A DNA stretch of 64,000 nt, from NCBI GenBank assembly GCA_965214775.1, contig OZ243974.1:1248001-1312000 (forward strand). Reading direction: 5' to 3'. This document shows positions 1 through 64,000 of this stretch, piece by piece. Origin of the DNA: Nitrosopumilus sp. (GTDB lineage Archaea; Thermoproteota; Nitrososphaeria; Nitrososphaerales; Nitrosopumilaceae). The notes under the pieces were generated by a model. The model was not told the origin of the DNA. It saw nothing but the letters and a program-made list of their open reading frames with translations, and did not search any database. A program made the translations under genes and the position numbers. How positions within the stretch are numbered: the first letter of the stretch is position 1; each line of letters starts with the position of its first letter.

Positions 1-367
1 AAAAGCGTAGAGGACGTCATAGCTCAGATACCAGAAGAGTACCGCATGCGGTGGGGAATCGAGACCGGGTTCAGGGTGATCAAGGGAGTAATGGGCAAGA
101 CATGCAGTAATTCGCCGGTCGTCAGGATGTTGTTATTCTACATGCCCCTCATACTGTACAATCTCTGGAGGACTGCCATATTCATTGATGTGGAATCCAA
201 GTGGGACGGATTTGCGGGAGGCAAGGATTTTACCATGATGTTGTTTGCCGCGTGCATTACAGATGCAGCTGACTCGTTTGTAAACGATCGCGGAAAGTAG
301 TAGTAGTAGCGGCGGCAGTGGTGCCGTGTCAGGAGGCAGTCTGCAAAAGTACACCTAGGAACTACTG
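1..367 (+). mobile_element. 3' end of an ISH3/IS4-like IS (transposase C-terminus to 300, terminal inverted repeat ending at 367)
   Basis: YRMRWGIETGFRVIK (YREK-type) motif. The end ...acacctaggaactactg resembles the cagtacttcctaggtgt terminus at 58516. Confidence 0.7.
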
Positions 368-462
368 ACGTGCATGCTGAGGTGAAGGGCAAGGGCCAAG
401 TCCATAGCAGGCAGAGTCATGAATCTGGTCAGTTTAGGGATGTGGCCTCACACAGCTTCCAA

Positions 463-604
463 CAGTAGTTGAAAATATGTCACTGTTACTTGTGGCCGCC
501 GTCTCGTGGGATCTTGGCATGCAGAATCCCATGCGTGTAGAACTGCGAATGGGCAAAGGCACAATCTCAGAGTTGGGATTCAGAACGTACATTTTCAACT
601 ACTG
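463..604. mobile_element. ISH3-type MITE
   Basis: TIR cagtagttgaaaat/attttcaactactg, 5-bp TSD tccaa, inverted homolog at 57823-57964. Confidence 0.8.
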
Positions 605-633
605 TCCAATCATCAAACTATTTACGTATCCAT

Positions 634-1533
634 TTGCCACAAAAAAACATCGTGAGACTGGCCTGTATTCCCGCATATAACGAAGAGTCAAGGATCGCAT
701 CTGTGATAAGAACTACAAAAGACTATGTTGATCAGGTCGTCGTATGCGATGACGGCTCTACGGATGATACGAAAAAAGCCGCCGAGGCTGCCGGCGCACT
801 GGTAATACCTCATGCCAAAAACCGGGGCTATGGTGCGGCAGTCATCTCGCTGTTTGACTATGCGCGAGCAAATAATGCAGAATCCATCGTTACGATTGAC
901 GGCGACGGCCAGCACGATGCGCACCAAATCCCAAAACTGCTCTCCGTGCTGATGCAGCACAACGTCGATGTGGTAATTGGCTCCAGGCTGCTTGATGATG
1001 ACGGCAGCCAAGGCTTGCCAAAATATCGCAAACATGGAATCAAAATCATCACGTCTGCGGCCAACTATGGCACCGATCTAAAGATTACTGACTCCCAGTC
1101 CGGATTCAGGGCCTACTCGAAAAACGCAATCAACGCAATACATCCCACCGAGGAGGGAATGTCCGTATCCACTGAAATCCTGCTCAAATGCTCAAACAAA
1201 GGACTCTCACTTGCAGAGGTTCCGATAAGCGTATCTTATGACGGCAAAACGTCAAAACACAATCCCGCCTCTCACGGCGTATATGTGCTTGCAAACACAA
1301 TCAAGTACACGTCAATTCGCCACCCGCTTCCGTTTTATGGGATAACTGGAATAACATTCATGATTGCAGGGATTGTCATGGGGGCAGTATTCCTGGATGC
1401 GTACATAACCGAGAATACGATATTCTATGGATCACTGCTTGCCTCCGTAATACTGTTCTTGCTGGGAACAATCCTGATTGTGACCTCGATAATTCTGTTT
1501 TCCATGGCCACCCTGATGCGAGACAGCCGCTGA
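634..1533 (+). CDS. Glycosyltransferase family 2 (DPM1-like) with C-terminal TM helices
   Basis: IPAYNEE, VCDDGSTD, IDGDGQH and DSQSGFRAY motifs. Confidence 0.9.
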   Translation: MPQKNIVRLACIPAYNEESRIASVIRTTKDYVDQVVVCDDGSTDDTKKAAEAAGALVIPHAKNRGYGAAVISLFDYARANNAESIVTIDGDGQHDAHQIPKLLSVLMQHNVDVVIGSRLLDDDGSQGLPKYRKHGIKIITSAANYGTDLKITDSQSGFRAYSKNAINAIHPTEEGMSVSTEILLKCSNKGLSLAEVPISVSYDGKTSKHNPASHGVYVLANTIKYTSIRHPLPFYGITGITFMIAGIVMGAVFLDAYITENTIFYGSLLASVILFLLGTILIVTSIILFSMATLMRDSR

Positions 1534-1670
1534 GGGGTGATCCGAAGTTAGAATCTGTAAACCATTGCTAGGGTTTTTCTGTACGTTTGCCAAGTAACTT
1601 ACATATAGCTTGCCATTTGCAGGCATCATTTTAACCGATTTGACGCTGTGTTATATGGAAATAATGTCCG

Positions 1671-2618
1671 CTATTCATTGATGTCCCTCTCCATCCATTT
1701 TGGGTCGGATTTCCTGATCGCTTCTGTGGCAGTTTTGTCCGAGAACGCCATGATGGGTGTCTGGCGGTGGGCTATGTCCAGCCCAAAGTGTAGCCTGCGC
1801 TCGTTGTAATACTTGATGTATGCATCCAAGCTCTCATAGTGGCGGATCTCAGCCTCTATGCTGCCGTGGAACCGTTCCAACTTGCCGTTGGTCTCCGGAT
1901 GGTACGGCCTGGAGTTTATCAGCCCGATGCCCCGATCCAGCAGCTCGGCCTCAAAGGCAGTCGGCGTCCACGTCCCGCGTGGCATGTTCTTCTTGCTGCG
2001 GCCGCCGTTGAAGCACCTGCCGTTGTCAGACAGTATGGTGGCCGGCTTGCCAAACCTGCCTATGGCCTCCCTGAGTGTTATCACCACGTTTTCTGATGTG
2101 GCATCTGCAAACGTCCGTGCCGCCGTGACACACCGGGAGGAATCGTCCAAAAACGTGACTAATTTGAGCCCTCTCAGGCGTGGATCCTTCATTTCGTGCC
2201 AGTCCACGTGCCACATTGCGTTGGAGTACTTGCGCTCATAGCGCAGCCATTTCTTTTGGCCCGACTTGGTATCTGATGCGGCAACGAGTCCCTGCTCCTT
2301 CATTATCCGATATACGCTGTTGTAGCTTATAATGTGACCTGCATCCTGCAGGCGCATGGCAGTGCGCATCACGCCCACGTGCTCTATACAGTGCATGTCC
2401 AAGACTGCCTGCACCTGGCCTGCCGCGGGCTGCGGTGCGGCCTTTCTTCCAGCCTTTTGTTGCACATGCATCTTTCCGGTCCGGCGGTACCTGGCGTAAA
2501 TCCTCCTCACGTGCCGTGGCGTCACCTTCATGTCACGGGCCAGCGACGTGGCGCTCTTTCCGGCATTACGTCCCTTGACGATATACCTGATCTCTTTGTC
2601 CGACATCTTTCTTGTCAT
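1671..2618 (-). CDS. IS481-family transposase (HTH + rve integrase core)
   Basis: WHVDW, LDDSSR, ILSDNG and PYHPETNGKLERFH motifs. The start MTRKMSD is preferred because the upstream ORF extension lies inside the IS5. Confidence 0.88.
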   Translation of the reverse strand: MTRKMSDKEIRYIVKGRNAGKSATSLARDMKVTPRHVRRIYARYRRTGKMHVQQKAGRKAAPQPAAGQVQAVLDMHCIEHVGVMRTAMRLQDAGHIISYNSVYRIMKEQGLVAASDTKSGQKKWLRYERKYSNAMWHVDWHEMKDPRLRGLKLVTFLDDSSRCVTAARTFADATSENVVITLREAIGRFGKPATILSDNGRCFNGGRSKKNMPRGTWTPTAFEAELLDRGIGLINSRPYHPETNGKLERFHGSIEAEIRHYESLDAYIKYYNERRLHFGLDIAHRQTPIMAFSDKTATEAIRKSDPKWMERDINE

Positions 2619-2706
2619 GTCTTTATCTGATCGGGGCGTTGTCCGGAATTTTTCCAGAAATCTACCGATAAGCTTATAGATCATAAGCGCAGGATGCGAC
2701 AACCTT

Positions 2707-3774
2707 ATGGATCATAGGATCGACGTCCCCGTATCAATGAAATCAAAGACCAACAAGAAGGAATCCAAGAAGGAATCCAAGAAGGAATCCAAGAAGGAAT
2801 CCAAGAAGGAATCCAAGAAGGAATCCAAGAAGGAATCCAAGAAGGAATCCAAGAAGGAATCCAGCAAGACCAGCAAGAAAAAAAAGTCAGAGTACACGAG
2901 ACCTCCGGAATACTATGCCGAGTACGAGGAAAAAAGGAGAGAGGACAGCAAGAGGTGCGGCATCGGAATCAAAAAGATCCGCAAGATCCTCCTGTCCCTC
3001 CTCCATAACACAGAGCAAGAGGATGAAATTCCCTATCTTCTGTGCGTACTCGACATGGAGTACCGCGGAAACTCGTATCGCAGACACGTCGAATACATGG
3101 AGTCGAATCCTGGTTCAACTAACATGTACGGGCTCAAAAAGGTTCCGGCCAAGTCGACACTGCATGATGCAGCCGTAAGGATAGCTGCCTGGGACAAGTC
3201 GGTGCTAAGATCGGTACTCTCAGAACAGGCAGGCGCAGACGCCAGGGGAACGTTGCTTGGCGACTCTAGCGGTTTCTCCATAATGAGATACCACACATGG
3301 GAGGACGCAAAGAAGGGCGTCATATCCAGGCAGATGTTTGCCAAGCTGCACATACTGTTGGCCCCGCACGGCAAGATTGCCGCCTGCGAGGTGACGCCGG
3401 GCGAATTCCATGATTCCCCGGTGTTCCGTAACGAGCTGCTACCGCAGGTTCCCAACGGCACAGGACACGTGATCCTGGATGCCGCATACGACTCGTATGA
3501 GAACTGCAGGGTCATAGCCGACGGAGGCAGAACCCCAGTGATATGTCCGCGTACAGGATATACGGTTCACGGGTTCAACGCCCGCTCCAAGATGCTAAGA
3601 TGGCACAAAAAGGACCCCGAGGGATTCGAGAAGACGTACCACCAGCGCAGCCTCGTTGAGTCGGCCTTCTCGTCGATAAAGGCAAGGTTTGACTCCACGG
3701 TGCGCGCCATGTCGCTTCCGATGCAGTCGCTCAGGCTTACCCTCAAGGTATTCTGCTACAATCTGGTCAGCTAG
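2707..3774 (+). CDS. IS5-family DDE transposase with a (KKES)9 N-terminal tract
   Basis: GDSSGF, KLH, LDAAYDS and YHQRSLVESAFSSIK motifs. Confidence 0.9.
   Translation: MDHRIDVPVSMKSKTNKKESKKESKKESKKESKKESKKESKKESKKESKKESSKTSKKKKSEYTRPPEYYAEYEEKRREDSKRCGIGIKKIRKILLSLLHNTEQEDEIPYLLCVLDMEYRGNSYRRHVEYMESNPGSTNMYGLKKVPAKSTLHDAAVRIAAWDKSVLRSVLSEQAGADARGTLLGDSSGFSIMRYHTWEDAKKGVISRQMFAKLHILLAPHGKIAACEVTPGEFHDSPVFRNELLPQVPNGTGHVILDAAYDSYENCRVIADGGRTPVICPRTGYTVHGFNARSKMLRWHKKDPEGFEKTYHQRSLVESAFSSIKARFDSTVRAMSLPMQSLRLTLKVFCYNLVS
2755..2862 (+). repeat. 12-bp tandem repeat (aagaaggaatcc) x9
   Basis: Read directly from the sequence. Confidence 0.95.
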
Positions 3775-4184
3775 GATCCATAATGCCGGTACGGTGGAAT
3801 CGTCCGGCTAGCGGATGCTATGCAGTATGACGTCAAAACACGGGCCATAACTACACAATGCGGGCCGGAGTGCGGATTCGTCTCTATGTTTGCAGTCATT
3901 GCGCCATGATTTTGTACAAATCTCCCCGGAAATCACGTCCTAAAATCACGATTCCGGACAACGCCTCTGATCGGTACAGCCTGAAATAGTCAGCGATCGT
4001 ACGCCTTATCTTAGGCGGACCTAATTTCTGTATAAGACATAACCGATTTGACGCAAATTCGCTTATACATGATCCGAACCTGCCGATTTCGAATTACCTC
4101 TCTGCGTGCCTTCTGACGCTGAAGAGCCTATACTGATGATCATTGAAAATTTCGCCTGATTACACGTCTTGTGAAGGTTTATAG

Positions 4185-4378
4185 ACGCTATATGAAATCT
4201 TATCCGTATCCTGTGATATACTATTACCGTTGGGCCTGAGAGTCGATGTGATCTTACCATGTACAAGGGTGTCTTATAGACTGACTCGTAACAGCAGGCG
4301 GAAAGCAATATACCGCGCAGACGGTGAATGGGAGATTCCGCCCGGATCAGGCATTTTGATCAAAAAGGAGGTGATAAC
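4185..4378 (+). ncRNA. IS110 left non-coding end, putative bridge RNA
   Basis: About 190 nt of non-coding DNA before the IS110 recombinase. Homologous to 21404-21707. Internal ttatagac matches the element's own junction. Confidence 0.6.
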
Positions 4379-4750
4379 ATGATCAACGTAGGAATAGACG
4401 TACACAAAAAGACATGCGTTGCAGCAGTAAAGGACGACTCTGGCAAGCTGCTTGAGCGATCCAAGTTTGAGAACAGCGTTTTGGCAACAACGAATTTTGC
4501 AACATATATCAAGGAACAATACCGCGGACAGCTGCCAATAAAGGCAGTATGCGAGTCCACTGCCAACTACTGGATTATCGTACATGACACACTTGAGGAC
4601 TGCGGGATAGACACCGTGCTGGTGCATCCGGCAAAGGCCAGGGTGATAGCGCACGCCAAGATAAAGGACGACCGCGTGGATGCAAATATACTTGTCGACC
4701 TACTCAGAGCAGACATGCTGCCAGAGTCGTTTGTGCCTGACAAGCACTAC
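4379..4750 (+). pseudogene. IS110-family recombinase, N-terminal DEDD domain, truncated by a MITE
   Basis: VGIDVHKK, VCEST and KIKDDRVDA motifs, preceded by RBS aggaggtga. Confidence 0.88.
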
Positions 4751-4763
4751 AGAGAGTTGATTC

Positions 4764-6869
4764 GTACAACTTCAGGTCCTTTTTATACTGACTAGGGAAC
4801 TTTTTGCCCGGAACTTTTTGATCCTTCCGCATCTGCTGTGACAGACCCGCTACATCATCACCACACGTCCCTTGTATATGCAAGACCGGCAGCGCGCAGA
4901 CAGCAGATTATTGGCAGACGGCACCTGCAGGAAACCAGCATTGTCAGATTTGCCAGGCGTTGTTGACTGGCAGACTTGCCTACACGGCCGGATTCTTTGA
5001 CATGAAGCTACGGGTTACGCCGTCCCGTAGGCGCCAGACGGATCATGTTGTTGTAGGAGCTGCTACTGGTACGACGGCCATCCGGTTCCGGCGTACCGCT
5101 CCTCCTTCACTGCCTGCGTCATCATCGACTACAGGCGGCCACACCGGCGGCGGCCCGGGACACTCAAAGACGCTGTATTTTGTACCGTCCGTATTGACAA
5201 GCGAGGACAGCAGGCGCGCATTATCATCATCATCTCTTGCTTCTGCAAAGACATCCCAGCCCGGATTCCGCAGGTATTTCAAGAGTCCGCCGGCAGGATG
5301 TATATTCTGCTTGCGACATGTCATCGAAAATGTCAGCAGCGCAGAAGCCGTCTTTCTTCCCCCGTCAGTTACAATCTTGTGACGTGCATTGCGTTGTGGT
5401 ATGATCCCGTCGCGTATGCACCGCTCCGTATCGTTGTTGTGCAGCGGCATTCCCCGATGCGCCAGACACGTAAACATGTTATGTATGGCGTTTAGCAGGT
5501 GTGTACGCACGTGAACGTCCTCATACGGGTTGATTATTTTGTATACTTCCCTGGAAAGCTCCATGCATGTAAGCGGCGCAAGCGTCTTGATTTTATCTAT
5601 CTTCCTGTAGAATTCCAGCAGCAAGTCATACCTTTTCTCGTTATCGCCTTCGGGCATCTTTACTGCAAGCTTTTCTGCATACGCCAGAAGGTGCCTCCAA
5701 CACCTCTGGATTGTCACAAAGAACAGCTTGTACTGGGCCAGTCCGTCTACGACTATGGGAGTCTTGGGATCCAGCCATCCAAAGTGCGTGTGCAGTACCT
5801 CAGAGGACCGGGAATCTGCAAATACCACAAAGCACGCCCCCTCGCAGTTGAGCACCCAGACGTATCCCATGTGTCCGTCGCCGCGCTTAAATCCGGTCTC
5901 GTCCATCTGTATCCACGGCCTGCCCGCAATGAATGACTGTATGCGTTGTATCATGTTTTGTTGAATCGCCTCTGCCACTGCGTGCCGGGCGGCAGTCACG
6001 GTATTTGGGGCCATCTTGAATCCAAACATATACTGAAAGTACTCTGCAATGTCCTCGTCTGTGTTTCCCTTCTCAAAGAACATCATGATTAGAGAGAGTG
6101 AGACGGGCCCAAGTGACGTGCCGCTTAGAAACGGGGTAGCTGCGACATGCACGGTATTGCACTGTGGACACACCGCGTTTTGGATGATGGCATTGGCAGT
6201 GAGCATGCGCATGGAGTCATCTAGGTCGTTTACAAGCTTGTGGATCGGCTTGAGCATCCGTAACTGGATGTTGCACTTTGGGCATATTTTGGAGCCAAGA
6301 TCGTACCTTAATGTCATTGATGGTCGGTTGCCGTGCGATGTACCATGGTGTCTGCACGGAGGGCCGCGTTTCTTGCCCCGAGCAGCATCGCCGGGACTGC
6401 CGCCGGGATCCTCGCCCCTTTTCTCCCTGAACTTTCTTCTGGCATCATTGTATAATGACGGCGTGGACGTGGGCATGTTGGGACTCTCGTACAGGGCAAG
6501 CCTTGCCTGAAGCTTAGAGTTCTCCTTCTTGACATCAGCATTCTCCTTCTTGACAATAGAGAGTTCTTTTTCCAGCCCGGAGATCTTCTCATCCTGCTCC
6601 ATGATCATGACAAGTGCCTTTCCAGGATCCGTACAGTGTGCAAGCACGGCTTTGGAGTCCATATGTTACATCAGACAGGCAAGATCAAAAAAGATTTCCA
6701 TCGAAATTCTTTGACCAAGATGCCGATATTATGTCACTCCCGTAAATTCCAAACCTGCAATATCTGATCACAAATGTCTGATGTTCAGCCATGTTCGCAG
6801 GGGCATCTGATCATAAGATGCTGCCCAAAAATGTTTGACTGTCAGTATAAAAAGGACCTGAAGTTGTAC
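4764..6869 (-). mobile_element. IS66-family element
   Basis: Long TIR gtacaacttcaggtcctttttatactgac, 8-bp TSD gttgattc. Confidence 0.9.
5043..6662 (-). CDS. IS66-family transposase (TnpC-like)
   Basis: Coiled coil, zinc finger, and MDETG, GYVWV, QRCWRHL, NNDTER motifs. Confidence 0.9.
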   Translation of the reverse strand: MDSKAVLAHCTDPGKALVMIMEQDEKISGLEKELSIVKKENADVKKENSKLQARLALYESPNMPTSTPSLYNDARRKFREKRGEDPGGSPGDAARGKKRGPPCRHHGTSHGNRPSMTLRYDLGSKICPKCNIQLRMLKPIHKLVNDLDDSMRMLTANAIIQNAVCPQCNTVHVAATPFLSGTSLGPVSLSLIMMFFEKGNTDEDIAEYFQYMFGFKMAPNTVTAARHAVAEAIQQNMIQRIQSFIAGRPWIQMDETGFKRGDGHMGYVWVLNCEGACFVVFADSRSSEVLHTHFGWLDPKTPIVVDGLAQYKLFFVTIQRCWRHLLAYAEKLAVKMPEGDNEKRYDLLLEFYRKIDKIKTLAPLTCMELSREVYKIINPYEDVHVRTHLLNAIHNMFTCLAHRGMPLHNNDTERCIRDGIIPQRNARHKIVTDGGRKTASALLTFSMTCRKQNIHPAGGLLKYLRNPGWDVFAEARDDDDNARLLSSLVNTDGTKYSVFECPGPPPVWPPVVDDDAGSEGGAVRRNRMAVVPVAAPTTT

Positions 6870-6974
6870 GTTGATTCGAAATTAGCAAACTCTGATTATC
6901 TGTGAACGAATCTGCATAAATCAGCTCAAGACACCAACAAAATACAGATTATCTGTGAAATTATTCGAAAAATT

Positions 6975-7067
6975 GTACGAGGTCACCTACCCCCATCAGT
7001 CAGGCACAAATTAGCATGAATGATTGTAATCTTCGTGCCTAGCTAGCAAGGGGACGTGACCACATAC
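6975..7067. mobile_element. MITE family D (93 bp, GTA termini)
   Basis: Matches 18095-18187 and is related to 21600-21692. TSDs of 8-9 bp. Confidence 0.85.
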
Positions 7068-7104
7068 GAAAAATTTGTTTGGTTTCTAATTTCGGATCAT
7101 CTCT

Positions 7105-7808
7105 CAGGCTGCATGTCACATACAGCGTGGGAAGCATCAGAAGAATCCTGCGCACGATGGGATTCTCGCTAAAGACGTCAACCACCAAGCTGGCAGATGC
7201 TGCCGACGCAAAGTCGGTAAGACAGCGGCAGAGGGATGCAAGAACCGAGATTGCGCTTGCAAAAAGGCGCGGATTCAGGATAACCGTACAGGACGAGTCG
7301 ATATTCGTCAGTACGGGAAGGGACGGCAGAAAGTTCTGGTCGCCAGTGGGGGACAGGATCGAGGTGCAACGATCCGGCAGGAGGGAACGCGTCGTGGTAT
7401 ACGGAACGGTTGCAGACGACGGAACCAGGCTGATGCGCACATACGACAAGTTCAACAGCATAAACTTTGTGCGTTATCTCAAGCAGGCGCACAGAAAGTG
7501 GGGAAGGGTTCTGATTGTGATGGACAACGCATCACAGCACAAGACCGGAAGGGTCCGCAGGTACCTGAGGAAAAATCCCGACGTTGTCCTGCTGTACCTG
7601 CCGGTAGCCAGGCCGGAGCTGAGCGCCATAGAGCCAATCTGGAAGGATGCCAAGTACAGGCTGGTCACATCTGCCTTTTACGATACGGCAGATCACCTCA
7701 AAAGAGCCGTCTCAGAATACTTTAGGACGTGTTCCATCAAGGTTGACATCTACAAATATCTTGAGCGCCGCGTGTAATCAGGCGAAATTTTCAATGATCG
7801 TCAGTATA
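7105..7808 (+). pseudogene. IS630-family transposase, 5'-truncated, with right end
   Basis: QDES, MDNASQH and PELSAIEPIW motifs. The right end recurs inverted at about 4130-4166. Confidence 0.85.
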
Positions 7809-7810
7809 GT

Positions 7811-7902
7811 CGCAAGAGTTTACCCTTCAGGCGACACTACTGACTGGAGTCCTCATGATCACGCCTGCCACGCCGTATCTCAGGTGAGAGGTAAACTTGT
7901 AC
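7811..7902. mobile_element. MITE family F
   Basis: Ends gcaagagtttacc and ggtaaacttgtac. Inverted homolog at 49235-49324. Confidence 0.7.
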
Positions 7903-7904
7903 GC

Positions 7905-9053
7905 CTAGTCGGCGCCATGCGTGCGCGAAAGCACGTACGGCCGCTCGTTTGGCTCTAGCGACAGCATGACCTTTTCCGTATCAAAAACAAACTCGCCCAG
8001 ATATGTGCCGTCCTGGTAGACCGTAAACGGCACGCCCTTCCAGTCTGTGGGCTGGTCAAACGACACGGTCAGGGGCTGGTCAAACACCGCGTTGTCCAGC
8101 CCGTCTGAGACGGTAATCTTGATGCGCTCGATTCGCGGCGGCGGGTGATCCGCTGCCACCTCGACGACCACCTGCGCGTTTGCCCTTTCCCTGGCATACA
8201 GCGTTATTTCGTTCATTGGGGACACCCAAAAGTCGCGGCCTGCAATGGATTCCACGTCCTTTCGGAACTCGCCCATGTCGTACCACCCGTACCCCTCCGG
8301 CAGTCCTATGTTGTGGTATGTCAGTATGATCCACGAGGTTCGCCTTAGCGCCTCATCAAGAACCGGCTCCAGATCGCCGTTGTCGTTTATGCATGACTCG
8401 CACGGTTCATAATCCTCCGACTTGAAATGTATGCTCTGCATGGGCAGTGCCTGCAGGGCAAACCAGTTGTCCGGCTCTGCCCTGTCATCTGCAATGTTGT
8501 GGAACCTGTCCGGATTGGTTGTCTGCAGCCTGCCGCTGAGAAATCCCGCATCCTCCAGGGCCTGCTGTGTCTCCCCCTCAGATCCGGCGTTTCGCGGATA
8601 GCCGTAGGCGACCGGCTTTAACCCCATCCATACCATGGCATCAAAGCATGCCTGAAACGACTCTAGTGCCTCCCCGTATGACATTATGTCGTGGTTGACA
8701 TGGTTGTGGCCGTGGCCGAAATAGCCAGAACCGCCGGGAATCAGATCCGTCAGCAGGTAGATCAGATCGACATCATGTGGATTGCTGTAGACGGGAACGC
8801 CATGATAGCTGTTCCCGGTCACCATCTCGTATCCGATGGTCACGCCGTGCTCATCGGCGTGGCTGGCTGCCTCCGGGATGTCTAGGGGGCGGCCGTCATA
8901 CGTGATTGATACTGCAGCAGTATGGTTGTCAAACCACTTTGTGACTCGTGCCTCTGACGGCAGGTCTCCGTCTGTAACCACGTGCCACTGCATCCTCTCT
9001 GCCGTGGCCTCTTTCACGCATGCCGGGCTCCAGTCCCCTCGGATCACCGGCAC
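7905..9053 (-). CDS. Polysaccharide deacetylase-like protein (N-terminus possibly disrupted)
   Basis: VSITYD, HGHNH, YGYP, ILTYH and DFWV motifs of the NodB fold. Confidence 0.65.
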   Translation of the reverse strand: MPVIRGDWSPACVKEATAERMQWHVVTDGDLPSEARVTKWFDNHTAAVSITYDGRPLDIPEAASHADEHGVTIGYEMVTGNSYHGVPVYSNPHDVDLIYLLTDLIPGGSGYFGHGHNHVNHDIMSYGEALESFQACFDAMVWMGLKPVAYGYPRNAGSEGETQQALEDAGFLSGRLQTTNPDRFHNIADDRAEPDNWFALQALPMQSIHFKSEDYEPCESCINDNGDLEPVLDEALRRTSWIILTYHNIGLPEGYGWYDMGEFRKDVESIAGRDFWVSPMNEITLYARERANAQVVVEVAADHPPPRIERIKITVSDGLDNAVFDQPLTVSFDQPTDWKGVPFTVYQDGTYLGEFVFDTEKVMLSLEPNERPYVLSRTHGAD

Positions 9054-9600
9054 CAGACCGCCTGTGCACCGTACATCCCCTAGTGCTGCTCCAGACTCTA
9101 TCTGTTGCCTGATGCTAGAGGGAGGAGGGGGGGGGAAGTGGAAGAGAGAGGGTGTGTGTCTGCCCAGCCGTATAACGGTACCATGGCGAGGAGGGGGAGA
9201 AGGAGGAGGAGGAGGACACCGGCAAGCAGCAGGAACGGCACATGTGGCTGGGACGTGGTGTGACAGAGAGCCATCTTGCCGTCAAACCGCCATGGGGGAT
9301 TCATCGTACTCACTTTCTGCACCTGTGGGATCCAAAAAATAGTTCGCCCCCCTTATTTGACATCATACTCCTCTCCTGTCTGCCCGTCAATAACGGTTTC
9401 CCCCTCCTTGGGCATCTTTCTGACAAATGCCTGCGCGGGCGTCTCCTGGTTTCCCCGGTTCGGCGACGTGCGGGCCTGCAGACTTGCTAGTCTACATTGT
9501 TTCGAATCTGGAGCCGTCTTGTGGGGAACTTCCGGGAAGGCTGCAGGCACGAAATTTATAATAAATTAATATTCATCAATTTTCAGGTATAGGCATCAGA

Positions 9601-10758
9601 ATGTTGACTCACAAAAGCCCGCAAATCTCAATAATTGTCCCAACATACAACGAATCCCAGAATATCTTGAAAATTTTAAAGTCCATTAAGGAAAATATTC
9701 CAAAAGAGATCTCTGCCCAAACAATTGTTGTAGACGACAATTCGCCTGATGGGACCGGAAAAATTGTCGAGGACTATATCTTTGGCATTAAAAAAATTGC
9801 CGAAAACACAATCGATGTAATCCATAGAAAAACAAAAAACGGGCTGTCCGCTGCAACTCTAAACGGAATTCAAAGCGCAAAGGGCGAGACAATCGTCGTA
9901 ATGGACTCTGATTTTTCACATCCTCCACAGATTATACCCAAGATGATTGATGCTTTCAAGCGATACCAATGTGATATTGTAGTGGCCTCGCGATACATGA
10001 CTGGCGGAAACATACGTGGATGGACTGCCAAGAGAAAATTAACGAGCAAAGTCGGAACAATGATTGCAAAAAGGGGACTAGGCGTCAAGATAAATGATCC
10101 AATGTCTGGATTTTTTGCATTTAAAAAAAACGTCATTAACGGATTAAATCTTGACACGTTCGGCTCCAAGCTTCTGCTGGAAATTCTTGTCAAAACCAAG
10201 GATATCAACATTAAAGAAATCCCATATACTTTTGAAGACAGAAAGTTTGGTTCAAGCAAATTCGACATCTCGACTGTCATTGATTACCTGAAATCAATTT
10301 GGAAACTGTACAAAAACGATAAAAAAGAATCATCAAATGAAAAACGAAAATCAGTGCATTTTCTCTCAAAAGCTGCCAAATTTTTTACCGTGGGCGCATC
10401 TGGCGTTGGCGTAAATTACCTGGTTTCGATGATTTTTACTTCTGGACTGACCGACTTTTGGTATGTTCACGCAAATATTTTTGGCATAGTCGCATCAATC
10501 TCGACAAATTTCATCCTAAACAAGGTCTGGACTTTTGAGGACAGGGACTTTTCACGAAAGAGGCTGCTTGAGCAATACGGAAAATTCTCCCTGTTCAGCT
10601 CCCTGGGGGCAATAGTCCAAGTCGGAACCGTTTACTGGTTGGTCGATTCCTACAATACGGAATATTCGATTGCACTGCTGTCTGCAATCAGCATAGCTGC
10701 CTTTGGAAACTTCCTCTTAAACAAGAGGCTAACATTCAAAGAAAGATTTTGGGGTTAA
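9601..10758 (+). CDS. Dolichol-phosphate mannosyltransferase (GT2) with GtrA domain
   Basis: VPTYNE, VDDNSPDGT, MDSDFSH and DPMSGFF motifs, plus C-terminal GtrA-like TM segments. Confidence 0.9.
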   Translation: MLTHKSPQISIIVPTYNESQNILKILKSIKENIPKEISAQTIVVDDNSPDGTGKIVEDYIFGIKKIAENTIDVIHRKTKNGLSAATLNGIQSAKGETIVVMDSDFSHPPQIIPKMIDAFKRYQCDIVVASRYMTGGNIRGWTAKRKLTSKVGTMIAKRGLGVKINDPMSGFFAFKKNVINGLNLDTFGSKLLLEILVKTKDINIKEIPYTFEDRKFGSSKFDISTVIDYLKSIWKLYKNDKKESSNEKRKSVHFLSKAAKFFTVGASGVGVNYLVSMIFTSGLTDFWYVHANIFGIVASISTNFILNKVWTFEDRDFSRKRLLEQYGKFSLFSSLGAIVQVGTVYWLVDSYNTEYSIALLSAISIAAFGNFLLNKRLTFKERFWG

Positions 10759-10867
10759 CAATAACCGTTTCATGAAATGAACTTTCCCAAATTTGGGAAT
10801 CGCAACCCTTTGCATCCTTTAAAACAAAACAAAACAAAAAGAATGAACTGTTCGTCCCTTCTACCTA

Positions 10868-11521
10868 CTACTCGAAGGTGGAAGTAGTAGAGGTCTGGGA
10901 CGAAAGTCCGGTTGAAGATGGTACAGACGGGAATTTGTCCCCAATCTGCTGCTCAGCTACTGCAGACGCCTCTTGCAGAATCTTTTCTGTCTCTTCATTT
11001 GAAACATCAGACTCCATGCTAAACGAGTCTCCTGCAAGTGAATCCATCATGAGCCCATTAAGTGTCTGAGTCATGGCATTCAGTTCCGAATCTGCCTCTG
11101 GCATGAACCTTCCTAGCGATGACTTTAATCCCTTCATCGTAGACATTGCCGGCCCGATTGCTACCATTGCATCTCCTAGATCATGGATGGTTGTCAGCCT
11201 CAATTGGACTTGTTCTAATGACATCCTTGCATTGCCGAGCATCTTTGTAACTTTACGAATTTCAGCCAGTTCGTTAGACAAAACTCTGCTTGTGCTAGTA
11301 TCATGTTGTTGCATTGCAGCCACGACACGCTGAAAGAGTTGCGCATCTCTTTCGTGCAGCTTGTTTAGCATGGTGTCCATCTTTGAGATCTGGACCTGTA
11401 GTTTGTTTACTGCAGTCTGAATTCGCGGTTTTAACGCACCCTGAGGCTTTACTGCTTCACGGAGTTTGCCAGTTACGCTTTGGGTCTCCTGACGAGCCCA
11501 ATTCTTATCGAAGTTTGGCAT
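10868..11521 (-). CDS. cdvB: ESCRT-III/Snf7-family cell division protein (CdvB paralog)
   Basis: Helical Snf7 pattern (LSNELAEIRK...LEQVQLRLTT) typical of thaumarchaeal CdvB. Confidence 0.85.
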   Translation of the reverse strand: MPNFDKNWARQETQSVTGKLREAVKPQGALKPRIQTAVNKLQVQISKMDTMLNKLHERDAQLFQRVVAAMQQHDTSTSRVLSNELAEIRKVTKMLGNARMSLEQVQLRLTTIHDLGDAMVAIGPAMSTMKGLKSSLGRFMPEADSELNAMTQTLNGLMMDSLAGDSFSMESDVSNEETEKILQEASAVAEQQIGDKFPSVPSSTGLSSQTSTTSTFE

Positions 11522-11625
11522 GGTTGCTACTTTAGAAGTTTAGTCTTAATGGACGGTGTATATTTAGATCGACTTTGAACTAAATTTAGCTAACAAACTA
11601 TATGCCTCTTTAACGTCTAAACCCT

Positions 11626-12420
11626 GTGGCCAAAATTGCTGTCTTTGACTCAGGATTGGGCTCGTTGTCCATTATTAACCCGATAAGAAGACTTTGCAAG
11701 GCCGAGATCATCTACTATGCAGACTCTAAAAACTTCCCATACGGTAAAAAAACCAGGGCCCAGCTTGGCAAGGCCATCAATCTGGCATTAAACAGGCTGG
11801 AGCAGCATTTTCACCCTGATTTGATAGTCATGGCATCAAACACCCCCAGTCTTGTCCTGAACATATCCAAGCCAAACGTCCTTGCTGTAAAGCCGCCCCT
11901 TTTGGAAGCCAAAAAAGTTTCCAAGACAAAAAGCATTGGAATTCTTGCAACAAAGTCAGCCATTCAAAGCAGAGGGGAGACGGAGGAGGGTGGCAGTAGT
12001 AGTGGCGGCAGCCTGTCTCGCTACATTCGCATGTGTAACCTTCCTGACTCGTATCAAATACACAAAATTAACTGTTCTAACCTTGTAAGTCTTGTCGAGA
12101 GCGGAAAATTCCTGACAAATGAAGGTTATTGCAGAAAAATAATCAAAGATGAACTATCTGAAATAATTTCCAAAAAAAACATTGACACTGTAACCTTATC
12201 AAGCACACACCTCCCATTCCTGAAAAAACTACTTCGGCAGGAATTTCCCGATATGGAATTCATCGATCCTGGAGGACAGGTTGCACAGAAAGTATTTGAA
12301 AAAATCAAAGACAGGCAATCAAAAAGAAACTCGTTGAAGATTTTTACGTCTGGAGATCCGGCAGCCTTTCATAACAAGCTGTTAAAACTAAAAATCAGAT
12401 CTACGGTCAGATCATTTTGA
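11626..12420 (+). CDS. murI: Glutamate racemase-family protein
   Basis: VFDSGLG, FPYG, ASNT and LSSTH motifs. Ser replaces the usual catalytic Cys at both positions. Confidence 0.75.
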   Translation: MAKIAVFDSGLGSLSIINPIRRLCKAEIIYYADSKNFPYGKKTRAQLGKAINLALNRLEQHFHPDLIVMASNTPSLVLNISKPNVLAVKPPLLEAKKVSKTKSIGILATKSAIQSRGETEEGGSSSGGSLSRYIRMCNLPDSYQIHKINCSNLVSLVESGKFLTNEGYCRKIIKDELSEIISKKNIDTVTLSSTHLPFLKKLLRQEFPDMEFIDPGGQVAQKVFEKIKDRQSKRNSLKIFTSGDPAAFHNKLLKLKIRSTVRSF

Positions 12421-13176
12421 TCTTGCTTTTCTGTATCCATGGCTGAACTCTTTGTCATACAGCCTTGAATATTCGTATTTTTCGGGATCTATCACATCGC
12501 CAATGATTACAATTGCCGTTCTGGTAATCCCTTCTTCTTGAATTTGCCTTACAATTGTCTGCAATGTCCCCCTTACTATCTTCTGATCCTTCCAGCTTGC
12601 CCTGTACACGACTGCAACCGGCGTAGATTTTTTGTATCCGCCCGCGATAGCCTCTTTGACTAAAACTGAAGCCAAATGCACGCTAAGATAAAAAATCAGG
12701 GTTGCCTTGTGCTTTGCAAGTTCTGAGATTTTTTCACGCCTGGGAACCTTTGTTCGTGACTCTGCCCTTGTAACGATAATTGTCTGTGTCACTCCTGGCA
12801 GGGTGAGCTGAGTCCCCAGTGCGGCAGCCGAGGCCAGAAACGCAGTAATTCCGGGTACGACAGCTGACTTGACTCCCTTTTTTTCCAGACTGTCGATCTG
12901 CTCTTTTATCGCCCCATAGATTGACGGATCACCATCATGCAGCCTGACGACAAGCTTGCTCTTTCTTGCGTTCTTGTACAGCAGATCAAAGATCTCTTCC
13001 CTTACAAGCTTTGCTGCATCATACAGTTTCCCTTTTTTGCACATCTTTAGGACTGGTTCTGGAATTAATGATCCCGAATAAACAACAACATCAGCTTTTT
13101 GGATTAGCTTTTTTGCCTTGATGGTAATTAATTCGGGATCTCCCGGCCCACACCCCACGAAATAAACGTTAGGCAC
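12412..13176 (-). CDS. cbiF: Cobalt-precorrin-4 C11-methyltransferase
   Basis: VGCGPGDPELIT, RLHDGDPSIYGA, QTIIVTR and YSRLYD motifs. Confidence 0.92.
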   Translation of the reverse strand: MPNVYFVGCGPGDPELITIKAKKLIQKADVVVYSGSLIPEPVLKMCKKGKLYDAAKLVREEIFDLLYKNARKSKLVVRLHDGDPSIYGAIKEQIDSLEKKGVKSAVVPGITAFLASAAALGTQLTLPGVTQTIIVTRAESRTKVPRREKISELAKHKATLIFYLSVHLASVLVKEAIAGGYKKSTPVAVVYRASWKDQKIVRGTLQTIVRQIQEEGITRTAIVIIGDVIDPEKYEYSRLYDKEFSHGYRKARSK

Positions 13177-13894
13177 GCCGTTTTACCACCAATATTGAAA
13201 AGTATTTTGTCGTTAATGTGCCGTCATTGACATCCCCAAGCCTTAACTTCCTGATAATCTCGTTTTCAGTTCCCAGATCCTGTCCTATTGCAAAAACAGA
13301 GTCGTCTGGAAAGCCCGATTCTTTTAGAACATCTATGACCTGATCAAAGTATCTCCCGTCTTTTAGGAACACCATTGTTTCAGAGTTCCTTGCAATCTCT
13401 TTTACACCGGACAAGTCATAGCACGAGGGAATGATTGCCACCTTTTCTGCACCTTCTGCAATACTTACTCCGACTTTTGATGCAAATGTGAACATGGACA
13501 CTATTCCCGGGATTACACTGATCTTCATTTCCGGATGGTTTTCCTCCAAGTCCTTGTGCATGTATATCCAGGTACTGTACAGGTACGGATCACCGACTGT
13601 AAGATAGACCACGTTTTTCCCTGACAAAACCCTTTTGGCCATTATATTTGCATTTTTTTTCCACGTCTGCTCTAGAACGTCCCTGTCTTTTGTCATGGGA
13701 AAAATCAATTTTACGATTTCCTGGTTCCTTGATCTGTCAATCAGGGGATCCACCACCGATAGTGCAATGCTTGGCCTGTCTTCTCTTGATGCCGGACACA
13801 TTATAGTGTCTGCATTCTGAATGGCCTTTACAGCTTTGACAGTAAGCAAATCGGGATCTCCGGGCCCTACCCCGATACCAATCAATCCTGGCAT
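13169..13894 (-). CDS. cbiL: Cobalt-precorrin-2 C20-methyltransferase
   Basis: GIGVGPGDPDLLTVKA, FPMTKD and GDPYLYST motifs. Confidence 0.92.
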   Translation of the reverse strand: MPGLIGIGVGPGDPDLLTVKAVKAIQNADTIMCPASREDRPSIALSVVDPLIDRSRNQEIVKLIFPMTKDRDVLEQTWKKNANIMAKRVLSGKNVVYLTVGDPYLYSTWIYMHKDLEENHPEMKISVIPGIVSMFTFASKVGVSIAEGAEKVAIIPSCYDLSGVKEIARNSETMVFLKDGRYFDQVIDVLKESGFPDDSVFAIGQDLGTENEIIRKLRLGDVNDGTLTTKYFSILVVKRRA

Positions 13895-13930
13895 GAATGA
13901 TATCCCGACTTGCCCAATTAAATATCTAGA

Positions 13931-14527
13931 CTAGCGGTTGTTCCTTGTTGCAGAAACTATTGTTACCGGATTTCTTGCAAGCATCATCGTACCCGTGCTT
14001 GTTTTTCTGCTCTTTGAAATAGTTACTTGGGTAACATCCACTGATGCAAATTCGATCTTCTCTAGCACCTTTAGCACCGAATACAACGTTTCAATTAGTA
14101 TTGTTCCGATAACAATTCTGCCGCCCGGCTTGAGCTTGTCTCTGCACAACTCAACAATATCGGCCGTCTCACCGCCTGTTCCGCCTACAAAAATTGCATC
14201 AGCCGGTTCCAGCTCCTTGATCTTCTCTTTTGCATTTCCAAGCACAAGGGACACGTTTGAAAGATTGAACTTTTGGATGTTTTTCTTTGTTATTTTTATT
14301 GCATCCTCATCAAAATCAATTCCGATTACCCTGCCTGTTTGCTCAATTTGTATTGCCGCCTCTACCGTAACTGATCCGCTTCCACATCCGATGTCGTATA
14401 CCGTCTGCCCCGGAAGCAGTCTTGCCTTGCTAATTTGAATTGCTCTTACTTCCTCTTTTGTTATCGGAACTTTTTCTGTCCTCTCAAACATCTCATCAGG
14501 AATGCCCGGCGTTTTAAAACTCCACAT
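13931..14527 (-). CDS. cbiT: Cobalt-precorrin-6B C15-methyltransferase
   Basis: GIPD, ITKEEVR, DIGCGSGSV and ARNPV motifs. Confidence 0.92.
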   Translation of the reverse strand: MWSFKTPGIPDEMFERTEKVPITKEEVRAIQISKARLLPGQTVYDIGCGSGSVTVEAAIQIEQTGRVIGIDFDEDAIKITKKNIQKFNLSNVSLVLGNAKEKIKELEPADAIFVGGTGGETADIVELCRDKLKPGGRIVIGTILIETLYSVLKVLEKIEFASVDVTQVTISKSRKTSTGTMMLARNPVTIVSATRNNR

Positions 14528-14560
14528 ATCGTTACATTCTCCTAGTTATTTTTAAAATAA

Positions 14561-15037
14561 TTATATGTTGATTCCAGCAGACGCACTTCCAGAATGGACT
14601 AGCGTATGGCTTACAATCCATGTAAACAAATACAAAAAGACATAGCTGCCTATTGCCTGTGTGACAATTTTTTTCCTGTCTGATGAGGGCAGCTGCATTT
14701 TCATTCCTTTTGCAATGGCTATCGTAACAACAAAGACAACTATCATAAATCCGATTGATGCCCATCTCCTGTCCTCTCCCTCAATATCTTCAAAGATGAA
14801 CGTTGCAGCAGTACCTGCAATGACAGCTAATGCGACCCTTAGCCAAAATAACTTGTTTAGTTTTTTATCCTTGTCACTTTTTTCGCCATGGCTTATATGG
14901 GGTTCTGGCGGCAATTCTGTTTCGGGCTTTTCGACATCTGGAGCGGCCTCCTCCCCTTCAACCTCCTTTGGGAGCTCTTTCTCAGATTTTTTAGGCTCTG
15001 GTGTTGGTTTTGATCTTCTCTTTTTGAATTTTGCCAA
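14561..15037 (-). CDS. Hypothetical membrane protein (3 TM)
   Basis: Charged N-terminus and three hydrophobic segments, co-oriented with the cbi genes. Confidence 0.7.
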   Translation of the reverse strand: MAKFKKRRSKPTPEPKKSEKELPKEVEGEEAAPDVEKPETELPPEPHISHGEKSDKDKKLNKLFWLRVALAVIAGTAATFIFEDIEGEDRRWASIGFMIVVFVVTIAIAKGMKMQLPSSDRKKIVTQAIGSYVFLYLFTWIVSHTLVHSGSASAGINI

Positions 15038-15140
15038 GTAAATTTCTAGCGTGACTCCACCAAAGCTTGTTTAAAATCTTTGGCAATTTGTTGGCATTTT
15101 TTGTCGCAAGAGTATAATTTTGGAGAAGCGATCCTAATTT

Positions 15141-17081
15141 ATGACACTTGCCGGCATCGAGCTTCGGTATCTTGTTGATACCATAACCGAACAAGCAGGG
15201 GGCTACTATGTCAGCAACATCTATGGAATTACCTGCGATAGCATCCTTTTGAAACTTCATCATACAGAAAAGCCTGATCTGTTCCTTATGGTTTCTACAA
15301 TGGGAGTGTGGTTGACGTCAGTCAAAATTGAACAGATTGAGCCAAACAAGTTGCAAAGACGGCTAAGAAGCGACATTCTCAGACTGAAACTAAAAGAAAT
15401 CAGGCAGATTGGTTCAGAACGAATAGCATATTTTGATTTTGAGGGGTTTGGAAAAAAGTTTGTTCTGGTTGCCGAATTTTTTGGCGATGGAAACATCATT
15501 TTGTGCAATGGGCAAATGAAGGTTCTTGCATTACAGCATTCCGTTGATGTAAGACATAGGAAATTGGGTGTCGGGCTAGAGTACGTTCCACCCCCGCAAA
15601 ACGGATTGGATATTTTTGAGATAAGTGAAAAGAACTTTCATGAATTAAAGCAAACTGACTTGATCGCAGTCAAATGGCTGGGCCGTACGTTGGGACTGCC
15701 AAAAAAATATGCAGAAGGGATTTTCAAAATTGCCAACCTTGATCCAAAGGTTAAGGGAAGCCATTTGACTTTTGACCAAATCAAGATCATCTTTCAAACT
15801 ACCCAGCAAATTGTAACTGATGTTGCTACTGGCAACCATAAACCTGTAATCATAAAATCCGACAAAACCGAGGTTTGTCCGATAACCTTTAACAAATCAG
15901 ACGAATCATGCGTTGAAGTTGACAGCTTCATTGCAGGATTGGACAAAGTTTTTACAGACTCGCTGGTTAGCCGGGGAAAGACAGCCCGATCAGCCGTTCC
16001 AAATAAAAAAATTCAGGAATTAGAGTCGCAACTTTCTGAGCAAGAAAAAGCAGTCAAATTAGTCAAAGAGAGATCTGACTCTATTACAAAAGTAGCAAAT
16101 TCGTTGTTTGAAATGATCTCTGTCGGCATTACGTCAATTCAGGATGCTAGAGCCATTGAAAAACTAGCAAACTTAAATGCGGAATTACTGACTGAAAAAG
16201 GCATTTCTTTTGTTGTAATTGCCGGTGAAAAAATAAAAACTGACTATGAATCATCGTTACAATCAATTGCATCTGCTCTATTTGATGAAGCAAAGCACCA
16301 AGCAAGAGCCATCGATTCGATTGAAGAGATAAAAAATAGAACGCAAAAGAGACTGGAAAAACTACTAGCAAAGACTGAATCTGAAGAAAATTCAATCACT
16401 GTTTCTAGTATTAGGAAAAAAAATTGGTACGAGCGTTATAGGTGGTTTGTTACCACTGACGGATACCTGGCTATTGGCGGACGTGATGCAGCTTCAAATT
16501 CTGCGGTTATAAGAAAGCATCTTGGTAACAGTGACAAAGTTTTCCATGCAGACATTTTTGGCTCCCCGTTCTTTATACTAAAAGACGCAAATGTGTCTTC
16601 CAGCATTTCTATGAACGAAGTCGCACATGCAACTGCTTGTTTTAGCAGAGCCTGGAGGGAAGGACTGTATGGCGTTCGCTCGTATTGGGTCAATCCCGAT
16701 CAGGTAAAAAAGTCGGCACCCAGCGGGGAATTCCTGCCAAAAGGATCCTTTACAATCGAAGGGCAGCGAAATTTCATCAAAGCGCAGGCCTTGAAGCTGG
16801 CAGTGGGAATTTTGCCGCAAGATGATGACTCTTTTGCACTGACATGCGGCCCTGTTGACCCAATCAAAAAAAATTCCGTTCTTTATGCCGTTATTGAGCC
16901 GCATGGGATTGAAATGGCCGAGGCTGCCAAAAAAATTAAAGCTGAATTTTCAAAACTAAACGAGGATGTTGCAAAAAACATCCCTCTTGATGATTTTGTC
17001 AGGGTTTTGCCTGCAGGCAAAAGCCAAATAAGAGAGGTTAGTTACGGGGATCTCCCTCCCTCTCGGATCTCTCTTTTATAA
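15141..17081 (+). CDS. rqcH: NFACT/NEMF-family ribosome quality-control protein
   Basis: EFFGDGNIIL, WYERYRWF, GGRDAASN, FHAD and SAPSGEFLPKGSF motifs. Confidence 0.88.
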   Translation: MTLAGIELRYLVDTITEQAGGYYVSNIYGITCDSILLKLHHTEKPDLFLMVSTMGVWLTSVKIEQIEPNKLQRRLRSDILRLKLKEIRQIGSERIAYFDFEGFGKKFVLVAEFFGDGNIILCNGQMKVLALQHSVDVRHRKLGVGLEYVPPPQNGLDIFEISEKNFHELKQTDLIAVKWLGRTLGLPKKYAEGIFKIANLDPKVKGSHLTFDQIKIIFQTTQQIVTDVATGNHKPVIIKSDKTEVCPITFNKSDESCVEVDSFIAGLDKVFTDSLVSRGKTARSAVPNKKIQELESQLSEQEKAVKLVKERSDSITKVANSLFEMISVGITSIQDARAIEKLANLNAELLTEKGISFVVIAGEKIKTDYESSLQSIASALFDEAKHQARAIDSIEEIKNRTQKRLEKLLAKTESEENSITVSSIRKKNWYERYRWFVTTDGYLAIGGRDAASNSAVIRKHLGNSDKVFHADIFGSPFFILKDANVSSSISMNEVAHATACFSRAWREGLYGVRSYWVNPDQVKKSAPSGEFLPKGSFTIEGQRNFIKAQALKLAVGILPQDDDSFALTCGPVDPIKKNSVLYAVIEPHGIEMAEAAKKIKAEFSKLNEDVAKNIPLDDFVRVLPAGKSQIREVSYGDLPPSRISLL

Positions 17082-18094
17082 TCTCAATTTTTTTGATGCA
17101 CTGCGATGTCGTCCTGCACAAATTCTTTTCCGGAACCTTCCGATCAAATTTTTGAAGCCCTTCTCAAGAATCGATCAAAAGCTTGAGATCCAAGGTGGGC
17201 CCAGCCAACTGGTCATATGCGTAAGAATTTACCCCCTCCCGAAAATACGGCGTGGTAGGCACGGTGTTCAAGGCTCCGGCCAGCAGTGCCGCCTGAGAGG
17301 TGATCCGAAATTAGAAATCGAGCGCCCCGTCCGCAGCCGTCCTGCTGCCGCCACTCATTAGGCCGCAGCAGCGATTCTGGCCGGCACCCTATCGTTGACC
17401 AGTCCGCACACGATACTGTTGGCAAGGTCGTACTTTTTGAGTGGGTTTCGGTACCGGTCGCCCATGATCCTGTATGTTTTGACCCTGCGTATGGTGTTCT
17501 CCACGTACACACGTATCTTTGAGTGCGTGATATTGTACTCTTTTTGCGCATCGGTGAGCTTGCCGCCCGGTTTTTTCTTGATGGAAAGATGATGTCCGTG
17601 CCTGCATCCACTAACTGTGCTCCCTGGTATCCGCGATCCATGTAGTGACGAATCTTGTGCTCTTTTGTTGTTGTTGCGGCGCATCACCATCCCCGCTGCC
17701 GCCGGGACACTTTTTCTCCTTCTCCTTCTCCTTTCTTTGGTCGTACCGGAACGTGGGATGCCTCATCTGGTACATCGTGATGTCGTTTACGCGTCCCGGA
17801 GAGTGGGGTGTCTTGTGCACTATGAGTCCGTGGATGTTGGTGGTGTACTGAACCTTGACTGTGTGCCTGCCTGCCTTGCCTGAATAGTGCGATTTCTCCA
17901 TATCCTTTCTCTTGGGCCTGCATATCTTTTGTTCTGAGGCATCTGTCAGGCAGACAAGTTCTGGCAATACGTCCATTAGTTCCTCTACTGAGGATTATTC
18001 TCTTGGTGCCCGAATAGATCTTTTCGGGGATCGACAGGCACCCCTTGAGAACCGGCGCAATCCTGTCTATCGAGCGCGAGACTGATGCCTGCCC

Positions 18095-18187
18095 GTACGA
18101 GGTCACCTACCCCCATCAGTCAGGCACAAATTAGCATGAATGATTGTAATCTTCGTGCCTAGCTAGCAAGGGGACGTGACCACATAC
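18095..18187. mobile_element. MITE family D
   Basis: 9-bp TSD tgcctgccc. Confidence 0.85.
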
Positions 18188-18241
18188 TGCCTGCCCTATT
18201 CCGAACATGGCAGATGCAACATCCTGTGTGACGTACGTCCT

Positions 18242-18351
18242 GTAGTAGAACAGGGACAGCAGAAGACTCTCCTTCAGAAAGTAACATTCTACAGATTCCG
18301 CGACCGCCAAACCAAGTAGTAGAACAGGGACAGCAGAAGACTCTCCTTCAG
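18242..18351. repeat. Repeat-insert-repeat (36+38+36)
   Basis: gtagtagaacagggacagcagaagactctccttcag at 18242-18277 and 18316-18351. Confidence 0.9.
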
Positions 18352-18675
18352 GCTGAGGGCAGTCGGGCGTCCTGCACCGATGATGTCACGCTTGCGGTCT
18401 TTTTTGGCAGAAAGCAGAAAGCCTCTTTCTGTCCATCTTTGGGTGTTTTTTTGCCACCTTTGCATACAACAAATCAAATTCGGGGGCAGTCATGCCGGCA
18501 AACATCTTCTTGAATGTCCCGGGGGTTTTTTGACAATTTATCAAATAACTTCATGAATTATGTACATTTTACTAGCGTTTGGATCGGGTTGGTGTACATT
18601 ATGTGTCTGTTTGATCAAAATTTGCTAATTTCGAATCAACTCTCAGATGACGATGTATGCTCGAATCCATCTACT

Positions 18676-18838
18676 GAGAGACGATTCGAAACTAGAAACC
18701 GTGCAAATGCCCGGATTTTTCTGTATCTTTGTCAAGTAATTTTACAGACAGACAACCTGCCATTTGTGATCATTTCAATCGATTTGATGCAAGTTTGCTT
18801 GTACATGATCTGAATCTGCCAATTTCGAATCAGCCCTC
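18676..18838. mobile_element. MITE family A2
   Basis: Degenerate family-A TIRs. Homologous to the split MITE at 1533/4103. Confidence 0.7.
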
Positions 18839-19014
18839 TGGCAATGCCAGTCATCGCCGGGATGGCTGCAGCGCCGTCCAAGTTCTCTATCACGAGCTTA
18901 TTCGGGTTCTGGCAAATGCCAGTCATCGCCGGGATGGCTGCTTGCAGACGACGGAACCAGGCTGATGCGCACATACGAGTTCTGGCAAATGCCAGTCATC
19001 GCCGGGATGGCTGC
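18838..19014. CRISPR. CRISPR-like mini-array with three 36-bp repeats and two spacers; no cas genes nearby, probably ectopic
   Basis: gttctggcaaatgccagtcatcgccgggatggctgc at 18906-18941 and 18979-19014, degenerate copy at 18838-18869. Spacers of 36 and 37 nt. Spacer 2 equals 7410-7446. Confidence 0.65.
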
Positions 19015-20611
19015 AGCACCCGTATGCAGGCGGGGCGTATGTGTGGTGCGTGGGGACCGGGGCGGTCTGGTTTATCGCGTACACGCGGACGTTGTCATAC
19101 CAGTTGTGGTGATCCCAGTCCGTTCCCCATATGTCGCGCATGTATAAGACGATGGTGATCGCGTCGCGCCCGGAGGCGTGTCCGGTTATGTCCGTCGTGT
19201 ACGTCTGCCATCCGGTGTCTGTCGTGCCACCAAGCACCAGGTATGAACGGTGCAGCCAGTTGCCCGAGTCCGCATCCAGTATCGCCATCCGAGTGTTGGT
19301 CACGGAGCTGTCTGGGGTTGCGCCGATGGCCTTGTAGTCGTAGGACAGCACGAGCCTCTGCCCGGACACGTCTAGGGAGGATACGTCGACGGTCTTCTGC
19401 ATGCCAGCATATACCACGATCTCGTCCTCCGTGTGCACGTGTGCCGCAGTCCGGCCGTCAACGGACTGCCTGCCAATCTCGTACTCTGTCGCGGTGCCCC
19501 AGTACGACCAGCCCTCAAGCGAGGAATCAAAGGTGTCGTTGAGCGGCATCGCGTGCCTTGTCTGGTGGACCGCCTCCGTCGGTAGCATCTCGACGGTGCC
19601 CGAGCCGGCCCCCTGCCGCACCGCGTATCCGTCAAAGATCCATTCGGAGTGGCCCGTGATGTCGACCGAGCGCAGGATCAATGTATGGCCGTGCGGCGGG
19701 CGCGAGGCCTCTATGAAAAGGGTCACCTCGTCCAGCTGCGAGCGCGACCAGTCCGGCGTCAGGACTACCGTCAGATCGGAGGCGTCATGCGGGGCCGCAT
19801 GCAAGTGCGGGCGCTCGTATGATGCCAGGACGCCGCCGCCCTTGGATGCTGGCCAGGATTCCGTAAAGTCGGATCGATGCCCATCTTCTCGATCCAGCAG
19901 TGCAGGGCCGCCCTTGGATGCTGGCCAGGATTCCGTAAAGTCGGACGCGGCGTACCTTGAATACCCCCCGTCGCGGAGGTATGCGCCGACGTATGGATCC
20001 GTCTCCAGCCCCACATCCAGCACGATGTCGCGGCCGCGCAGCTCCGCGGCGGGGAATGACTTGAAGAGGTGCATTGTGCCGTGGCCGGAGGTAGTCGACC
20101 AGAGCGCGATGTCAGATAGCGACTGCGGATTCATGGTCGCTACCACCGCGCCGTCTCCCCCCACCATCTGGTACTGCCAAGCCGTGTCCAGATAGGACGG
20201 ATCCACTGTTACCGTTGAAGTGGCAGTTACCGTGTTGCCCGACGAGTCGGTTGCGATCCACAGCACGGTAGTCGTGCCAAACCCTAGCCTTGCCGTCGTG
20301 CTGTGGCTCCCAGTCACGTTGTTTGTCACGATGACGGCGGGATCGTCCGCGTTGGCCACCGAGGCCGTTCCCAGATCTACCGTGGTGAGGATTCCCTTGG
20401 CGGCCACCTTTGTATCCGGCGGGACGGTAAGGACGGGCAATTCGCCGCCTGCCTCGTCGGCGGCCCTCATGCCAGACCAATCATAGGTTACAAGAAACGA
20501 TACGACTATCGCTGCGGCCAGTACGGCTACCAGCACTGCGGCTGTCCTCTCAGGGCGCAAACGCCACGGCGTGCGGCTCGCATCCGGCGTTACGGAATGG
20601 GATTCCGACAT
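18923..20611 (-). CDS. Membrane-anchored surface protein (HYR/Ig-like and carbohydrate-binding-like domains), C-terminus disrupted
   Basis: N-terminal TM and HYR-like GTTTVLWIATDSSGN. High GC. The ORF runs into the mini-array. Confidence 0.6.
   Translation of the reverse strand: MSESHSVTPDASRTPWRLRPERTAAVLVAVLAAAIVVSFLVTYDWSGMRAADEAGGELPVLTVPPDTKVAAKGILTTVDLGTASVANADDPAVIVTNNVTGSHSTTARLGFGTTTVLWIATDSSGNTVTATSTVTVDPSYLDTAWQYQMVGGDGAVVATMNPQSLSDIALWSTTSGHGTMHLFKSFPAAELRGRDIVLDVGLETDPYVGAYLRDGGYSRYAASDFTESWPASKGGPALLDREDGHRSDFTESWPASKGGGVLASYERPHLHAAPHDASDLTVVLTPDWSRSQLDEVTLFIEASRPPHGHTLILRSVDITGHSEWIFDGYAVRQGAGSGTVEMLPTEAVHQTRHAMPLNDTFDSSLEGWSYWGTATEYEIGRQSVDGRTAAHVHTEDEIVVYAGMQKTVDVSSLDVSGQRLVLSYDYKAIGATPDSSVTNTRMAILDADSGNWLHRSYLVLGGTTDTGWQTYTTDITGHASGRDAITIVLYMRDIWGTDWDHHNWYDNVRVYAINQTAPVPTHHTYAPPAYGCCSHPGDDWHLPELVCAHQPGSVVCKQPSRR
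19835..19945. repeat. Repeat-insert-repeat (39+33+39), in frame
   Basis: gccgcccttggatgctggccaggattccgtaaagtcgga occurs twice with period 72. Confidence 0.9.
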
Positions 20612-21111
20612 CTTCCCAGCCCCAAACTATGCGCCGCCGTATTGCCTGACTTTGACATATTTTTTAGCAACGGGATCTCGTTTTTATCTTTTTTGCGTAG
20701 GCGCCGTTTATCTATTGTGCCGAAATCATTTCGCACCGGCATAAGGAGGCTGGCAAGGACTGCATTATGCTGTACCGATCAGCAAAACCGATGACAAGGC
20801 TTGGAGAGAGACGTGTCAAATACGTAACGAGTCAGTGCGGCAGGGGAACATGGTAATACGCATTTCCGTAAACAAAAGAAGTGGGGGATGGCTGGGCATG
20901 CGCAGATGGCAGTACAAACTGCAGTGGAGGCGCATGAGACAGTATTCTCAGGTCCGGATACAGCCCAAAGAACTTGTCGACGAGCTCCTCTTGAAAGTTT
21001 GCCTGGCGCATCTCGTCCTCCGCGCTGACTTCGGGACATAACACCTCGAAGAATGCTGTCATATCATGCATTGATTACTCCGGGCTGCTCACTCCGCTCA
21101 GCGGATCCTCA

Positions 21112-21250
21112 GAGAGGTGATCCGAAATTAGAAGCCGTGCGAATTTTTCAAGTAATTTCACAGATAATCTGTATTTTGTTGGTGTTTTGAGCCGTTTTAT
21201 GCAAATTCGTTCACAAATAATCAGAGTCTGCTAATTTCGAATCAACTCTC
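21112..21250. mobile_element. MITE family A
   Basis: TIRs as in the element at 17296-18643. Confidence 0.85.
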
Positions 21251-21403
21251 AGGCTGATGTGCAGGCTCAGAAAGACAAACACCCGCAGGAGGTTCGGTCT
21301 GCAAGGCCATAGGATGGAACCTTGAGGTGCTAAACAGGATGGAGTGTGCTGCAAGGATTGGCGTGCCGGTGGAGGCAGCCTGAGGTGAATTAGGCGACAA
21401 CCC
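21251..21403 (+). mobile_element. 3' remnant of an IS5-like element carrying the MITE-B terminus
   Basis: ORF tail KAIGWNLEVLNR...EAA* followed by gaattaggcgacaacccc. Confidence 0.5.
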
Positions 21404-21707
21404 CCATTTTATCACCTCCTTTTTGATCAAAGTGTGTGTGCCCAACTGAACGGAAAACCCCCATTCGCCTCGATTATGTGGCATTTCGTCGTCCGTCTAC
21501 TCTGAGCCAGTCTCTTACGCGCCCTCATGTGTGGCAAGTTTACTTCGGCTCTTGGGCCCAACACGGATAATATGGCGTCCGCTACGGATAAGATTTGATG
21601 TATGAGGTTACGTCCCCTTGCCGGCTAGGCACGGAAATCATAATTGTACATGCCAATTCATGCCTGATTGATAGGGGTAGGTGACCACATACGATTTGAT
21701 ATAACGT
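21404..21707 (-). ncRNA. Second IS110 left end, putative bridge RNA (interrupted by MITE D at 21600-21692; recombinase lost)
   Basis: Colinear similarity to 4185-4381, including tttgatcaaaaaggaggtgataa-ATG. Confidence 0.6.
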
Positions 21708-21861
21708 CTCTTACCATCCACCCGCCATCTTGGGATTCTACTTGGGCACAAAATTCCAACCCAAAGACGATCTGAGTTTCATGTCCCAAAGATTACACAG
21801 AACCTGCAAGGCCAATCTTTATATATTTTATGTAACAATAATTGCCTATAGGTAAATTATC

Positions 21862-22677
21862 GTGACACAGAATACAAACATTGGGCTCCAAAATAGACTC
21901 CTTTTGGAACTAGCAGAAAAGGAGATTAACGTGTTTAATTTTGATGATGCAAAAAAGGTTCTGCAGGCCAATAATTCAGCAACAAGGCATGTTCTTATGA
22001 ACCTGACAAGGAAAAGACGGTTACAGAGAATAGAGCGAGGAAAGTATCTTCTAATTCCAGAAAGGGCAGGAATAGAGGGGCATTGGGCTGAATCTTCCTG
22101 GGTTATAGTTCCACATCTGATTGACACATATTATGTCGGCTTTTGGACTGCAATGAATTTTTGGGACATGACAGAACAGATTCCTTACACTGTATTTGTT
22201 GCAACGACTAAAAGAAAACGAAATCTGGAATATTTGAAACAAAGGTTTGAATTTGTAACACTGTCAAAGAAAAAATTCTTTGGGTTCGTCGAGCAGAAGG
22301 CAGGTAACAGAGAAACTTTCAATATCTCATCAAGGGAAAAAACAATCGTAGACGGTTTAATGCATCCCGAATATTGTGGAGGACTAGCAGAAGTAACCAA
22401 AGCAATGTGGAATGCACGAAAAGAGACTGACTGGAAAACCGTTCTTGAAATGGCAGAAAAAGTAGAAATTAACGCTGTTTTAAAGCGATTGGGATATGTG
22501 CTGTCTGTTCTTGACATCGAAGGAAGAATTTCAGAAAAAATAAGGAAAAAAATAAAAAAAAATCCTTATCACTATCTTGATCCTACTGCAAACAAAGACA
22601 GGATTGAAACTTCAAAGGAACATGGATTGTACATCAACAGATCAAAAGACGAGTTATTGGCGTGGATGGATTACTAG
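21862..22677 (+). CDS. abiEi: Type IV TA antitoxin (AbiEi family)
   Basis: RIERGKY, YYVGFWTA, TEQIP and EKTIVD motifs. Confidence 0.85.
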   Translation: MTQNTNIGLQNRLLLELAEKEINVFNFDDAKKVLQANNSATRHVLMNLTRKRRLQRIERGKYLLIPERAGIEGHWAESSWVIVPHLIDTYYVGFWTAMNFWDMTEQIPYTVFVATTKRKRNLEYLKQRFEFVTLSKKKFFGFVEQKAGNRETFNISSREKTIVDGLMHPEYCGGLAEVTKAMWNARKETDWKTVLEMAEKVEINAVLKRLGYVLSVLDIEGRISEKIRKKIKKNPYHYLDPTANKDRIETSKEHGLYINRSKDELLAWMDY

Positions 22678-23441
22678 TGGATGAAAAATTACTTAGAAAA
22701 TTAGCAAGCAAATACAAAATACCGTTAGGAACGTTAGAAAAAGATTACGCATTGACAAACATCCTGTCAGTAATCGCCGGTTTTCCAGAATTAGACAAAA
22801 TGGTTTTCAAAGGTGGCACTGCATTGAAGAAGATGTTTTTTGAAGATTTTCGCTTTTCTGAAGACCTTGATTTTGTTTGTTTTGAAGATGTTTCTGACAA
22901 TTTTATGAATTTTGTGAAAAACAGTATGGGCAATCTTGATGTAGAATTTACAGAGATATCAAACGTAGAAAGAAAGGGCAAGAGTTTCAGGTTCAAAGTA
23001 AAGTATGGTCAATCTACAGGTGCCAGAACAAGCATCAAGGTGGATTTGAGTTTGCGTGGTGATGTGATACTAAAACGCCCTGCTAAGCCGGTTTTACACT
23101 TCTATGAGACCCTTCAAACCCCGTTTTTCGTGCCAGCAATGGCACTTGAGGAGGTTATGGCTGAAAAAATCAGGGCCATAACATACACAAAACATCCCAG
23201 ACATTTGTATGATATCCATTACCTACATCACCAAGGAATTAAGATCAATTCCGACATGGTTAGAACAAAGATAAAGTCTGTTTACAATGAAGATTTTGAT
23301 TTGGACAAGATGAAGGAAAGATTGCCTGAAAAAGCAAGAGATTGGATGACTGATTTAAGACCTCTTCTTCCTGTCCTGCCACCGTCTTTTGACGATGTTT
23401 CAAAAGAGGTACTCAAGGTAATTACCAGTGCAATGAAATAG
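22662..23441 (+). CDS. abiEii: Type IV TA toxin, AbiEii nucleotidyltransferase
   Basis: EKDY, FKGGTAL, RFSEDLDF, EKIRA and RHLYD motifs. Confidence 0.9.
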   Translation: MDGLLVDEKLLRKLASKYKIPLGTLEKDYALTNILSVIAGFPELDKMVFKGGTALKKMFFEDFRFSEDLDFVCFEDVSDNFMNFVKNSMGNLDVEFTEISNVERKGKSFRFKVKYGQSTGARTSIKVDLSLRGDVILKRPAKPVLHFYETLQTPFFVPAMALEEVMAEKIRAITYTKHPRHLYDIHYLHHQGIKINSDMVRTKIKSVYNEDFDLDKMKERLPEKARDWMTDLRPLLPVLPPSFDDVSKEVLKVITSAMK

Positions 23442-23493
23442 CGCAATCACACGTAACATCTTGGACTGGAAGTTTAGGCACGAATTTTGCCGC

Positions 23494-23790
23494 TGTGTTA
23501 TATGAAAATTAGGTTCGTTAGTCATTGATGTCCATCTCCACCTATTTTGGGTCTTTTTTTCTGATCGCTTCTGTGGCCTCCCTTGCCAAAAAGGCCTGCA
23601 GTGGCGTCTCACACTTGTCGATATCCAGTGCAAAGTGCAGTGGTGAGGACCCCAAAAAAGAAGGAACGATCTGCAATGCACACTTTTTGAATAAGGAGGT
23701 CGAATCACAAATATGAGTAAGAAAATACGGAGTGTACAGGACAAGATAGGGATAGTCATGGAGCACATCAACACCAATAAGGACGCGCAC
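23494..23790. mobile_element. IS481 end fragment adjoining an IS3 left end
   Basis: Similar to 1647-1800 and to 29380-29515. Confidence 0.7.
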
Positions 23791-24888
23791 ACGAGTCGCC
23801 TCATGGATCCCGGCGGGGCAGACGGGCAGCAAAAAGCAAGGCCGGCAAGGCGCCTGTCTGGATTCGGGGCAGCTGCCAGGTACTGCGGCTCTAAGATGTC
23901 CAAGTTCGGTGGGGCCCTATACGCATCTTGCACGGCAAAGGACAGGATCAGGGTCGCCTTTATCTACAAGCCGTCTTGGAGATACTATGACCGAAACAAC
24001 TCCATCAACAACAGGTACTATTTCTTTTTTCAGGCGCTACGGAGAAACAGGAACCTCCAGATGGGCTATTTTCCCGCAGAGCATACGTTTGATACGGCAA
24101 AGCTCAGGGGAAAGTACGATGTCATACTGTGTACGAACAGCGAGATCAGCACGCCGCAGCTAAACGGCGCCCGGGATCTGGGCATCCCGGTGATTGCCCA
24201 CACGCACGACCCACACCACATCAAAACGTTTGATCTAGTCGGCTTTCATGAAAAGTACGGGGTGGACTATTACTTTAACTTCATACCTGCCAGTTATTTT
24301 TACAAGTACCTTCCAAGGGACTTTGGGTACAGGATGATAACTTATGGTGTCGAGCCAGATCTGCCACATCTGCCCGCATTCGCAGACCGGATAAGGGATC
24401 GCATTCTGCTTACGGGGACGCTCTGGAAGGGGAACGCAAACGACCCTGTCCAAAACCCCTATACGCTGAGGAGGACGTGCAGGGATCTGCCGTACGTCGA
24501 CTATGCCGGGGTCGTGCCAGGCACCATCCAGTACGTGCACGCAGGACATCCGGACTTTATAACACACCTGTCACGGTACAGGGCAACCATAACCGCAACG
24601 AGGTACTTTCCTACCATCAAGTACTACGAGTCCACGGCTGCCGGATGCCTGACGTTCATGGAGTTCTCAGAGGAAAGCCACGGCGGGTACCTAGGATTCC
24701 GGGACGGGGAGAGCGCAGTGTTTATCGACTCTAAAAACTACAAAAAAAGGTTCGAGGAATACTTGGCCTCTCCAGATGATCCAAAGTGGGCGCAAATAGC
24801 GGCGCGCGGAAAAAGACACACCATGGAGAACCTCACAAACGACAAGGCGGCCGAGTCCCTTGTGGACCTGATGCGGGAGCTGATCTGA
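23713..24888 (+). CDS. Glycosyltransferase-like protein (GT-B) fused to an IS3 OrfA N-terminus
   Basis: KYYESTAAGCL and IAARGKRH motifs. The first ~22 aa match IS3 OrfA. Confidence 0.65.
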   Translation: MSKKIRSVQDKIGIVMEHINTNKDAHTSRLMDPGGADGQQKARPARRLSGFGAAARYCGSKMSKFGGALYASCTAKDRIRVAFIYKPSWRYYDRNNSINNRYYFFFQALRRNRNLQMGYFPAEHTFDTAKLRGKYDVILCTNSEISTPQLNGARDLGIPVIAHTHDPHHIKTFDLVGFHEKYGVDYYFNFIPASYFYKYLPRDFGYRMITYGVEPDLPHLPAFADRIRDRILLTGTLWKGNANDPVQNPYTLRRTCRDLPYVDYAGVVPGTIQYVHAGHPDFITHLSRYRATITATRYFPTIKYYESTAAGCLTFMEFSEESHGGYLGFRDGESAVFIDSKNYKKRFEEYLASPDDPKWAQIAARGKRHTMENLTNDKAAESLVDLMRELI

Positions 24889-24916
24889 GTCTTTGCATGT
24901 TTTTTGCCTCTTCCCA

Positions 24917-25194
24917 GAGAAGCGATTCGAAATTAGAGACCGTACGAATTTTTCAAATAATTTCACAGATAATCTGTATTTTGTTGATGTTTTGGGGGTT
25001 GTCGCCTAATTCCACTTGTTTGACTCAATCTGCACGTTTTTCTGAATTTCTGCCCCTTTGCATGCCTGATCCATGTGGCATCTCAGCGGTTCTCAGGAAT
25101 TCTGGCGAATTAGGCGACAACCCCGATGTTTTGAGCTGATTTACGCAAATTCGTCCACAAATAATCAGAATCTGCCAATTTCGAACCAACTCTC
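24917..25194. mobile_element. MITE A containing MITE B (24995-25124)
   Basis: B TIR ggggttgtcgcctaattc, 9-bp TSD gatgttttg. Confidence 0.85.
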
Positions 25195-25242
25195 AGGGGC
25201 GAGATAAGGATGGCAGAAATGAGCGGCTGGTTGATGTAGATG

Positions 25243-27744
25243 TTACGTATACTTGACGTCCCCGTGTGCCGTACCACCGTTTCCTCCGCCCGAAGAGTCC
25301 GACAGATCGCCCTCGAACTCAAGGTGCATCAGGAGCGCACCATCATAGTCTCCCATACACGCATGATCACCGGTAAGCGCGTCGACGGTGCCGGTGCCTT
25401 TGGTGTCTGACACGGTAGCCATCTCCACATGGCATTTGTGTACGTCCGATATGTAGTCGGCAGGCAACCGTGCCGAGTATATCATGATATCATCCAGCAC
25501 GGTATCCTGTGCAGGATTTCTGCCGATGCTACTAGCACCTATCGCAAGCCGGTGATCATTTGCAACGGATCCTGCCAGCGACGTGTTGTACCAGCGCAGA
25601 TTGTCGATCTGTCCGTCCACGTACACGTCGAGTCCGCCCCTGTCTCCTGAGCCATCATAGGTAAACACGATGTGGTGCCAGCGGCCGTCGGTCATGCCGG
25701 AGAACGTGCCGACGGTGATCTGGCTTTGCGCATCGTCTGCCATCCGGAATGAAATCCCGCCATATGGGTTGCCCCATACGGTGATGCCCTGCTGCCTGGC
25801 CGCGTCAGCCTTTGAGATGATCAACGAGTCAGGGTTGCCGGGTTCGAGCATCTTGATCCAGAAGGCTATGCTGAACGGATCGGCCCCACCGAGATCGAGT
25901 CCGGGTGCGGCGGCAAGCGTGACGTATGCAGTGCCGTCAAGGTGGAGGGCCCGGCCGGCGGGGCCGTATGCAGGCAGGGACGTCCACCCGGGCGGGTTCC
26001 ACACCGTCACCTCCATACTGCTACTGAAATGTCGGTGGAACTTGGATGGTATCGGCGTGTCTGGTTTTGAGGGACCCTGAAACTCGATTACCCTATCACT
26101 GCCATCGTATATGTCAACATACCGCTGTGACCAGTCCGTTTCCGGAGACGCCGTCGCATTGCCCCCATCACCACCGCCGGTCTCCAGCACGTTCCTATGA
26201 AACTTGACCCTGTCGACAGAGTCGATCATTACGATCTTGTTGGTTTTGTGCGGACGCGTGTCGTACAGGTCATATCTGTCCAAGCTTGAATGGGTAATAT
26301 TGTAGCCGTGCAGCCGCCATGATTCGTTAATCAGCCACATGATTATTTCCGCGTCGGAGCCGGCATAGTTTTGCAGCGCAAAGAACAGTGCGCTAGGATA
26401 GGCAGACATCGTGTCCCAATGCACAAACACTCCCGACGTGGACAGGCCGAGCGCCGCGACGGCAAGCAAGGCAGCCAGCAACAGCGTGCGCTGCCTCCCC
26501 GGATCCTGTATTCTGGCTGATGCCCTTTCAATCCCTGCGCCGATCAGTGCGGCGGCGGCAATGCACATCACAGTCCACAACATCCCCAGATGGTAGAGGT
26601 ACGTCACGAACCCGATTGATCCAAAGAACAGCAGGACGGGTGCGGCCCACAGCAGCAGAAACCTGTTGCGTGAGGCCACCGCAAAGGCCAGTCCTGCTGT
26701 GCCCAGCGATACCATGACCGGATCCATCTCGAACAGCAGTATCGTGGCCACCAGCATGATCGCAGGACGGGTCAGTATGTCAGGATCCTGGTCATATACG
26801 AGGGCGATCGACGTGTATTGCTGCAGCAGATCCAGCTTGGACTGACTGCCCCTGTCTGTGTGCCACAGGACGCCGTCCACCCACCCGTCAAAATCACCTG
26901 CCAGTGCCGCAGAGGCGGGCCAGGCTGCCGCAATCAGGATTGCGGGCACAAGCCACAGCAGTACGCGCCCCGGCCTCCTGCCGGCCGACCAGACCAGAGC
27001 GAGGACAAGCGGGATCATGACAAGCGAGGGAACCTTGACAAGCATGGCGCATCCCATGCAGACACCAGACAGGATGATCAGCAGTCGAACCCTGCCCGGA
27101 GCCGGCGGCAACAGCGGCTCCCCATCCCCACTTCCTTGGAATGGGCCGCGTGCGTACATGGCAAGCAGAACGGAGGACAGGACGAACGGGAGGAGGATCG
27201 AGTCCAGTACAACCAGTCTGAGCGTCAGCGATACGGGCATTACCGCAAACAGGACGGCTGCAATCGGCGCTGCCCTGCGCCCGAAGCCCCTCTCGGCTAT
27301 CTTGTATATCAAAAAGGTGTCCAAGACGGCAAGCAGGCCCATGAGGATGCGCGGTGCCCCGTAAAGCATCCCAAGCGAGGATGCGCCCTCCGGTGTTACA
27401 AAGGAGTCGGGATATCCGGTGGCATGCAGGAATCCGGCCAGCATGGTGATAGAAGAGATGTCATGATATTCGTATGGGTAGGCAGATCCGGTGGCATGCA
27501 GGAATCCGGCCAGCATCGTCCAGCCAAGGAACGGGTGGTCGTGCCTGTCTGACAGTATCTTGTGGTTCAGGACGTCTAGAGCCTGGCCTATGTAGGTTGA
27601 CTCGTCTGGGTGCCACGACGGAAACCCTGCCGTGTTCCACATGTGCGTGTATGCAGAAAGCACCAGTATTGCTACAAGCAGGAGGAGTGGCCCGTGCCCC
27701 GACAGGCGCCCCGTGCGAATGGTGGTACGTCCGAGGCCAAGCAT
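25243..27744 (-). CDS. GT-C (PMT/ArnT-like) membrane glycosyltransferase with LamG domain, probably 3'-truncated
   Basis: PDESTY and DHPFLG motifs, many TM segments, and WHHIVFTYDG...VYVDG. Confidence 0.75.
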   Translation of the reverse strand: MLGLGRTTIRTGRLSGHGPLLLLVAILVLSAYTHMWNTAGFPSWHPDESTYIGQALDVLNHKILSDRHDHPFLGWTMLAGFLHATGSAYPYEYHDISSITMLAGFLHATGYPDSFVTPEGASSLGMLYGAPRILMGLLAVLDTFLIYKIAERGFGRRAAPIAAVLFAVMPVSLTLRLVVLDSILLPFVLSSVLLAMYARGPFQGSGDGEPLLPPAPGRVRLLIILSGVCMGCAMLVKVPSLVMIPLVLALVWSAGRRPGRVLLWLVPAILIAAAWPASAALAGDFDGWVDGVLWHTDRGSQSKLDLLQQYTSIALVYDQDPDILTRPAIMLVATILLFEMDPVMVSLGTAGLAFAVASRNRFLLLWAAPVLLFFGSIGFVTYLYHLGMLWTVMCIAAAALIGAGIERASARIQDPGRQRTLLLAALLAVAALGLSTSGVFVHWDTMSAYPSALFFALQNYAGSDAEIIMWLINESWRLHGYNITHSSLDRYDLYDTRPHKTNKIVMIDSVDRVKFHRNVLETGGGDGGNATASPETDWSQRYVDIYDGSDRVIEFQGPSKPDTPIPSKFHRHFSSSMEVTVWNPPGWTSLPAYGPAGRALHLDGTAYVTLAAAPGLDLGGADPFSIAFWIKMLEPGNPDSLIISKADAARQQGITVWGNPYGGISFRMADDAQSQITVGTFSGMTDGRWHHIVFTYDGSGDRGGLDVYVDGQIDNLRWYNTSLAGSVANDHRLAIGASSIGRNPAQDTVLDDIMIYSARLPADYISDVHKCHVEMATVSDTKGTGTVDALTGDHACMGDYDGALLMHLEFEGDLSDSSGGGNGGTAHGDVKYT
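27414..27516. repeat. Repeat-insert-repeat (31 bp exact, period 72), in frame
   Basis: atccggtggcatgcaggaatccggccagcat occurs twice, giving MLAGFLHATG twice. Confidence 0.85.
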
Positions 27745-27835
27745 GGGCTATCCTCACCCGTCATCCAAATAACTGTTCGGAGGGAATTATTTTGTTGCAT
27801 AACCCTGACTGAAATTTGGAATTTGGTCGAAAATC

Positions 27836-27926
27836 GTACAACATCAGGTTCTACGTAAAATCAGGCGTAAACAGGAAATTTGGATGAATACTTTACGTCT
27901 AGAAAGTTGAGGATCTGATGTTGTAC
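27836..27926. mobile_element. IS66-related MITE
   Basis: Ends gtacaacatcagg and tctgatgttgtac resemble the IS66 TIR. Confidence 0.7.
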
Positions 27927-27997
27927 GATTTTTTTGATCTGTACTGATTACGCAAAGTCTATTGAAAATTACGTGATGGTTTGAAGCAAAGAGGTGA

Positions 27998-28915
27998 TCA
28001 TAGCGTCAAGTTTCGGAGTTGCTGGATCCATTTGCGCTGTATCTTTTTGTAGGTCGGGCCGGCAATTGAGAAGATTATCTTCTGCTCCTTTAGTGGCATC
28101 TTCCCATCGTAGAGTCTGATGGCGTCCGGATCTATTGAGCGATACGGATCTGTGTCTCCTATGGCGTACCCGTTCTCGTCAACGTATTTGTGCTCCATCA
28201 GGTGATGGTTCAGCATCTTGGTGTCAAACGGGATTTTCAGGAACCTGCATATGTGTCTGATGTTTCTTTCCGGCGAGGTACACAGATCCTCGTACAGGAT
28301 CAGACGGAGTTTGTAGCCCATCTCGTCATACCGGAAGAAGGATTCGGTCTTTATCTTCCAGTACAACGCCACCTTTGCTGCAAACGAGAACTCGCCGGCA
28401 TTTTTTATTATGGACAGGTCTCCAGCGTACTTTTCATTGAAGCCAGGAATTGTCTCGGGGTAGAGGGAATCCACATATCCTTCCCATGAGTTGGCCCAAG
28501 ATGAGTATCGTGGGTTTGTCTTTAGCCTCTTCAGGGAAAGGCACACGTCCCTGGGATCCCTGACTAGGAACAAGACAAGATGGTTGTTGTACCTGAACGG
28601 AAATGGAAACTTGTGGTAGCTTATGTCCCTTGCCACCCCGTCTGTATTGTCAAACTGCTCTGTCAGACAGGGGCACTTGAAGGCCAGAACTCTTTTTCCC
28701 AGACTTTTCTGCTCGCGAAGCTCCCCTTCGAGCACCGTCTCATCTGCAAAGTAATCATAGGAGGTCGGCTCGTCATGGCAGCTGATCCCGCTGTGGCACT
28801 CGAGAATAAGATGCATCAGCGTTGTTCCAGAGCGCTGGCATCCCACAATGAGGCAGATGTCAGAGTGCTCGTCGACCAGCCGGTCAAACAAACGCGATCT
28901 GTTGACATCGGCCAC
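27998..28915 (-). CDS. Sulfotransferase
   Basis: IVGCQRSGTTL (5'-PSB), LVRDPRDV (3'-PB) and YEDL motifs. Confidence 0.88.
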   Translation of the reverse strand: MADVNRSRLFDRLVDEHSDICLIVGCQRSGTTLMHLILECHSGISCHDEPTSYDYFADETVLEGELREQKSLGKRVLAFKCPCLTEQFDNTDGVARDISYHKFPFPFRYNNHLVLFLVRDPRDVCLSLKRLKTNPRYSSWANSWEGYVDSLYPETIPGFNEKYAGDLSIIKNAGEFSFAAKVALYWKIKTESFFRYDEMGYKLRLILYEDLCTSPERNIRHICRFLKIPFDTKMLNHHLMEHKYVDENGYAIGDTDPYRSIDPDAIRLYDGKMPLKEQKIIFSIAGPTYKKIQRKWIQQLRNLTL

Positions 28916-29079
28916 CTCGCTGGGCAGGGGGAACTGATCCCAGTTGACGGATGCGTTTATCTGGTCCCCCTCCCAAGCTTGAAGACAGCATCTCCCCTAG
29001 CACAATCAAGAGGATGCGGGTCTCCCCGGCACTCTCCCTCGTCCTGTAAACTTTCAATTGTATTGACGGTTTTACCCGT

Positions 29080-29515
29080 TGCCCCGCTGTACTGCAATGC
29101 CATGTGCGTGCTCCAGCCCTTGTTCTTTAACTCCGTTACTACAGCCACCTTTTGCCTGCCTGCCTCTAGGGTTTTTTTCAATACCGCGTTGGCCACGGCG
29201 TATTCCCCGACTATCTTCTTGAGCGACTCGATCTCTTTTTGCTGCCGCTCCTCTGTTGACTTGTGGCCCCTGCCTGATAGTGACGCGCGTCCGGCCTGCA
29301 AAAAGCGCTCCCTCCACTTGTAAAACGTCCTGGGGGAGAGGTTGTGGCGGCGGCACAGCTCTGCCGTCTCGATGCTGGTGTTGGTGAGGTGCTCCATGAC
29401 TATCCCTATCTTGTCTTGCGTACTCTGTGTTTTCCTAGTCATATTTGTGATTCGACCTCCTGACTCAAAAAGTGTGCGAACAAAGGCGTTCCTATTCTAG
29501 AGGGTATCGCACCAC
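29080..29515 (-). pseudogene. IS3-family left end and OrfA, truncated
   Basis: HTH LCRRHNLSPRTFYKWRERF followed by a coiled coil. Confidence 0.75.
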
Positions 29516-29557
29516 CACCCACCGTACCGGAGATGCGGAACTTGGCCCACATATTCC

Positions 29558-29838
29558 GTACAACATCAGGTTCTATTTATGCTGGCAAGCAAATACTTCC
29601 TAGATTCCTAGGCGGTTTAAATAGGATCTGATGCTGTACCGTATTCCTGACATGCCTGTAGCTGATGTCCAGCCCTTGGAATATCTGCGTGACCGGTACC
29701 GCCCTTTTTTCCCTGCCTTTCTATGTATCGAAGCGACTTTTCCTCCGGTCTTTTACTCATGTTTTTTGATCGGTACAGTCTAAAATAATCCTTCAAAGTA
29801 CGCCTGATCTTAGTCGGAATTAATTTTTGTACGACACA
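29558..29838. mobile_element. IS66-related MITE (29558-29639) in an IS481 left-end remnant
   Basis: GTAC TIRs, near-perfect 8-bp TSD catattcc/cgtattcc, IS481-like end tttttgtacgacaca. Confidence 0.65.
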
Positions 29839-29893
29839 AACAGACTGTTACAAAGACATGTTTTATAAAATGTGAGGAGAACACCAGCGTACC

Positions 29894-30760
29894 TTGGTTG
29901 CTCTGAAAAACATTCTCCCTGCACTGCGCATAAGGAAGGACACCTGCCTGAGTCTGCTGACCGTGTGCATAAAGACGTTCTGTCGGCCCAGCACGCTTTA
30001 TGCCACTCTTGACAACATCATTGTCAAGAGCAGGTATCATGATCTGAGCATCCTAGTAGCTGATGACAGCGATGACGATTACAAGAAAAAAAACGGGGAG
30101 ATTGTGCGGCATTTTAGAGGAATAAACAAAAACCTGAGGTTGCTGGAGATGCCGTTTGACGTAGGCCTCTCCAGGGGCAGAAACCTGCTTGTCGAAAACT
30201 GCAAGACAAAGTATGCGCTTATGCTAGACGATTCCAGACACTTCACTAGGGACACCAAGATTGAGAAAATGGTAGATTTTCTAAGGGAGACGGACTATCA
30301 TTTGGTGGGCGGGGTCATTCCCGGCAGAGGCAGAATCGACTCTCATTATACCGGCATGTTTGAAAAAATACGCCATGACAGCAAAAGCAACACGGTCAAT
30401 ATTTGGGTAGATACCATCCTAGAGAGAATCGATTATGACAAGATTCCGGTATTCAAGACGAATGTTACGCTGAATTGCTTTATTGCAAAAACCGAACTCC
30501 TGAGAAGGTGTAGATGGCGCGACGAGCTGAAAACCATGGAGCATGAAAACTTTTTTTTGGACTGGTACAACATGGGCTACAGATGCGCAGTCTCATTCCT
30601 GTGTCCTTTTGTAGAAAACTCTGCTGAAAGCAGGCAGTATCCGGCAAAATACCGCCACCTCAGATACGACCCTGCAAGAAACAACAAGACAGATCTAGGC
30701 TCCAGAGGAACCATACCGCTGGTAAACATCAACTATAACAGAGACGCGCTGCACTGCTGA
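29894..30760 (+). CDS. Glycosyltransferase family 2 (B4GALNT-like)
   Basis: IKTFCRP, VADDS, MPFDVGLSRGRN and WRDELKTMEH motifs. Confidence 0.75.
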   Translation: MVALKNILPALRIRKDTCLSLLTVCIKTFCRPSTLYATLDNIIVKSRYHDLSILVADDSDDDYKKKNGEIVRHFRGINKNLRLLEMPFDVGLSRGRNLLVENCKTKYALMLDDSRHFTRDTKIEKMVDFLRETDYHLVGGVIPGRGRIDSHYTGMFEKIRHDSKSNTVNIWVDTILERIDYDKIPVFKTNVTLNCFIAKTELLRRCRWRDELKTMEHENFFLDWYNMGYRCAVSFLCPFVENSAESRQYPAKYRHLRYDPARNNKTDLGSRGTIPLVNINYNRDALHC

Positions 30761-30819
30761 GTGTCAGCTGCATGCTGCATACGCATTGTATGCTGCATCT
30801 GCACGCCGTGGCGGAGCAG

Positions 30820-31172
30820 GGAGTTGATTCGAAATTAGCAGATTCTGATTATTTGTAAACGGATTTGCACAAAGCAGCTCAAAACACCAACAAAATACAA
30901 ATTATTTGTGAAATTACTTGAAAGATTCGTACGGTTTCTAATTTTGGATCACCTCTCTGATGACATGCCTTAGTACACACATCAAAAATTGGAACATAAT
31001 TTTGGCATATTGTGCCTATTTTGGCACAAAAATGTTTGATTTTCAACTGTGCGTACTAGTGATCTTCTTGTCCGACATCTTTCTTGTCATGTCTCTGCCT
31101 GATCGGTACAGTCTGAAATGCTCGGCGACCGTACGCCTTATCTTTAGGCGGATCTAATTTTTGTACAAAACA
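30820..31172. mobile_element. Cluster of MITE A, TA-type MITE H (30971-31058) and an IS481 left-end fragment
   Basis: Similar to 52731-52868, 50044-50130 and 3966-4039. Confidence 0.7.
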
Positions 31173-33019
31173 CGGCCCCGGTTTGCGTTATATGTTTATA
31201 GAGAACTGCGCATACGGCAAATATTGAAGATTATAGCATACCTGTGCGTGTACAACGAGGAGGACATACTGGAGGAGAACGTTCTTTACCACACCGCGCA
31301 GCAGGGGGTGGACATAGTCGTAATAGACAACGGATCAACTGACGCAACTGCCGATATAATCAAAAGGCTGGCAGGAGAGAACAGGATCCTAGATCATGTC
31401 AGGTACACAACAGAAAGATTTTCACTACAGCAGCTGACTAGGGCCGGGTTTGAGCTGGCCAGAAAGCACAATCCGGACTGGATAATACACCTGGATGCCA
31501 GCACGTTTCTTGAGAGCGGTTCCGGATCGGATGTGCCGCTAAGCGAGCAGATACGGAAGGCCGACGAGGCAGGATACAACGTCATCAGCCTGGCATCATA
31601 CGACTTTTACCCGACTGAGAGGGACGATCCGGACGAGTCCAGCGTATTCAAGCGGATGAAGTTCTATGCCAACACAATATACACAAACAGACTACAGGAG
31701 AAGATATTCAAGAACCTTGACGGACTGCTGACCCACAATGGACACAAGATCATATTTCCCAAATCCGCCGAAAAGAAGATATCTGACAAAAAGGCAGTCA
31801 TGCGGCATTACATATTCCGGTCTGCGCCCCACGGCGTAAGAAAGATCCTTGAGAGAAAGAACCGGTGGGATGCCGCCGAGCGTGCAGACAACCACCACAC
31901 CCACTATGACGGCTTTCTTGGATTTGAGGAGGAAATCCCGGTTCCATCTAGGCTCCTTGCGTTCAAAGACGAAGAGGGCGGATGGGACAACTCGATAACA
32001 TACAAAGAACCGCCCCCCCTTCCAACCGAAAAGTATGATATCAACAGGTCACATAGGTTTGACAGACTGCCATTCCGACATTCTGACTGCTGTTTCATTG
32101 TGGGATGTCCGGGTTCGGGAACCTCACTGCTAGGACATATTCTTGAGGGCAATGGCAGTGTCATCTGCTACGGCGAGCCGGCATGCTACGACTATCTGTC
32201 AGATGCGGCCCTGCCTGAGGAGGCCAACAAACAAAAGACTGAAAATGGCGTCCTGGCCTTCGAGTCTGCCGGTATTACAGAATACCTTGACAGTCCAGAC
32301 CGGGCTACAGAATATTCCAGAGGCCGCAGGTTTCCTCCCGCGTTTACATATGACGGCCAGCCGGTTTTATTCCTGGTCAGGGATCCAAGGGACGTATATC
32401 TGTACTTGACGGGGCTCAAATCGGATCCCTTACAGCGTGACGCGGCAGAAGCATGGGAGAAATACATAGATGACCTGGCAGCCGAGGCGAAGGCAAGGGG
32501 CGCCGATCCCGGAGGCGGACATCTCGGAAACCTATCTGCATTGAAAAACGCCGGCAAGCTCTCGCTTGCCGCAAAGGCCGCACTGTATTGGAAGATAAAG
32601 ACAGAGTCATTCTTCAGATATGACGAGCTGGGCTACAACCTGCATCTTGTCCTGTACGAGGATCTGTGCGTGTCGCCCGAGAAAAACCTCGAGGATATTT
32701 GCAACTTTCTAAAAATCCCGTTTGATTCGCAGATGCTAGAACATGACTCCATCAAGCGTGATGTTGGCAAGGGCGGGGTTGCAGATGACGCCCATGTGCG
32801 GCTCATAATGGATCCGGGAGACGCCATAAAATACAGGGGAAATGTTCCCATAGAGGAACAAAGGACAATCCTCTCGATTGCCGGCCCGACATACAAGAAG
32901 ATACAGCACAAATGGATCCAGCAGCTTGGAAAGCCGGACAAGCAGGCCGATGCGTTGGAGACAGCCAAGTCCTATCTTGCTGCCAGAGACGAGAGAATAC
33001 AGGAACTGCAGGAGGATCT

Positions 33020-33489
33020 TGACGAGAAGAACGTCTGGGCGCTGCGCCTTGACGAGGAGGCGGAGATCAAAGATAAGAAGATACGGGAACTTCAAAAGGA
33101 GTTGGACGAGAAGAACGTCTGGGCGCTGCGCCTTGACGAGGAGGCGGAGATCAAAGATAAGAAGATACGGGAACTTCAAAAGGAGTTGGACGAGAAGAAC
33201 GTCTGGGCGCTGCGCCTTGACGAGGAGGCGGAGATCAAAGATAAGAAGATACGGGAACTTCAAAAGGAGTTGGACGAGAAGAGCGTCTGGGCGCTGCGCC
33301 TTGACGAGGAGGCGGAGATCAAAGATAAGAAGATACGGGAACTTCAAAAGGAGTTGGACGAGAAGAGCGTCTGGGCGCTGCGCCTTGACGAGGAGGCGGA
33401 GATCAAAGATAAGAAGATACGGGAACTTCAAAAGGAGTTGGACGAGAAGAGCGTCTGGGCGCTGCGCCTTGACGAGGAGGCGGAGATCA
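33020..33489 (+). repeat. 78-bp tandem repeat, about 6 copies (26-aa coiled coil)
   Basis: ELDEK(N/S)VWALRLDEEAEIKDKKIRELQK units. Confidence 0.95.
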
Positions 33490-33864
33490 GGGACAGGGAG
33501 GCGGAGATCAAAGATAAGAAGCTGGGTGACCTTCAGAGGGAGTTAGACTCTACCAAAAAGACCATAGAGAACAAAGAGTCAGAGATGGCAGATCTGCTAC
33601 AGAAGATGCATGTGCAGAACGACGAATTTGAGGAGATCAGGCAGTCAGTCCTGTTCAAAACTGCATCAGGTCTTGCCAGAAAACTGGACAAGTTGTTCCC
33701 GCAGAATAGCAAAAGGGGCGAGATGTTCAGATTGTCCAAGGCATTGTTTGACATAGTCCAAAACGACGGATATGGGGCCCTTCTGAGAGCCTTTAGGGAG
33801 AAATGGCGCAGCAGATCCGAATCCCCTCCCCCCGAAGACACCAGCATCAGTTATGAAAAGACCA

Positions 33865-33980
33865 GGCAGCATCCTGATGACGCGTCTGCTGCCGACTCTG
33901 CAGAGCAGGCAGAGCAGTAGCAGGCGTCGATCAGGGGGCAGCATCCTGATGACGCGTCTGCTGCCGACTCTGCAGAGCAG
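33865..33980. repeat. Repeat-insert-repeat (44+28+44, period 72)
   Basis: ggcagcatcctgatgacgcgtctgctgccgactctgcagagcag occurs twice. Confidence 0.9.
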
Positions 33981-34280
33981 CAACAGCGCACCGCCGCCCT
34001 GGCCGAAAAAGTCAGGCGGTATTCGGAGACTGCCAGACTTGACGACCCCGGGCTGAGCTCAAGAATAATCTGCAACGAGCGCCTCGTCGAGCCTGATGAA
34101 GATCTTAGAAAACACATGCAGATCGGATCGGCGGAAATCCTCACACTTCCAAGAAATCCGAAGGTCAGTATAATCATTCTTACCCTCAACCAAACCGATT
34201 ATCTCAGAAAGAACCTAGAGTCAATAGAGTCAAAGACGACATACAAAAACTATGAGATCATTATTGTCACAAACAACAGA

Positions 34281-34390
34281 GGTACCAGCTCGGGCTCTGG
34301 AAGTTCAGGCATGAGTTTTGCTACCTCGGAGAGGCCTCCCGTAGATTCGTACCTGAAATCAGGAGCAGCTTCCAGAGCCCGACCTGTTAC
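34281..34390. mobile_element. MITE with GGTA-type ends
   Basis: Inverted repeat tcgggctctggaag/cttccagagcccga. Related end at 54392-54417. Confidence 0.6.
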
Positions 34391-34627
34391 GAATATTGTG
34401 AGAAAAGGATTCATGACAGAATAGGGCAAAAAAATTGGAAGATGGGTTTTACTGCAAATATTTGTCACGAGGATCCAAGAGACGTTCCCATGCTTCAGGT
34501 TGCGGATTACATAGCAAGTGCAACCCAGGGATTCATTGTTCACGGCGATGCGACGTTTTACAACGCGTACAGTAACAAATTGAGCTATCGTGAAAAATTG
34601 GACAGCAACGATAAGATAAGATGGTGA
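34391..34627 (+). pseudogene. DUF3800-like protein, C-terminal fragment
   Basis: PMLQVADYIA motif. Confidence 0.55.
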
Positions 34628-35290
34628 CTCTCGACCTACTTCTTCCAGCCTGTCCGAACAGACGTCATCGTTTCGGTCAAGATCCTATTGATTGTTCAAT
34701 AGACTTTACCCACCTGTTTGATATTCTCATGTCTGATATTAAAAGTATAAGCATGAGCAGTCTTGCACAGCCCTGATTTCAGGCTGTAGTATACGAAAAG
34801 TCGGTCCGCTAGTCATCTGCGTCCCTCTCCATCCATTTTGGATCCTTCCTCCTGATCGCATCGGTGGCCTCCTTGCTTCTAAACGCCAGAAGCGGCGTCT
34901 CACAGTTGGCAATGTCAAGCGAAAAGTGAAGCCTTCTCTCGTTGTAATAGTCCACGTACTGTTTCAGGCCGTCATAATGCCATATCTCCTCCTCGATGGT
35001 GCGATGAAACATTCCAGCTTGCCGTTGGTCTGCGGGTGGTAGGGCCTGGTGTTTATCAGGATGATGTCCCGTGTAAGCAGCTCCTCCTCAAAGAGCGTGG
35101 GCTGCCACGTCCCCCCGCCGCCGATGCGGCCTTTGGAGGCCGCTGCCTTTTTTCTGCCGTTCTGTCCTACAAAGCACGAGCCGTTGTCAGACAGTATGGA
35201 TGCAGGCGCACCAAACCGTTCAATCGCCAGCCTGAGCGTCATTACGGCGTTCTCAGATGTGGCATGCTCAAATAGTGCGGCCCCCGTAAT

Positions 35291-36825
35291 AGACTTTATG
35301 CATAATCGGCCCATCTGATCTAAAAATACGACACAATAGATCATTATTTGCACACCAACAACCCTAAAGATCTGTATGATTCCCTAACTGTATGGGCTCA
35401 AATGACAAGACTCTCCAAGCATTTCAAGCGTTACAAGCGCAACACGAGATGCTAGTCGAGCAACACGAGCAGGTATCCAAGCAAAACAAACAGATGTCCA
35501 AGCAAAACGAGCGTATGAGGAAGCAGCTTGCGTTTGAGGACTCACTGTGGCAGTCCGAAGAAAACAAGACAAAAAGAGTCGTGCGCGGCGGGACGCCTCT
35601 GCGGATGCACGCAATCGAGGTTGCAGACGGCATAATCGGCGATCCGGTGCGCCTTTGCAACGTCACGGGATGCACAAAGGAGTCATTTACGATCATACTG
35701 GAGCGCTTTACGGAAGAAGTCATGGACGACGAGGACAGGCCCCTGTTCTGGGAGGACGACGTAAGAGGCGGCGATGCCGGAAACCGGTGCAAGCTGTACA
35801 TCAGGCACGCGCTGCTTGCAGTACTCATGAGCATAAGGACCAAGGCAACGCAGCATCATCTGGCCGCAACGTTTGACGTCGACCAGTCCACAATGTCCAG
35901 GTACCTCCGGTACGGTGCCGTGTTACTGCGCCGGCTCCTGCCTGCCTCCGAAAAGCTAACAAGCATCATCTGCAAGACCCCGGCAGGCAAGCTGGAGGAG
36001 GTGCTGATCCCAAAAAAGACGCTCCTGATTGACGGTACCCTGACTCCGGTAGACAGGCCCGGGGACAGGACCGCAAGAAAGACCAGATACTCGGGAAGAA
36101 AAAAGCGGCACATGTTCAACACGATAATTACCTCGAACCTGGACGGCCTCATACTGCACTGCGGCAAGACTGTGGACGGAAGCGTCAACGACAAGGGCGT
36201 GATGAACGCAGGGGGCGGCCCGGACTTTGGAAGGCACACCGGATCAATGAGGAATGCAAAAAACGCAGACGATCCGGAAGAGGCGTTTGTGATTTACAGC
36301 GACCTGGGATTTGAGGGCATTCAAAAGATGCTTCCGGGCGCCATACACAGGCAGCCCCCAAAGAAGCCCAGGGACGGGGATCTTACTGCAACGCAAAAGA
36401 GGCGCCGCAAGCAGATAAGCAGGGTTCGCGTCAGGGTGGAGCACCACATAGGGCGGCTCAAAAGATATGGCATTCTTACCATGCCGTTTGGCGGAACTGC
36501 CAAGGATCTAAACTATTTCATGCAGATAATCACGGGTCTTGAGAACCTCAAGACGATGTTGAAAAGGAAAAAATACTATGGCCAGCTGCTGCAGCAGCTG
36601 CATCTGCTGCCAGACACATGACATACGGCGGTACGGACCGCCATTCTTTCTGACTTGTCAACGGGGCACATTGCCGTGCTGCATGGTTGCGCACGTTCTT
36701 TTGGCGCAACTGGCTTTTACGTGCGTCATGACACGAGATGCATGCGGTAATTTGATCCGATCAGCGCATTTGCGTTTGGAAAAGCCTACGGAATTTTTAA
36801 TCACGGTCGATTACGCATAAAGTCT
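35291..36825 (+). mobile_element. IS5-family ISL2-like element
   Basis: TIR agactttatgc, 3-bp TSD aat. Confidence 0.85.
35392..36621 (+). CDS. ISL2/Harbinger-like DDE transposase
   Basis: LIDGT, YSGRKKRH, DLGFEG and RVRVEHHIGRLK motifs. Confidence 0.88.
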   Translation: MGSNDKTLQAFQALQAQHEMLVEQHEQVSKQNKQMSKQNERMRKQLAFEDSLWQSEENKTKRVVRGGTPLRMHAIEVADGIIGDPVRLCNVTGCTKESFTIILERFTEEVMDDEDRPLFWEDDVRGGDAGNRCKLYIRHALLAVLMSIRTKATQHHLAATFDVDQSTMSRYLRYGAVLLRRLLPASEKLTSIICKTPAGKLEEVLIPKKTLLIDGTLTPVDRPGDRTARKTRYSGRKKRHMFNTIITSNLDGLILHCGKTVDGSVNDKGVMNAGGGPDFGRHTGSMRNAKNADDPEEAFVIYSDLGFEGIQKMLPGAIHRQPPKKPRDGDLTATQKRRRKQISRVRVRVEHHIGRLKRYGILTMPFGGTAKDLNYFMQIITGLENLKTMLKRKKYYGQLLQQLHLLPDT

Positions 36826-37440
36826 AATGCACCTTGAGGCATCGTCAAGATACGTGACTAGGTTGAGTCCCTTTAGGCGCGGATCCTTCATTTCATGCCA
36901 GTCTGCGTGCCACATCGCGTTGGAGTATTTGCGCTCAAAGCGGACGTATCCCCTCTTTTGATTTTGCCGCAGACCGAATCACCAGGTTGTTCTTCTTCAT
37001 TATGCGGTATACTGCACGGTAGCCTGTATTATGATTGTGCCTCAGCCTGCCTGTGGTGCGCAGTACGCCTGCCGGCTCGCCCTCGTGCGTCCCGGTCACC
37101 AGACGTATCTGGGCGGCCGTGACCGGGACATGCGGCCTGCCCATTTTCACGCGCGTCGTACCTGTTGCCTGGAACCTGGCCCACAACCTCCTTACATGCC
37201 TTGCCGTGATGTTCAAATCCCTGGCTATCTTGGAGGACGCGACGCCTTTCTTGCACTGTCTTACCAGGTACTGCCGTGACTCTTCTGTCAGTATTTTTTT
37301 CATGGTTTTTCGTGATCGGTACAGCCTAAAATAGCCCGCCATTGTCCTCCTGATCCTAGGCGGACCGACTTTTCGTACAATAGAGCGATTTTTTTGACCT
37401 CAAAGACTTTTAGCCATCACTATGGTCCTTCTAGATGCAT

Positions 37441-38913
37441 CTATGGATAGGCAACTGATTCAGCAATTGTAGAACCCAGCTCGGAGACTCTTATTCGCTT
37501 TTGTTCCATGGTGTCCCGCATCCTGATTGTAACGGTATCGTCTTCCAGCGTTTGATGATCCACAGTAATTGCAAACGGAGAACCAACCTCGTCTAATCTT
37601 CTATACCTTCTTCCTATGGCCCCCGAATGATCCAAAAACGCATCGCATCTTCTTTTGATTTGACGATAAATCTCGTCAGTTTTTTCTTTTAGCCCGTCCT
37701 TTTTAACCAGTGATAGCACTCCAACATGAGTTGGAGACAGGTAGGGCTTGAGCGACAAGACAGTTCGCTCATGCTCTTTGTCATCTCTCAAACTATGTTC
37801 CAAAATTGTGTACAGGCTTCTGTCAATCCCCATGGACATTTCAAAGACATGCGGAAGCACTTTTTCATCATTGTCCATCACCTCGAATTTCTCCTTGCTT
37901 TCCTTGGCATGACTAGACAGATCATAGTCTGATCTGTAGTTGCATGCTACCAACTCCAGCCATCCGACAGTGGTCTCAACCTCAAAATCAAAGGCGACCT
38001 GTGCATAGAATGCCTTTTCTTTGCCTCCCAGCCTCCTAAATCTGCTCTTTTCAACGTCGATTCCTGTTTTCTCATAAAATTCCATCAGGATTCCAAGATA
38101 ATACGCGACAAACTTGTTTGGAACGGCTCCTGACTCGACGGCCTCCCTGCATGTCATTGGAATCAGATGATCATCATCATCATCCCCGTCAGTCTGAACA
38201 CGGATCACGGTGTCTTCTACCTCAGAAAATCCGTCCATCTCCCCTAGTTTTGCAGGATTACAAAACACCTCGATTTCGGCCTGATAAAACTCCCTTAATC
38301 GCAGCAGGCTCTGTCTTGGGGCAATCTCATTTCTAAAACTCTTTCCTGTCTGTGCAATCCCCAGTGGCAATTTGCCTCTCATTGTTTTAAACAGTCTTGG
38401 AAAATCCACAAAGATTGACTGGCATGTCTCTGGTCTGAGATAGGCCTCCTCCTCTTCGGGGCCTATTCCGACTTTGAACATCATGTTAAAGTTTCTGGTT
38501 TTGTCGAAATCCCCCTTGCATTTCGGGCATTTAATACCGTGTTGAGAAATGGCAGCGTCAAATTCCTCCAAGTCGGCGCTTTCAGGAATCACCACGTTTG
38601 CAATATCTGCAATTGTCTTGTCTGCCCTGAACGTAGAATTGCATTTCCTGCATTTGATTATTGGGTCTGCAAAATTTCCCAAGTGTCCCGAAGCCTCAAA
38701 AACGGATTTTGACATTATCTGCGATCCGTCAATTTCCAGCATTCCGTCTCTTCGAACCAGTTCTCTTCTCCACAGTTCCAGAAACTTGTTTTTCAGGCTT
38801 ACCCCTGACGGGCCATACTCCCAGAAGCCTGCCTGGGCATCGCCGTAAACCTCACAGCTTGGAAAGTAAAATCCGCGCTCAAGTGCAAGCTTCATTACTG
38901 CCTCATAGTCCAT
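37441..38913 (-). CDS. glyS: Glycine--tRNA ligase
   Basis: ASGH, YLRPETCQ, SFRNEIAPR, REFYQAEIE and IGRRY motifs. Confidence 0.95.
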   Translation of the reverse strand: MDYEAVMKLALERGFYFPSCEVYGDAQAGFWEYGPSGVSLKNKFLELWRRELVRRDGMLEIDGSQIMSKSVFEASGHLGNFADPIIKCRKCNSTFRADKTIADIANVVIPESADLEEFDAAISQHGIKCPKCKGDFDKTRNFNMMFKVGIGPEEEEAYLRPETCQSIFVDFPRLFKTMRGKLPLGIAQTGKSFRNEIAPRQSLLRLREFYQAEIEVFCNPAKLGEMDGFSEVEDTVIRVQTDGDDDDDHLIPMTCREAVESGAVPNKFVAYYLGILMEFYEKTGIDVEKSRFRRLGGKEKAFYAQVAFDFEVETTVGWLELVACNYRSDYDLSSHAKESKEKFEVMDNDEKVLPHVFEMSMGIDRSLYTILEHSLRDDKEHERTVLSLKPYLSPTHVGVLSLVKKDGLKEKTDEIYRQIKRRCDAFLDHSGAIGRRYRRLDEVGSPFAITVDHQTLEDDTVTIRMRDTMEQKRIRVSELGSTIAESVAYP

Positions 38914-38946
38914 CTTGTTCTCTTTTAACCTTCACCGAATAAATTT

Positions 38947-39786
38947 CTACGCAAAACCCTTTGCAATTCTGACATTTTCAAAGTCGTCCCTGTCGCCATC
39001 GATTGGCGTCTCTAGAATGATCGGAATCTCCCTCTTGTTTGCAAATTTTACGACTGACGAAATGCCTTTCTCTCCGATACCGCCCAAACCCAGGTGGTGG
39101 TGCCTGTCTAGATTGCATCCAAGCCCGCCTTTGGCATCGTTTAGGTGCAGAATCTTGAGGTTCTTTAGGCCTACATGCCTGTCAAATTCCCCGAACGTCT
39201 CCTTGACATCTTTTTCTGTTCTCAGGTCGTATCCTGCAACAAACGCATGGCACGTATCAAAGCACACCCCGAATTTCTTTGAGGGTTTCAGCCGTTTGAA
39301 AATTTCCCCCAGTTGCCCAAAGTCAGAACCCACGGAATTTTTTTGCCCAGCCGTGTTCTCAAGCAGTATCACCACGTCATTTTCCGTCCTTCCTGCCTCA
39401 GTCAGCCCCCTTGTCAGCCGCTCAATCCCCGCCTCTTCTCCTGTTCCCAAATGGCTCCCCAGGTGGGTTACCAAATACGGAATTCCTAACTGCGCACATC
39501 TCTCAACCTCGCTAACCAGGGTCTTCAGAGATCTTTCAAAACCGTCCTTTTTTGGAGTTGCAAGGTTTGGCAGGTACGGCATATGGGCGCACGTAGCCAG
39601 CCTGTCAATCTTGCTTTCCTTTAACTTTGTTTTAAAACTGTCAACATCTTTTGCAGTCAGCGGCTTTGCGTGCCATCCCCTCGGGTTTCTTGTAAAGATT
39701 TGAAACGCCGTACATTCTCTTTTAACTGCGTTGTCAACTGCCATGTCAATCGAGCCTGAAATTGATACGTGGCAGCCGACTCTCAT
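38947..39786 (-). CDS. nfo: Endonuclease IV
   Basis: QIFTRNPRGW, LENTAG, DTCH, HLND and DRHHH motifs. Confidence 0.95.
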   Translation of the reverse strand: MRVGCHVSISGSIDMAVDNAVKRECTAFQIFTRNPRGWHAKPLTAKDVDSFKTKLKESKIDRLATCAHMPYLPNLATPKKDGFERSLKTLVSEVERCAQLGIPYLVTHLGSHLGTGEEAGIERLTRGLTEAGRTENDVVILLENTAGQKNSVGSDFGQLGEIFKRLKPSKKFGVCFDTCHAFVAGYDLRTEKDVKETFGEFDRHVGLKNLKILHLNDAKGGLGCNLDRHHHLGLGGIGEKGISSVVKFANKREIPIILETPIDGDRDDFENVRIAKGFA

Positions 39787-39869
39787 ACCCCGAGTCTCTT
39801 AAAACATAATTTAAACCAGCACTGCCATCTTAAAATCAGATTTTTATGTAAACCGGGTTATCTACTAGT

Positions 39870-40895
39870 ATGCTGGCACTAGGACAAGACGAGATTGCAA
39901 AATACCCGTTTTTGGCCGATGCGGGAGACTATCTGAAAGACAAGGGGTTTTCCATCTATGATTTTGGAAAGGATCCTGTCTTAAAGATAACAGTCCAAAA
40001 GGCGGTCCACAGAATCACAACAGCTACGGATGGAAAAATCTACAGCTCGGATCTCATTGACGGACAAGCCTCAAAGGACCATGTTCTTGAACTTGAGGTC
40101 TTTTCGTTTCTTTTAGCCATAGTTTTAATAAAGATCTCCCGCATGCCTACCCTCGTCAAGCGATTTGCTCTTGCAGAGGCCAGAAGGGCAGAGTCTCACC
40201 TGAAAAAGGACCTGGGAAGGGCATCCAATCCCCAGGAGATTGATCTGCTAAAAAAAATAATTCTAGAGCTGTCGGGAATTGAGATAATCAAGCAGGACGA
40301 TTTTTTTACGGTCTCAGTGCCTGACTACCTAAGACAGTCTGCAGCATTTAATGAAAAAGAATGGAAACTAGTCAACCGGCAGGTAAAAAACGGCAAGGTA
40401 CTTCTTAATTCGGAAAAAATAGTCAGACTGCTCAGAAAAGAGATATCAGTCTACATCATCTCAAAGATTAACAAGTCACCGACTCCTGAAATGATTCCCG
40501 GACTGGAAGCCGAAGTGAACGATCTAATCTCCCTTGGCAAAAAATACACGCCCGTTTTTGTCTCCACCGGAGAATACCCCCCCTGCATCAAGCACGCAAT
40601 TGAAGTTCTAGAAAAGGGCGAGAACCTTCCACATGCAGGAAGGTTCATGCTTGCAACGTTCTTGCTATCAAAAGACCAGTCAGTACAGCAAATTGCACCG
40701 TTATTCAAGAACGCGCCTGATTACAACGAGAAAGTGACCCTATACCAGCTGAATAATCTGGCAGGAACCCTGGGAAACGGAACCAGGTATTCCTGTCCCT
40801 CATGTCAGAAATTGCAATCCCAAAGCCTGTGTTTTGTCACATCAGACTGCGATGGCATCATAAATCCAATGCAGTTCGGAAGGAAGAAAAAATAA
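39870..40895 (+). CDS. priL: DNA primase large subunit
   Basis: PPCI, NLPHAGRF, APDYNE and CPSC motifs. Confidence 0.92.
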   Translation: MLALGQDEIAKYPFLADAGDYLKDKGFSIYDFGKDPVLKITVQKAVHRITTATDGKIYSSDLIDGQASKDHVLELEVFSFLLAIVLIKISRMPTLVKRFALAEARRAESHLKKDLGRASNPQEIDLLKKIILELSGIEIIKQDDFFTVSVPDYLRQSAAFNEKEWKLVNRQVKNGKVLLNSEKIVRLLRKEISVYIISKINKSPTPEMIPGLEAEVNDLISLGKKYTPVFVSTGEYPPCIKHAIEVLEKGENLPHAGRFMLATFLLSKDQSVQQIAPLFKNAPDYNEKVTLYQLNNLAGTLGNGTRYSCPSCQKLQSQSLCFVTSDCDGIINPMQFGRKKK

Positions 40896-42019
40896 TGCAA
40901 GAATCCGACATTCAGTTTCTAGAAAACTCGTTCAAAAAATACTATTTTGATCATTTTGATCTGATCCAGGTTCCTGAAAGGGCGCCTGAAAGAGAGTTTG
41001 GATATCAAAAATTCAATTCTGGGATGATTAGGCACATACCAATCAAGGATGGCAGGGAGCTGCGCCTCCTGCTGATGCAAAACACCCCCTCTGACGTATA
41101 CTGCTCAAACGGATACTATACCTTTCCAAACCTGCCCATGAATGAGAAGGACTGGAAAGGGGCCGATCTGATTTTTGATATTGACGCAAAAGATCTAAGC
41201 CTGCCTTGCAGAGACGGCCACACGGTTTCAGTTTGCAACAATTGCAAAAAGATTTCAAAACAAAGTTTCTCCCAATGTATAGAATGCGGTTCAAACAAAC
41301 TAGAGAAAAAATCCCTGCCATGCAAAAACTGCATGGCTGGCTCCAAAAAAGAGGCAGAAAAACTGCTTGATGTTCTGACAAACGACATGGGAATCTCCAA
41401 GGAGGACACCCATGTCTATTTCTCCGGAAACGAGGGGTTTCATGTTCATGTGTACGATCTGGCGTTCCAGAAACTTGGCAGAAGGGAAAGATCGGATCTT
41501 ACTGACTATGTTCTGTTCAAGGGAATAATTCCTGAGACTTTTGGAATTGGAAGATACGGTTCAGACAAAAAATCTTTTCCAGACTTTGGCCAAGAGGGAT
41601 GGCGAGAAAGGTTCTCAGCATACGTCTTTGGATCAAAATCAAAACGCAGTAAAATTCTTGCAGAAATACTTGCAGACGGATATCCGTCTTTTCAAAAGAT
41701 GCTAGATGACGCAGCCAAAAGCATTGGCGTAAAGATTGATCCAAACGTGACGGCTGACATCCACCGCGTCTTTAGGCTGCCAGGCTCAATCAACAGCAAA
41801 AGCGGACTTTCAAAAATTCAGTGCCAGAATCTGGCAAAATTTGATCCCTACTGCGAGTCCTCGTTTCTTGGCGATGAAACTGTTGAAATTCTGGCAAGCT
41901 GCCCTGTTGAATTTAGGCTAAAAAACAAAAAATTTGGCCCATATGACAATGAAAAAGTGACCGTTCCAACCTATGCTGCAGCGTACATGATCTGTAAAAA
42001 ACTGGCAACCATGCCTTGA
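40895..42019 (+). CDS. priS: DNA primase small subunit
   Basis: REFG, LIFDIDAKD, FSGNEGFH and RLPGS motifs. Confidence 0.92.
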   Translation: MQESDIQFLENSFKKYYFDHFDLIQVPERAPEREFGYQKFNSGMIRHIPIKDGRELRLLLMQNTPSDVYCSNGYYTFPNLPMNEKDWKGADLIFDIDAKDLSLPCRDGHTVSVCNNCKKISKQSFSQCIECGSNKLEKKSLPCKNCMAGSKKEAEKLLDVLTNDMGISKEDTHVYFSGNEGFHVHVYDLAFQKLGRRERSDLTDYVLFKGIIPETFGIGRYGSDKKSFPDFGQEGWRERFSAYVFGSKSKRSKILAEILADGYPSFQKMLDDAAKSIGVKIDPNVTADIHRVFRLPGSINSKSGLSKIQCQNLAKFDPYCESSFLGDETVEILASCPVEFRLKNKKFGPYDNEKVTVPTYAAAYMICKKLATMP

Positions 42020-42060
42020 TTTTGCTGGTAAGACATTAATTTGCCAAATCACAACAAAGT

Positions 42061-44919
42061 TTGGTTTTGTATAGCGCCTCTACTGACAAGCAAGCTCCGC
42101 CTCCTGATGCCGGGAAATACATTCGGCTAGGAATTGTGGCCATAATCGGGATTGTGATCTTTGCTATCGTGGGGAACCAGGCAGTAATTCTATCGATGAA
42201 CTTCACCGAATTCGGTGATCAGTTCTCCAAGCCGCTCTATTACACTCTTGTATCTACTATCATACTGGCATCAGTTGCCCTGGCTCGGGTAAATGTTGTT
42301 GGACGGTCTTCGATCTTTTGGTATGCGATTCACACTGCCATGGGATTTCTCTCAAGGGGCAGTCAGCAGGGCATCTCTGGCAACATCACAAGCTTTGGGG
42401 ATTACAGGCTATCCGGTGCGCAATTTGTAATTTGGCAGTTTACAAAAATTTTGCTGTTTGGCGCATTCTTTGCAAACATCATGTTTGGATTTGCCGCAAT
42501 GGCATTCATCGATGGAAACACGATGGGAATTGAAAATATTCCAAGACTGTTCACGCTCCCATTTGTGACCCCCGATACCAACCCGGACTATGCATCAGAA
42601 AACATCATTCCGATGATCCCTGCCTTGATAGTCTTGTTTCCGCCAATCCTTGCAGCAGTCGGATTGCGACTGGTCCTGTATGTGGGAATCCACAGAATCA
42701 TCGGCGTCATCACCTCTTTCTTGAAAGATTCCAATGAGGGAAAGCCACGTTATCTGAATTATGTCTCCACAATTGAGGGGATTCTCGGCATCGGAGTTTT
42801 ATGGGCCGGATTTAATCTGTTTTTTACAGATCAAATCGATTACAACACAAGATATCTGATTGGCGGAACTCTTGTAATTGGCTTTGCATTGATAGCATTT
42901 TCAGTTGCTGACAGAATCAGGGCGCGTGTACTGACACACATGTTCAAAAGAGACGTTTACATCCGTTTCTTGACAATTATCGCAATCACCATAATTGTTG
43001 CAGGGGTTGTTTCTGTCAACAACAGCATTGCAGACGCAAAGAAAATTGAGTTTCTAGGGCCCTATACGGCACAACAAATTGGAGTCAACAGGTATCTGGG
43101 CGAGCTAAACGACATTCAAGAAAACACGCATGACGTGCAACTGACTTCTGTCTCCCCAAACAACATCAACAACTATGTCCAGCAGAACAGCGATGTATTA
43201 GATGTCATCCGTGTCTGGGACTGGGATGCCGCATTTGCAAAACTCAAGCCTGAAATCGGCTTGATTCCATACGTTGACTTTGAGGACAACGACATCTTAC
43301 GCTTCAACAACACTCTGTACTGGACGGCATCCATGAAGCCAATCCTGCCGACATCAGTAAGCCTTGAAAACAGGTGGTATAACGAACACCTAGTTTATAC
43401 CCATGTTCCGGAGGGCTTTCTTACGCTGGAGGCAACTGACGGCCAAATTGTAGACAGTTCCCAATTTTTCAAACAGAGGGAAATTTACTATGGTGAAGGG
43501 GGCTTGTTTGAGCAAACATGGTCTGGATATCCGACTTCACGTTCTGAAAGTGCGGAGCTTGGCGGTGCACTCTATTCGGGCCTTGGAGGTCTGGACGTCT
43601 CGCCTCCTCTCAGCTGGATCTTTGAGCCAAACTTTTTGCTGTCCTTCCCGTCTGAATCAGTTCACATAATGAGATACAAAGATGTTAACGACAGGATGGA
43701 GATTCTTTATCCGTACTTTTTGTATGATCTGTTTGGACAGGAACTGGATTCTCTTCCGGTAACTGATGGAACAAACTCCTACTGGCTGGTTCCTCTGATC
43801 ATCGGATTTGACACCGGTGACGTTCCCTGGTCGGTGGGAAACCCGTATTTGCGGCTGGTCGGCTATGCCCTGATTGATTCTTACAACGGCGACATCCAGC
43901 TGCTCAAAACCGGCGATGATTTCTTTACAGAGATGTTCTACGGCCAGTATTCCGAGCAATTCCAGCCAATGCCTGCATGGCTAGAAGAGCAGATCAGGTA
44001 TCCGGTTGAACTGTTCAACTGGAAAACTGAAATGTATAACATTTACCATGTCACCAATGCAGAAACCTTCATTCAGGCAAATGAATTCTACGAAATCCCA
44101 CGCGGCCTGGACACATACTATGTTGAGGCAAAGCCCCCCGGATTTGAACAAACAGAGTTCCTGGGCCTGCTGTCTCTCGAACTAAGGGGATCACAAGGGC
44201 GAAACCTGGCAGGATACATGGTAGTCGAAAACGATCTAACAAACCTTGGAAATCTCCAGTTCTATGAGGTTCCATTAAACTCTACTACGAAATTAATCGG
44301 CCCTACGGCCGTTCGAGAGGCATTGGACCGGGATCCCGAATTTGCCCAACTCAAAACATTACTGAGAAATCCGAGAATCGGGGATAATATTCTGTATCGC
44401 GTAGGCGATCATGACATTTACTTTATTCCAGTTTATACTGCCGGTGCAGGAGGCGTAGTTGCCCAATTAGGAACAATCGCTGCAGTTGGAGCAGCATTCA
44501 ATGGCGAATATTTTGTCGGACTGGGAGACACCCAAGAAGAGGCCTTTGAGGCCTATCTCAAAAAAGTCTCGGGAGTAGCTCCGACTGTCACCACACCGGA
44601 CAGTGATTATGTTGAATTGCTCCGTGATGACAGAATTGACATCATAAAATCAGTGGTTAGGGGGAATGATGTCTCGATAGCTGAGCCTACGTCAATTCAG
44701 GTTCCAGTCTCGTTTAATGAGGGGCAAACGTTCTTCTTTACTGAAAACGAGCAAGAAGAGACCGAGGCATTTTTGTCCGCATTCATTGATGACTTTGTAA
44801 AACCACGAAGCGACAGAGTCTTCATGTGGCAAGACGACAACAATCTCAACATTGGAACTGTATATGTCAAAGACGGAATTGCTGAGATGCACTACGTTTC
44901 CATAGAGGTTGGAAGCTAA
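42061..44919 (+). CDS. UPF0182-family membrane protein
   Basis: Multiple TM segments with HLVYTH, IYYGE, DSYNG and IRYP motifs. Confidence 0.85.
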   Translation: MVLYSASTDKQAPPPDAGKYIRLGIVAIIGIVIFAIVGNQAVILSMNFTEFGDQFSKPLYYTLVSTIILASVALARVNVVGRSSIFWYAIHTAMGFLSRGSQQGISGNITSFGDYRLSGAQFVIWQFTKILLFGAFFANIMFGFAAMAFIDGNTMGIENIPRLFTLPFVTPDTNPDYASENIIPMIPALIVLFPPILAAVGLRLVLYVGIHRIIGVITSFLKDSNEGKPRYLNYVSTIEGILGIGVLWAGFNLFFTDQIDYNTRYLIGGTLVIGFALIAFSVADRIRARVLTHMFKRDVYIRFLTIIAITIIVAGVVSVNNSIADAKKIEFLGPYTAQQIGVNRYLGELNDIQENTHDVQLTSVSPNNINNYVQQNSDVLDVIRVWDWDAAFAKLKPEIGLIPYVDFEDNDILRFNNTLYWTASMKPILPTSVSLENRWYNEHLVYTHVPEGFLTLEATDGQIVDSSQFFKQREIYYGEGGLFEQTWSGYPTSRSESAELGGALYSGLGGLDVSPPLSWIFEPNFLLSFPSESVHIMRYKDVNDRMEILYPYFLYDLFGQELDSLPVTDGTNSYWLVPLIIGFDTGDVPWSVGNPYLRLVGYALIDSYNGDIQLLKTGDDFFTEMFYGQYSEQFQPMPAWLEEQIRYPVELFNWKTEMYNIYHVTNAETFIQANEFYEIPRGLDTYYVEAKPPGFEQTEFLGLLSLELRGSQGRNLAGYMVVENDLTNLGNLQFYEVPLNSTTKLIGPTAVREALDRDPEFAQLKTLLRNPRIGDNILYRVGDHDIYFIPVYTAGAGGVVAQLGTIAAVGAAFNGEYFVGLGDTQEEAFEAYLKKVSGVAPTVTTPDSDYVELLRDDRIDIIKSVVRGNDVSIAEPTSIQVPVSFNEGQTFFFTENEQEETEAFLSAFIDDFVKPRSDRVFMWQDDNNLNIGTVYVKDGIAEMHYVSIEVGS

Positions 44920-45462
44920 TTGCTTCTTGTCGTGGATAACGGCTCTGTTTTTACCAAAAACTTGACAAATTTTTTAGAAAAAATACACATTTCCTTTGAG
45001 CAAGCCACCCCTGCCACAGTCGGCCTTGATTCACTCTTGGAATATGACTCGTTCATTTTGTCTGGCAGAAGGAAAAACGAAAAAAAGACCAATGAGATAA
45101 ACTCTAAAATTGTCATACATGCAATAGGCAGCAACTCAAAACTGCTGGGTATCTGCTATGGGGCAGAAATTCTTGCAGTCACTCTGGGAGGAACGATAAA
45201 AAAATCAGCTTTATTGCAAAAGGGCGACGAGACTGTCTCTGTTGTTAAGGAAAACCCCCTCTCAAACGATTCGATAAGCGTCTTTGAAAGCCACAGTTTT
45301 GAAATATCAAAACTGCCAGATTCACTAATCCCCGTGGGCACGTCAAACAGCTGCCGATATGAAATCATTCAACACCAAAACGGACTAGTTTTTGGCACTC
45401 AATTTCATCCTGAAATGAGCAGTGATGGCCGGGAATTGATTCAAAAGTTTTGCTCTCTCTGA
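44920..45462 (+). CDS. Class I glutamine amidotransferase (GMP synthase subunit A-like)
   Basis: LGICYG and QFHPE motifs. Confidence 0.85.
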   Translation: MLLVVDNGSVFTKNLTNFLEKIHISFEQATPATVGLDSLLEYDSFILSGRRKNEKKTNEINSKIVIHAIGSNSKLLGICYGAEILAVTLGGTIKKSALLQKGDETVSVVKENPLSNDSISVFESHSFEISKLPDSLIPVGTSNSCRYEIIQHQNGLVFGTQFHPEMSSDGRELIQKFCSL

Positions 45463-45660
45463 GGTTCTGTGTAAGATTGGTGACCTAGAATTTCACCGGA
45501 TTGTCGGGCTTTACCCATGTTGGATTTGGGCTCATATCCACACTTTCCATATGGAAACTTGTTTGAATACCAAGTACACTTTGGACATCTTTTCATGCCT
45601 ATTCTAGCATATTTGTGAGTTAATATGAATAGAGGATCTAAATTGACAAACCAGATAGCT

Positions 45661-45870
45661 TCACACACGCTTTATTTTATTTGGGAACCGTTCTTCAAAT
45701 TTCTTACGCCTCTTTGAGTGGCGTGGTTTTATTTTTAATTTATTTTCACAACACGGGCATGTGTTGGATTTCCATTCAATAAACAGATTACAGACAGGGC
45801 AATATTTTGAATTTTCAGTATCGTATTTTCTGTGCTTTTTGTATTTCAGACAGTGTCTTCTACATGGCAA
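45661..45870 (-). CDS. Small zinc-ribbon protein
   Basis: CPVC...CPCC motif. Confidence 0.55.
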   Translation of the reverse strand: MPCRRHCLKYKKHRKYDTENSKYCPVCNLFIEWKSNTCPCCENKLKIKPRHSKRRKKFEERFPNKIKRV

Positions 45871-45879
45871 TATTCATCA

Positions 45880-46340
45880 CTATGGTTCAACCATCATAAT
45901 TTTAACGGGAACGGATGGGAAGCTGCGATGCAGTCGTTCTATATCGTGTTTTAACTGCTCCCCGTAGGATACTCCGCTTGACATTTCTCTCATCATGTCA
46001 TATGTTGGCACTATTTCCACCCCGACATCAATCTTCCCTGCATTGTAGAAGTGTTGAAACTTGGACATGTCATAGAACATGAAGGCATATTTTCCAAACT
46101 GAACCTCGACGTTAACTTTATCCTTGTTATAATCAATTTGCTTGTAAGATGTTATTTTTTTCATTTCAGTTATCTGTATGTCATACGTGAGACGTATTTC
46201 CTTAAACTGCCTACTAACAAAATTTTCACAAAAACTGTAGTTTAGCTCTGCCGGGTTGTATGGTAATTTTTCACTTCGATTCTTTTCCTTTGATATTTTT
46301 GTTTTAAGCGGGGTTACGCTTGAAATTATATCGTTTATCT
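45880..46340 (-). pseudogene. BglII/BstYI-family restriction endonuclease, frameshifted
   Basis: KQIDY.KDKV.VEVQFGKY, IDVGVEIVP and MSSG motifs. The upstream frame gives KTKISKEK. Confidence 0.7.
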
Positions 46341-46500
46341 CAGTACGGATATGCTACATTGGTATGGATTAAAAAGAAGTGAGGGCGATGATGAACCGCG
46401 TGCAATTCGACTCCCATTTGAGAATGAGAGGATGGATTCAGTATGAGCCCTCACCTTTTGATTCTCATTGTTATATTTTAATTTTCGAGGTGGGTAGCGA

Positions 46501-47762
46501 ATGAACGCAAGAGACCGACGCGCAAGACAGATTATGGAGACTCCGGGCCACGCTACCCAGATAATCGGTGTCAATGATTTTAGGGTCAGATCGCAGTCTG
46601 ATCCATCCAAGTTCTACACCGTATCCAGGACGTGTAGCGGACTGGTATGTGAGTGCCCGGACCACCGGAAGAGGGGCCGACTGCAAGCACATCAAGGTCA
46701 TACTGGAGCTTGTCCGAAAAAACGCGTTCGGGCACGAGGGATTCAGGATCATGGAGAGGTCAAGGCTGAACCTGTGCAAGTTCTGCGACTCTGGAAACGT
46801 CGTCAGGAAGGGATTGAAGAAGAACAAAAGCTCTACAATGCAGATGTTCAAATGTAAAGACTGTAAGAAAAGATTTACTGCAAACTTTGGATTCGAAAAC
46901 AGGAGGTTTGACGAATCCACCATAACGGGCGCGTTGCAGATGTATTATACGGGAATGAGCGTCCGTGACATCTCCAACCATTACGAGATGCTTGGAATCA
47001 GTGTAAGCCACAAGACCGTATACAACTGGGTTAAAGACTATTCTAGGATGACATTGACATACCTCAACGGCATAGTTCCGAGAGTCGGTAGCTGGTTCAG
47101 GGCAGACGAGGTGTGGATAAAGATATCAAGGAAACAATGCTATCTGTTCGCCTCGATGGACGGCGATACCCGCTACTGGCTGGCCTCCGACCTGGCAGAT
47201 AACATGTTCCAGCACAACGCGGACAGTCTGTTACAGCTGACAAAATCACAGGCAGGAAAATCTCCCAGGAACTTCATCACGGACGGCCTGTCAGCCTATG
47301 CCAAGTCCTCAAGGAGGGTATTCGGAAAGGGTACAAACCACGTGAAGCACATCCACCTGGCAAGCAAGCGTGATCATGACAATAACAACAAGATGGAGAG
47401 GCTCAACGGCGAGATCAGAGACCGTGAGAAGGTGTTCAGGGGCCTCAAGAAGATGGACACAGCCATACTTGACGGAATGAGGGTATGCTACAACTATACG
47501 AAAAAGCATGGAAGCCTAGAGGGAAAGATGCCTGCGGAGACATCCTTGATTGCCGTAGACGGGGGGGGGGGTTGTCGCCTAATTCCACCTGCCGGACTCA
47601 ATCCGCACGTTTTTCTGAATCTCCGCCATTTCTGCACGCCTAGTCCGGATAACATCGTATGATTTTCAGAAATTCTGATGAATTAGATGACAACCCCCGT
47701 AGACGGCATCAACAAGTGGAAGACCATCATCCAGAATGCCTCGCTAAGCAAGCATTCGGTCT
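46501..47762 (+). pseudogene. IS6-family transposase (SWIM + zinc finger + DDE), frameshifted and interrupted by MITE B (47563-47697)
   Basis: CECPD..CKH, RADEVW, ITDGL and NNKMERLNG motifs. MITE TSD cgtagacgg. Confidence 0.85.
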
Positions 47763-47870
47763 AGACATAAAATAAAATCTCAATTCAGAGAAGATCCACA
47801 TTCTAGGTCACCAATCTTACACAGAACCCTCTCTGATTGCTTTTAATTACTGCCTGTTGGGAGTAAACCC

Positions 47871-48836
47871 GTGGAAGAAGAGAGCCATGAACTGTTGCTG
47901 CCTATGGTCCAGGAAGAAAACATCTGCCTGCCTTTGCCAATTAATGCCGTATCAAAATATTGGAATGTCGACCTTCCAATGGCCGAGGCAGTTGAAACAT
48001 CCAAGCAATATTCCGGGTTCAATGGGAGTATACTGATTGAAGGAATAGAATCTGCTGAAAGACACGGATTAAGCTGTAAAATCCTACGTTCATCCTTGCA
48101 GGAACTTAAAAAAACCATTGCTGCAGGAATTCCTCCGATAGTGATTCTTCCGGGCGTTCCTGAAATTACCCAACATGCATCTGTGATTACTGGATTCAAC
48201 GATGAGGAAGAAACAATCTTCCATTATGTTCAACAAGGAACTGCCGAAGGCAAACAGCAAGAGGGGGCAATTCCTCAAGACGTATTTGACAGAGAATGGT
48301 CTGAAGAAGGAAGAATATTGATAGTGTTGGCACCAAATGATGTGATGTCTTCCATATCGTTTGAAAATGAAAACAGCAATCAATCTAATCGACTTTGTTT
48401 TGATTCAGAAAGAAGCGTGGTTTTAAGGAATCAGAAAGAAGAAGCCGTGTCCTTGTTAAAAAAAGCAATAGAGTTGGACAGCAAAAATCCAAATGCGTTT
48501 TATCAACTAGGTGCACTGCTTAACGAACAAAACTCTGCTGAATGTATACGGTATTATGAAGAATGCCTAAGAATCAACAGCAGATCGTATCTGTCTTTTA
48601 ACGGATTGGGCAATTTTCATCTAAAAACAAACCAATTTGAAAAAGCTGCAGACTTTTATTCCAAAGCAATCAAGATCGATTCGAAAAGATCCGCCAAAAT
48701 TTACAAGAACCGCGCCTTTCTTCTTGACAAACTAGGAAAAAACTCAGAGGCAAAAGCTGACCTGCAAAACTATCTCAAATATTTTCCTAAAGCCCCGGAT
48801 CGTGGGGTTATCGAACAAGCCATACGTGAGATGTAA
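47871..48836 (+). CDS. Peptidase C39-like domain + TPR protein
   Basis: GIPPIV, HASVITG and C-terminal TPR motifs. Confidence 0.75.
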   Translation: MEEESHELLLPMVQEENICLPLPINAVSKYWNVDLPMAEAVETSKQYSGFNGSILIEGIESAERHGLSCKILRSSLQELKKTIAAGIPPIVILPGVPEITQHASVITGFNDEEETIFHYVQQGTAEGKQQEGAIPQDVFDREWSEEGRILIVLAPNDVMSSISFENENSNQSNRLCFDSERSVVLRNQKEEAVSLLKKAIELDSKNPNAFYQLGALLNEQNSAECIRYYEECLRINSRSYLSFNGLGNFHLKTNQFEKAADFYSKAIKIDSKRSAKIYKNRAFLLDKLGKNSEAKADLQNYLKYFPKAPDRGVIEQAIREM

Positions 48837-48910
48837 TGCGGAATACGGGATTTGAACCCGTGGCCTTCAGCTTGGGAAGCTGACGTCATACCAGACTAAA
48901 CTAATTCCGC
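48837..48910 (-). tRNA. tRNA-Gly (CCC)
   Basis: Cloverleaf GCGGAAT...TCAGC-TTCCCAA-GCTGA...GGTTCAAATCC...ATTCCGCA. Confidence 0.95.
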
Positions 48911-49014
48911 CTGCGCAGACCTTCGGCCAGCCCTCTAAAAATGATTGCCCCTTGCCGCCGGTCTTCCCAAAAATTCCCCGTAAAACGGTTCCAAACTTGA
49001 CATAATTCGGACTA

Positions 49015-49093
49015 TAGCAACGAGCAGAAATAATTGAGGTTTTTTACGTGTAGTTATGACCTACTTTGACTCAAAGACTTCTGCCCGTTGCTA
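49015..49093. mobile_element. MITE family C (IS630-type, TA target)
   Basis: Ends tagcaacg and cgttgcta. Matches 58043-58121. Confidence 0.85.
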
Positions 49094-49136
49094 TATGCTG
49101 CCTGCAGATCCGCCTGCACCACACCCCAAGTCGTGT

Positions 49137-49246
49137 ACGTCTGGGAAGACTGATCTTCAGGTACGAGTTTACGGGATAACTATCGTGACTGTAATATGTC
49201 GTAAATGCGGACGTCTGGGAAGACTGATCTTCAGGTGCGAGTTTAC
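49137..49246. repeat. Repeat-insert-repeat (36+38+36)
   Basis: acgtctgggaagactgatcttcaggt(a/g)cgagtttac occurs twice. Confidence 0.9.
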
Positions 49247-49329
49247 CCCTCACCTGAGTACGATGTGGCAGGCGTGATCATGAAGACTCCAGTCAGTAGT
49301 GTCGCCTGAGGGGTAAACTCTTGCGCCTC

Positions 49330-49751
49330 TGACTGCCGATGACCTGGTAGTGATCGGCAGGGGCCTCAAGTACCAAGAAACGTCCGATTTTATCAAGAAT
49401 GAGACCCTGACTGCGAGCCATTCTGAGCCCGGCCACTCCAGCCAGCAGACAATCATGACCGCCATTAACCTCAAGCGGAGGATGGACGAGACCGAGTCCG
49501 AGGATGGCGCCCATATCCCCAGCAGGTTCCTAGATGAGGAGGGCGGCTGCAGCATGCATCCTGACAGGCCAGGGGTGTGCTATCTCTACATGTTCTTCTC
49601 GTGGCTCGAAAACGAGCAGGCCAGGGCGCGTGTACACGCCATGTGCCAGTTCACAGGCGACTGCCCCGGGTTCTACCTGGCAGACTCTGTTGATCCGATG
49701 ATGAGGGAGCTCGGTGGTGAGGACTCCAAGATTGTCTATGACTATACGATG
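49330..49751 (+). pseudogene. YkgJ-like cysteine-cluster protein fragment between MITE F (49235-49324) and MITE B (49752-49881)
   Basis: FLDEEGGCSMHPDRPGVCYLY motif. Confidence 0.55.
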
Positions 49752-50159
49752 GGGGTTGTCGCCTAATTCCACCTGCCGAACTCAATCCGCACGTTTTTCT
49801 GAATCTCCGCCATTTTTGCGCGCCTAGTCTGGATAACATCGTATGATTTTCAGAAATTCTGATGACTTGGGCGACAACCCCTATACGATGAGATCCGGCC
49901 AGACGGTACGCGAGAGCTTTGGCGCCGTGTCCTTGTAAGAGTTTGCACCCTAGGCGGCGCTGCAGATCATGGTCTTGATGGCCATGCCCTTCACACCGTA
50001 TCTTCAGGAGGGGGTGAACTCTTGCGGGCACGCTGCTTGTGCATAGTACCAACATCAAAAAATGGAATATGATTTTGACACATCATGCCTATTTCGCCAA
50101 AAAAATATTCCATTTTCAGCTGCACGCACTACAGTTCTTATATTGTCCTATTGTGTTAT

Positions 50160-50617
50160 TACTTGTACTGGCACGTAAGAAAATACCCAACATAGATCCA
50201 TTTCGTTATATTCGAAAATCCGATACAGCAAAGCCATTTCAAAACGAACTTCAAAAAATCAATCATGTAACACTTGCAAATATCATCAAAGACAATAAAG
50301 ACAAAACGCATGTGATTGTGTATACCCGTGGCAGACATGTTTTTGCATTTTTGATTTTTGATGATGTCGGAACACACTTTCATCTAAACTTGGTTGAGAC
50401 TAACAGAATTCCTGAATCAAAAACGGTAAGAAGGCCAGGAACTAAACTGATAAAATATGTGGAGATGATTTCCACAAACTACGGTTATGGGAAAATCACA
50501 GTTACAGCACTAGAGGATCTAACTCCCTTCTACGAACAAATGGGATATTCCATATCTGGTTCAATGAAGACTGATCCGACATATGGAAATGTGATAGAAA
50601 TGTACAAGGATCTCTAG
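50160..50617 (+). CDS. GNAT-family acetyltransferase (start uncertain; the upstream ORF extension is MITE H)
   Basis: GTKLI and PFYEQMGY motifs. Confidence 0.7.
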
Positions 50618-50715
50618 CTGGGTACGGGGCAACTCATCACTGCCAGCCAGGCCCGGGTTGGGCGCGCATAACTGTGATTTTCATGTCTAGTCGGCAAGTG
50701 GTGGTGGCCTCGCAT

Positions 50716-50946
50716 CTAGCTGGTAACCAGCGTGGGAGTTTTACTGCTGGCCTGCATCCTGCCTGTATTTATTATGGGCATCTCTGGCAATTCTTCGAGT
50801 TCTGTTATCATCTGTTGTATTATTGCAACTGTTCGCAATCTGGATTCTAGAAATTCCGAGTAGTTCATGCTTTTAGAGGCAGCTAGCATTGATATTGCCT
50901 CATCTAGCTCTGCGCTCAATGTTATGGTTCGTCTTACTTTAGTCAT
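50716..50946 (-). CDS. Ribbon-helix-helix protein
   Basis: RRTITLSAELDEAI...NYSEFLE. Confidence 0.65.
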   Translation of the reverse strand: MTKVRRTITLSAELDEAISMLAASKSMNYSEFLESRLRTVAIIQQMITELEELPEMPIINTGRMQASSKTPTLVTS

Positions 50947-51061
50947 ACTATGATGTGAGCGTTATTGGTTTTAAAGAAATAAAATTAACTACTAAACTTT
51001 ATAACTACCTGAGTATATATCAGCAATATTATGAAGAATTTTGAAATGGCGTGTGAAATCA

Positions 51062-51220
51062 ATGGCCCAACTTAACGCAAACATATCCTCAGAATTAGAC
51101 AAAGAATTCCGAGAAACGGTGTATAAAAAAAAGGGACTAAAGCGAGGAGTTTTGCTGGAATCTCTTGAAGAGGCCATAAAGCTTTGGATACTTGAACAAA
51201 AAAATAAGGAGCAAGGATAG
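51062..51220 (+). CDS. Small ribbon-helix-helix protein (52 aa)
   Basis: MAQLNANISSELDKEFRETV...LEEAIKLWI. Confidence 0.65.
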   Translation: MAQLNANISSELDKEFRETVYKKKGLKRGVLLESLEEAIKLWILEQKNKEQG

Positions 51221-51450
51221 CTAGAAATCTTTTTTCGGCAAAACTTTGGAGATTTTGTATGTGGCTGGATCCCTTGATAAGAGTCTGGGCGTGCGGGACA
51301 ACTCATCACTGCCAGCCAGGCCCGGGTTGGGCGCGCATAACTGTGATGTAACCATATGTGTCTCAAAAACAAAATTCAGATGGTGCCAAAATAAATTGCG
51401 ATGCAAACAAACAGACGCTATATGAAATCTTATCTGTATCCTGTGATATA

Positions 51451-52558
51451 TAGCAATGATCAGAAGTCTTTGAGCCAAAACAGGATCATTCGAAAAGTAT
51501 ATGGATCGCCTAACCGGCGCAATGGCATGGCAAAAGAAACGGACAAAAGCCTGTCAGAGGCCATACGCAAGGAAAGGGATGCCAAAGTCTACAAGAAGAT
51601 CATGGCATTGATGTTTGTGCTAGAAGACGACGTGGGTGTGCCCGAGACTGCAAGAAGGGTCCGGTGCAGCGAGAATTCCGTGCGCAACTGGCTGGCGAGG
51701 TTTTCGGAGGACGGCATAGACGGTCTCCGGGATCTTCCTCGTTCCGGATGCAGACCAATGGTGGACAGAGAAAGTATTGCCGCCATAATGGACCTGTCCA
51801 CTGCATGCAAAAGTACTGATGTCATGACGGTGCGCGATGACATAAGGGATGCCACCGGGATAGAATACAGCACAGAACATGTCCGAAAATTGATGCGCCA
51901 GCACGGCCTGTCGCGCCGCAAGGTGCAAAACATACATGTCAACCATGCCACCCCAAGCTCCGTATACTCGTGGCAGCGGTATCTTGAAAACGTGCGGATT
52001 CCGTGCCTGAAAAACGACGGTTTTACGCTGGTGTCATCTGATGAGTCATTCTTCGTGCAGGGCGCATACGACAGATACGTGTGGGATCCGGTCGGCACCA
52101 GAAGTGTGGCATCGTATTCGGGGGACCACACAAAGGTGGCCGTGTTTGGAAGCATCGCAGAAGACGGCAGAAGGCTGTTCAGGACGTTTACGGGATCGTT
52201 TACGCCGGTGCAGTTCATAGAATGTCTGGAGGCGTTGCGCGCCAAGTTTGGCAGGGTTGCTGTCTTTTGTGACAGGTGGAGCGTGCACAGATCTACTGAT
52301 GTCGCAAAATATCTGGCGGGCCATCCCGATGTCAGGCTGATAATGATCCCGAAAGGATCGCCGTACCTCAATATCGTGGAAGAATGCTGGAACCTAGGCA
52401 AGCATTTTGTTTTCAGGGGGATAGTGTACAGAAGGATCAGCGAGCTGCGGCACACCATATCCGAGTATTACAGGACGGTGTCATTTGCCCACCTTTGCAT
52501 GTACAAGTACATTTACAGATCGCCGGTCAAAGCCCTCAATTACTTGTGACCGTTGCTA
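51451..52558 (+). mobile_element. IS630-family element, apparently intact (CDS about 51527-52549), inserted in a third IS110 left end
   Basis: Ends tagcaa and ttgcta with TA duplication. HTH plus DES...D...NIVEECW. 51412-51448 matches 4183-4219. Confidence 0.88.
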
Positions 52559-52730
52559 TAGGAAAGGATGTGTGTGTGACATGAATGTTAGTATTCAGTA
52601 GTTCCGATTGTGGCCTGAAAATAAAGCAAATTGACAGATTTTTATGATCATTTGGATCTATAGGGGGTACTTTTAGCAATTTCTCCATGACAAAAAGTGG
52701 CAGGGCCGCTCAAAAGCCGTACGGACACAG

Positions 52731-52868
52731 AGAGTTGATTCGAAATTAGCAGATTCAGATTATTTGTAGACGAATTTGCACAAAATAGCTCAAAACACCA
52801 ACAAAATACAAGTTATCTGTGAAATTACTTGAAAAATTCATACGGTCTCTAATTTCGGATCACCTCTC
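52731..52868. mobile_element. MITE family A
   Basis: TIRs and body similar to the other family-A copies. Confidence 0.85.
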
Positions 52869-53366
52869 TGAGGCCGAATTTCGGATACTTTTCACTTAGC
52901 TGCTCAAACTAGAAGGTTTATTGGTTCCCACAAGTGATGAGATTTCTTCTCAGATTAAATACTGTTTATGGCAAAGATGTCTTTTGAGTAAATAGAGGCG
53001 ATCTACTGATGGCCTGCACACAACTTCTGTGAGACGCATCTTGACAAACAGATGTTTTTAGAATACGATGAAGACGGGCAGATTCTGGGGTTTGTTCAAA
53101 GTCAATTGCGCAGGTTAGTCCAACTTGGCTTTCAGTCATGACCAAACATTCTCGCAACAAAATTGATGTCTGCATGTTACAACAATCCACAGTGACGATC
53201 AAAAATTCTTTAACTCATGTGATGTGGGCCACTAGGTGGATACTTTTTGTTGCTGAATAACTTCTAATCTACACCACAGCCTATTGTTTTCGTTTATGCA
53301 GTCTACTATGCTATTCTTTTTATGATTATGCGTGGAACCGGAAGGATAATTACTTCAAGTGCCTCG

Positions 53367-53555
53367 TTAGACTTTTTTTATTCTAAGAACTAGTTTAGCT
53401 TTTCTGAGCGGCAGATCATTTTTTCTGATGTATTGTACCATCTTTCCAACATCCTTAAGAATTGCGTCAATTTCATCACGTACGGGTTTTGACCTGTTTG
53501 GATACTGCTTTTTAAAATCTTTAGAAAAGGAAATGAGTTTTTTTGAGGTTGCCAT
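53367..53555 (-). CDS. Small basic hypothetical protein
   Basis: 62-aa ORF with a TATA-like element upstream. Confidence 0.4.
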   Translation of the reverse strand: MATSKKLISFSKDFKKQYPNRSKPVRDEIDAILKDVGKMVQYIRKNDLPLRKAKLVLRIKKV

Positions 53556-53602
53556 TACTTGACTGAAGCGTGGAGCGCCTTTATAGCAGTTTCCACATCC
53601 GG

Positions 53603-54115
53603 GGCGTTGTCCGGAATCGTGATTTTAGGACGTGATTTCCGGGGAGATTTGTACAAAATCATGGCGCAATGACTGCAAACATAGAGACGAATCCGCACTC
53701 CGGCCCGCATTGTGTAGTTATGGCCCGTGTTTTGACGTCATACTGCATAGCATCCGCTAGCCGGACGATTCCACCGTACCGGCATTATGGATCCTAGCTG
53801 ACCAGATTGTAGCAGAATACCTTGAGGGTAAGCCTGAGCGACTGCATCGGAAGCGACATGGCGCGCACCGTGGAGTCAAACCTTGCCTTTATCGACGAGA
53901 AGGCCGACTCAACGAGGCTGCGCTGGTGGTACGTCTTCTCGAATCCCTCGGGGTCCTTTTTGTGCCATCTTAGCATCTTGGAGCGGGCGTTGAACCCGTG
54001 AACCGTATATCCTGTACGCGGACATATCACTGGGGTTCTGCCTCCGTCGGCTATGACCCTGCAGTTCTCATACGAGTCGTATGCGGCATCCAGGATCACG
54101 TGTCCTGTGCCGTTG
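53603..54115 (-). mobile_element. IS5 copy 3, 3' portion only
   Basis: Reverse complement of about 3453-3965. Confidence 0.9.
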
Positions 54116-54744
54116 GTTGCTGCTGCTGCTGCTGTCCGAGCAGTGTGTTTAGCCGCTCGATTTCTTTTTGCATCTGCTCTTTCTCTTTTTCAACTGTCTC
54201 CATCTTAGACTTCATGTGTTCAAACAGGCGGATCACGTCGGGAATGCTCCAGTCCACGTCAGTAATGTCAGAATCTCCGATCAATACCGGAAAGACAGAT
54301 CCAACGATCTTTATGTGTTGTGATTCTTCCAAATAGCCTGCTGGTTGGAGGTGCTGCCCGGGTGACCTCCGGGGTTGCAAGATTCACGCCTGAGCTTCCA
54401 GAGCCTGACCTGTTACCCTGCAGGCAGCCCAGCCTGAATTGTTTCGAGTTTGGAGCCGTCTTGTGGGGAACTTCTGGGAAGACTGATGTATTTCCAGAAC
54501 TAAGAAAATAGATTTAGAACTCATACAGAAAATAAAATCATGTATTTTAGTGACATAAAATTAATTTAATTTTGGCAAGTTTTAAGATCTTGTTAATTTA
54601 AATAAAGTTGTGTTTGACAGGACTGAGCGTGATTATCTTTGTGGAGGATTTCATCCTGGCAAAAATTGCTAACGTTAAATCCTTCATTCCACTAGAAAGA
54701 AACTTACCCTGTTGTATTCCTGTCTTTTGCTTATTCAATCCAAG

Positions 54745-54822
54745 CCGGAGGCTCTTTGCACCGTAGGCGCACAACTTGTAAGTCTGACGTCATCATACTA
54801 GGAGGCTAAACTAATTCCGCCT
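54745..54822 (-). pseudogene. Decayed duplicate of tRNA-Gly
   Basis: Shares ctaaactaattccgcct and ctgacgtcat with the tRNA, with weaker similarity toward the T arm. Confidence 0.65.
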
Positions 54823-54872
54823 AGCCAATTTTCAATAACCATGATTAAATATCTTAATTGGCAACTTGTATT

Positions 54873-55046
54873 ATGGATGCACGATGTCCTGAATGTGAGA
54901 AAGTTGCAGTTTTAGATGACGCAGTTACAAAAGTAAAATGCCCACACTGCAATTTTGAAGCAGACTATGAATCCTATCTGGAAATCATGAAGGATCAGGC
55001 TCTTAATATGGCATCTGACTATATTCCTGACAGGTCAGGACTTTGA
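54873..55046 (+). CDS. Small zinc-binding protein
   Basis: CPEC...CPHC motif. Confidence 0.7.
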   Translation: MDARCPECEKVAVLDDAVTKVKCPHCNFEADYESYLEIMKDQALNMASDYIPDRSGL

Positions 55047-55169
55047 TCACCAGTAATTCCCTTTATCAGAACAATCCAAGTGAGAGCCACAATTTGGACA
55101 GAACATGTGGCATGCCTGAATGTCTACCATCTCTTTTTCGCATCTGGGGCACGTGATGCTTTCTGCCAT
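55047..55169 (-). CDS. 40-aa zinc-ribbon microprotein
   Basis: MAESITCPRCEKEM...CPNCGSHLDCSDKGNYW. Below the ORF-track length cutoff. Confidence 0.65.
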   Translation of the reverse strand: MAESITCPRCEKEMVDIQACHMFCPNCGSHLDCSDKGNYW

Positions 55170-55245
55170 GTGACTATTCTGGGGAGTTCGGATTTAAAAA
55201 TAATGTCCAAAGGTTAATTAGTCGTTCAGCATTTTCTGGGAATGC

Positions 55246-55662
55246 TTGGCAAATTTCAAGTTGACAATATCAGACATTAAAGGAAAATCCGTCACAAAAG
55301 AACTCAAAGGCGTCGATGCAAATCCGCTGCTGGGGCTGGAATTGGGAAAAGAAGCTGATGCATCAATTGCTGGATTGAGCGGAAAACTAAAACTCACTGG
55401 AGGCAGCGACAAATCTGGCGTTCCAATGAGGAACGACATTCATGGCTCTGCCAGACAATATGTTCTCTTGTCAAAGGGCGTCGGATTGCAAGATGCAGAA
55501 ACCGGCCAAAGGGTCAGAAAGCTGATGAGGGGAAATACCATCTCTGAAGAAATCTACCAAGTCAACTGTAAATTCGATGGTGAATTGCCCGCAGCAGAAC
55601 AGACGCCTGCTGAAGAAGCCGAAAAATCTGAAGAAAACACCCCTGGAGAAAAAAAAGAATAA
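55246..55662 (+). CDS. rps6e: Ribosomal protein S6e
   Basis: LTGGSDKSGVPMR and RGNTIS motifs. Confidence 0.95.
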   Translation: MANFKLTISDIKGKSVTKELKGVDANPLLGLELGKEADASIAGLSGKLKLTGGSDKSGVPMRNDIHGSARQYVLLSKGVGLQDAETGQRVRKLMRGNTISEEIYQVNCKFDGELPAAEQTPAEEAEKSEENTPGEKKE

Positions 55663-55693
55663 CTTAACATATAACGATTCTACATTTTGACTC

Positions 55694-56956
55694 ATGCATT
55701 GGAGAGAAACGCTTCCCGACTGGTATGTAAAAAAATATGGTTATCAGCCTTGTATAAATATTGGAACTGCAGGACATGTTGATCACGGAAAAACGACTTT
55801 AATTCAGTCACTGACTGGTTCTTGGACTAGCGTCCATAGCCAGGAACTAAAACGTGGAATTACAATTAGAGTGGGCTATTCAGATGCAGCATTTTACAAA
55901 TGCAAAAAATGCGAAGAGCCGTTATGCTATTCAACAACTCCAAAATGCAACAACTGTGGAAAGGAAAGCGAACTGTCAAGAGTTGTAAGTTTTGTGGATA
56001 GCCCGGGACACGAAAGTTTGATGGCAAACATGCTTTCGGGATCTGCATTAATGGATGGCGCACTTTTGCTGGTTGCATCTAATGAGAAAGTTCCAAGACC
56101 CCAGACAAAAGAACACCTTTTGGCCCTTCAGACTTTGGGGATACGGCAAATCGTCGTTGCCCAGAACAAGGTTGACCTGCTAAGCTACAAAGAGGCCGTC
56201 TCTAATTACCGGGACATCTCAAAGTTTGTCAAAGGAACCCATGCATCCAAAGCTCCAGTAATTCCTATTTCTGCACAATCTGGCCTGAACATCGATGCGT
56301 TAATTGGAGCAATGGAAGACACCATCAAAACTCCAGAACGTGACGAAAAAAAAGACGCGGTAATGCACGTATTGCGCTCCTTTGATGTAAACAGACCGGG
56401 TACCAAATTAAAAGAAATCAAGGGAGGCGTCATTGGAGGAAGCTTGACGCAAGGAGTTTTTAATACAGGCGACGAAATTGAAATAAAACCGGGAATCTCA
56501 AATGAAAAAAAGAAGACCTACGAGCCGCTACAAACTGAAATTACCTCTTTGGGTACTGCAGCAGGAATCGTAGATTCTGTAAAACCTGGCGGATTAGTGG
56601 CAATTGGAACCAAACTAGATCCCTCCATGACGAGAAGTGACTCTTTTATTGGCTCTGTAATTGGAAAACCAGGAACGTTGCCTGAAAATTCAAAAAGTCT
56701 AAAACTTGAAGTCAGCCTGTTTGATTCTGCCGTAGGTACAACAGAAGACATCAAAGTCCAACCAATTCAATCAGGGGAATCGCTTCGACTAAACATTGGA
56801 ACTGCGCCGATCCTTGCCAAAGTCACAAAAACAAAATCCAAGAACATTGAACTAGAACTAAGAAGACCTGCCTGCATCTTTGAAGGTGGAAACGTGGCAA
56901 TCAGTAGAAGAATTTCTGAAAGATGGAGATTAATTGGTGCAGGAACAGTTGGTTGA
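55694..56956 (+). CDS. eif2g: Translation initiation factor 2 gamma subunit
   Basis: GHVDHGKTT, RGITI, DSPGH and NKVD motifs. Confidence 0.95.
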   Translation: MHWRETLPDWYVKKYGYQPCINIGTAGHVDHGKTTLIQSLTGSWTSVHSQELKRGITIRVGYSDAAFYKCKKCEEPLCYSTTPKCNNCGKESELSRVVSFVDSPGHESLMANMLSGSALMDGALLLVASNEKVPRPQTKEHLLALQTLGIRQIVVAQNKVDLLSYKEAVSNYRDISKFVKGTHASKAPVIPISAQSGLNIDALIGAMEDTIKTPERDEKKDAVMHVLRSFDVNRPGTKLKEIKGGVIGGSLTQGVFNTGDEIEIKPGISNEKKKTYEPLQTEITSLGTAAGIVDSVKPGGLVAIGTKLDPSMTRSDSFIGSVIGKPGTLPENSKSLKLEVSLFDSAVGTTEDIKVQPIQSGESLRLNIGTAPILAKVTKTKSKNIELELRRPACIFEGGNVAISRRISERWRLIGAGTVG

Positions 56957-57317
56957 CGTAATTTGCGACACAAGTTTCTTGATTCATTTTGCTACGAAAA
57001 AAATCGTCAATATTGACAGTCTTGACGTTGAAATTGGCCAACTCTCGTTTTTAGTTCCCAATGTGGTCCGAAACGAACTGATCAAATTGCAACAAAACCC
57101 GACTAAAAAACAAGATATTGATCACACCCTGAATTTCATAAAAAAATTTCAAACCCTTGAAATTAACGGAACTTTTGCCGACAAGGAAATTTTGGATTAC
57201 ATTTCAAACAGCAATTCAATTGTGGCAACAATGGATAAAGAATTAAAAAGCCAAATCAAATCCAAGGGACGATCGGTCATGTCAGTTAACAACAATCGAA
57301 TTATTCTGGAATCTTAG
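56949..57317 (+). CDS. PIN-domain protein (Fcf1/Utp24-like)
   Basis: CDTSFL and VATMDKEL motifs, in the typical position after aIF2-gamma. Confidence 0.8.
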   Translation: MVDVICDTSFLIHFATKKIVNIDSLDVEIGQLSFLVPNVVRNELIKLQQNPTKKQDIDHTLNFIKKFQTLEINGTFADKEILDYISNSNSIVATMDKELKSQIKSKGRSVMSVNNNRIILES

Positions 57318-57352
57318 AAAAATTTAACTTCTAGTATCCTTTTTTTATCTTA

Positions 57353-57808
57353 ATGACTAGTCTTACTTTGGAAAGCGATTCATTTGAAAATAACGGGATC
57401 ATCCCAAAAAAATTTGGATATAAAAATGGAAACACTAGCCCTTCTTTGAGAATATCGAACATTCCTGAAAATACCAAATCATTGGCACTTGTAATGGATG
57501 ATCCGGATGCAATGCAGGCTGTTGGAAAAGTGTGGGTACATTGGATACTGTATAACATTCCCACAAATTCGGTTTTTCAAGAAAATAAAATTCCTTCAGA
57601 GTGCATTGAAGGAAAAACCGACTTTGGAGATATAGGCTATGGCGGACCGGCTCCTCCTGACAAAGAACATACCTATGTTTTCAAATTATACGCACTGGAT
57701 AATGTCTTGAATTCAAGTGATCCCCTCTCAAAGGAGGAACTCGAAAAGTTAATGGACGGCCATATAATCTCTCAAGCAACCCTGCAAGGCAGATATTCTC
57801 CGCAATAG
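57353..57808 (+). CDS. YbhB/YbcL (PEBP-family) protein
   Basis: MDDPDA, WVHW, GYGGPAPP and LYALD motifs. Confidence 0.9.
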   Translation: MTSLTLESDSFENNGIIPKKFGYKNGNTSPSLRISNIPENTKSLALVMDDPDAMQAVGKVWVHWILYNIPTNSVFQENKIPSECIEGKTDFGDIGYGGPAPPDKEHTYVFKLYALDNVLNSSDPLSKEELEKLMDGHIISQATLQGRYSPQ

Positions 57809-57822
57809 CCAGCAGACCGAAA

Positions 57823-57964
57823 CAGTAGCTCAAAATGTACACTCTGAATCCCAACTCTGAGATTGTGTCTTTGCCCATTCACAGCTCTGCACGCATGGGA
57901 TTCTGCATGCCAAGGTCCCACGAGACGGCGGCCACAAGTAACAGTGGCACATTTTCAACTACTG
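57823..57964. mobile_element. ISH3-type MITE
   Basis: Homolog of 463-604. Confidence 0.8.
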
Positions 57965-58042
57965 GGAAATGTACTCACTTTAAATCCACTTGGCAGACCA
58001 GCCAAGTGAAATGTAAATGAGATTTGTTGTTTTGCCTTGCTA

Positions 58043-58121
58043 TAGCAACGAGCAGAAATAATTGAGGTTTTTTACGTGTAGTTATGACCTACTTTGACTC
58101 AAAGACTTCTGCCCGTTGCTA
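58043..58121. mobile_element. MITE family C
   Basis: TA-flanked, matches 49015-49093. Confidence 0.85.
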
Positions 58122-58405
58122 TATTGAGGCGTCGTACCCACTGCCCAGTCTTGTTTTTGCTCGATTTTTTGGCACGTTTTACTTGGCTGCAGACAGCATG
58201 AAATACATGAAATAATCAAATCAGTGATCGAACAAAAAAATAGTGACAAAAATCGAATCAACAAAAGAGAATGAGGAAGAAACAAAAAAGAAGGTCGACT
58301 CTGGCAAAAAACCAAGCTATAATTTTGCATGGCCGGAACAAAAGCAGAAAGAATCAAACCTACCCTGTGATTTGGTCTCGGATTTTTTTATTATGGTGTT
58401 TTAGT

Positions 58406-60070
58406 GGGATTGTCACCTAATTCGCCAGAACTCCTGAAAACCACTGAGATGTCAGTGGATCAGACGTGCAAAATGGCGGAAATTCAGAAAAACGTGCAGG
58501 TTGAGTCAAACAAGTCAGTACTTCCTAGGTGTACTTTTACAGGCACGGTAATTACGTAATTTGGAGAAGATCTTATGCGTAAACGAAGTTAGCGGCTATG
58601 GCGTGCCGGGTCTGCAAAAGCACATCTATAGCAACGAGCAGAAATAATTGAGGTTTTTTACGTGTAGGGCGTTGTCCGGAATCGTGATTTTAGGACGTGA
58701 TTTCCGGGGAGATTTGTACAAAATCATGGCGCAATGACTGCAAACATAGAGACGAATCCGCACTCCGGCCCGCATTGTGTAGTTATGGCCCGTGTTTTGA
58801 CGTCATACTGCATAGCATCCGCTAGCCGGACGATTCCACCGTACCGGCATTATGGATCCTAGCTGACCAGATTGTAGCAGAATACCTTGAGGGTAAGCCT
58901 GAGCGACTGCATCGGAAGCGACATGGCGCGCACCGTGGAGTCAAACCTTGCCTTTATCGACGAGAAGGCCGACTCAACGAGGCTGCGCTGGTGGTACGTC
59001 TTCTCGAATCCCTCGGGGTCCTTTTTGTGCCATCTTAGCATCTTGGAGCGGGCGTTGAACCCGTGAACCGTATATCCTATACGCGGACATATCACTGGGG
59101 TTCTGCCTCCGTCGGCTATGACCCTGCAGTTCTCATACGAGTCGTATGCGGCATCCAGGATCACGTGTCCTGTGCCGTTGGGAACCTGCGGTAGCAGCTC
59201 GTTACGGAACACCGGGGAATCATGGAATTCGCCCGGCGTCACCTCGCAGGCGGCAATCTTGCCGTGCGGGGCCAACAGTATGTGCAGCTTGGCAAACATC
59301 TGCCTGGATATGACGCCCTTCTTTGCGTCCTCCCATGTGTGGTATCTCATTATGGAGAAACCGCTAGAGTCGCCAAGCAACGTTCCCCTGGCGTCTGCGC
59401 CTGCCTGTTCTGAGAGTACCGATCTTAGCACCGACTTGTCCCAGGCAGCTATCCTTACGGCTGCATCATGCAGTGTCGACTTGGCCGGAACCTTTTTGAG
59501 CCCGTACATGTTAGTTGAACCAGGATTCGACTCCATGTATTCGACGTGTCTGCGATACGAGTTTCCGCGGTACTCCATGTCGAGTACGCACAGAAGATAG
59601 GGAATTTCATCCTCTTGCTCTGTGTTATGGAGGAGGGACAGGAGGATCTTGCGGATCTTTTTGATTCCGATGCCGCACCTCTTGCTGTCCTCTCTCCTTT
59701 TTTTCTCGTACTCGGCATAGTATTCCGGAGGTCTCGTGTACTCTGACTTTTTTTTCTTGCTGGTCTTGCTGGATTCCTTCTTGGATTCCTTCTTGGATTC
59801 CTTCTTGGATTCCTTCTTGGATTCCTTCTTGGATTCCTTCTTGGATTCCTTCTTGGATTCCTTCTTGTTGGTCTTTGATTTCATTGATACGGGGACGTCG
59901 ATCCTATGATCCATAAGGTTGTCGCATCCTGCGCTTATGATCTATAAGCTTATCGGTAGATTTCTGGAAAAATTCCGGACAACGCCTACGTGTAGTTATG
60001 ACCTGCTTTGACTCAAAGACTTCTGCCCGTTGCTATAGGAAGTACTGAAGTGGAACTAGGCGACAACCCC
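58406..60070. mobile_element. Four-level nest: MITE B > ISH3-type MITE (58516-60047) > MITE C (58629-60035) > IS5 (58668-59986)
   Basis: The three inner layers have TSDs aagt, ta and tacgtgtag. Confidence 0.85.
58859..59914 (-). CDS. IS5-family transposase, copy 2, (KKES)8
   Basis: Near-identical to 2707-3774. Confidence 0.9.
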   Translation of the reverse strand: MDHRIDVPVSMKSKTNKKESKKESKKESKKESKKESKKESKKESKKESSKTSKKKKSEYTRPPEYYAEYEKKRREDSKRCGIGIKKIRKILLSLLHNTEQEDEIPYLLCVLDMEYRGNSYRRHVEYMESNPGSTNMYGLKKVPAKSTLHDAAVRIAAWDKSVLRSVLSEQAGADARGTLLGDSSGFSIMRYHTWEDAKKGVISRQMFAKLHILLAPHGKIAACEVTPGEFHDSPVFRNELLPQVPNGTGHVILDAAYDSYENCRVIADGGRTPVICPRIGYTVHGFNARSKMLRWHKKDPEGFEKTYHQRSLVESAFSSIKARFDSTVRAMSLPMQSLRLTLKVFCYNLVS

Positions 60071-60850
60071 CTCCTAAAAAGACCAAAAACGACATAATAC
60101 GAGCCGGAAAAAGGGACAGGTTCAAGCATGCAGAACCAAACCAGTTGTGGGAGACTGACATTACATACGTCTGGTGTGGCATTGACGGCTGGTGCCACTG
60201 CTTTAACATAATTGACACATTCACCAGAAGGTGGATGGCATACGTCTTTGACACGCAGGCCACCGCATAGATAGCAGTTGAGTCACTGACAAAGGCAGTC
60301 TTTACAATCTCGGCAGACGAGGCACGCAGACTGCTGATCAGAAGTGACAACGGCGTCCAGTATGCGAGCCGCGGGTTCAAAGACAATATGAGGGCGCTTG
60401 TGGTAAGGCACAAGTACATCTGGCACAACACGCCCAAACAAAACGGACATGTCCAGTCCTTCCACAAGACCCTCAAAAGGGAGTACGTCTGGCCGCATGA
60501 CTTTGCCAGGTTCCAGTATGCAGAAGTCGTCATTCCAGTGCACCGCTCATCAGACTTTATGCGTAATCTACCTGAATGAGATGAATTTGTTCGTAATAAT
60601 CCCAGATCTGAGCCGATTACGCATAAAGTCTATCTTCTCAATCTTGATGCCCATGACTTTGCCAGGTTCCAGTATGCAGAAGTCGTCATGGCAGAGGCGT
60701 TTGAGGATTACAACTCCAATAGGATCCACTCTGCGCTGGGATGCCATACATACATGCATGACCAAAAAGACAGAGTACGTAAAATCAAAGGGCAAGATGA
60801 TCACAAGAATTTGTCTAGATTGTCGGCTCGGTTCAGTTGACAACTTGAAC
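60071..60850 (+). pseudogene. IS3-family OrfB integrase remnant
   Basis: PNQLWETDITYV, IDTFTR, RSDNGVQY and NGHVQSFHKTLKRE motifs, with an internal stop. Confidence 0.8.
60496..60689. repeat. Repeat-insert-repeat (38+35+38) with an 80-bp MITE (60552-60631) inside the insert
   Basis: catgactttgccaggttccagtatgcagaagtcgtcat occurs twice. MITE TSD atc. Confidence 0.88.
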
Positions 60851-60932
60851 CGGCCACTCTGGCAAATTATGAAATGTCATTTGACATATTTCGCCAAATA
60901 GCGACTCGCCAAATAGCGACTCGCCAAATAGT

Positions 60933-62417
60933 AGACTTTATGCGTAATTGGAAAATCTGATCTAAAAATACAACACAACAGATCATGGTTTGCATACCTA
61001 CAACCATAAAGATCAGTAATGGTTCTCTAACGGTATGGGTTCAGATGTCGAGCTTGTCCAAACACTGCAAGAGCAAAACAAGAGTTTGGTAGAGCAAAAC
61101 GAGCATCTGAAGAGCAGGCTTGCGTTTGAGGACTCGCTGTGGCAGTCCGAAGAAAACAAGACAAAAAGAGTCGTGCGCGGCGGGACGCCTCTGCGGATGC
61201 ACGCAATCGAGGTTGCAGACGGCATAATCGGCGATCCGGTGCGCCTTTGCAACGTCACGGGATGCACAAAGGAGTCATTTGAGATCATACTGGAGCGCTT
61301 TACGGAAGAAGTCATGGACGACGAGGACAGGCCCCTGTTCTGGGAGGACGACGTAAGAGGCGGCGATGCCGGAAACCGGTGCAAGCTGTACATCAGGCAC
61401 GCGCTGCTTGCAGTACTCATGAGCATAAGGACCAAGGCAACGCAGCATCATCTGGCCGCGACATTTGACGTCGACCAGTCCACAATGTCCAGGTACCTCC
61501 GGTACGGTGCCGTGTTACTGCGCCAGCTCCTGCCTGCCTCCGAAAAGCTAACAAGCATCATCTGCAAGACCCCGGCAGGCAAGCTGGAGGAGGTGCTGAT
61601 CCCAAAAAAGACGCTCCTGATTGACGGCACCCTGACTCCGGTAGACAGGCCCGGGGACAGGACCGCAAGAAAGACCAGATACTCGGGAAGAAAAAAGCGG
61701 CACATGTTCAACACGATAATTACCTCGAACCTGGACGGCCTCATACTGCACTGCGGCAAGACTGTGGACGGAAGCGTCAACGACAAGGGCGTGATGAACG
61801 CAGGGGGCGGCCCGGACTTTGGAAGGCACACCGGATCAATGAGGAATGCAAAAAACGCAGACGATCCGGAAGAGGCGTTTGTGATTTACAGCGACCTGGG
61901 ATTTGAGGGCATTCAAAAGATGCTTCCGGGCGCCATACACAGGCAGCCCCCAAAGAAGCCCAGGGACGGGGATCTTACTGCAACGCAAAAGAGGCGCCGC
62001 AAGCAGATAAGCAGGGTCCGCGTCAGAGTGGAGCACCACATAGGGCGGCTCAAAAGATATGGCATTCTTACCATGCCGTTTGGCGGAACTGCCAAGGATC
62101 TAAACTATTTCATGCAGATAATCACGGGTCTTGAGAACCTCAAGACTATGCTGAAAAGGAAAAAACACTATGGCCAGCTGCTGCAGCAGCTGCATCTGCT
62201 GCCAGACACATGACATACGGCGGCACGGACCGCCATTCTTTCTGACTTGTCAAAGGGGCACATTGCCGTGCTGCATGGTTGCGCACGTTCTTTTGGCGCA
62301 ACTGGCTTTTACGTGCGTCATGACACGAGATGCATGCGGTAATTTGATCCGATCAGCGCATTTGCGTTTGGAAAAGCCTACGGAATTTTTAATCACGGTC
62401 GATTACGCATAAAGTCT
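60933..62417 (+). mobile_element. ISL2-like element, copy 2 (transposase 61035-62213)
   Basis: TIR agactttatgc. Near-identical to 35291-36825 except for the 5' part. Confidence 0.88.
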
Positions 62418-62725
62418 ATCATGCATATCCATACGACATCGGCAATAATAAAAGCAGCATGCCCAACTATCAATACTGGAGATGAGAAAAGATGGCCCTG
62501 CGTAATTCCTCCAACCAAAAAGCGTTCAAGAACACGTTTGCGCCCCACATAAGAAATGAGACGCTGACAGTAGTTGAACACATGATAAAAACACCCCCGC
62601 AGCGGTCATGGCGACGGATCAACCCCTTCTTTTTCATGTGCTTGGCGCACTAGTAGTTGAATGGGGTTCTCACCAATGTGCTTTGCGCACTGATGGATGA
62701 CTACAGCTTTTGGTTTGTCAAGACC

Positions 62726-62837
62726 AAGAGGAAAGAAACCGTCTGCGGTGACTCACCTCCTGCATGTCTATGCCGATAATTACGTCACCGTTAATCACGA
62801 AGAGGAAAGAAACCGTCTGCGGTGACTCACCTCCTGC
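62726..62837. repeat. Repeat-insert-repeat (38+36+38)
   Basis: aagaggaaagaaaccgtctgcggtgactcacctcctgc occurs twice. Confidence 0.9.
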
Positions 62838-62881
62838 CCCGCCACCCACCTATCATCTGGGAGGATATGGCCTGACCGCAC

Positions 62882-63198
62882 TGAGATGATCCGAAATTAG
62901 AAACCGTACGAATCTTTCATGTAATTTCACAGATAATCTGTATTTTGTTGATGTTTTGAGCTGATTTACGCAAATTTATTTACAAATAATCAGAATCTGC
63001 TAATTTCAAATCAACTCTCTGGGGGCGAGATTGTGGCGGCGGCACAGTATGCCGTCTCGATGTCGGCGTTAAGGTACTCCATGACTATCTCTACCTTGTC
63101 CTGCGTACTCTATATTTTCTTGGTCATATTTGCGATTCGACCTCCTGACTCAAAAAATATGCGGACAAAAGCATTCCTATTTTATGTGGTCCTCACCA
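62882..63198. mobile_element. MITE A (62882-63019) and an IS3 left-end remnant
   Basis: Similar to other family-A copies and to 29335-29515. Confidence 0.75.
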
Positions 63199-63350
63199 GG
63201 TTGCATGCGAGCTTGTCATGATGGCTCTATAAGAAGAAATCTTGCAGAGTACGGATTGCCGGCCCGCCGCCGTAGGGCCGTGATGACTTTTGCGGGTTTA
63301 CATTTGCGTCTACTGAACAGTTATTTGGATGTGTTGTGAGAGGAAAATCA

Positions 63351-64000
63351 TTGTCTCGTTCAAAACTAGTATCCTTTGGCAGCTTTGAATTAAGACTGAA
63401 TCATTTGCTTGTAATTTCCATACTTGCCATATCGTTCTCAACGTCCTTCCTAATTCGCTCTCAGGCCGCAGATTTTGGTTTTGAACTCTATGAATTTGAT
63501 CCATTTTTCAATTATCGTGCAACAGAATATCTCCTAGACAACGGAATTGATGCGTATTTTAACTGGAATGACGATCTAAGCTGGTATCCTTTGGGAAGAG
63601 ACGTGTCTGCAACTTCCCAAGTAATGCTACATATGACTGCCGCCTTTACATATTATCTGTTTGGAGCAAATTCATCCTTGTATGATTTTACTGTTGTTTT
63701 TCCTGTGGTGTTCGGCTCGTTGTCCTCAATTGTTATCTTTGCACTAGTTAGAGTTATTGGCGGAACAACTGCAGGTTTGATTGCCTCTCTGTTGTTTTCG
63801 CTATCCCTGCCAATTGTCATTAGAGGCCCTATTGGCTGGTTTAAATCAGAGCCCCTGGGAATATTTTTTGGCTTATTGTGCACCTATTTTTTGCTGAGTG
63901 GAATCAGTTCTAAAAACCCAAAAATTGCAGCAGGAAAAATTGCAGCAGGAGGAATTTTTGCCACCTTTGCCATATCTGCATGGGGAGGAAACCAATTCTT
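63351..64000 (+). CDS. aglB: Oligosaccharyltransferase AglB/STT3, runs off the window
   Basis: Own translation from TTG gives EFDPFFNYR, SWYPLGR, GWFKSE and SAWGG with multiple TM segments. Confidence 0.88.
   Translation, partial: MSRSKLVSFGSFELRLNHLLVISILAISFSTSFLIRSQAADFGFELYEFDPFFNYRATEYLLDNGIDAYFNWNDDLSWYPLGRDVSATSQVMLHMTAAFTYYLFGANSSLYDFTVVFPVVFGSLSSIVIFALVRVIGGTTAGLIASLLFSLSLPIVIRGPIGWFKSEPLGIFFGLLCTYFLLSGISSKNPKIAAGKIAAGGIFATFAISAWGGNQF

Follow-up and report, generated by a model that had tools for sequence, protein, structure and literature searches.

Three loci in the window (the whole stretch of 64,000 nucleotides that was analysed) raise the question of whether a short sequence repeated between an insertion junction and the interior of the inserted element is a guide for target recognition. 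In element 1, ttatagac was present at the junction (4179-4186) and again internally (4274-4281), while in element 2, on the minus strand, gtaagagac occurred at the junction (21714-21706) and at 21518-21510. The third left end had aaacagac at 51409-51416. The initial annotation regarded these loci as IS110 left ends and the internal copies as naturally reprogrammed guides for the left target. Both repeats are exact at these positions, and elements 1 and 2 align colinearly over the scaffold that surrounds the internal copy (alignment A1).

The 8-9-nt repeat is composite. Its first 4-5 nt (ttat or gtaag) are true flank, the ag that follows is the core dinucleotide common to target and element, and the final ac corresponds to bases 1 and 2 of the element. 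The objection that the junction word lies inside the element is half correct, because AGAC is invariant and carried by the element while the variable 4-5 nt that precede it are flank. Likewise, as a match between guide and target, the 8-9-mer stands for its 4-5 flank bases but not for the remainder, which are core and element bases. The sequence supports the view that the non-coding ends of the three truncated copies repeat a few bases of the DNA next to the insertion site, the hallmark of known RNA-guided targeting.

Table 1. Coordinates of the features in the window
Feature	Position	Strand	Evidence or remark
IS630-like terminal stub, served as target	4128..4182	+	uninterrupted site known elsewhere in genome
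Core AG, common to target and element	4183..4184	+	homology of copies begins here
Element 1, subfamily F1, left 571 nt of 1334-nt element	4185..4755	+	blastn
Left subterminal inverted repeat ATATGAAATC	4190..4199	+	partner GATTTCATAT and GGG at right end of full genomic copies
Bridge/seek RNA core (predicted)	4234..4352	+	single folds, RNAalifold, pair counts
Closing helix P1	4234-4239 with 4347-4352	+	encloses both arms
Target loop arm	4240-4287	+	inside P1
Target loop 5' strand ATGTGATCT	4246..4254	+	reverse complement of core and right flank
Target loop 3' strand TCTTATAGAC, the internal copy initially annotated	4272..4281	+	left flank (5 nt), core AG, AC
Donor loop arm	4297-4342	+	inside P1
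Donor loop 5' strand AGCAATA	4304..4310	+	partial complement of positions 4-9 in the left end (AGC with GCT)
Donor loop 3' strand AATGGGAGA	4327..4335	+	same sense as right end ...ATGGG, core AG, A
DEDD recombinase gene fragment, N-terminal ~125 codons	4379..4755	+	Pfam DEDD_Tnp_IS110 (PF01548) 1.7e-18
Element 2, subfamily F2: core AG (21709-21708), left end to ATG (21407-21405)	21405..21709	-	blastn, covariance model
Element 2 target loop 3' strand CGTAAGAGAC (initial 9-mer, 21518-21510)	21510..21519	-	
Element 2 target loop 5' strand AAGTAAACT	21537..21545	-	predicts right half-site AG-TTTAC
93-bp MITE in element 2 left end	21600..21692	-	8-bp duplication ATCAAATC at 21700-21693 and 21599-21592
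Third left end: core AG and 36 nt (51415-51450)	51413..51450	+	break precedes RNA, by IS630-like element

Ends and recombinase of the intact element

An intact copy was 1334 nt long, or 1336 nt with the core, and consisted of AG-ACGCT, a 10-bp subterminal inverted repeat, a non-coding left end of ~196-199 nt, the recombinase gene, a 57-nt right end, the inverted repeat and GGG; in copy L001, 199 nt lay upstream and 57 nt downstream of the gene. The homology of more than 20 copies started at AG-ACGC and stopped at CATATGGG-AG, and the pair of bases that followed the right end was AG in 13 of 14 right ends and TG in the other. Empty sites held a single AG and inserted copies had AG on both sides, without target duplication. 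The uninterrupted sites with a single AG included seven of GGTTTATAGATCTCC and three of GCTTATAGATCATGG. The 10-bp subterminal inverted repeats (ATATGAAATC and GATTTCATAT), the 7-nt left extension AGACGCT, the first 2 nt of which are the core AG by the IS1111 convention, and the 3-nt right extension GGG are all traits of the IS1111 group.

The intact recombinase (359 aa) matched the Pfam domains DEDD_Tnp_IS110 (3.3e-28) and Transposase_20 (5.8e-21), as expected of the IS110 family in the wide ISfinder sense. Residues D7, E59, D98 and D101 aligned with the conserved D, E, D and D of the IS621 and ISCro4 chains, and S264 with the Ser of the ...YESGS stretch in IS621/ISCro4, although equating it with the published catalytic S241 assumes a 2-residue offset in numbering. 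The genomic copies were 92-97% identical in the recombinase at the DNA level. The closest plasmid-borne relatives (37-38% identical) were from Rhizobium and Haloarcula, the latter with an upstream guide; the Rhizobium relative (37% identity) had the classical IS1111 layout, with a 9-nt copy of the left junction in its downstream non-coding region. Matches on enterobacterial plasmids had 24-27% identity over the C-terminal 63-71%. Judged by sequence, the loci are fragments of an IS110-family insertion sequence that is IS1111-type by end anatomy and guide order, so that the designation as IS110 left ends is right in the wide sense but does not extend to an IS621-like element.

The three fragments

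In a blastn comparison with a full copy, F1 positions 1-574 aligned with 4185-4755 of the window (95.6%), where element 1 was broken off by an IS66-family insertion (ORF 5043-6662, minus strand, DDE_Tnp_IS66). Its left target half-site, GGTTTAT, consisted of the last bases of the IS630-like stub (4176-4182). The genome had seven uninterrupted copies of GGTTTAT-AG-ATCTCC set in the same context, and in one of these copies, L146, a transposase gene (DDE_3 and HTH) began ~20 nt past the site. The 5' strand of the element 1 target loop predicts AG-ATCAC; the cognate empty site is AG-ATCTC.

For element 2, F2 positions 5-203 aligned with 21602-21405 by blastn and the covariance model gave a match of 150 bits. 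The left flank was GTAAG (21714-21710, minus strand) and the recombinase gene was broken off directly past its ATG by another repeat. The 93-bp MITE unit within the left end had many copies across the genome, as well as copies in the window. The joint word predicted by both loop strands, GTAWG-AG-TTTAC, occurred 74 times in the genome, compared with ~0.7 expected from a simple calculation, and these sites lay at the terminal inverted repeat that bounds IS66-family elements and the MITEs belonging to them.

The third left end had the flank CAAAC (51408-51412) and was without a guide, as initially annotated, since the IS630-like gene (ORF 51503-52549, DDE_3 and HTH) followed the 36 nt of left end. 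Elsewhere in the genome, the left ends at 549050 and 808417 were intact and had both the flank CAAAC and a CAAAC guide. All three window copies are dead, truncated fragments that are unable to act.

Match between guides and flanks

The 26 left ends of the genome represented 19 distinct flanks, which were scored over the 5 nt before the core. Each flank was compared with its own guide, and 81 of 95 positions agreed, against 42.3 with shuffled guides (0/20000 as high). The element-1 subfamily alone gave 45/55 against 27.1 (18/20000 shuffles). The element-2 subfamily (F2) alone had a single variable guide position, the changes of which did not follow the flank (36/40 compared with 34.8 shuffled; not significant). 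When relatives were included, there were 71 distinct pairs of flank and guide, 52 of which came from other genomes, and 296/355 positions agreed compared with 124.8 for shuffled pairs (0/20000); 38 pairs were perfect (5/5), 21 scored 4/5 and 12 scored 3/5 or less, the poor matches including genome position 2169386, two G237 copies, G036 L105 and G117 L135. Covariation of guide and flank recurs in other copies, but is not significant within the subfamily of element 2 taken alone. At least six specificities were found before AGAC in the genome (TTAT, CAGT, AAAC, TTAC, GTATG and GTAAG).

Chance repetition in AT-rich, repeat-rich DNA could be entertained for a locus taken singly, where a 9-nt direct repeat within 300 nt was reached in 12-24 of 200 mononucleotide shuffles (which preserve base composition). 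In 12 of 17 loci, however, the second copy occupied the homologous place in the structure, 98-116 nt ahead of the ATG. This explanation is vanishingly improbable and was rejected by the permutation tests on the genome itself and on its relatives (0/20000 each).

The covariation extended to the right guide, for which 44/60 right-flank positions matched in 15 elements, against 28.1 shuffled (0/20000); no match was seen in the genome copy at 2634801 and in G036 L075, and G012 needed a shifted register. The cognate words, composed of left target (LT), AG and right target (RT), had 17, 26, 62+16 and 9 genomic occurrences. In the matrix of LT by RT words 40 of 49 cells held 0-2, and the non-cognate exceptions were all in the CAAAC row.

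A match by itself has no direction, and the element might instead have captured flank bases into its left end after insertion, in which case the agreement would record history rather than targeting. Against this, copies with the same guide were found at several unrelated loci that have only the half-site in common: four in G226, whose flanks have only CCGGC-AG in common, three in G249, and the genome classes B and CAGT. In addition, the two loop strands jointly predict words that are repeated 17-74-fold in the genome as empty sites, at the ends of other transposons. We know of no mechanism of flank capture in this family, and this alternative is considered extremely unlikely.

On the donor side, the 5' strand paired with left-end columns 4-9 at 76.4% of positions compared with 66.4% when shuffled and 33-54% in slid registers, with 65 double-change cells against 26.1 shuffled; in F1, only 3-4 of 6 positions paired. 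The donor 3'-strand sequence ATGGGAG was identical to the right end in the genome and to the right ends of six relatives. At the level of sequence and covariation, the non-coding end encodes a predicted RNA with loops that match target and donor, a trait of the IS110 family.

Predicted RNA fold

Among 76 distinct sequences, P1 was 90.7% paired, the outer and inner helices of the target loop 96.8% and 97.3%, and the inner helix of the donor loop 92.7%. Compensatory changes were present in 17 of 28 pairs, and the covariation score was 0.310 compared with 0.186 shuffled (0/500 as high), with slid registers at 29-46%. The outer helix of the donor loop was 63% paired in the model alignment, which may reflect a one-base difference in register between the subfamilies seen in alignment A1. 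No Rfam family matched the left ends at the gathering score. A 12-nt palindrome and a Shine-Dalgarno-like GGAGGTG sit after the fold.

Conserved G-U pairs, found in 68, 65 and 65 sequences, fit the sense strand only, so the predicted RNA is on the strand of the gene. By homology with IS621 and ISEc11, the left end probably encodes a bridge (seek) RNA with a target and a donor loop. That the RNA instead has IS621-like geometry and is made from the opposite strand, or that the fold acts in the 5' UTR to regulate the recombinase mRNA and guides nothing, is very unlikely. The left end does double as the 5' leader of the gene, and the palindrome and GGAGGTG also count in favour, but the conserved G-U pairs become C-A on the other strand, an antisense RNA would not restore the IS621 order either (reasoned from the IS621 geometry), and covariation with the left and right flanks would not arise in a pure regulator.

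A further proposal is that the junction and internal copies are DNA repeats bound by a protein (AGAC and neighbours), with no RNA involved. The invariance of AGAC in most copies is consistent with this idea, but 1) the variable 5 nt co-vary with flank outside the element, 2) a protein from copies that are 92-97% identical cannot read six words, 3) compensatory changes and G-U pairs maintain the fold, and the segment falls within one of its internal loops, and 4) Durrant et al. (2024, PMC11208160) and Siddiquee et al. (2024, PMC11187229) showed that homologous recombinases require the RNA. Protein-bound repeats are thus a very improbable explanation. The interpretation of the internal segment as the naturally reprogrammed target guide of a bridge or seek RNA is supported by its tracking of the left flank over at least six specificities in the genome and the 52 further pairs, by its location in the internal loop of a covariation-supported fold, and by a second loop strand that complements the right flank.

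Proposed mechanism

Considering the observed sequence relations, fold covariation, empty sites and protein family, the loci are very probably dead fragments of an archaeal IS1111-type element of the IS110 family, with a bridge (seek) RNA in the left end, target and donor loops, exchange at an AG core and retargeted sister copies. The RNA molecule, the circular intermediate and the reaction chemistry are modelled on the homologous IS621 and ISEc11. The closing helix would carry two arms, each a hairpin with a stem-internal loop. The 5' strand of the target loop would complement the core and right flank, and the 3' strand, which has the sequence of the left flank and core, would pair with the bottom strand; its two extra bases, AC in element 1, are the first two of the element and may act like the handshake bases of IS621. 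In the donor loop, the 3' strand would represent the right end and core, and the 5' strand would complement left-end positions 4-9. The recombinase-RNA complex would then join an excised circle (right end-AG-left end) to the target LT-AG-RT; exchange would take place at the AG core and leave no duplication of the target. The circle junction was looked for in the contigs searched and none was seen, and none of the sequencing runs listed is recorded as RNA. Point changes in both strands of the target loop would retarget sister copies, mostly to the ends of other transposons.

Relation to known elements

According to Siddiquee et al. (2024, PMC11187229), the IS1111-group elements with seekRNAs include ISEc11, ISXne4 and IS4321/IS5075, the last of which target inverted repeats of the Tn21 type. 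The archaeal element resembles the group, as described in that report, in its DEDD recombinase, in subterminal inverted repeats extended by 7 nt on the left and 3 nt on the right, in the lack of target duplication, in natural reprogramming among relatives with targets inside the ends of other transposons, and in the order of the guides, where the complement of the top strand precedes the match to the bottom strand; here, the 5' strand is the complement of core and right flank and the 3' strand is left flank and core. Unlike the usual IS1111 elements, the RNA region, of 196-199 nt, precedes the gene, and only 57 nt follow it. The same report gives an upstream region for only a few IS1111-type elements (ISMtsp17), while ISHvo10 and ISAcp5 are long on both sides, and an inverted repeat of usually 11-13 bp (range 7-17) compared with 10 bp here. 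The host, an archaeon, also differs from those of the IS1111-group elements compared.

The likeness to IS621, as reported by Durrant et al. (2024, PMC11208160) and Hiraizumi et al. (2024, PMC11208158), includes an RNA in a long left end with a short right end, two internal loops (target first, donor second), each reading one strand per half-site with the core in all pairings, two bases past the core complement on a 3' strand that match the other DNA (the handshake), and a recombinase with the same two Pfam domains. In those accounts, however, the IS621 loops have an 8-9-nt left guide on the 5' strand, a 4-7-nt right guide on the 3' strand and a CT core on the coding strand, whereas here the 3' strand holds the long guide for the left flank and the 5' strand the short one for the right flank, the coding-strand core is AG (CT on the other strand) and the inverted repeat is 10 bp rather than the 2-3 bp of the IS110 group. 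The geometry matches the IS621 arrangement if the element is flipped between its two ends.

Archaea are known to hold IS110-family recombinases, with 662 homologues in 2,835 genomes and several clades mixed with bacterial ones (Vaysset et al., preprint, 10.1101/2024.06.21.599552); the part of that catalogue drawn on here concerns proteins and has nothing on guide-flank relations in this lineage.

Implications

RNA-guided targeting was already known for the family, and the element is a sound but expected example that leaves the known mechanism unchanged. The rule of the bridge or seek RNA could be read straight from raw archaeal genome sequence, and the copies form a compact natural series, with near-identical recombinases, at least six specificities, empty sites and non-autonomous derivatives, that is useful for learning which guide positions are important. 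The combination of IS1111-type guide order with an upstream RNA bears on the movement of RNA modules between element ends.

A wider reading is offered tentatively and is rather less than probable: that this is an IS1111-type lineage of ammonia-oxidiser-like archaea and haloarchaea in which the RNA moved upstream and which has diverged, inside individual genomes, into a swarm of sister copies with common donor ends and differing target loops aimed at the ends of other transposons (an IS630-like leader, IS66-family inverted repeats and MITEs), that the 12 misfits among 71 pairs may be footprints of copies mobilised in trans by the RNA of a sister, and that a joint at guide-encoding DNA may reflect natural half-site recombination. 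If so, the lineage would offer a natural system in which to compare action in cis and in trans and to find the shortest guide (5+2+3-5 nt) that bridge recombinases need. Elements that live mainly on the ends of other transposons also help to account for the nested, broken insertion sequences of the window.

Results and Discussion

Copies in the window

Both repeats described by the initial annotation were exact, ttatagac at 4179-4186 and 4274-4281 and gtaagagac, on the minus strand, at 21714-21706 and 21518-21510. The third junction, aaacagac, was found at 51409-51416, followed by the left end and then by an IS630-like gene (DDE_3 and HTH). These 8-9-mers had been taken as the junction; their first 4-5 bases are indeed flanking DNA, but the next two are the core and the final AC belongs to the element. 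The host is archaeal, as had been stated, since its SSU rRNA scored 1459 bits with the archaeal Rfam model vs 1097 with the bacterial. The genome searched was a single contig of 2,833,656 bases, of which the window is 1248001-1312000.

Features of the IS110-family copies and the elements that interrupt them (window coordinates)
Feature	Position	Strand	Remarks
Element 1	4185-4755	+	cut by IS66-family element
Target loop 5' strand (putative)	4246-4254	+	reverse complement of AG + right flank
Target loop 3' strand (putative)	4272-4281	+	left flank + AG + AC; guide of the initial annotation
Donor loop 5' strand (putative)	4304-4310	+	complements left-end positions 4-9
Donor loop 3' strand (putative)	4327-4335	+	same sequence as right end ...ATGGG + AG, in this genome and for six right ends from relatives
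IS66-family ORF	5043-6662	-	within nested stretch 4756-6900, interrupting element 1
Element 2	21405-21709	-	left end alone kept, gene cut directly 3' of ATG; contains MITE with 8-bp duplication
93-bp MITE	21600-21692, 18095-18188, 6975-7067		many genomic copies; 21600-21692 lies inside element 2
Third copy	51413-51450	+	36 nt kept; cut by IS630-like element
IS630-like ORF	51503-52549		within stretch 51451-52560, interrupting third copy

The IS630-like, IS66-family and IS110-family elements insert into one another, because element 1 lies within the leader of an IS630-like element, about 20 nt ahead of the transposase start codon, an IS66-family element cuts element 1, and an IS630-like element cuts the third copy.

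Element 2 is interrupted directly 3' of its ATG by a repeat (window 21404 downward) that starts GGGGTTGTC.... The end of this repeat also adjoins target sites of specificity class B (GGGGTTGTCCAAAAAATTTC...GCTTAT-AG), as at G000:C1:2726180-2726222, so that it is another mobile element serving as a target.

The full element and its ends

A full copy of 1334 nt (genome 2746644-2747977) codes for a protein of 359 aa that contains the domains DEDD_Tnp_IS110 and Transposase_20. Intact copies lie at genome positions 2746642, 2751230 and 2030284. When aligned to the IS621 and ISCro4 PDB chains (E about 1e-11), the recombinase retained D, E, D, D and a Ser, and its gene is open and full-length in 3 copies of this genome. 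More than 20 left ends were recovered by blastn of 4150-4795, with homology starting at window 4179-4183, while element pieces numbered 40 by nhmmer and 34 by the covariance model.

All copies begin ...flank-AG-ACGCT-ATATGAAATC, and right ends are GATTTCATAT-GGG, the next dinucleotide being AG in 13 of 14 and TG in the other. Uninterrupted target sites have a single AG: GGTTTAT-AG-ATCTCC, in the same context as the element-1 flank, occurs 7 times in the genome and GCTTAT-AG-ATCATGG 3 times. Insertion therefore occurs without duplication at the AG core.

Right ends were sought in 29 loci with the reverse complement of left-end bases 8-17. Five loci (4 in this genome and L075 of G036, another genome) had an exact match at an element-like distance and G220 L062 had one with 2 mismatches, while the remaining 23 showed just near-matches at no consistent place. 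When ...GGG+AG together with a partial inverted repeat was sought, 6 of the relatives' 24 loci supplied usable right ends. The pattern GATTTGATAT recovered no right end of F2, the subfamily of element 2; the sole F2 copy having the gene is truncated and carries a MITE. When the contigs of four runs were compared with the full element, no circle joint (right end back to left end) was found; the only joint in them was that of the internal deletion, and they showed alternative letters at guide positions 233-237 of the full copy. Of the 24 sequencing runs listed, none is recorded as RNA.

Non-autonomous derivatives of about 480 bp, with guides that still fit their flanks, are present at G000:C1:181545, 808417, 1124124 and 2787934 and in contigs of runs X2 and X4. 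In them, the left end with the whole RNA region is connected through 9 nt of filler, TCGGCCACA, to the last ~285 nt. A joint outside the window (G000:C1:2787934-2788700) links an internally deleted copy's right end, at ...CATATGGG, with AG, after which comes left-end sequence directly 3' of another copy's left-flank guide; the joint is a recombination at guide-encoding DNA, itself a half-site.

Covariation of guide and left flank

The guide is the target-loop 3' strand of a predicted bridge or seek RNA. The 26 left ends of this genome with junction and guide, to which a further copy (369543) with an unrecognisable guide was not added, gave 19 distinct flanks after repeats were removed; 81 of 95 positions (5 nt before the core) equalled the copy's own guide, vs 42.3 when shuffled (0/20000). 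The agreement held within the element-1 subfamily (45/55 vs 27.1; 18/20000). The permutation within the element-2 subfamily (F2/F3), which has a single variable guide base that fits the flank in 4 of 8, was not significant (36/40 vs 34.8).

Twenty-two left ends were used to build a covariance model, which had matches in 19 of the 151 genomes in the family, a tally that counts this genome and the unpublished G132, from which no left ends were taken; at class level, 25 of 201 genomes had the recombinase. Sixty of the matched left ends were collected, and of 85 matches aligned to the model, 78 had a complete junction and guide, 71 of them distinct. Over these 71 pairs, 296 of 355 positions agreed vs 124.8 shuffled (0/20000), and 216 of 260 vs 89.6 when this genome was left out. 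In a structure-free scan of 17 other loci, the longest direct repeat lay 98-116 nt before the ATG in 12.

The initial observation was confirmed. Its interpretation, that these are naturally reprogrammed target guides, is supported by the sequence comparisons.

Thirty-eight of the 71 pairs were perfect, 21 had one mismatch and 12 matched at three positions or fewer. The last group may reflect decay, guide turnover after insertion, or mobilisation by a sister copy's RNA. Three copies (G000:C1:2169386 and L084 and L085 of G237) combine a right-flank strand of the CAGT type with a left-flank strand of the TTAT type and occupy CAGT-type left flanks; these chimeric sets may be recombinants between sister copies or retargeting intermediates.

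Predicted RNA fold

Single-sequence folds were no stabler than shuffles (z 1.18 and -0.15), so the predicted structure rests on covariation rather than energy. RNAalifold recovered the target-loop stems. Among 76 distinct sequences in an alignment fitted to the covariance model, which favours the model's pairs, pairing was 90.7% in the closing helix, 96.8% and 97.3% in the outer and inner target-loop stems, and 92.7% in the inner donor-loop stem. The outer donor-loop stem was just 63% paired, which is ascribed to an apparent one-base register difference between subfamilies, visible in the left-end alignment. Both-sided changes occurred in 17 of 28 base pairs, with a covariation score of 0.310 vs 0.186 shuffled, and slid registers were 29-46% paired. 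Three G-U pairs persist across 65-68 of the sequences, and the predicted RNA would therefore be read from the gene's strand.

Between the fold and the GGAGGTG preceding the ATG lies a perfect palindrome, TTTTGATCAAAA (window 4354-4365), which in element 2 is TTTGATCAAA (21431-21422, minus) and is kept in subfamilies F1, F2 and F3 and in G036. An archaeal transcript could terminate at its T-run; alternatively, the palindrome could be a protein-binding site.

In the whole window, Rfam 15 at gathering score returned a tRNA and DUF3800-X alone, with no match on the left ends; the DUF3800-X RNA (34622-34715, minus; 49.5 bits vs gathering 38.2) is unrelated to the guides.

The other putative guide strands

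Right flanks were known for 15 elements, 10 of them in this genome and 5 in relatives, and there the right-flank guide fitted 44 of 60 positions vs 28.1 shuffled (0/20000). L063, seemingly ending in an outer nested copy's right end, and copy 1124124, which shares its context with 181545, were left out. The guide fails in genome copy 2634801 and in G036, and a shifted register is needed in G012.

The donor-loop 5' strand paired with left-end positions 4-9 in 76.4% of cells vs 66.4% shuffled, with both-sided changes in 65 cells vs 26.1 and slid registers at 33-54%; clear examples are TACTAT with AUAGUA, CACTAT with AUAGUG and TGCCAT with AUGGCA. The last base of the target-loop 3' strand equals the fourth left-end base in 57 of 71 copies (C-C 46, A-A 6, T-T 5), which is suggestive of a handshake base, with few independent changes. 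The donor-loop bases after the core, considered as a handshake with the target, fitted F1 and F2 and did not fit G153, and were dropped.

Predicted targets

The sites used are ends of other mobile elements. Joint words of left half-site, AG and right half-site are frequent in the genome, where a random 11-mer is expected ~1.4 times: CTTAT-AG-ATCA occurs 17 times, TCAGT-AG-TTCC 26, CAAAC-AG-ATTA 9, and GTAAG- and GTATG-AG-TTTA 62 and 16. In the matrix of left against right half-sites, 40 of 49 cells hold 0-2, and the non-cognate exceptions are confined to the CAAAC row, CAAAC-AG being followed by ATCA (18), TTCC (5), CTCA (3) or TTTA (3).

The element-2 prediction, GTAWG-AG-TTTAC, has 74 sites, which border a conserved repeat on one side and variable DNA on the other. 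They form inverted pairs, 14 with a spacing of 86-90 nt (MITEs) and 7 with a spacing of 1543-1594 nt; one of the long units contains the gene for a DDE_Tnp_IS66 protein. The 26 sites of TCAGTAGTTCC, two of them in the window (358-368 and 52595-52605), are tips of at least three repeat families.

Comparison with known systems

The guide order is reversed relative to IS621, and the core here is AG on the coding strand; read on the opposite strand, these elements have the IS621 geometry with the element turned round. The reversed order is that of the IS1111 type, in which the subterminal inverted repeats are followed outward by extensions of 7 nt on the left and 3 nt on the right (Siddiquee et al. 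2024, PMC11187229), here AGACGCT ... GGG. Unlike in that type, the RNA region is upstream, not downstream, of the gene; the few exceptions given by the same authors are ISMtsp17 and, with long regions on both sides, ISHvo10 and ISAcp5. Because guide order and extensions are of the IS1111 type and the RNA position is not, the elements are placed, by sequence criteria, in the IS110 family taken broadly: their ends and guide order resemble IS1111, and their predicted RNA is atypical in lying upstream. The choice of target is paralleled by the IS1111-type IS4321/IS5075, which target Tn21-type inverted repeats (cited in Siddiquee et al. 2024, PMC11187229; Durrant et al. 2024, PMC11208160).

This kind of system is already known, as are archaeal IS110 recombinases as such (Vaysset et al., preprint, 10.1101/2024.06.21.599552). 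The present member is new; its layout is uncommon, and its retargeted guides make up a natural series that is useful. No paper dealing with guide-flank relations in this lineage came up in a literature search, though Durrant Supplementary Table 5 and Siddiquee Supplementary Fig. 2 may list the lineage.

The covariance model did not reach the nearest plasmid relatives (best E = 2). By eye, the Rhizobium relative (37% identity) has a classical downstream region with a 9-nt copy of the left junction, and the Haloarcula relative (38%) has a 15-bp inverted repeat and an upstream region with a 9-nt left-junction copy. Both agree with the picture given above.

What the first reader, a model, noticed from the sequence alone, without database searches (positions are those of the whole stretch)
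18242..62837. Dispersed insertions with CRISPR geometry at eight unrelated loci: candidate genome-wide ectopic spacer integration system
Seen: repeat-insert-repeat structures at 18242 (36+38), 18838 (two inserts), 19835 (39+33), 27414 (31+41), 33865 (44+28), 49137 (36+38), 60496 (38+35 after removing a MITE) and 62726 (38+36). The unit length is always 72-74 bp. The duplicated part is local host sequence (transposase codons, gene bodies, a MITE junction) and differs at every site, and several copies contain short inverted repeats. None lies in a housekeeping gene. One insert traces exactly to 7410-7446. Established: Cas1-Cas2 integration duplicates a repeat-length target around a fixed-length fragment, and off-target integration producing new arrays has been shown experimentally in E. 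coli. IS TSDs in this window are only 2-15 bp. Inference: a promiscuous Cas1-type or unknown integrase pastes ~36-nt genomic fragments throughout this chromosome, about once per 8 kb here, acting as a mutagen and seeding new arrays. No cas gene is visible in the window.
Basis: partly seen in the sequence, partly recalled or inferred. Interest (0 to 1): 0.93.

Follow-up and report, generated by a model that had tools for sequence, protein, structure and literature searches.

The report
Misplaced CRISPR spacers across archaeal genome
This ammonia-oxidising archaeon carries about fifty small insertions with the size and shape of a CRISPR spacer flanked by a duplicated repeat, but at ordinary genomic sites, which looks like a natural record of its spacer-inserting enzyme missing its target and sometimes breaking genes.

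Summary
All eight window loci (nine inserts) exist as described. Genome-wide, 46 isolated direct repeats have a period of 70-74 bp, against 0-2 at neighbouring periods.

- **Geometry:** duplication 36.3 +/- 3.9 nt, insert 36.4 +/- 3.6 nt. The genome's two true arrays have 36- and 37-nt repeats and 33-39-nt spacers.
- **Enzyme:** there is one cas1-cas2-cas4 module, in a type I-B operon about 1.1 Mb from the window.
- **Insertion polarity:** 15 of 49 units have paralogous empty alleles and none has a filled one.
- **Insert origin:** 15 of 48 inserts copy the cell's own DNA, against 0 of 78 array spacers.
- **Target preference:** both ends of canonical targets share a weak motif that matches the true repeat ends and the leader-repeat junction.
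- **Relatives:** one with a 53%-identical Cas1 has six such units at its own array period. A Cas1-less relative (1.2 of 1.61 Mb read) has none.

Best reading (0.85): off-target Cas1-Cas2 spacer integration, known from engineered E. coli, here natural and at large scale.

One feature is unexplained. Duplication and insert lengths trade off (r = -0.93), so their sum stays 72.7 +/- 1.4.

This scan has noted similar scars in at least 43 other genomes.

The parts
18242..18351 (.). Unit 1: 36-nt duplication (18242-18277, 18316-18351) around a 38-nt insert, inside a multi-copy IS fragment.
   Evidence: There are 14 paralogous copies holding a single 36-nt copy and no insert.
18834..19014 (-). Two-spacer neo-array. 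Copy 1 is 18834-18869 (diverged), insert 1 is 18870-18905 (36 nt), copy 2 is 18906-18941, insert 2 is 18942-18978 (37 nt) and copy 3 is 18979-19014. It overlaps the 3' end of the 562-aa ORF 18923-20611 (-). Growth polarity from the right end is inferred.
   Evidence: The right outer junction tgct|GCAGCCA scores in the top 0.5% of genome positions, like the true leader-repeat junction. Contigs of runs X1 and X5 cover copy 1, insert 1 and copy 2 with 0 differences.
7410..7446 (+). Source (protospacer) of insert 2 of the neo-array.
   Evidence: 37 of 37 identical. Flanks are ACGG upstream and CAAG downstream.
19835..19945 (.). Unit 3: 39-nt duplication around a 33-nt insert, period 72. It is an in-frame 24-codon insertion in the still-open 562-aa ORF.
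   Evidence: Contigs in X1 and X5 span the insert with parts of both copies, and a contig in X6 spans the left flank, copy 1 and part of the insert.
27414..27516 (.). Unit 4: 31-nt exact duplication (42 nt at 90%) around a 41-nt insert, period 72. It lies in frame in an 833-aa ORF (PMT glycosyltransferase + Laminin_G_3).
   Evidence: Two paralogous genes at 79-87% identity lack the insert.
33865..33980 (.). Unit 5: 44-nt duplication around a 28-nt insert, period 72. It truncates a glycosyl-/sulfotransferase ORF.
   Evidence: Removing one unit in silico lengthens the spanning open frame from 130 to 1064 aa.
49137..49246 (.). Unit 6: 36-nt duplication (one mismatch) around a 38-nt insert, with no long ORF.
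60496..60689 (.). Unit 7: 38-nt duplication (60496-60533, 60652-60689) around an insert of about 35 nt that was later split by an 80-nt MITE (60552-60631).
   Evidence: One search gives the distance of 156. The MITE has 46 copies of at least 70 nt in the genome, this one included.
62726..62837 (.). Unit 8: 38-nt duplication around a 36-nt insert, period 74.

Best explanation
The units are scars of off-target (ectopic) CRISPR spacer integration. The genome's only adaptation module is Cas1-Cas2 with Cas4, in a type I-B operon beside array A2 at genome 2.42 Mb.

**Proposed mechanism.** The module normally makes staggered strand transfers at the two ends of a 36-37-bp repeat. Here it has repeatedly done so at non-CRISPR sites. 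The preferred sites carry, on both strands and 36-37 bp apart, a weak copy of the repeat-end and leader-junction motif (G-S-Y | S-Y-N-K-S-A-A). Gap repair then duplicates the target around a spacer of about 36 nt.

**Why self-derived inserts survive.** The duplicated sequence is not a Cas6b substrate, so the units are probably not made into crRNA. That would explain why self-derived inserts persist here and not in the true arrays.

**Consequences.** Insertions break genes or, where they persist in open genes, add 24 codons in frame. One unit has been used again and grown into a two-spacer neo-array.

**What is shown:** the geometry, the insertion polarity, the motif, the self-derived inserts and the presence of the module.

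**What is inferred:** that Cas1-Cas2 is the catalyst, that the units are not processed into crRNA, and the direction of neo-array growth.
For: **Geometry.** For 48 units the duplication averages 36.3 nt, the insert 36.4 nt and the period 72.7 nt, with 35 of 48 duplications at 35-39 nt. Array A1 has 12 repeats of 36 nt with 36-39-nt spacers. Array A2 has 68 repeats of 37 nt with spacers mostly 34-36 nt.

**Enzyme.** There is one Cas1 match in the genome. The operon reads cas7-cas5-cas3-cas6b-cas1-cas2-cas4.

**Polarity.** 15 of 49 units have paralogous empty alleles with a single copy of the target, mostly 36 or 37 nt. None of the 49 has a filled paralog.

**Not a transposon.** Inserts and targets are mutually unrelated and have no terminal inverted repeats.

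**Insert origin.** 15 of 48 inserts match elsewhere in the genome, five of them exactly, plus window 18942-18978. None of the 78 array spacers does. The other 33 of 48 have no genomic source, as expected for captured foreign DNA.

**Junction motif.**
- Positions -3, -2, -1, +2 and +4 are significant after correction in 70 half-sites.
- Both ends fit the motif in leave-one-out scoring (p = 1e-12 and 2e-15).
- All four true repeat ends score in the top 0.4-4% of genome positions.
- The A2 leader-repeat junction scores in the top 0.4%.

**Relatives.**
- G043 has a Cas1 53% identical and an array of at least 67 repeats of about 36 nt with period 70-72. It carries six unrelated units with periods 69-73. 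Their 12 half-sites fit the motif trained on this genome (Fisher 6e-10). Their periods are shorter than here (p = 0.003), in line with that genome's own array.
- G068 has no Cas1 match. It shows 0 isolated repeats at periods 60-85 in the 1.2 of 1.61 Mb that I read.

**Not an assembly artefact.** Contigs of runs from three studies cover the junctions at 18834-18935 and 19835-19945 with 0 differences. The best holders may be the source culture.
Against: - **Catalysis not shown.** The link to cas1 rests on three genomes.
- **No shared PAM.** Only about 5 of 16 sources have TTN next to them, against about 2 expected, even though an intact Cas4 is present.
- **Lengths trade off.** Duplication and insert lengths are anticorrelated (r = -0.93, period SD 1.4 against 3.9 and 3.6). 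Two independent rulers do not predict this.
- **Non-canonical units.** The 13 of 48 units with duplications of 26-34 or 43-46 nt do not show the motif. Moving their boundaries does not recover it.
- **Sources unknown.** 33 of 48 inserts have no identified source.
- **Earlier scan note.** Note e1-3342317, which I did not verify, reports that similar scars in an actinobacterial genus are as frequent without cas1 as with it.
Confidence: 0.85

Rival explanations
1. A Cas-independent process adds a fixed total of about 72-73 nt, made of a copied fragment plus a compensating target duplication. Template switching or a repair reaction with a fixed patch length would be examples. It would only happen to match CRISPR geometry.
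For: Duplication plus insert is held at 72.7 +/- 1.4 nt, while each part alone varies from 26 to 46 nt. The 13 non-canonical units lack the junction motif. Earlier scan notes e1-5079327, e1-2127145 and e1-3342317 describe constant-sum scars elsewhere, one without an association with cas1. I did not verify them.
Against: - 33 of 48 inserts have no source in the genome, which does not fit intragenomic template switching.
- There is no microhomology between source flanks and target.
- The junction motif equals the CRISPR repeat ends and the leader junction.
- The period follows each genome's own array.
- None was found in 1.2 Mb of a Cas1-less relative.
Confidence: 0.08
2. The units are functional mini-CRISPR arrays or crRNA-like regulators, kept by selection.
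For: They have repeat-spacer-repeat form. Some inserts match host genes. One mini-array with a genuine CRISPR-type repeat exists in relative G043.
Against: - Every unit has a different repeat made of local sequence.
- No further copy of either CRISPR repeat lies outside the two arrays at up to 7 mismatches, and overall similarity of the targets to the repeats is near the null.
- Many units interrupt genes or IS copies.
- Paralogs show the repeat is simply duplicated target.
Confidence: 0.03
3. The units are insertions of a tiny transposable element or casposon relative with an unusually long target-site duplication.
For: The genome is rich in IS and MITE elements. 28% of random positions lie in multi-copy DNA.
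Against: Inserts share no sequence and have no terminal inverted repeats. There is only one Cas1-family gene, and it sits in a cas operon.
Confidence: 0.02
4. The units are assembly or amplification artefacts.
For: None was found.
Against: Contigs from runs of three studies reproduce the junctions examined. The same kind of unit occurs in a separately assembled relative.
Confidence: 0.01

Closest known systems
Off-target ('non-canonical') Cas1-Cas2 spacer integration giving neo-CRISPR loci (Nivala, Shipman & Church 2018, Nat Microbiol). The paper is not held. I know it from citing passages in 10.1101/148544, PMC6698737 and PMC7054753.
   Same: A repeat-length duplication of non-CRISPR target surrounds a spacer-length insert. 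Such units can seed new arrays.
   Different: That work used type I-E E. coli over-producing Cas1-Cas2, with only circumstantial evidence in two other species (passage). This case is a natural archaeal type I-B system with about 50 fixed events. It also shows a junction motif, a mix of self and non-self inserts, and a trade-off between duplication and insert length.
In vitro off-target integration by Pyrococcus furiosus Cas1-Cas2 (PMC6698737; passages read)
   Same: Off-target sites share sequence features with the CRISPR repeat and lie at a characteristic spacing.
   Different: That study used plasmid targets in vitro. It did not deal with heritable scars in a genome.
Type I-B repeat-duplication rulers in Haloarcula hispanica (PMC4872114; abstract and passages read)
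   Same: It is a type I-B module with Cas1, Cas2 and Cas4. Aberrant duplication sizes arise when repeat motifs are displaced, so variable duplication at non-cognate sites is expected.
   Different: The size changes there were 29-33 bp at a mutated CRISPR, anchored on mid-repeat motifs. In the passages I read, no compensating change in spacer length is mentioned.
Virus- or provirus-borne mini-CRISPR arrays (PMC6858448 seen in a search listing; described in passages of PMC8616872)
   Same: A single spacer lies between two repeats, away from cas genes.
   Different: Those repeats are identical or similar to host CRISPR repeats. Here each repeat is unrelated local sequence.

Membership tests
Off-target Cas1-Cas2 spacer integration (neo-CRISPR units) | Direct duplication of non-CRISPR target with the length of the host's CRISPR repeat | tested here: met
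   The modes are 36 nt (14 units) and 37 nt (9 units), and 35 of 48 units fall at 35-39 nt. The true repeats are 36 and 37 nt. The other 13 of 48 fall outside that range (26-34 or 43-46 nt).
Off-target Cas1-Cas2 spacer integration (neo-CRISPR units) | Unique insert of spacer length | tested here: met
   Inserts average 36.4 nt and array spacers are 33-39 nt. Inserts are mutually unrelated.
Off-target Cas1-Cas2 spacer integration (neo-CRISPR units) | An adaptation module (cas1, cas2) in the same genome | tested here: met
   There is one Cas1. Cas2, Cas4 and a type I-B operon lie next to array A2.
Off-target Cas1-Cas2 spacer integration (neo-CRISPR units) | A pre-integration (empty) allele with a single copy of the target | tested here: met
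   15 of 49 units have empty paralogs and 0 have filled paralogs. No orthologous DNA was found in 30 relatives for the one window site tried.
Off-target Cas1-Cas2 spacer integration (neo-CRISPR units) | Target sites resemble the repeat ends or the leader-repeat junction | tested here: met
   See, with independent confirmation on six units of G043. This was not met for the 13 non-canonical units.
Off-target Cas1-Cas2 spacer integration (neo-CRISPR units) | Inserts taken next to the system's PAM | tested here: inconclusive
   About 5 of 16 sources have TTN next to them. The system's PAM is unknown: 0 of 78 array spacers match the genome and two viral scans were blank.
Off-target Cas1-Cas2 spacer integration (neo-CRISPR units) | Dependence on Cas1-Cas2 catalysis | not testable with these tools
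   Only an association is available. Two Cas1-positive genomes have units. One Cas1-negative genome has none in 1.2 of 1.61 Mb.
Functional CRISPR array or mini-array | Repeats of a conserved sequence that the system's Cas6 can recognise | tested here: not met
   No copy of either repeat lies outside the two arrays at up to 7 mismatches. Overall target identity to the repeats is near the null. Processing itself was not tested.
IS, MITE or casposon insertion | A shared element sequence with terminal inverted repeats and a dedicated transposase or casposase | tested here: not met
   Inserts share no similarity. Terminal inverted-repeat identity is 1.96 of 8 where 2 is expected. There is a single Cas1-family gene.

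The most novel reading that the evidence does not exclude
Two linked readings remain open.

**A closed-loop ruler.** The integration complex may measure spacer and duplicated target together, as one closed loop of fixed contour (about 73 nt here, about 71 nt in the relative). A short spacer would then force a long duplication and the reverse. That would be an undescribed property of Cas1-Cas2 integration, visible only at non-cognate sites.

**A recent loss of fidelity.** The scars may mark a recent lapse in this lineage. 44 of 49 duplications are still identical. The four irregular spacers of the true array all lie among its seven newest. On this reading, CRISPR adaptation is a measurable source of gene disruption and in-frame protein insertions in ammonia-oxidising archaea.
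Probability: 0.3. Interest if true: 0.85.

Novelty: new member of a known kind. Interest (0 to 1): 0.72.

Why it matters
Off-target spacer integration has been shown mainly in engineered E. coli. How often it happens in nature, what it costs and how new arrays are born remain open questions.

This genome offers about fifty natural events whose insertion polarity can be checked.

- **Capture without the autoimmunity filter.** About a third of the inserts are self DNA, against none in the true arrays. This shows what the adaptation machinery takes up before self-targeting spacers are removed.
- **Intrinsic target preference.** The units reveal which sequences a type I-B integrase prefers.
- **Mutational cost.** Some genes are broken, and others carry 24-codon in-frame insertions.
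- **Array birth.** One array is caught at the two-spacer stage.
- **A testable rule.** The constant sum of duplication and insert can be tested at the bench with prespacers of different lengths.

Tried and rejected
**PAM.** Source flanks of 16 inserts show no shared motif. None of the 78 array spacers matches the genome. Exact-match scans of viral contigs were all blank: parts of two array spacers and cores of three window inserts. I stopped there, with 5 of 8 scans used, and did not use the metagenome scan.

**Microhomology.** Source flanks and target ends agree at 3.4 and 2.4 of 10 positions, where 2.5 is expected. Rejected. One unit (849741) agrees at 7 of 10.

**Re-drawing non-canonical units.** Moving their boundaries to 36-37 nt does not recover the motif.

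**IS bias.** 15 of 49 units lie in multi-copy DNA, against 28% of random positions (p = 0.40). Rejected.

**Orthologous empty alleles.** A 701-nt DNA query found nothing in 30 relatives.

**More loci around related Cas1 genes.** Only one was found (L156). It holds an array with an A2-like 37-nt repeat and no isolated unit in 19 kb.

**Expression.** No RNA holder was listed.

**Row dropped from counts.** Unit 2288313 was removed because its source flank equals the repeat, so it is a repeated element. That gives n = 48 in places.

**Repeated elements counted as one.** The period-75 and period-79/82 groups each belong to a single multi-copy element.

**Papers.**
- Either may describe natural cases that I could not see. 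Supplements were not opened.
- Searches found no open paper that describes genome-wide natural scars.
The guess was not verified and nothing rests on it.

Full report

The repeat finder gives two- or three-copy direct repeats with spacing 72-74 at 18242, 18828-19014, 19835, 27406, 33865, 49137 and 62723. The eighth locus, at 60496, has its second copy at 60652. Its 118-nt filler is 18 nt, an 80-nt MITE and 20 nt. The MITE has 46 copies of at least 70 nt in the genome, this one included. That leaves an original insert of about 35 nt.

Insert 18942-18978 is identical to 7410-7446.

**Is it more than chance?** I scanned the whole genome for direct repeats at every offset from 30 to 300. I kept those that are isolated, meaning they overlap no repeat of another period and lie outside the true arrays. 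That left 189.

Of these, 46 have periods 70-74 (3, 5, 11, 15, 12). Neighbouring periods that are not multiples of three hold 0-2 each. Period 82 has five, but they are copies of one element. A relaxed scan (at least 27 of 36 matches) keeps the peak and adds a few older or filtered units.

The window holds 8 of 51 units where 1.15 are expected. It is a local hot spot, and the genome average is about one unit per 55 kb.

**The CRISPR system of this genome.** There are two true arrays.
- A1 (1977219-1978062) has 12 repeats of 36 nt and spacers of 36-39 nt.
- A2 (2420114-2425007) has 68 repeats of 37 nt and spacers mostly 34-36 nt.

The genome has one Cas1 match. It sits in an operon directly beside A2. 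The operon reads: a 591-aa ORF without family hits, Cas7 (Csh2), Cas5b, Cas3, Cas6b, Cas1, Cas2, Cas4. That is a type I-B layout.

Read on the minus strand, the A2 repeat ends in ATTGAAAC and the leader lies next to cas4. No cas family hit was found among ten ORFs tested near A1. An archaeal amoA gene is present, so the host is an ammonia-oxidising archaeon.

**The units are insertions.** For 15 of 49 units, paralogous sequences elsewhere in the genome align to the left flank plus copy 1 and to copy 2 plus the right flank. The two alignments overlap by one copy of the target, mostly 36 or 37 nt. Overlaps of 28, 31 and 44 nt also occur. None of the 49 has a paralog carrying the unit.

Inserts and targets are unrelated among themselves, and the inserts have no terminal inverted repeats.

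44 of 49 duplications are still identical, while the paralogs differ by 3-20%. The events are therefore young.

**Effect on genes.** Removing one unit in silico lengthens the spanning open frame at several sites. The window 33865 site goes from 130 to 1064 aa. Of six units that sit in frames still open for at least 240 aa, five have a period divisible by three.

In the window, the hit genes are as follows:
- a 562-aa protein of unknown family, hit by the unit at 19835 and overlapped at its 3' end by the neo-array at 18834-19014;
- a PMT glycosyltransferase with a lectin-like domain;
- a glycosyl-/sulfotransferase;
- IS fragments.

Units are not enriched in multi-copy DNA: 15 of 49 against 28% of random positions.

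**Where the inserts come from.** Of 49 inserts, 16 have a near-full-length match elsewhere in the genome. One of these is a repeated element and was dropped, leaving 15 of 48. Five are exact. None of the 78 spacers in the true arrays matches the genome.

I read this contrast as the absence of the autoimmunity filter at sites that make no crRNA. That is an inference.

The other 33 inserts have no genomic source. Their mean GC is 51.6%, against 46.7% for the self-derived ones.

No common PAM flanks the sources, and there is no microhomology between source flanks and target.

**Target preference.** I pooled both ends of the 35 canonical units (duplication 35-39 nt) into 70 half-sites. Composition departs from background at -3, -2, -1, +2 and +4 after correction, and more weakly at -4, +1 and +5 to +7. 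The consensus is G-S-Y | S-Y-N-K-S-A-A.

- In leave-one-out scoring, both ends of a unit fit the motif (p = 1e-12 and 2e-15).
- The inner part of the motif matches all four ends of the true repeats (GTCGTAA, GTTTCAA, CTTTCCA, GCTTCAA). These score in the top 0.4-4% of genome positions.
- The A2 leader-repeat junction ggct|GTCGTAA scores in the top 0.4%.
- A related metagenome-assembled genome has a repeat that starts GTCTGAA.

Overall identity of the targets to the repeats is near the null. The likeness is therefore confined to the junctions.

**The two-spacer unit.** At 18834-19014 the right outer junction tgct|GCAGCCA scores in the top 0.5%. The insert nearest to it is the one with an exact genomic source. 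The copy farthest from it is the degenerate one. This fits growth from a pseudo-leader on the right, as in a true array. It is an inference.

**Relatives.** Cas1 homologues at E of 1e-20 or better occur in 11 of 120 other genomes of the family, three of them at 53-54% identity.

I read one of these, G043 (1,699,898 bp, GC 33%), in 85 pieces.
- It has an array of at least 67 repeats of about 36 nt with period 70-72.
- It has one mini-array with an A2-like repeat.
- It has six isolated units with unrelated repeats of 35-37 nt and periods 73, 71, 71, 71, 69 and 69.
- Their 12 half-sites fit the motif trained on the window's genome (Fisher 6e-10).
- Their periods are shorter than in the window's genome (t-test p = 0.003), as is that genome's array period.

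G068 has no Cas1 family match. In the 1.2 of 1.61 Mb that I could read, it has nine isolated repeats, all at multiples of three, and none at periods 60-85.

**Read support.** Logan contigs of four runs from four studies were laid on 18100-20100.
- In X1 and X5, contigs span insert 19874-19906 with parts of both copies, with 0 differences.
- In X6, a contig spans the left flank, copy 1 and part of the insert.
- X1 and X5 also cover copy 1, insert 1 and copy 2 of the neo-array.
- A 'skips 74' joint at 18241-18316 in X5 and X6 comes with three nearby differences. I read it as IS paralogs without the unit, not as a polymorphism.

The best holders may be the culture from which the genome was assembled.

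**What does not fit.** Duplication length ranges from 26 to 46 nt and insert length from 45 to 26 nt, yet their sum stays at 72.7 +/- 1.4 (r = -0.93).

This is not an effect of how I selected the units. Isolated repeats of 26-34 nt or 40-46 nt also cluster at periods 69-76 and not at the periods expected for a fixed 36-nt insert.

The short and long duplications are real in three units with paralogs (28, 31 and 44 nt). The 13 non-canonical units do not show the motif, and shifting their boundaries does not help.

Work on type I-B in Haloarcula shows that duplication size changes when repeat motifs are displaced (PMC4872114, abstract and passages). The passages I read do not mention a compensating change in spacer length.

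One possible model is that the spacer and the target segment form a closed loop of fixed contour around the complex at the second strand transfer. This is speculation.

**A second oddity.** The four irregular spacers of A2 (50, 30, 29 and 57 nt) are numbers 3, 5, 6 and 7 from the leader, while the other 63 spacers are 33-39 nt. This hints at recent imprecision of adaptation in this lineage.

**Comparison with what is known.** Off-target integration that creates neo-CRISPR loci was shown in E. coli over-producing Cas1-Cas2, with circumstantial evidence in two other species. I could not read that paper and rely on passages in 10.1101/148544, PMC6698737 and PMC7054753.

In vitro, P. furiosus Cas1-Cas2 integrates at non-CRISPR sites that share features with the repeat (PMC6698737).

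My searches found no open paper reporting a natural genome with dozens of such scars. Shmakov et al. 2020 could not be read.

This scan has noted similar scars in at least 43 other genomes and in other windows of this genome. One earlier check, in an actinobacterial genus, found no link with cas1. I could not verify that, and it keeps a Cas-independent rival alive.

**Verdict.** Best explanation: natural off-target spacer integration by the type I-B adaptation module, confidence 0.85. It is a new, unusually rich member of a known kind, with one unexplained property, the constant sum. Interest 0.72.

Noticed in passing
genome 2424500-2425007 (array A2, leader-proximal end; outside the window): The four irregular spacers of A2 (50, 30, 29 and 57 nt) are numbers 3, 5, 6 and 7 from the leader, and the other 63 are 33-39 nt. 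The 57-nt one contains a truncated repeat. This suggests recent imprecise adaptation or rearrangement.
   Followed up: partly
genome 2405741-2405776 and 2445016-2445053 (outside the window): Two of the exact self-derived insert sources lie within about 20 kb on either side of the CRISPR-cas locus. This may mark a capture hot spot near the array. With so few cases it was not tested.
   Followed up: no
window 2754-2863 and 59770-59867: Perfect 12-nt tandem repeats (CAAGAAGGAATC, about 9 copies) occur in inverted orientation at both places. They belong to a multi-copy element also seen at four other genome positions.
   Followed up: no
window 33021-33489: An 84-nt tandem repeat (5.6 copies, 99% matches) lies inside the glycosyl-/sulfotransferase ORF 31161-33920. 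It encodes a 28-residue repeat rich in charged residues.
   Followed up: no
genome 113943, 228016, 794568, 1521943, 1531684, 1590850 (outside the window): A 25-34-nt direct repeat with period 75 recurs in identical form in at least six copies of one multi-copy element. It may be an old unit that spread with the element, or a coding repeat.
   Followed up: partly
L013:3914-4022 (relative G043): A mini-array of two 37-nt repeats, very similar to the A2 repeat of the window's genome, lies 1.5 Mb from that genome's own array, whose repeat is different.
   Followed up: partly
whole genome: 28% of random positions lie in DNA that has a paralogous copy spanning the site. This is an unusually repeat-rich genome for its size.
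   Followed up: no

What the first reader, a model, noticed from the sequence alone, without database searches (positions are those of the whole stretch)
18838..19014. Nascent CRISPR-like mini-array with a spacer identical to the resident IS630 transposase
Seen: three copies of a hairpin-rich 36-mer (ctggca-aa-tgccag and cagtcatc-gccgg-gatggctg). Spacer 2, ttgcagacgacggaaccaggctgatgcgcacatacga (18942-18978), matches 7410-7446 at 37/37. The source flanks (acgg on the left, caag on the right, i.e. TTG 5' of the minus strand) do not resemble the repeat. The array sits in the 3' end of a surface-protein ORF and would be co-transcribed. Inference: two successive integrations at one ectopic site, possibly producing an RNA antisense to the transposase mRNA. 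Spacer 1 reads PNKLVIENLDG on the minus strand, weakly like a TnpB RuvC motif.
Basis: partly seen in the sequence, partly recalled or inferred. Interest (0 to 1): 0.85.

Follow-up and report, generated by a model that had tools for sequence, protein, structure and literature searches.

The report
Misplaced CRISPR spacers forming a mini-array
This three-repeat, two-spacer unit looks like the cell's own CRISPR spacer-inserting enzyme hitting the same wrong spot twice, one of about 43 such misplaced insertions in this archaeal genome, so it shows in nature how a new CRISPR array could start.

Summary
A 36-nt sequence stands at 18906-18941 and 18979-19014 (identical), with a worn third copy at 18835-18869. 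The spacers are 36 and 37 nt. Spacer 2 equals the IS630 transposase gene at 7410-7446 (37/37).

The repeat is not a known CRISPR repeat. It has no Rfam hit, no other copy in the genome and no match in the viral or metagenome collections. It appears to include the last 4 nt of a MITE and forms the tail of a gene.

The genome (Nitrososphaerota) has a complete type I-B cas operon, a 68-repeat array and a 12-repeat orphan array, both with periods of about 72-74 nt. It also has about 43 scattered loci where a roughly 36-bp exact duplication brackets a 33-41-nt insert at the same period.
- 17 of 44 inserts are copies of the genome's own DNA, against 0 of 78 canonical spacers.
- 11 of 44 have unoccupied paralogous sites.

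Best reading (0.8): off-target Cas1-Cas2 integration, twice in register here, the IS630 spacer being the newer. The kind is known (neo-CRISPR, Nivala 2018), and this scan has seen it in other genomes. The antisense-RNA idea is untested, and the TnpB idea is unsupported. A Cas-independent 72-nt insertion process is not excluded.

The parts
18835..18869 (.). Pseudo-repeat copy 1 (oldest, worn): 27 nt exact, a 1-nt deletion in the A-run, 5' bases differ. Its first bases (..TCTG, up to 18840) are the end of the adjoining MITE.
18870..18905 (.). Spacer 1 (36 nt, or 38 nt if the following GT belongs to it). Source unknown.
18906..18941 (.). Pseudo-repeat copy 2, identical to copy 3. It contains the ORF's present stop codon (18923-18925, minus strand).
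18942..18978 (+). Spacer 2 (37 nt), an exact copy of the sense strand of the IS630-family transposase gene. It is the newer of the two inserts.
18979..19014 (.). Pseudo-repeat copy 3, on the ORF-proximal side. It encodes residues ~533-545 of the ORF tail.
18674..18840 (.). MITE (~167 bp, terminal inverted repeats CTGAGAG.../...CTCTCAG-like) abutting copy 1. Family members at 21107-21253, 62876-63022 and elsewhere.
18923..20611 (-). 562-aa ORF whose 3' end was the target: N-terminal hydrophobic segment, sub-threshold HYR hit. Homologues at 51% and 38% identity.
7410..7446 (+). Protospacer of spacer 2 inside the IS630-family transposase ORF 7079-7777 (Pfam DDE_3, 1.6e-22).
19835..19945 (.). Sister scar in the same ORF: 39-nt exact duplication plus 33-nt insert, period 72, in frame. 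The 24 added residues are absent from both homologues.
18242..18351 (.). Sister scar: 36-nt exact duplication plus 38-nt insert. 14 paralogous copies in the genome carry the target once, without the insert.
27414..27516 (.). Sister scar (31-nt exact duplication, period 72), with one unoccupied paralogue.
49137..49246 (.). Sister scar (36 nt with 1 mismatch, 38-nt insert, period 74).
62726..62837 (.). Sister scar (38-nt exact duplication, 36-nt insert, period 74).

Best explanation
The unit is a natural 'neo-CRISPR' locus. It was made by the genome's own spacer-integration machinery (Cas1-Cas2, with Cas4, of the resident type I-B system) acting off target.

Inferred order of events:
1. A MITE already lay just downstream of, and abutting, the tail of a gene.
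2. A first spacer-sized fragment (spacer 1, source unknown) was integrated with staggered cuts about 34-36 bp apart. The cuts spanned the MITE-gene junction, and gap repair duplicated that stretch.
3. Later a second fragment, a 37-nt piece of an IS630-family transposase gene from the same chromosome, was integrated in register at the gene-proximal copy, duplicating 36 bp again.

The result has the polarity of a real array: the newest spacer lies next to the upstream (gene) side, and the worn repeat is at the far end.

The pseudo-repeat is unrelated to the two genuine repeats. Cas6b should therefore not process it, and no working crRNA is expected. That would explain why a perfect self-matching spacer is tolerated. 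The locus is most likely a neutral scar that changed the last ~18 residues of the protein.

Shown here: the geometry, the self origin of spacer 2, the sister loci, the unoccupied sites at sister loci, and an intact adaptation module. Inferred: that Cas1-Cas2 was the catalyst, the order of events, and the lack of function.
For: 1. Geometry equals the resident arrays.
- Main array: 68 repeats of 37 nt, median spacer 35 nt.
- Orphan array: 12 repeats of 36 nt, spacers 36-39 nt.
- Target: 36-nt repeats with 36- and 37-nt spacers.

2. Genome-wide class.
- With both arrays excluded, isolated 30-42-nt duplications at distances 71-76 number 3, 19, 15, 11, 7 and 1. The mean at other distances is 1.16.
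- After dropping 15 low-complexity or IS-borne rows and 2 doubtful ones, and adding 3 long-duplication loci, 43 loci remain. 37 of them are exact.
- The exact duplication length peaks at 36.

3. The inserts are copied DNA with sharp borders. 17 of 44 candidates have a second copy of at least 26 nt in the genome. Among canonical spacers the figure is 0 of 78.

4. These are insertions, not ancestral repeats.
- 11 of 44 have paralogous copies that carry the target once, with 33-44 nt of overlap.
- The in-frame scar in the same ORF is a 24-residue gap in both homologues.

5. A complete type I-B operon is present, with full-length Cas1, Cas2, Cas4 and Cas6b.

6. The repeat is not a CRISPR repeat.
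- No Rfam family hits it at E<=1, while the main array scores as CRISPR-DR7.
- The pseudo-repeats as a set are no more like the canonical repeats than random 36-mers are (13.2/13.3 against 13.4/13.0 identities).
- It has no other copy in the genome, in viral contigs or in metagenome contigs.

7. The sites share a weak end motif: flank Y-R-S-Y, then S-T-n-G-n-A-A-A.
- It was learned on 13 loci and predicts 12 held-out loci (p=1.3e-5).
- The ends of the genuine repeats score above the random median, one of them at about the 99th percentile.

8. A Cas1-positive relative (G446) has an array with a 36-nt repeat and a period of 70-73. It has 4 scars at periods 70, 70, 72 and 73 in 2.06 Mb.

9. Copies 2 and 3 are identical and copy 1 has diverged, which gives the order of events.

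10. By my own arithmetic, two of ~44 random events falling in register at one site has a chance of roughly 0.002. The site, or an existing duplication, therefore attracts the enzyme.
Against: - No unoccupied site is available for the target itself. 30 genus and order relatives have no DNA match, no contig of the four runs laid skips a unit, and the homologues diverge at the C-terminus.
- Catalysis by Cas1-Cas2 is inferred, not shown.
- The inserts average about 37 nt and the duplication 36 bp, whereas the cas-linked array has 35-nt spacers and a 37-nt repeat. The geometry fits the orphan array better.
- No consistent PAM flanks the self protospacers.
- Duplication plus insert stays at 70-76 nt even where the duplication is 41-46 bp and the insert only 28-35 nt. 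A simple two-ruler model does not predict this.
- The comparison of relatives has little power. The Cas1-negative G002 has 0-1 candidates in 0.8 Mb, against 4 in 2.06 Mb for the Cas1-positive G446.
- An earlier follow-up of this scan, on another phylum, found similar scars equally common with and without Cas1.
Confidence: 0.8

Rival explanations
1. A Cas-independent process adds about 72-74 nt at a time: a short copy of DNA from elsewhere plus a compensating duplication of the target. One possibility is template switching during replication or repair. On this reading the likeness to CRISPR geometry is coincidental or indirect.
For: - The sum of duplication and insert is nearly constant (70-76) while the exact duplication ranges from 26 to 46 nt.
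- Three loci with protospacer information have duplications of at least 40-41 bp and inserts of at most 33-35 nt.
- No PAM is seen.
- The geometry is 1-2 nt off the cas-linked array.
- Earlier follow-ups of this scan in Acidimicrobiia reported such a process and found no link to Cas1 presence (I did not check this).
Against: - The period matches the resident arrays in two genomes with different periods: 72-74 here and 70-73 in G446.
- The modal duplication of 36 bp equals the repeat length.
- The site motif resembles the ends of the genuine repeats.
- Re-integration in register at the target is array-like behaviour.
- No such process is described in the papers I could search.
- Short exact lengths can be later point mutations, as in copy 1 of the target.
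Confidence: 0.12
2. The unit is the decayed remnant of a genuine CRISPR array, from a lost or foreign cas system. The 36-mer would then be a true CRISPR repeat.
For: Three regularly spaced copies with CRISPR-like sizes and palindromes. The genome does keep one orphan array.
Against: - No Rfam CRISPR family at E<=1.
- No other copy in the genome, in viral contigs or in metagenome contigs.
- The repeat appears to contain the last 4 nt of a MITE and forms the gene's coding tail.
- It lacks the ATTGAA(A/G)C 3' end of both genuine repeats.
- The newest spacer is a perfect copy of a resident IS.
- About 42 other loci each have their own unique 'repeat'.
Confidence: 0.03
3. Whatever its origin, the unit now has a function. 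Read through from the upstream gene, it would yield an RNA with 37 nt antisense to the IS630 transposase mRNA, or a crRNA-like guide, and this would restrain the 12-copy IS family.
For: - Spacer 2 is in the sense orientation on the + strand, so the minus-strand transcript of the ORF would be antisense to the transposase.
- The ORF's stop codon lies inside copy 2, so any full mRNA contains copy 3 and spacer 2.
- The pseudo-repeat is the most strongly folded of the 33 tested.
- A second ectopic spacer elsewhere (genome 1501172) matches at 12 places, and its listed matches lie about 0.5-0.6 kb from copies of the spacer-2 protospacer, so it seems to come from the same IS family.
Against: - No expression data were available.
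- The pseudo-repeat shares nothing with the Cas6b substrate.
- Self-derived inserts are common among the scars (17 of 44) and come mostly from ordinary unique DNA, as expected for unselected by-products.
- A working type I-B guide against 12 chromosomal copies should be lethal.
Confidence: 0.05

Closest known systems
Neo-CRISPR loci from non-canonical (off-target) Cas1-Cas2 spacer integration (Nivala, Shipman & Church, Nat Microbiol 2018;3:310). The paper is not held. Its content is taken from passages in bioRxiv 10.1101/148544, PMC7054753, PMC6546382 and PMC6698737. The detail that the putative natural cases were in Yersinia pestis and Sulfolobus islandicus is recalled, not seen.
   Same: A spacer-length insert flanked by a repeat-length duplication of an ordinary genomic site. 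Each site has its own 'repeat'. An adaptation module is present in the same cell. The idea that such sites can seed new arrays.
   Different: This is a natural, unmanipulated archaeal genome with a type I-B system, not E. coli over-producing type I-E Cas1-Cas2. It has about 43 fixed loci in one genome. Many inserts are self-derived. One locus has a second, in-register integration with array-like polarity. The sum of duplication and insert is constant in the outliers.
Isolated or orphan CRISPR arrays proposed to arise by off-target spacer acquisition (Shmakov et al., CRISPR J 2020;3:535). The paper is not held. It is cited from the introduction of PMC13142298.
   Same: An array far from cas genes (1.16 Mb here), whose proposed origin is mis-integration.
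   Different: Those arrays were found by CRISPR detectors and are usually longer. Here the unit is at the two-spacer stage, overlaps a coding tail and a MITE end, and is accompanied by dozens of one-spacer siblings.
In vitro off-target integration by archaeal Cas1-Cas2 at sites that share features with the repeat (Pyrococcus furiosus; PMC6698737, passages seen).
   Same: Off-target sites share short sequence features with the genuine repeat rather than overall similarity. Here that feature is a weak end motif validated on held-out loci.
   Different: That work used plasmid targets in vitro. Here the products are chromosomal, repaired, full-site and inherited.
Mini-CRISPR arrays of archaeal viruses and other mobile elements (PMC7099407, search listing only; review passage in PMC8616872).
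   Same: One or two spacers between two or three repeats.
   Different: According to that passage, viral mini-arrays use repeats identical or very similar to the host's arrays. Here the repeat is unrelated to both host repeats, and no virus context is seen.

Membership tests
Neo-CRISPR / off-target Cas1-Cas2 integration product | Insert of the host's spacer length | tested here: met
   Inserts are 36 and 37 nt. Resident arrays have spacers of 33-39 nt (median 35) and 36-39 nt.
Neo-CRISPR / off-target Cas1-Cas2 integration product | Direct duplication of the target, of the host's repeat length | tested here: met
   36 bp, against 36- and 37-nt genuine repeats. Genome-wide the mode is 36.
Neo-CRISPR / off-target Cas1-Cas2 integration product | The site is ordinary DNA, single-copy before the event (an unoccupied site exists) | tested here: inconclusive
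   No unoccupied site was found for the target itself. The feature is met for sister loci: 11 of 44 have unoccupied paralogues, and the scar at 19835-19945 is a 24-residue gap in both homologues.
Neo-CRISPR / off-target Cas1-Cas2 integration product | An adaptation module (Cas1, Cas2) in the same genome | tested here: met
   One Cas1 (232 bits), Cas2 and Cas4, all full length, next to the 68-repeat array.
Neo-CRISPR / off-target Cas1-Cas2 integration product | Integration catalysed by Cas1-Cas2 | not testable with these tools
   Needs biochemistry or genetics. Indirect support comes from period tracking in two genomes and from the site motif.
Canonical CRISPR array (cas-linked or orphan remnant) | The repeat belongs to a recognisable CRISPR repeat family or recurs in other arrays | tested here: not met
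   No Rfam hit at E<=1, while the main array hits CRISPR-DR7 at 38.1 bits. No other copy in the genome, viral contigs or metagenome contigs.
Canonical CRISPR array (cas-linked or orphan remnant) | Leader and adjacent cas genes, or evidence of their loss | tested here: not met
   The flanks are a gene tail and a MITE. The cas operon lies 1.16 Mb away.
Canonical CRISPR array (cas-linked or orphan remnant) | Spacers free of perfect matches to the host chromosome | tested here: not met
   Spacer 2 matches resident IS copies at 37/37. 0 of 78 canonical spacers do so.
Virus- or MGE-borne mini-CRISPR array | Repeats (nearly) identical to a host array | tested here: not met
   13/36 best identity to either host repeat, the same as random 36-mers.
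Transposon insertion with target-site duplication | A recurring element with its own ends, and a short fixed duplication | tested here: not met
   The inserts are all different and are copied from unrelated places. The duplication is ~36 bp. That IS and MITE duplications are far shorter is general knowledge and was not measured here.

The most novel reading that the evidence does not exclude
The locus is a CRISPR array caught at birth. Once the first mis-integration had duplicated a strongly palindromic, motif-bearing 36-mer next to a transcribed gene, that sequence became a preferred, polar integration site with the gene acting as its leader. The read-through RNA now carries an IS630-antisense spacer that restrains the 12-copy transposon. 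This would be a route from integration error to useful guide, without the canonical repeat or Cas6b.
Probability: 0.1. Interest if true: 0.85.

Novelty: new member of a known kind. Interest (0 to 1): 0.6.

Why it matters
Off-target spacer integration has been shown in over-expressing E. coli, and only suspected in wild genomes (passage). This genome would be a natural record of it, with about 43 loci.

It gives three things that canonical arrays cannot:
1. An unselected sample of what the adaptation machinery captures. About 40% of inserts are self DNA, against none in the real arrays, which measures how strongly autoimmunity purges arrays.
2. The intrinsic target preference of a type I-B integrase, as a short end motif.
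3. One site hit twice in register, the step needed for a new array to be born.

The scars also alter genes: this protein's tail was changed and 24 residues were added in frame further up. If the rival holds instead, a Cas-independent 72-nt insertion process would itself be undescribed.

Tried and rejected
- Origin of spacer 1. There was no exact match in viral contigs or metagenome contigs. None with up to 3 mismatches was found in the 400 other genomes of the phylum that were searched. Nothing in the own genome is related: the best ungapped match is 23/36, and shuffles give 23-25.
- The TnpB idea. A scan of six-frame ORFs of at least 300 aa for an I/L/V-x-x-E-D/N-L motif gave 6 hits, none TnpB-like by eye. 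I dropped the idea.
- Expression. No RNA holder was listed by the look-up of sequencing runs, so nothing can be said.
- Strain polymorphism. In the four runs laid (X1, X5, X6, X7) no contig skips a 72-73-nt unit at the target or at 19835. The 'skips 74' joint at 18241/18316 in X5, X6 and X7 most likely comes from the 14 unoccupied paralogues, not from an allele. Contigs cannot show rare variants.
- DNA homologues of the ORF region. None were found in the 30 genus and order relatives searched.
- Overall similarity of the pseudo-repeats to the genuine repeats: none.
- Palindromes as a general site feature. The signal is weak (mean MFE -5.9 against -4.8, p=0.02) and is confounded by higher GC, 0.51 against 0.47. 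I do not rely on it.
- PAM. There is no consistent flank among about 12 sharp protospacers. The canonical PAM is unknown, because I did not look for targets of the canonical spacers.
- Clustering. Three loci within 2 kb gives p=0.02, and six within 64 kb gives p=0.08. Flanks in multi-copy DNA occur for 16 of 43 loci, against 23% of random sites. This is mild and could be survivorship.
- My first mismatch-tolerant scan used too narrow a span filter and lost most loci. It was replaced.
- Cas1 as a query for named relatives gave one distant MAG only. It was not used further.
- Neither the Nivala 2018 paper nor the Shmakov 2020 paper could be read. The supplements of all papers were closed, so any tables there of natural off-target sites could bear on the novelty claim.
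- Whether this has been printed for this lineage. The search for 'Nitrososphaera, CRISPR, spacer, Cas1' found 12 papers. In PMC6563490 the words ectopic, off-target, mini-array and self-targeting occur 0 times. Searches found no paper describing a wild genome with dozens of such loci.
Full report
**What is there**

The sequence and the repeat finder show a 36-nt sequence at 18906-18941 and again, letter for letter, at 18979-19014. A third copy ends at 18869. Its last 27 nt are exact. Further 5' it lacks one A of an A-run and differs in two bases.

The copies are separated by 36 nt (18870-18905, spacer 1) and 37 nt (18942-18978, spacer 2). It folds at -12.8 kcal/mol, and only 2% of 3000 random genomic 36-mers reach that value.

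Spacer 2 equals 7410-7446 at 37/37, and identity ends exactly at both borders. Within the whole genome (2.83 Mb, one contig) it matches a second copy at 37/37, nine at 36/37 and one at 32/34. These lie in an IS family whose ORF at 7079-7777 carries Pfam DDE_3 (1.6e-22). Spacer 1 and the 36-mer occur nowhere else in the genome.

The unit overlaps the 3' end of a 562-aa ORF on the minus strand (18923-20611). The ORF reads through copy 3 and spacer 2 and stops inside copy 2.

On the other side, copy 1 abuts a ~167-bp MITE at 18674-18840. An alignment with family members shows that the MITE ends in ...CTCTG at 18840. The TCTG of that end recurs inside copies 2 and 3. The duplicated stretch therefore seems to span the MITE-gene junction, and the MITE seems to have been there first.

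**The context that explains it**

The genome has exactly one Cas1 gene. It sits in a complete type I-B operon: Cas8b-sized ORF, Cas7, Cas5, Cas3, Cas6b, Cas1, Cas2, Cas4. Next to the operon is an array of 68 repeats of 37 nt with a median spacer of 35 nt. Rfam recognises its repeat as CRISPR-DR7 on the minus strand.

A second array of 12 repeats (36 nt, spacers 36-39 nt) lies at 1,977,219 with no cas genes nearby.

Scanning the genome for short duplications showed the key fact. With both arrays excluded, isolated 30-42-nt near-exact duplications are rare at most distances (mean 1.16 per distance between 40 and 130 nt). At distances 71-76 they number 3, 19, 15, 11, 7 and 1.

Of the 57 rows at 69-77 nt I dropped 15: nine low-complexity coding repeats and six copies of one IS-borne unit. 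I also dropped two doubtful rows. I added three loci with longer duplications whose inserts have identifiable sources. That leaves 43 loci, 37 of them with perfectly identical duplicates. The exact duplication length peaks at 36.

The target is the only locus with two inserts. Five further loci lie in this window: 18242, 19835, 27414, 49137 and 62726.

**These are insertions with target duplication**

In 17 of 44 candidates the insert has a second copy of at least 26 nt elsewhere in the genome. Identity typically stops at the insert's borders, and several matches are 100% over the whole insert to unique chromosomal places. By contrast, 0 of 78 spacers of the two genuine arrays have such a match; three have 17-nt matches of chance level.

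In 11 of 44 candidates, paralogous copies of the surrounding IS, MITE or gene carry the duplicated stretch once, with no insert. The overlap is 33-44 nt, mostly 35-37. The locus at 18242 alone has 14 such paralogues.

The locus at 19835-19945 lies in the same ORF as the target and adds 72 nt in frame. Both homologues found (51% and 38% identity) have a gap of exactly those 24 residues and a single copy of the duplicated peptide.

**Link to the CRISPR integrase**

- The period (72-74) and the duplication (36) equal the repeat-plus-spacer unit of the resident arrays: 37+35 and 36+37.5.
- The pseudo-repeats are not similar to the genuine repeats overall. They do share a weak motif at both ends: flank Y-R-S-Y, then S-T-n-G-n-A-A-A.
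- A matrix of that motif, learned from the 13 loci with a 36-nt exact duplication, scores 12 held-out loci far above random sites (p=1.3e-5). It places all four ends of the genuine repeats above the random median, one at about the 99th percentile.
- In a Cas1-positive relative (G446) the array has a 36-nt repeat and periods of 70-73 (mode 71). In 2.06 Mb I found four clean scars with periods 70, 70, 72 and 73, after setting aside many 72- and 75-nt leucine-rich-repeat coding units by eye.
- The Cas1-negative nearest relative (G002) gave one doubtful candidate in 0.8 Mb. These counts are too small to prove dependence on Cas1.

**Order of events at the target (inference)**

Copies 2 and 3 are identical and copy 1 differs. 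So the duplication that produced copies 2 and 3, which is the integration of the IS630 spacer, is the younger event. This fits its 100% identity to two IS copies, and the untraceable source of spacer 1.

The two 5' bases that differ in copy 1 can be explained without mutation. The first event would have duplicated 34 bp and inserted 38 nt, and the second would then have duplicated 36 bp including two bases of spacer 1. Otherwise they are substitutions.

The newer spacer lies on the gene-proximal side and the worn repeat at the far end, as in a real array with the gene in the place of the leader. By my own arithmetic, about 44 random events in 2.83 Mb would coincide in register with a probability of about 0.002. 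The site, or the existing duplication, therefore attracts integration. It is the most strongly folded of the 33 pseudo-repeats tested, but that is a single case.

**Function**

Nothing suggests that the unit works as a CRISPR array.
- It has no Rfam CRISPR hit at E<=1.
- It lacks the ATTGAA(A/G)C end seen in both genuine repeats.
- It is 1.16 Mb from the cas genes.
- A perfect guide against 12 chromosomal IS copies would be self-destructive.

The high share of self-derived inserts among the scars, against none in the arrays, is what unselected, unexpressed by-products would look like.

It is untested, because no RNA run was available. The effect on the host gene is modest. The last residues are replaced, and relative to the homologue's end the tail is longer.

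**What does not fit**

- The scars' inserts are about 2 nt longer, and the duplication 1 bp shorter, than in the cas-linked array. They match the orphan array better.
- No PAM is visible. Both points would fit capture without Cas4 trimming (recalled from work on Cas4 deletions, not checked here), or a second, lost adaptation module.
- Where the duplication is clearly longer (41-46 bp), the insert is shorter (28-35 nt), so the sum stays at 70-76. Independent rulers for spacer and repeat do not predict this.
- Earlier follow-ups of this scan in another phylum raised the same point and found no link to Cas1 presence there. I therefore keep a Cas-independent insertion process as a rival at 0.12.

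**Comparison with what is known**

Off-target integration that creates neo-CRISPR loci was shown in E. coli over-producing Cas1-Cas2, with circumstantial natural cases in two species. This comes from passages in bioRxiv 10.1101/148544, PMC7054753 and PMC6546382; the paper itself is not held.

Off-target acquisition is one of three proposed origins of arrays away from cas genes (Shmakov 2020, as cited in PMC13142298; not held).

Archaeal Cas1-Cas2 integrates in vitro into non-CRISPR sites that share features with the repeat (PMC6698737).

The present locus is a member of that kind. What it adds is the natural setting, the scale, the archaeal type I-B system, the contrast in self-derived inserts, and a second in-register hit. 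I found no paper describing this for Nitrososphaerota. This scan has found the same kind of scar in other genomes and at other places of this genome.

**Verdict**

The kind is known and this instance is notable. Interest is 0.6.

Noticed in passing
G000:C1:1977219-1978060 (L003 about 7219-8060), outside the window: An orphan CRISPR array of 12 repeats (36 nt, ending ATTGAAGC, with the last repeat degenerate) and 36-39-nt spacers. No cas genes lie within 7 kb on either side, and an IS110-family transposase is nearby. Its geometry matches the scars better than the cas-linked array does.
   Followed up: partly
Genome 249976, 885706, 903893, 1523218, 1943907, 2105962, 2276086 (outside the window): One unit, a 33-39-nt duplication around a 43-46-nt insert with period 79-82, recurs in at least 7 copies in both orientations. 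It may be a scar inside a mobile element that later multiplied, or a structural feature of that element.
   Followed up: no
Genome 305641, 849741, 2701975 (outside the window): Scars whose duplication is 40-46 bp and whose insert is only 28-35 nt, so that the sum stays at 73-76. This compensation is unexplained by a simple Cas1-Cas2 model.
   Followed up: partly
window 6975-7067 and 18095-18187: A 93-nt element, 100% identical in both places, lies just upstream of the IS630 ORF and 55 nt upstream of the scar at 18242. Its depth in public runs is many times that of its flanks, so it is highly multi-copy. An insert of another scar (genome 2701975) is copied from this kind of element end.
   Followed up: partly
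window 2730-2897 and 59742-59879: 12-nt tandem repeats (about 10 and 8 units), which are reverse complements of each other at the two ends of the window. They probably belong to inverted copies of a gene with a Lys/Glu-rich repeat.
   Followed up: no
window 32900-33571: A tandem array with an 84-nt period (6 overlapping 252-nt copies, 73-95% identical), presumably a 28-residue coding repeat.
   Followed up: no
window 53602-53901 / 58667-58966 and 35501-35800 / 61093-61392: Long direct repeats (97-100% identical over at least 300 nt), probably IS copies. 18.8% of the genome's 20-mers are multi-copy.
   Followed up: no
G446:C1:702585, 731766, 981256, 1025450 (relative): Four clean scars of the same kind (36-38-nt duplication, 34-35-nt insert) in a Cas1-positive relative whose array has a 36-nt repeat and a 70-73-nt period. 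The same genome is full of 72- and 75-nt leucine-rich-repeat coding units that mimic the signal.
   Followed up: partly
window 17213-18106, minus strand: A DDE_Tnp_4 transposase gene broken into at least three overlapping ORFs (frameshifts or stops), just upstream of the scar cluster.
   Followed up: no
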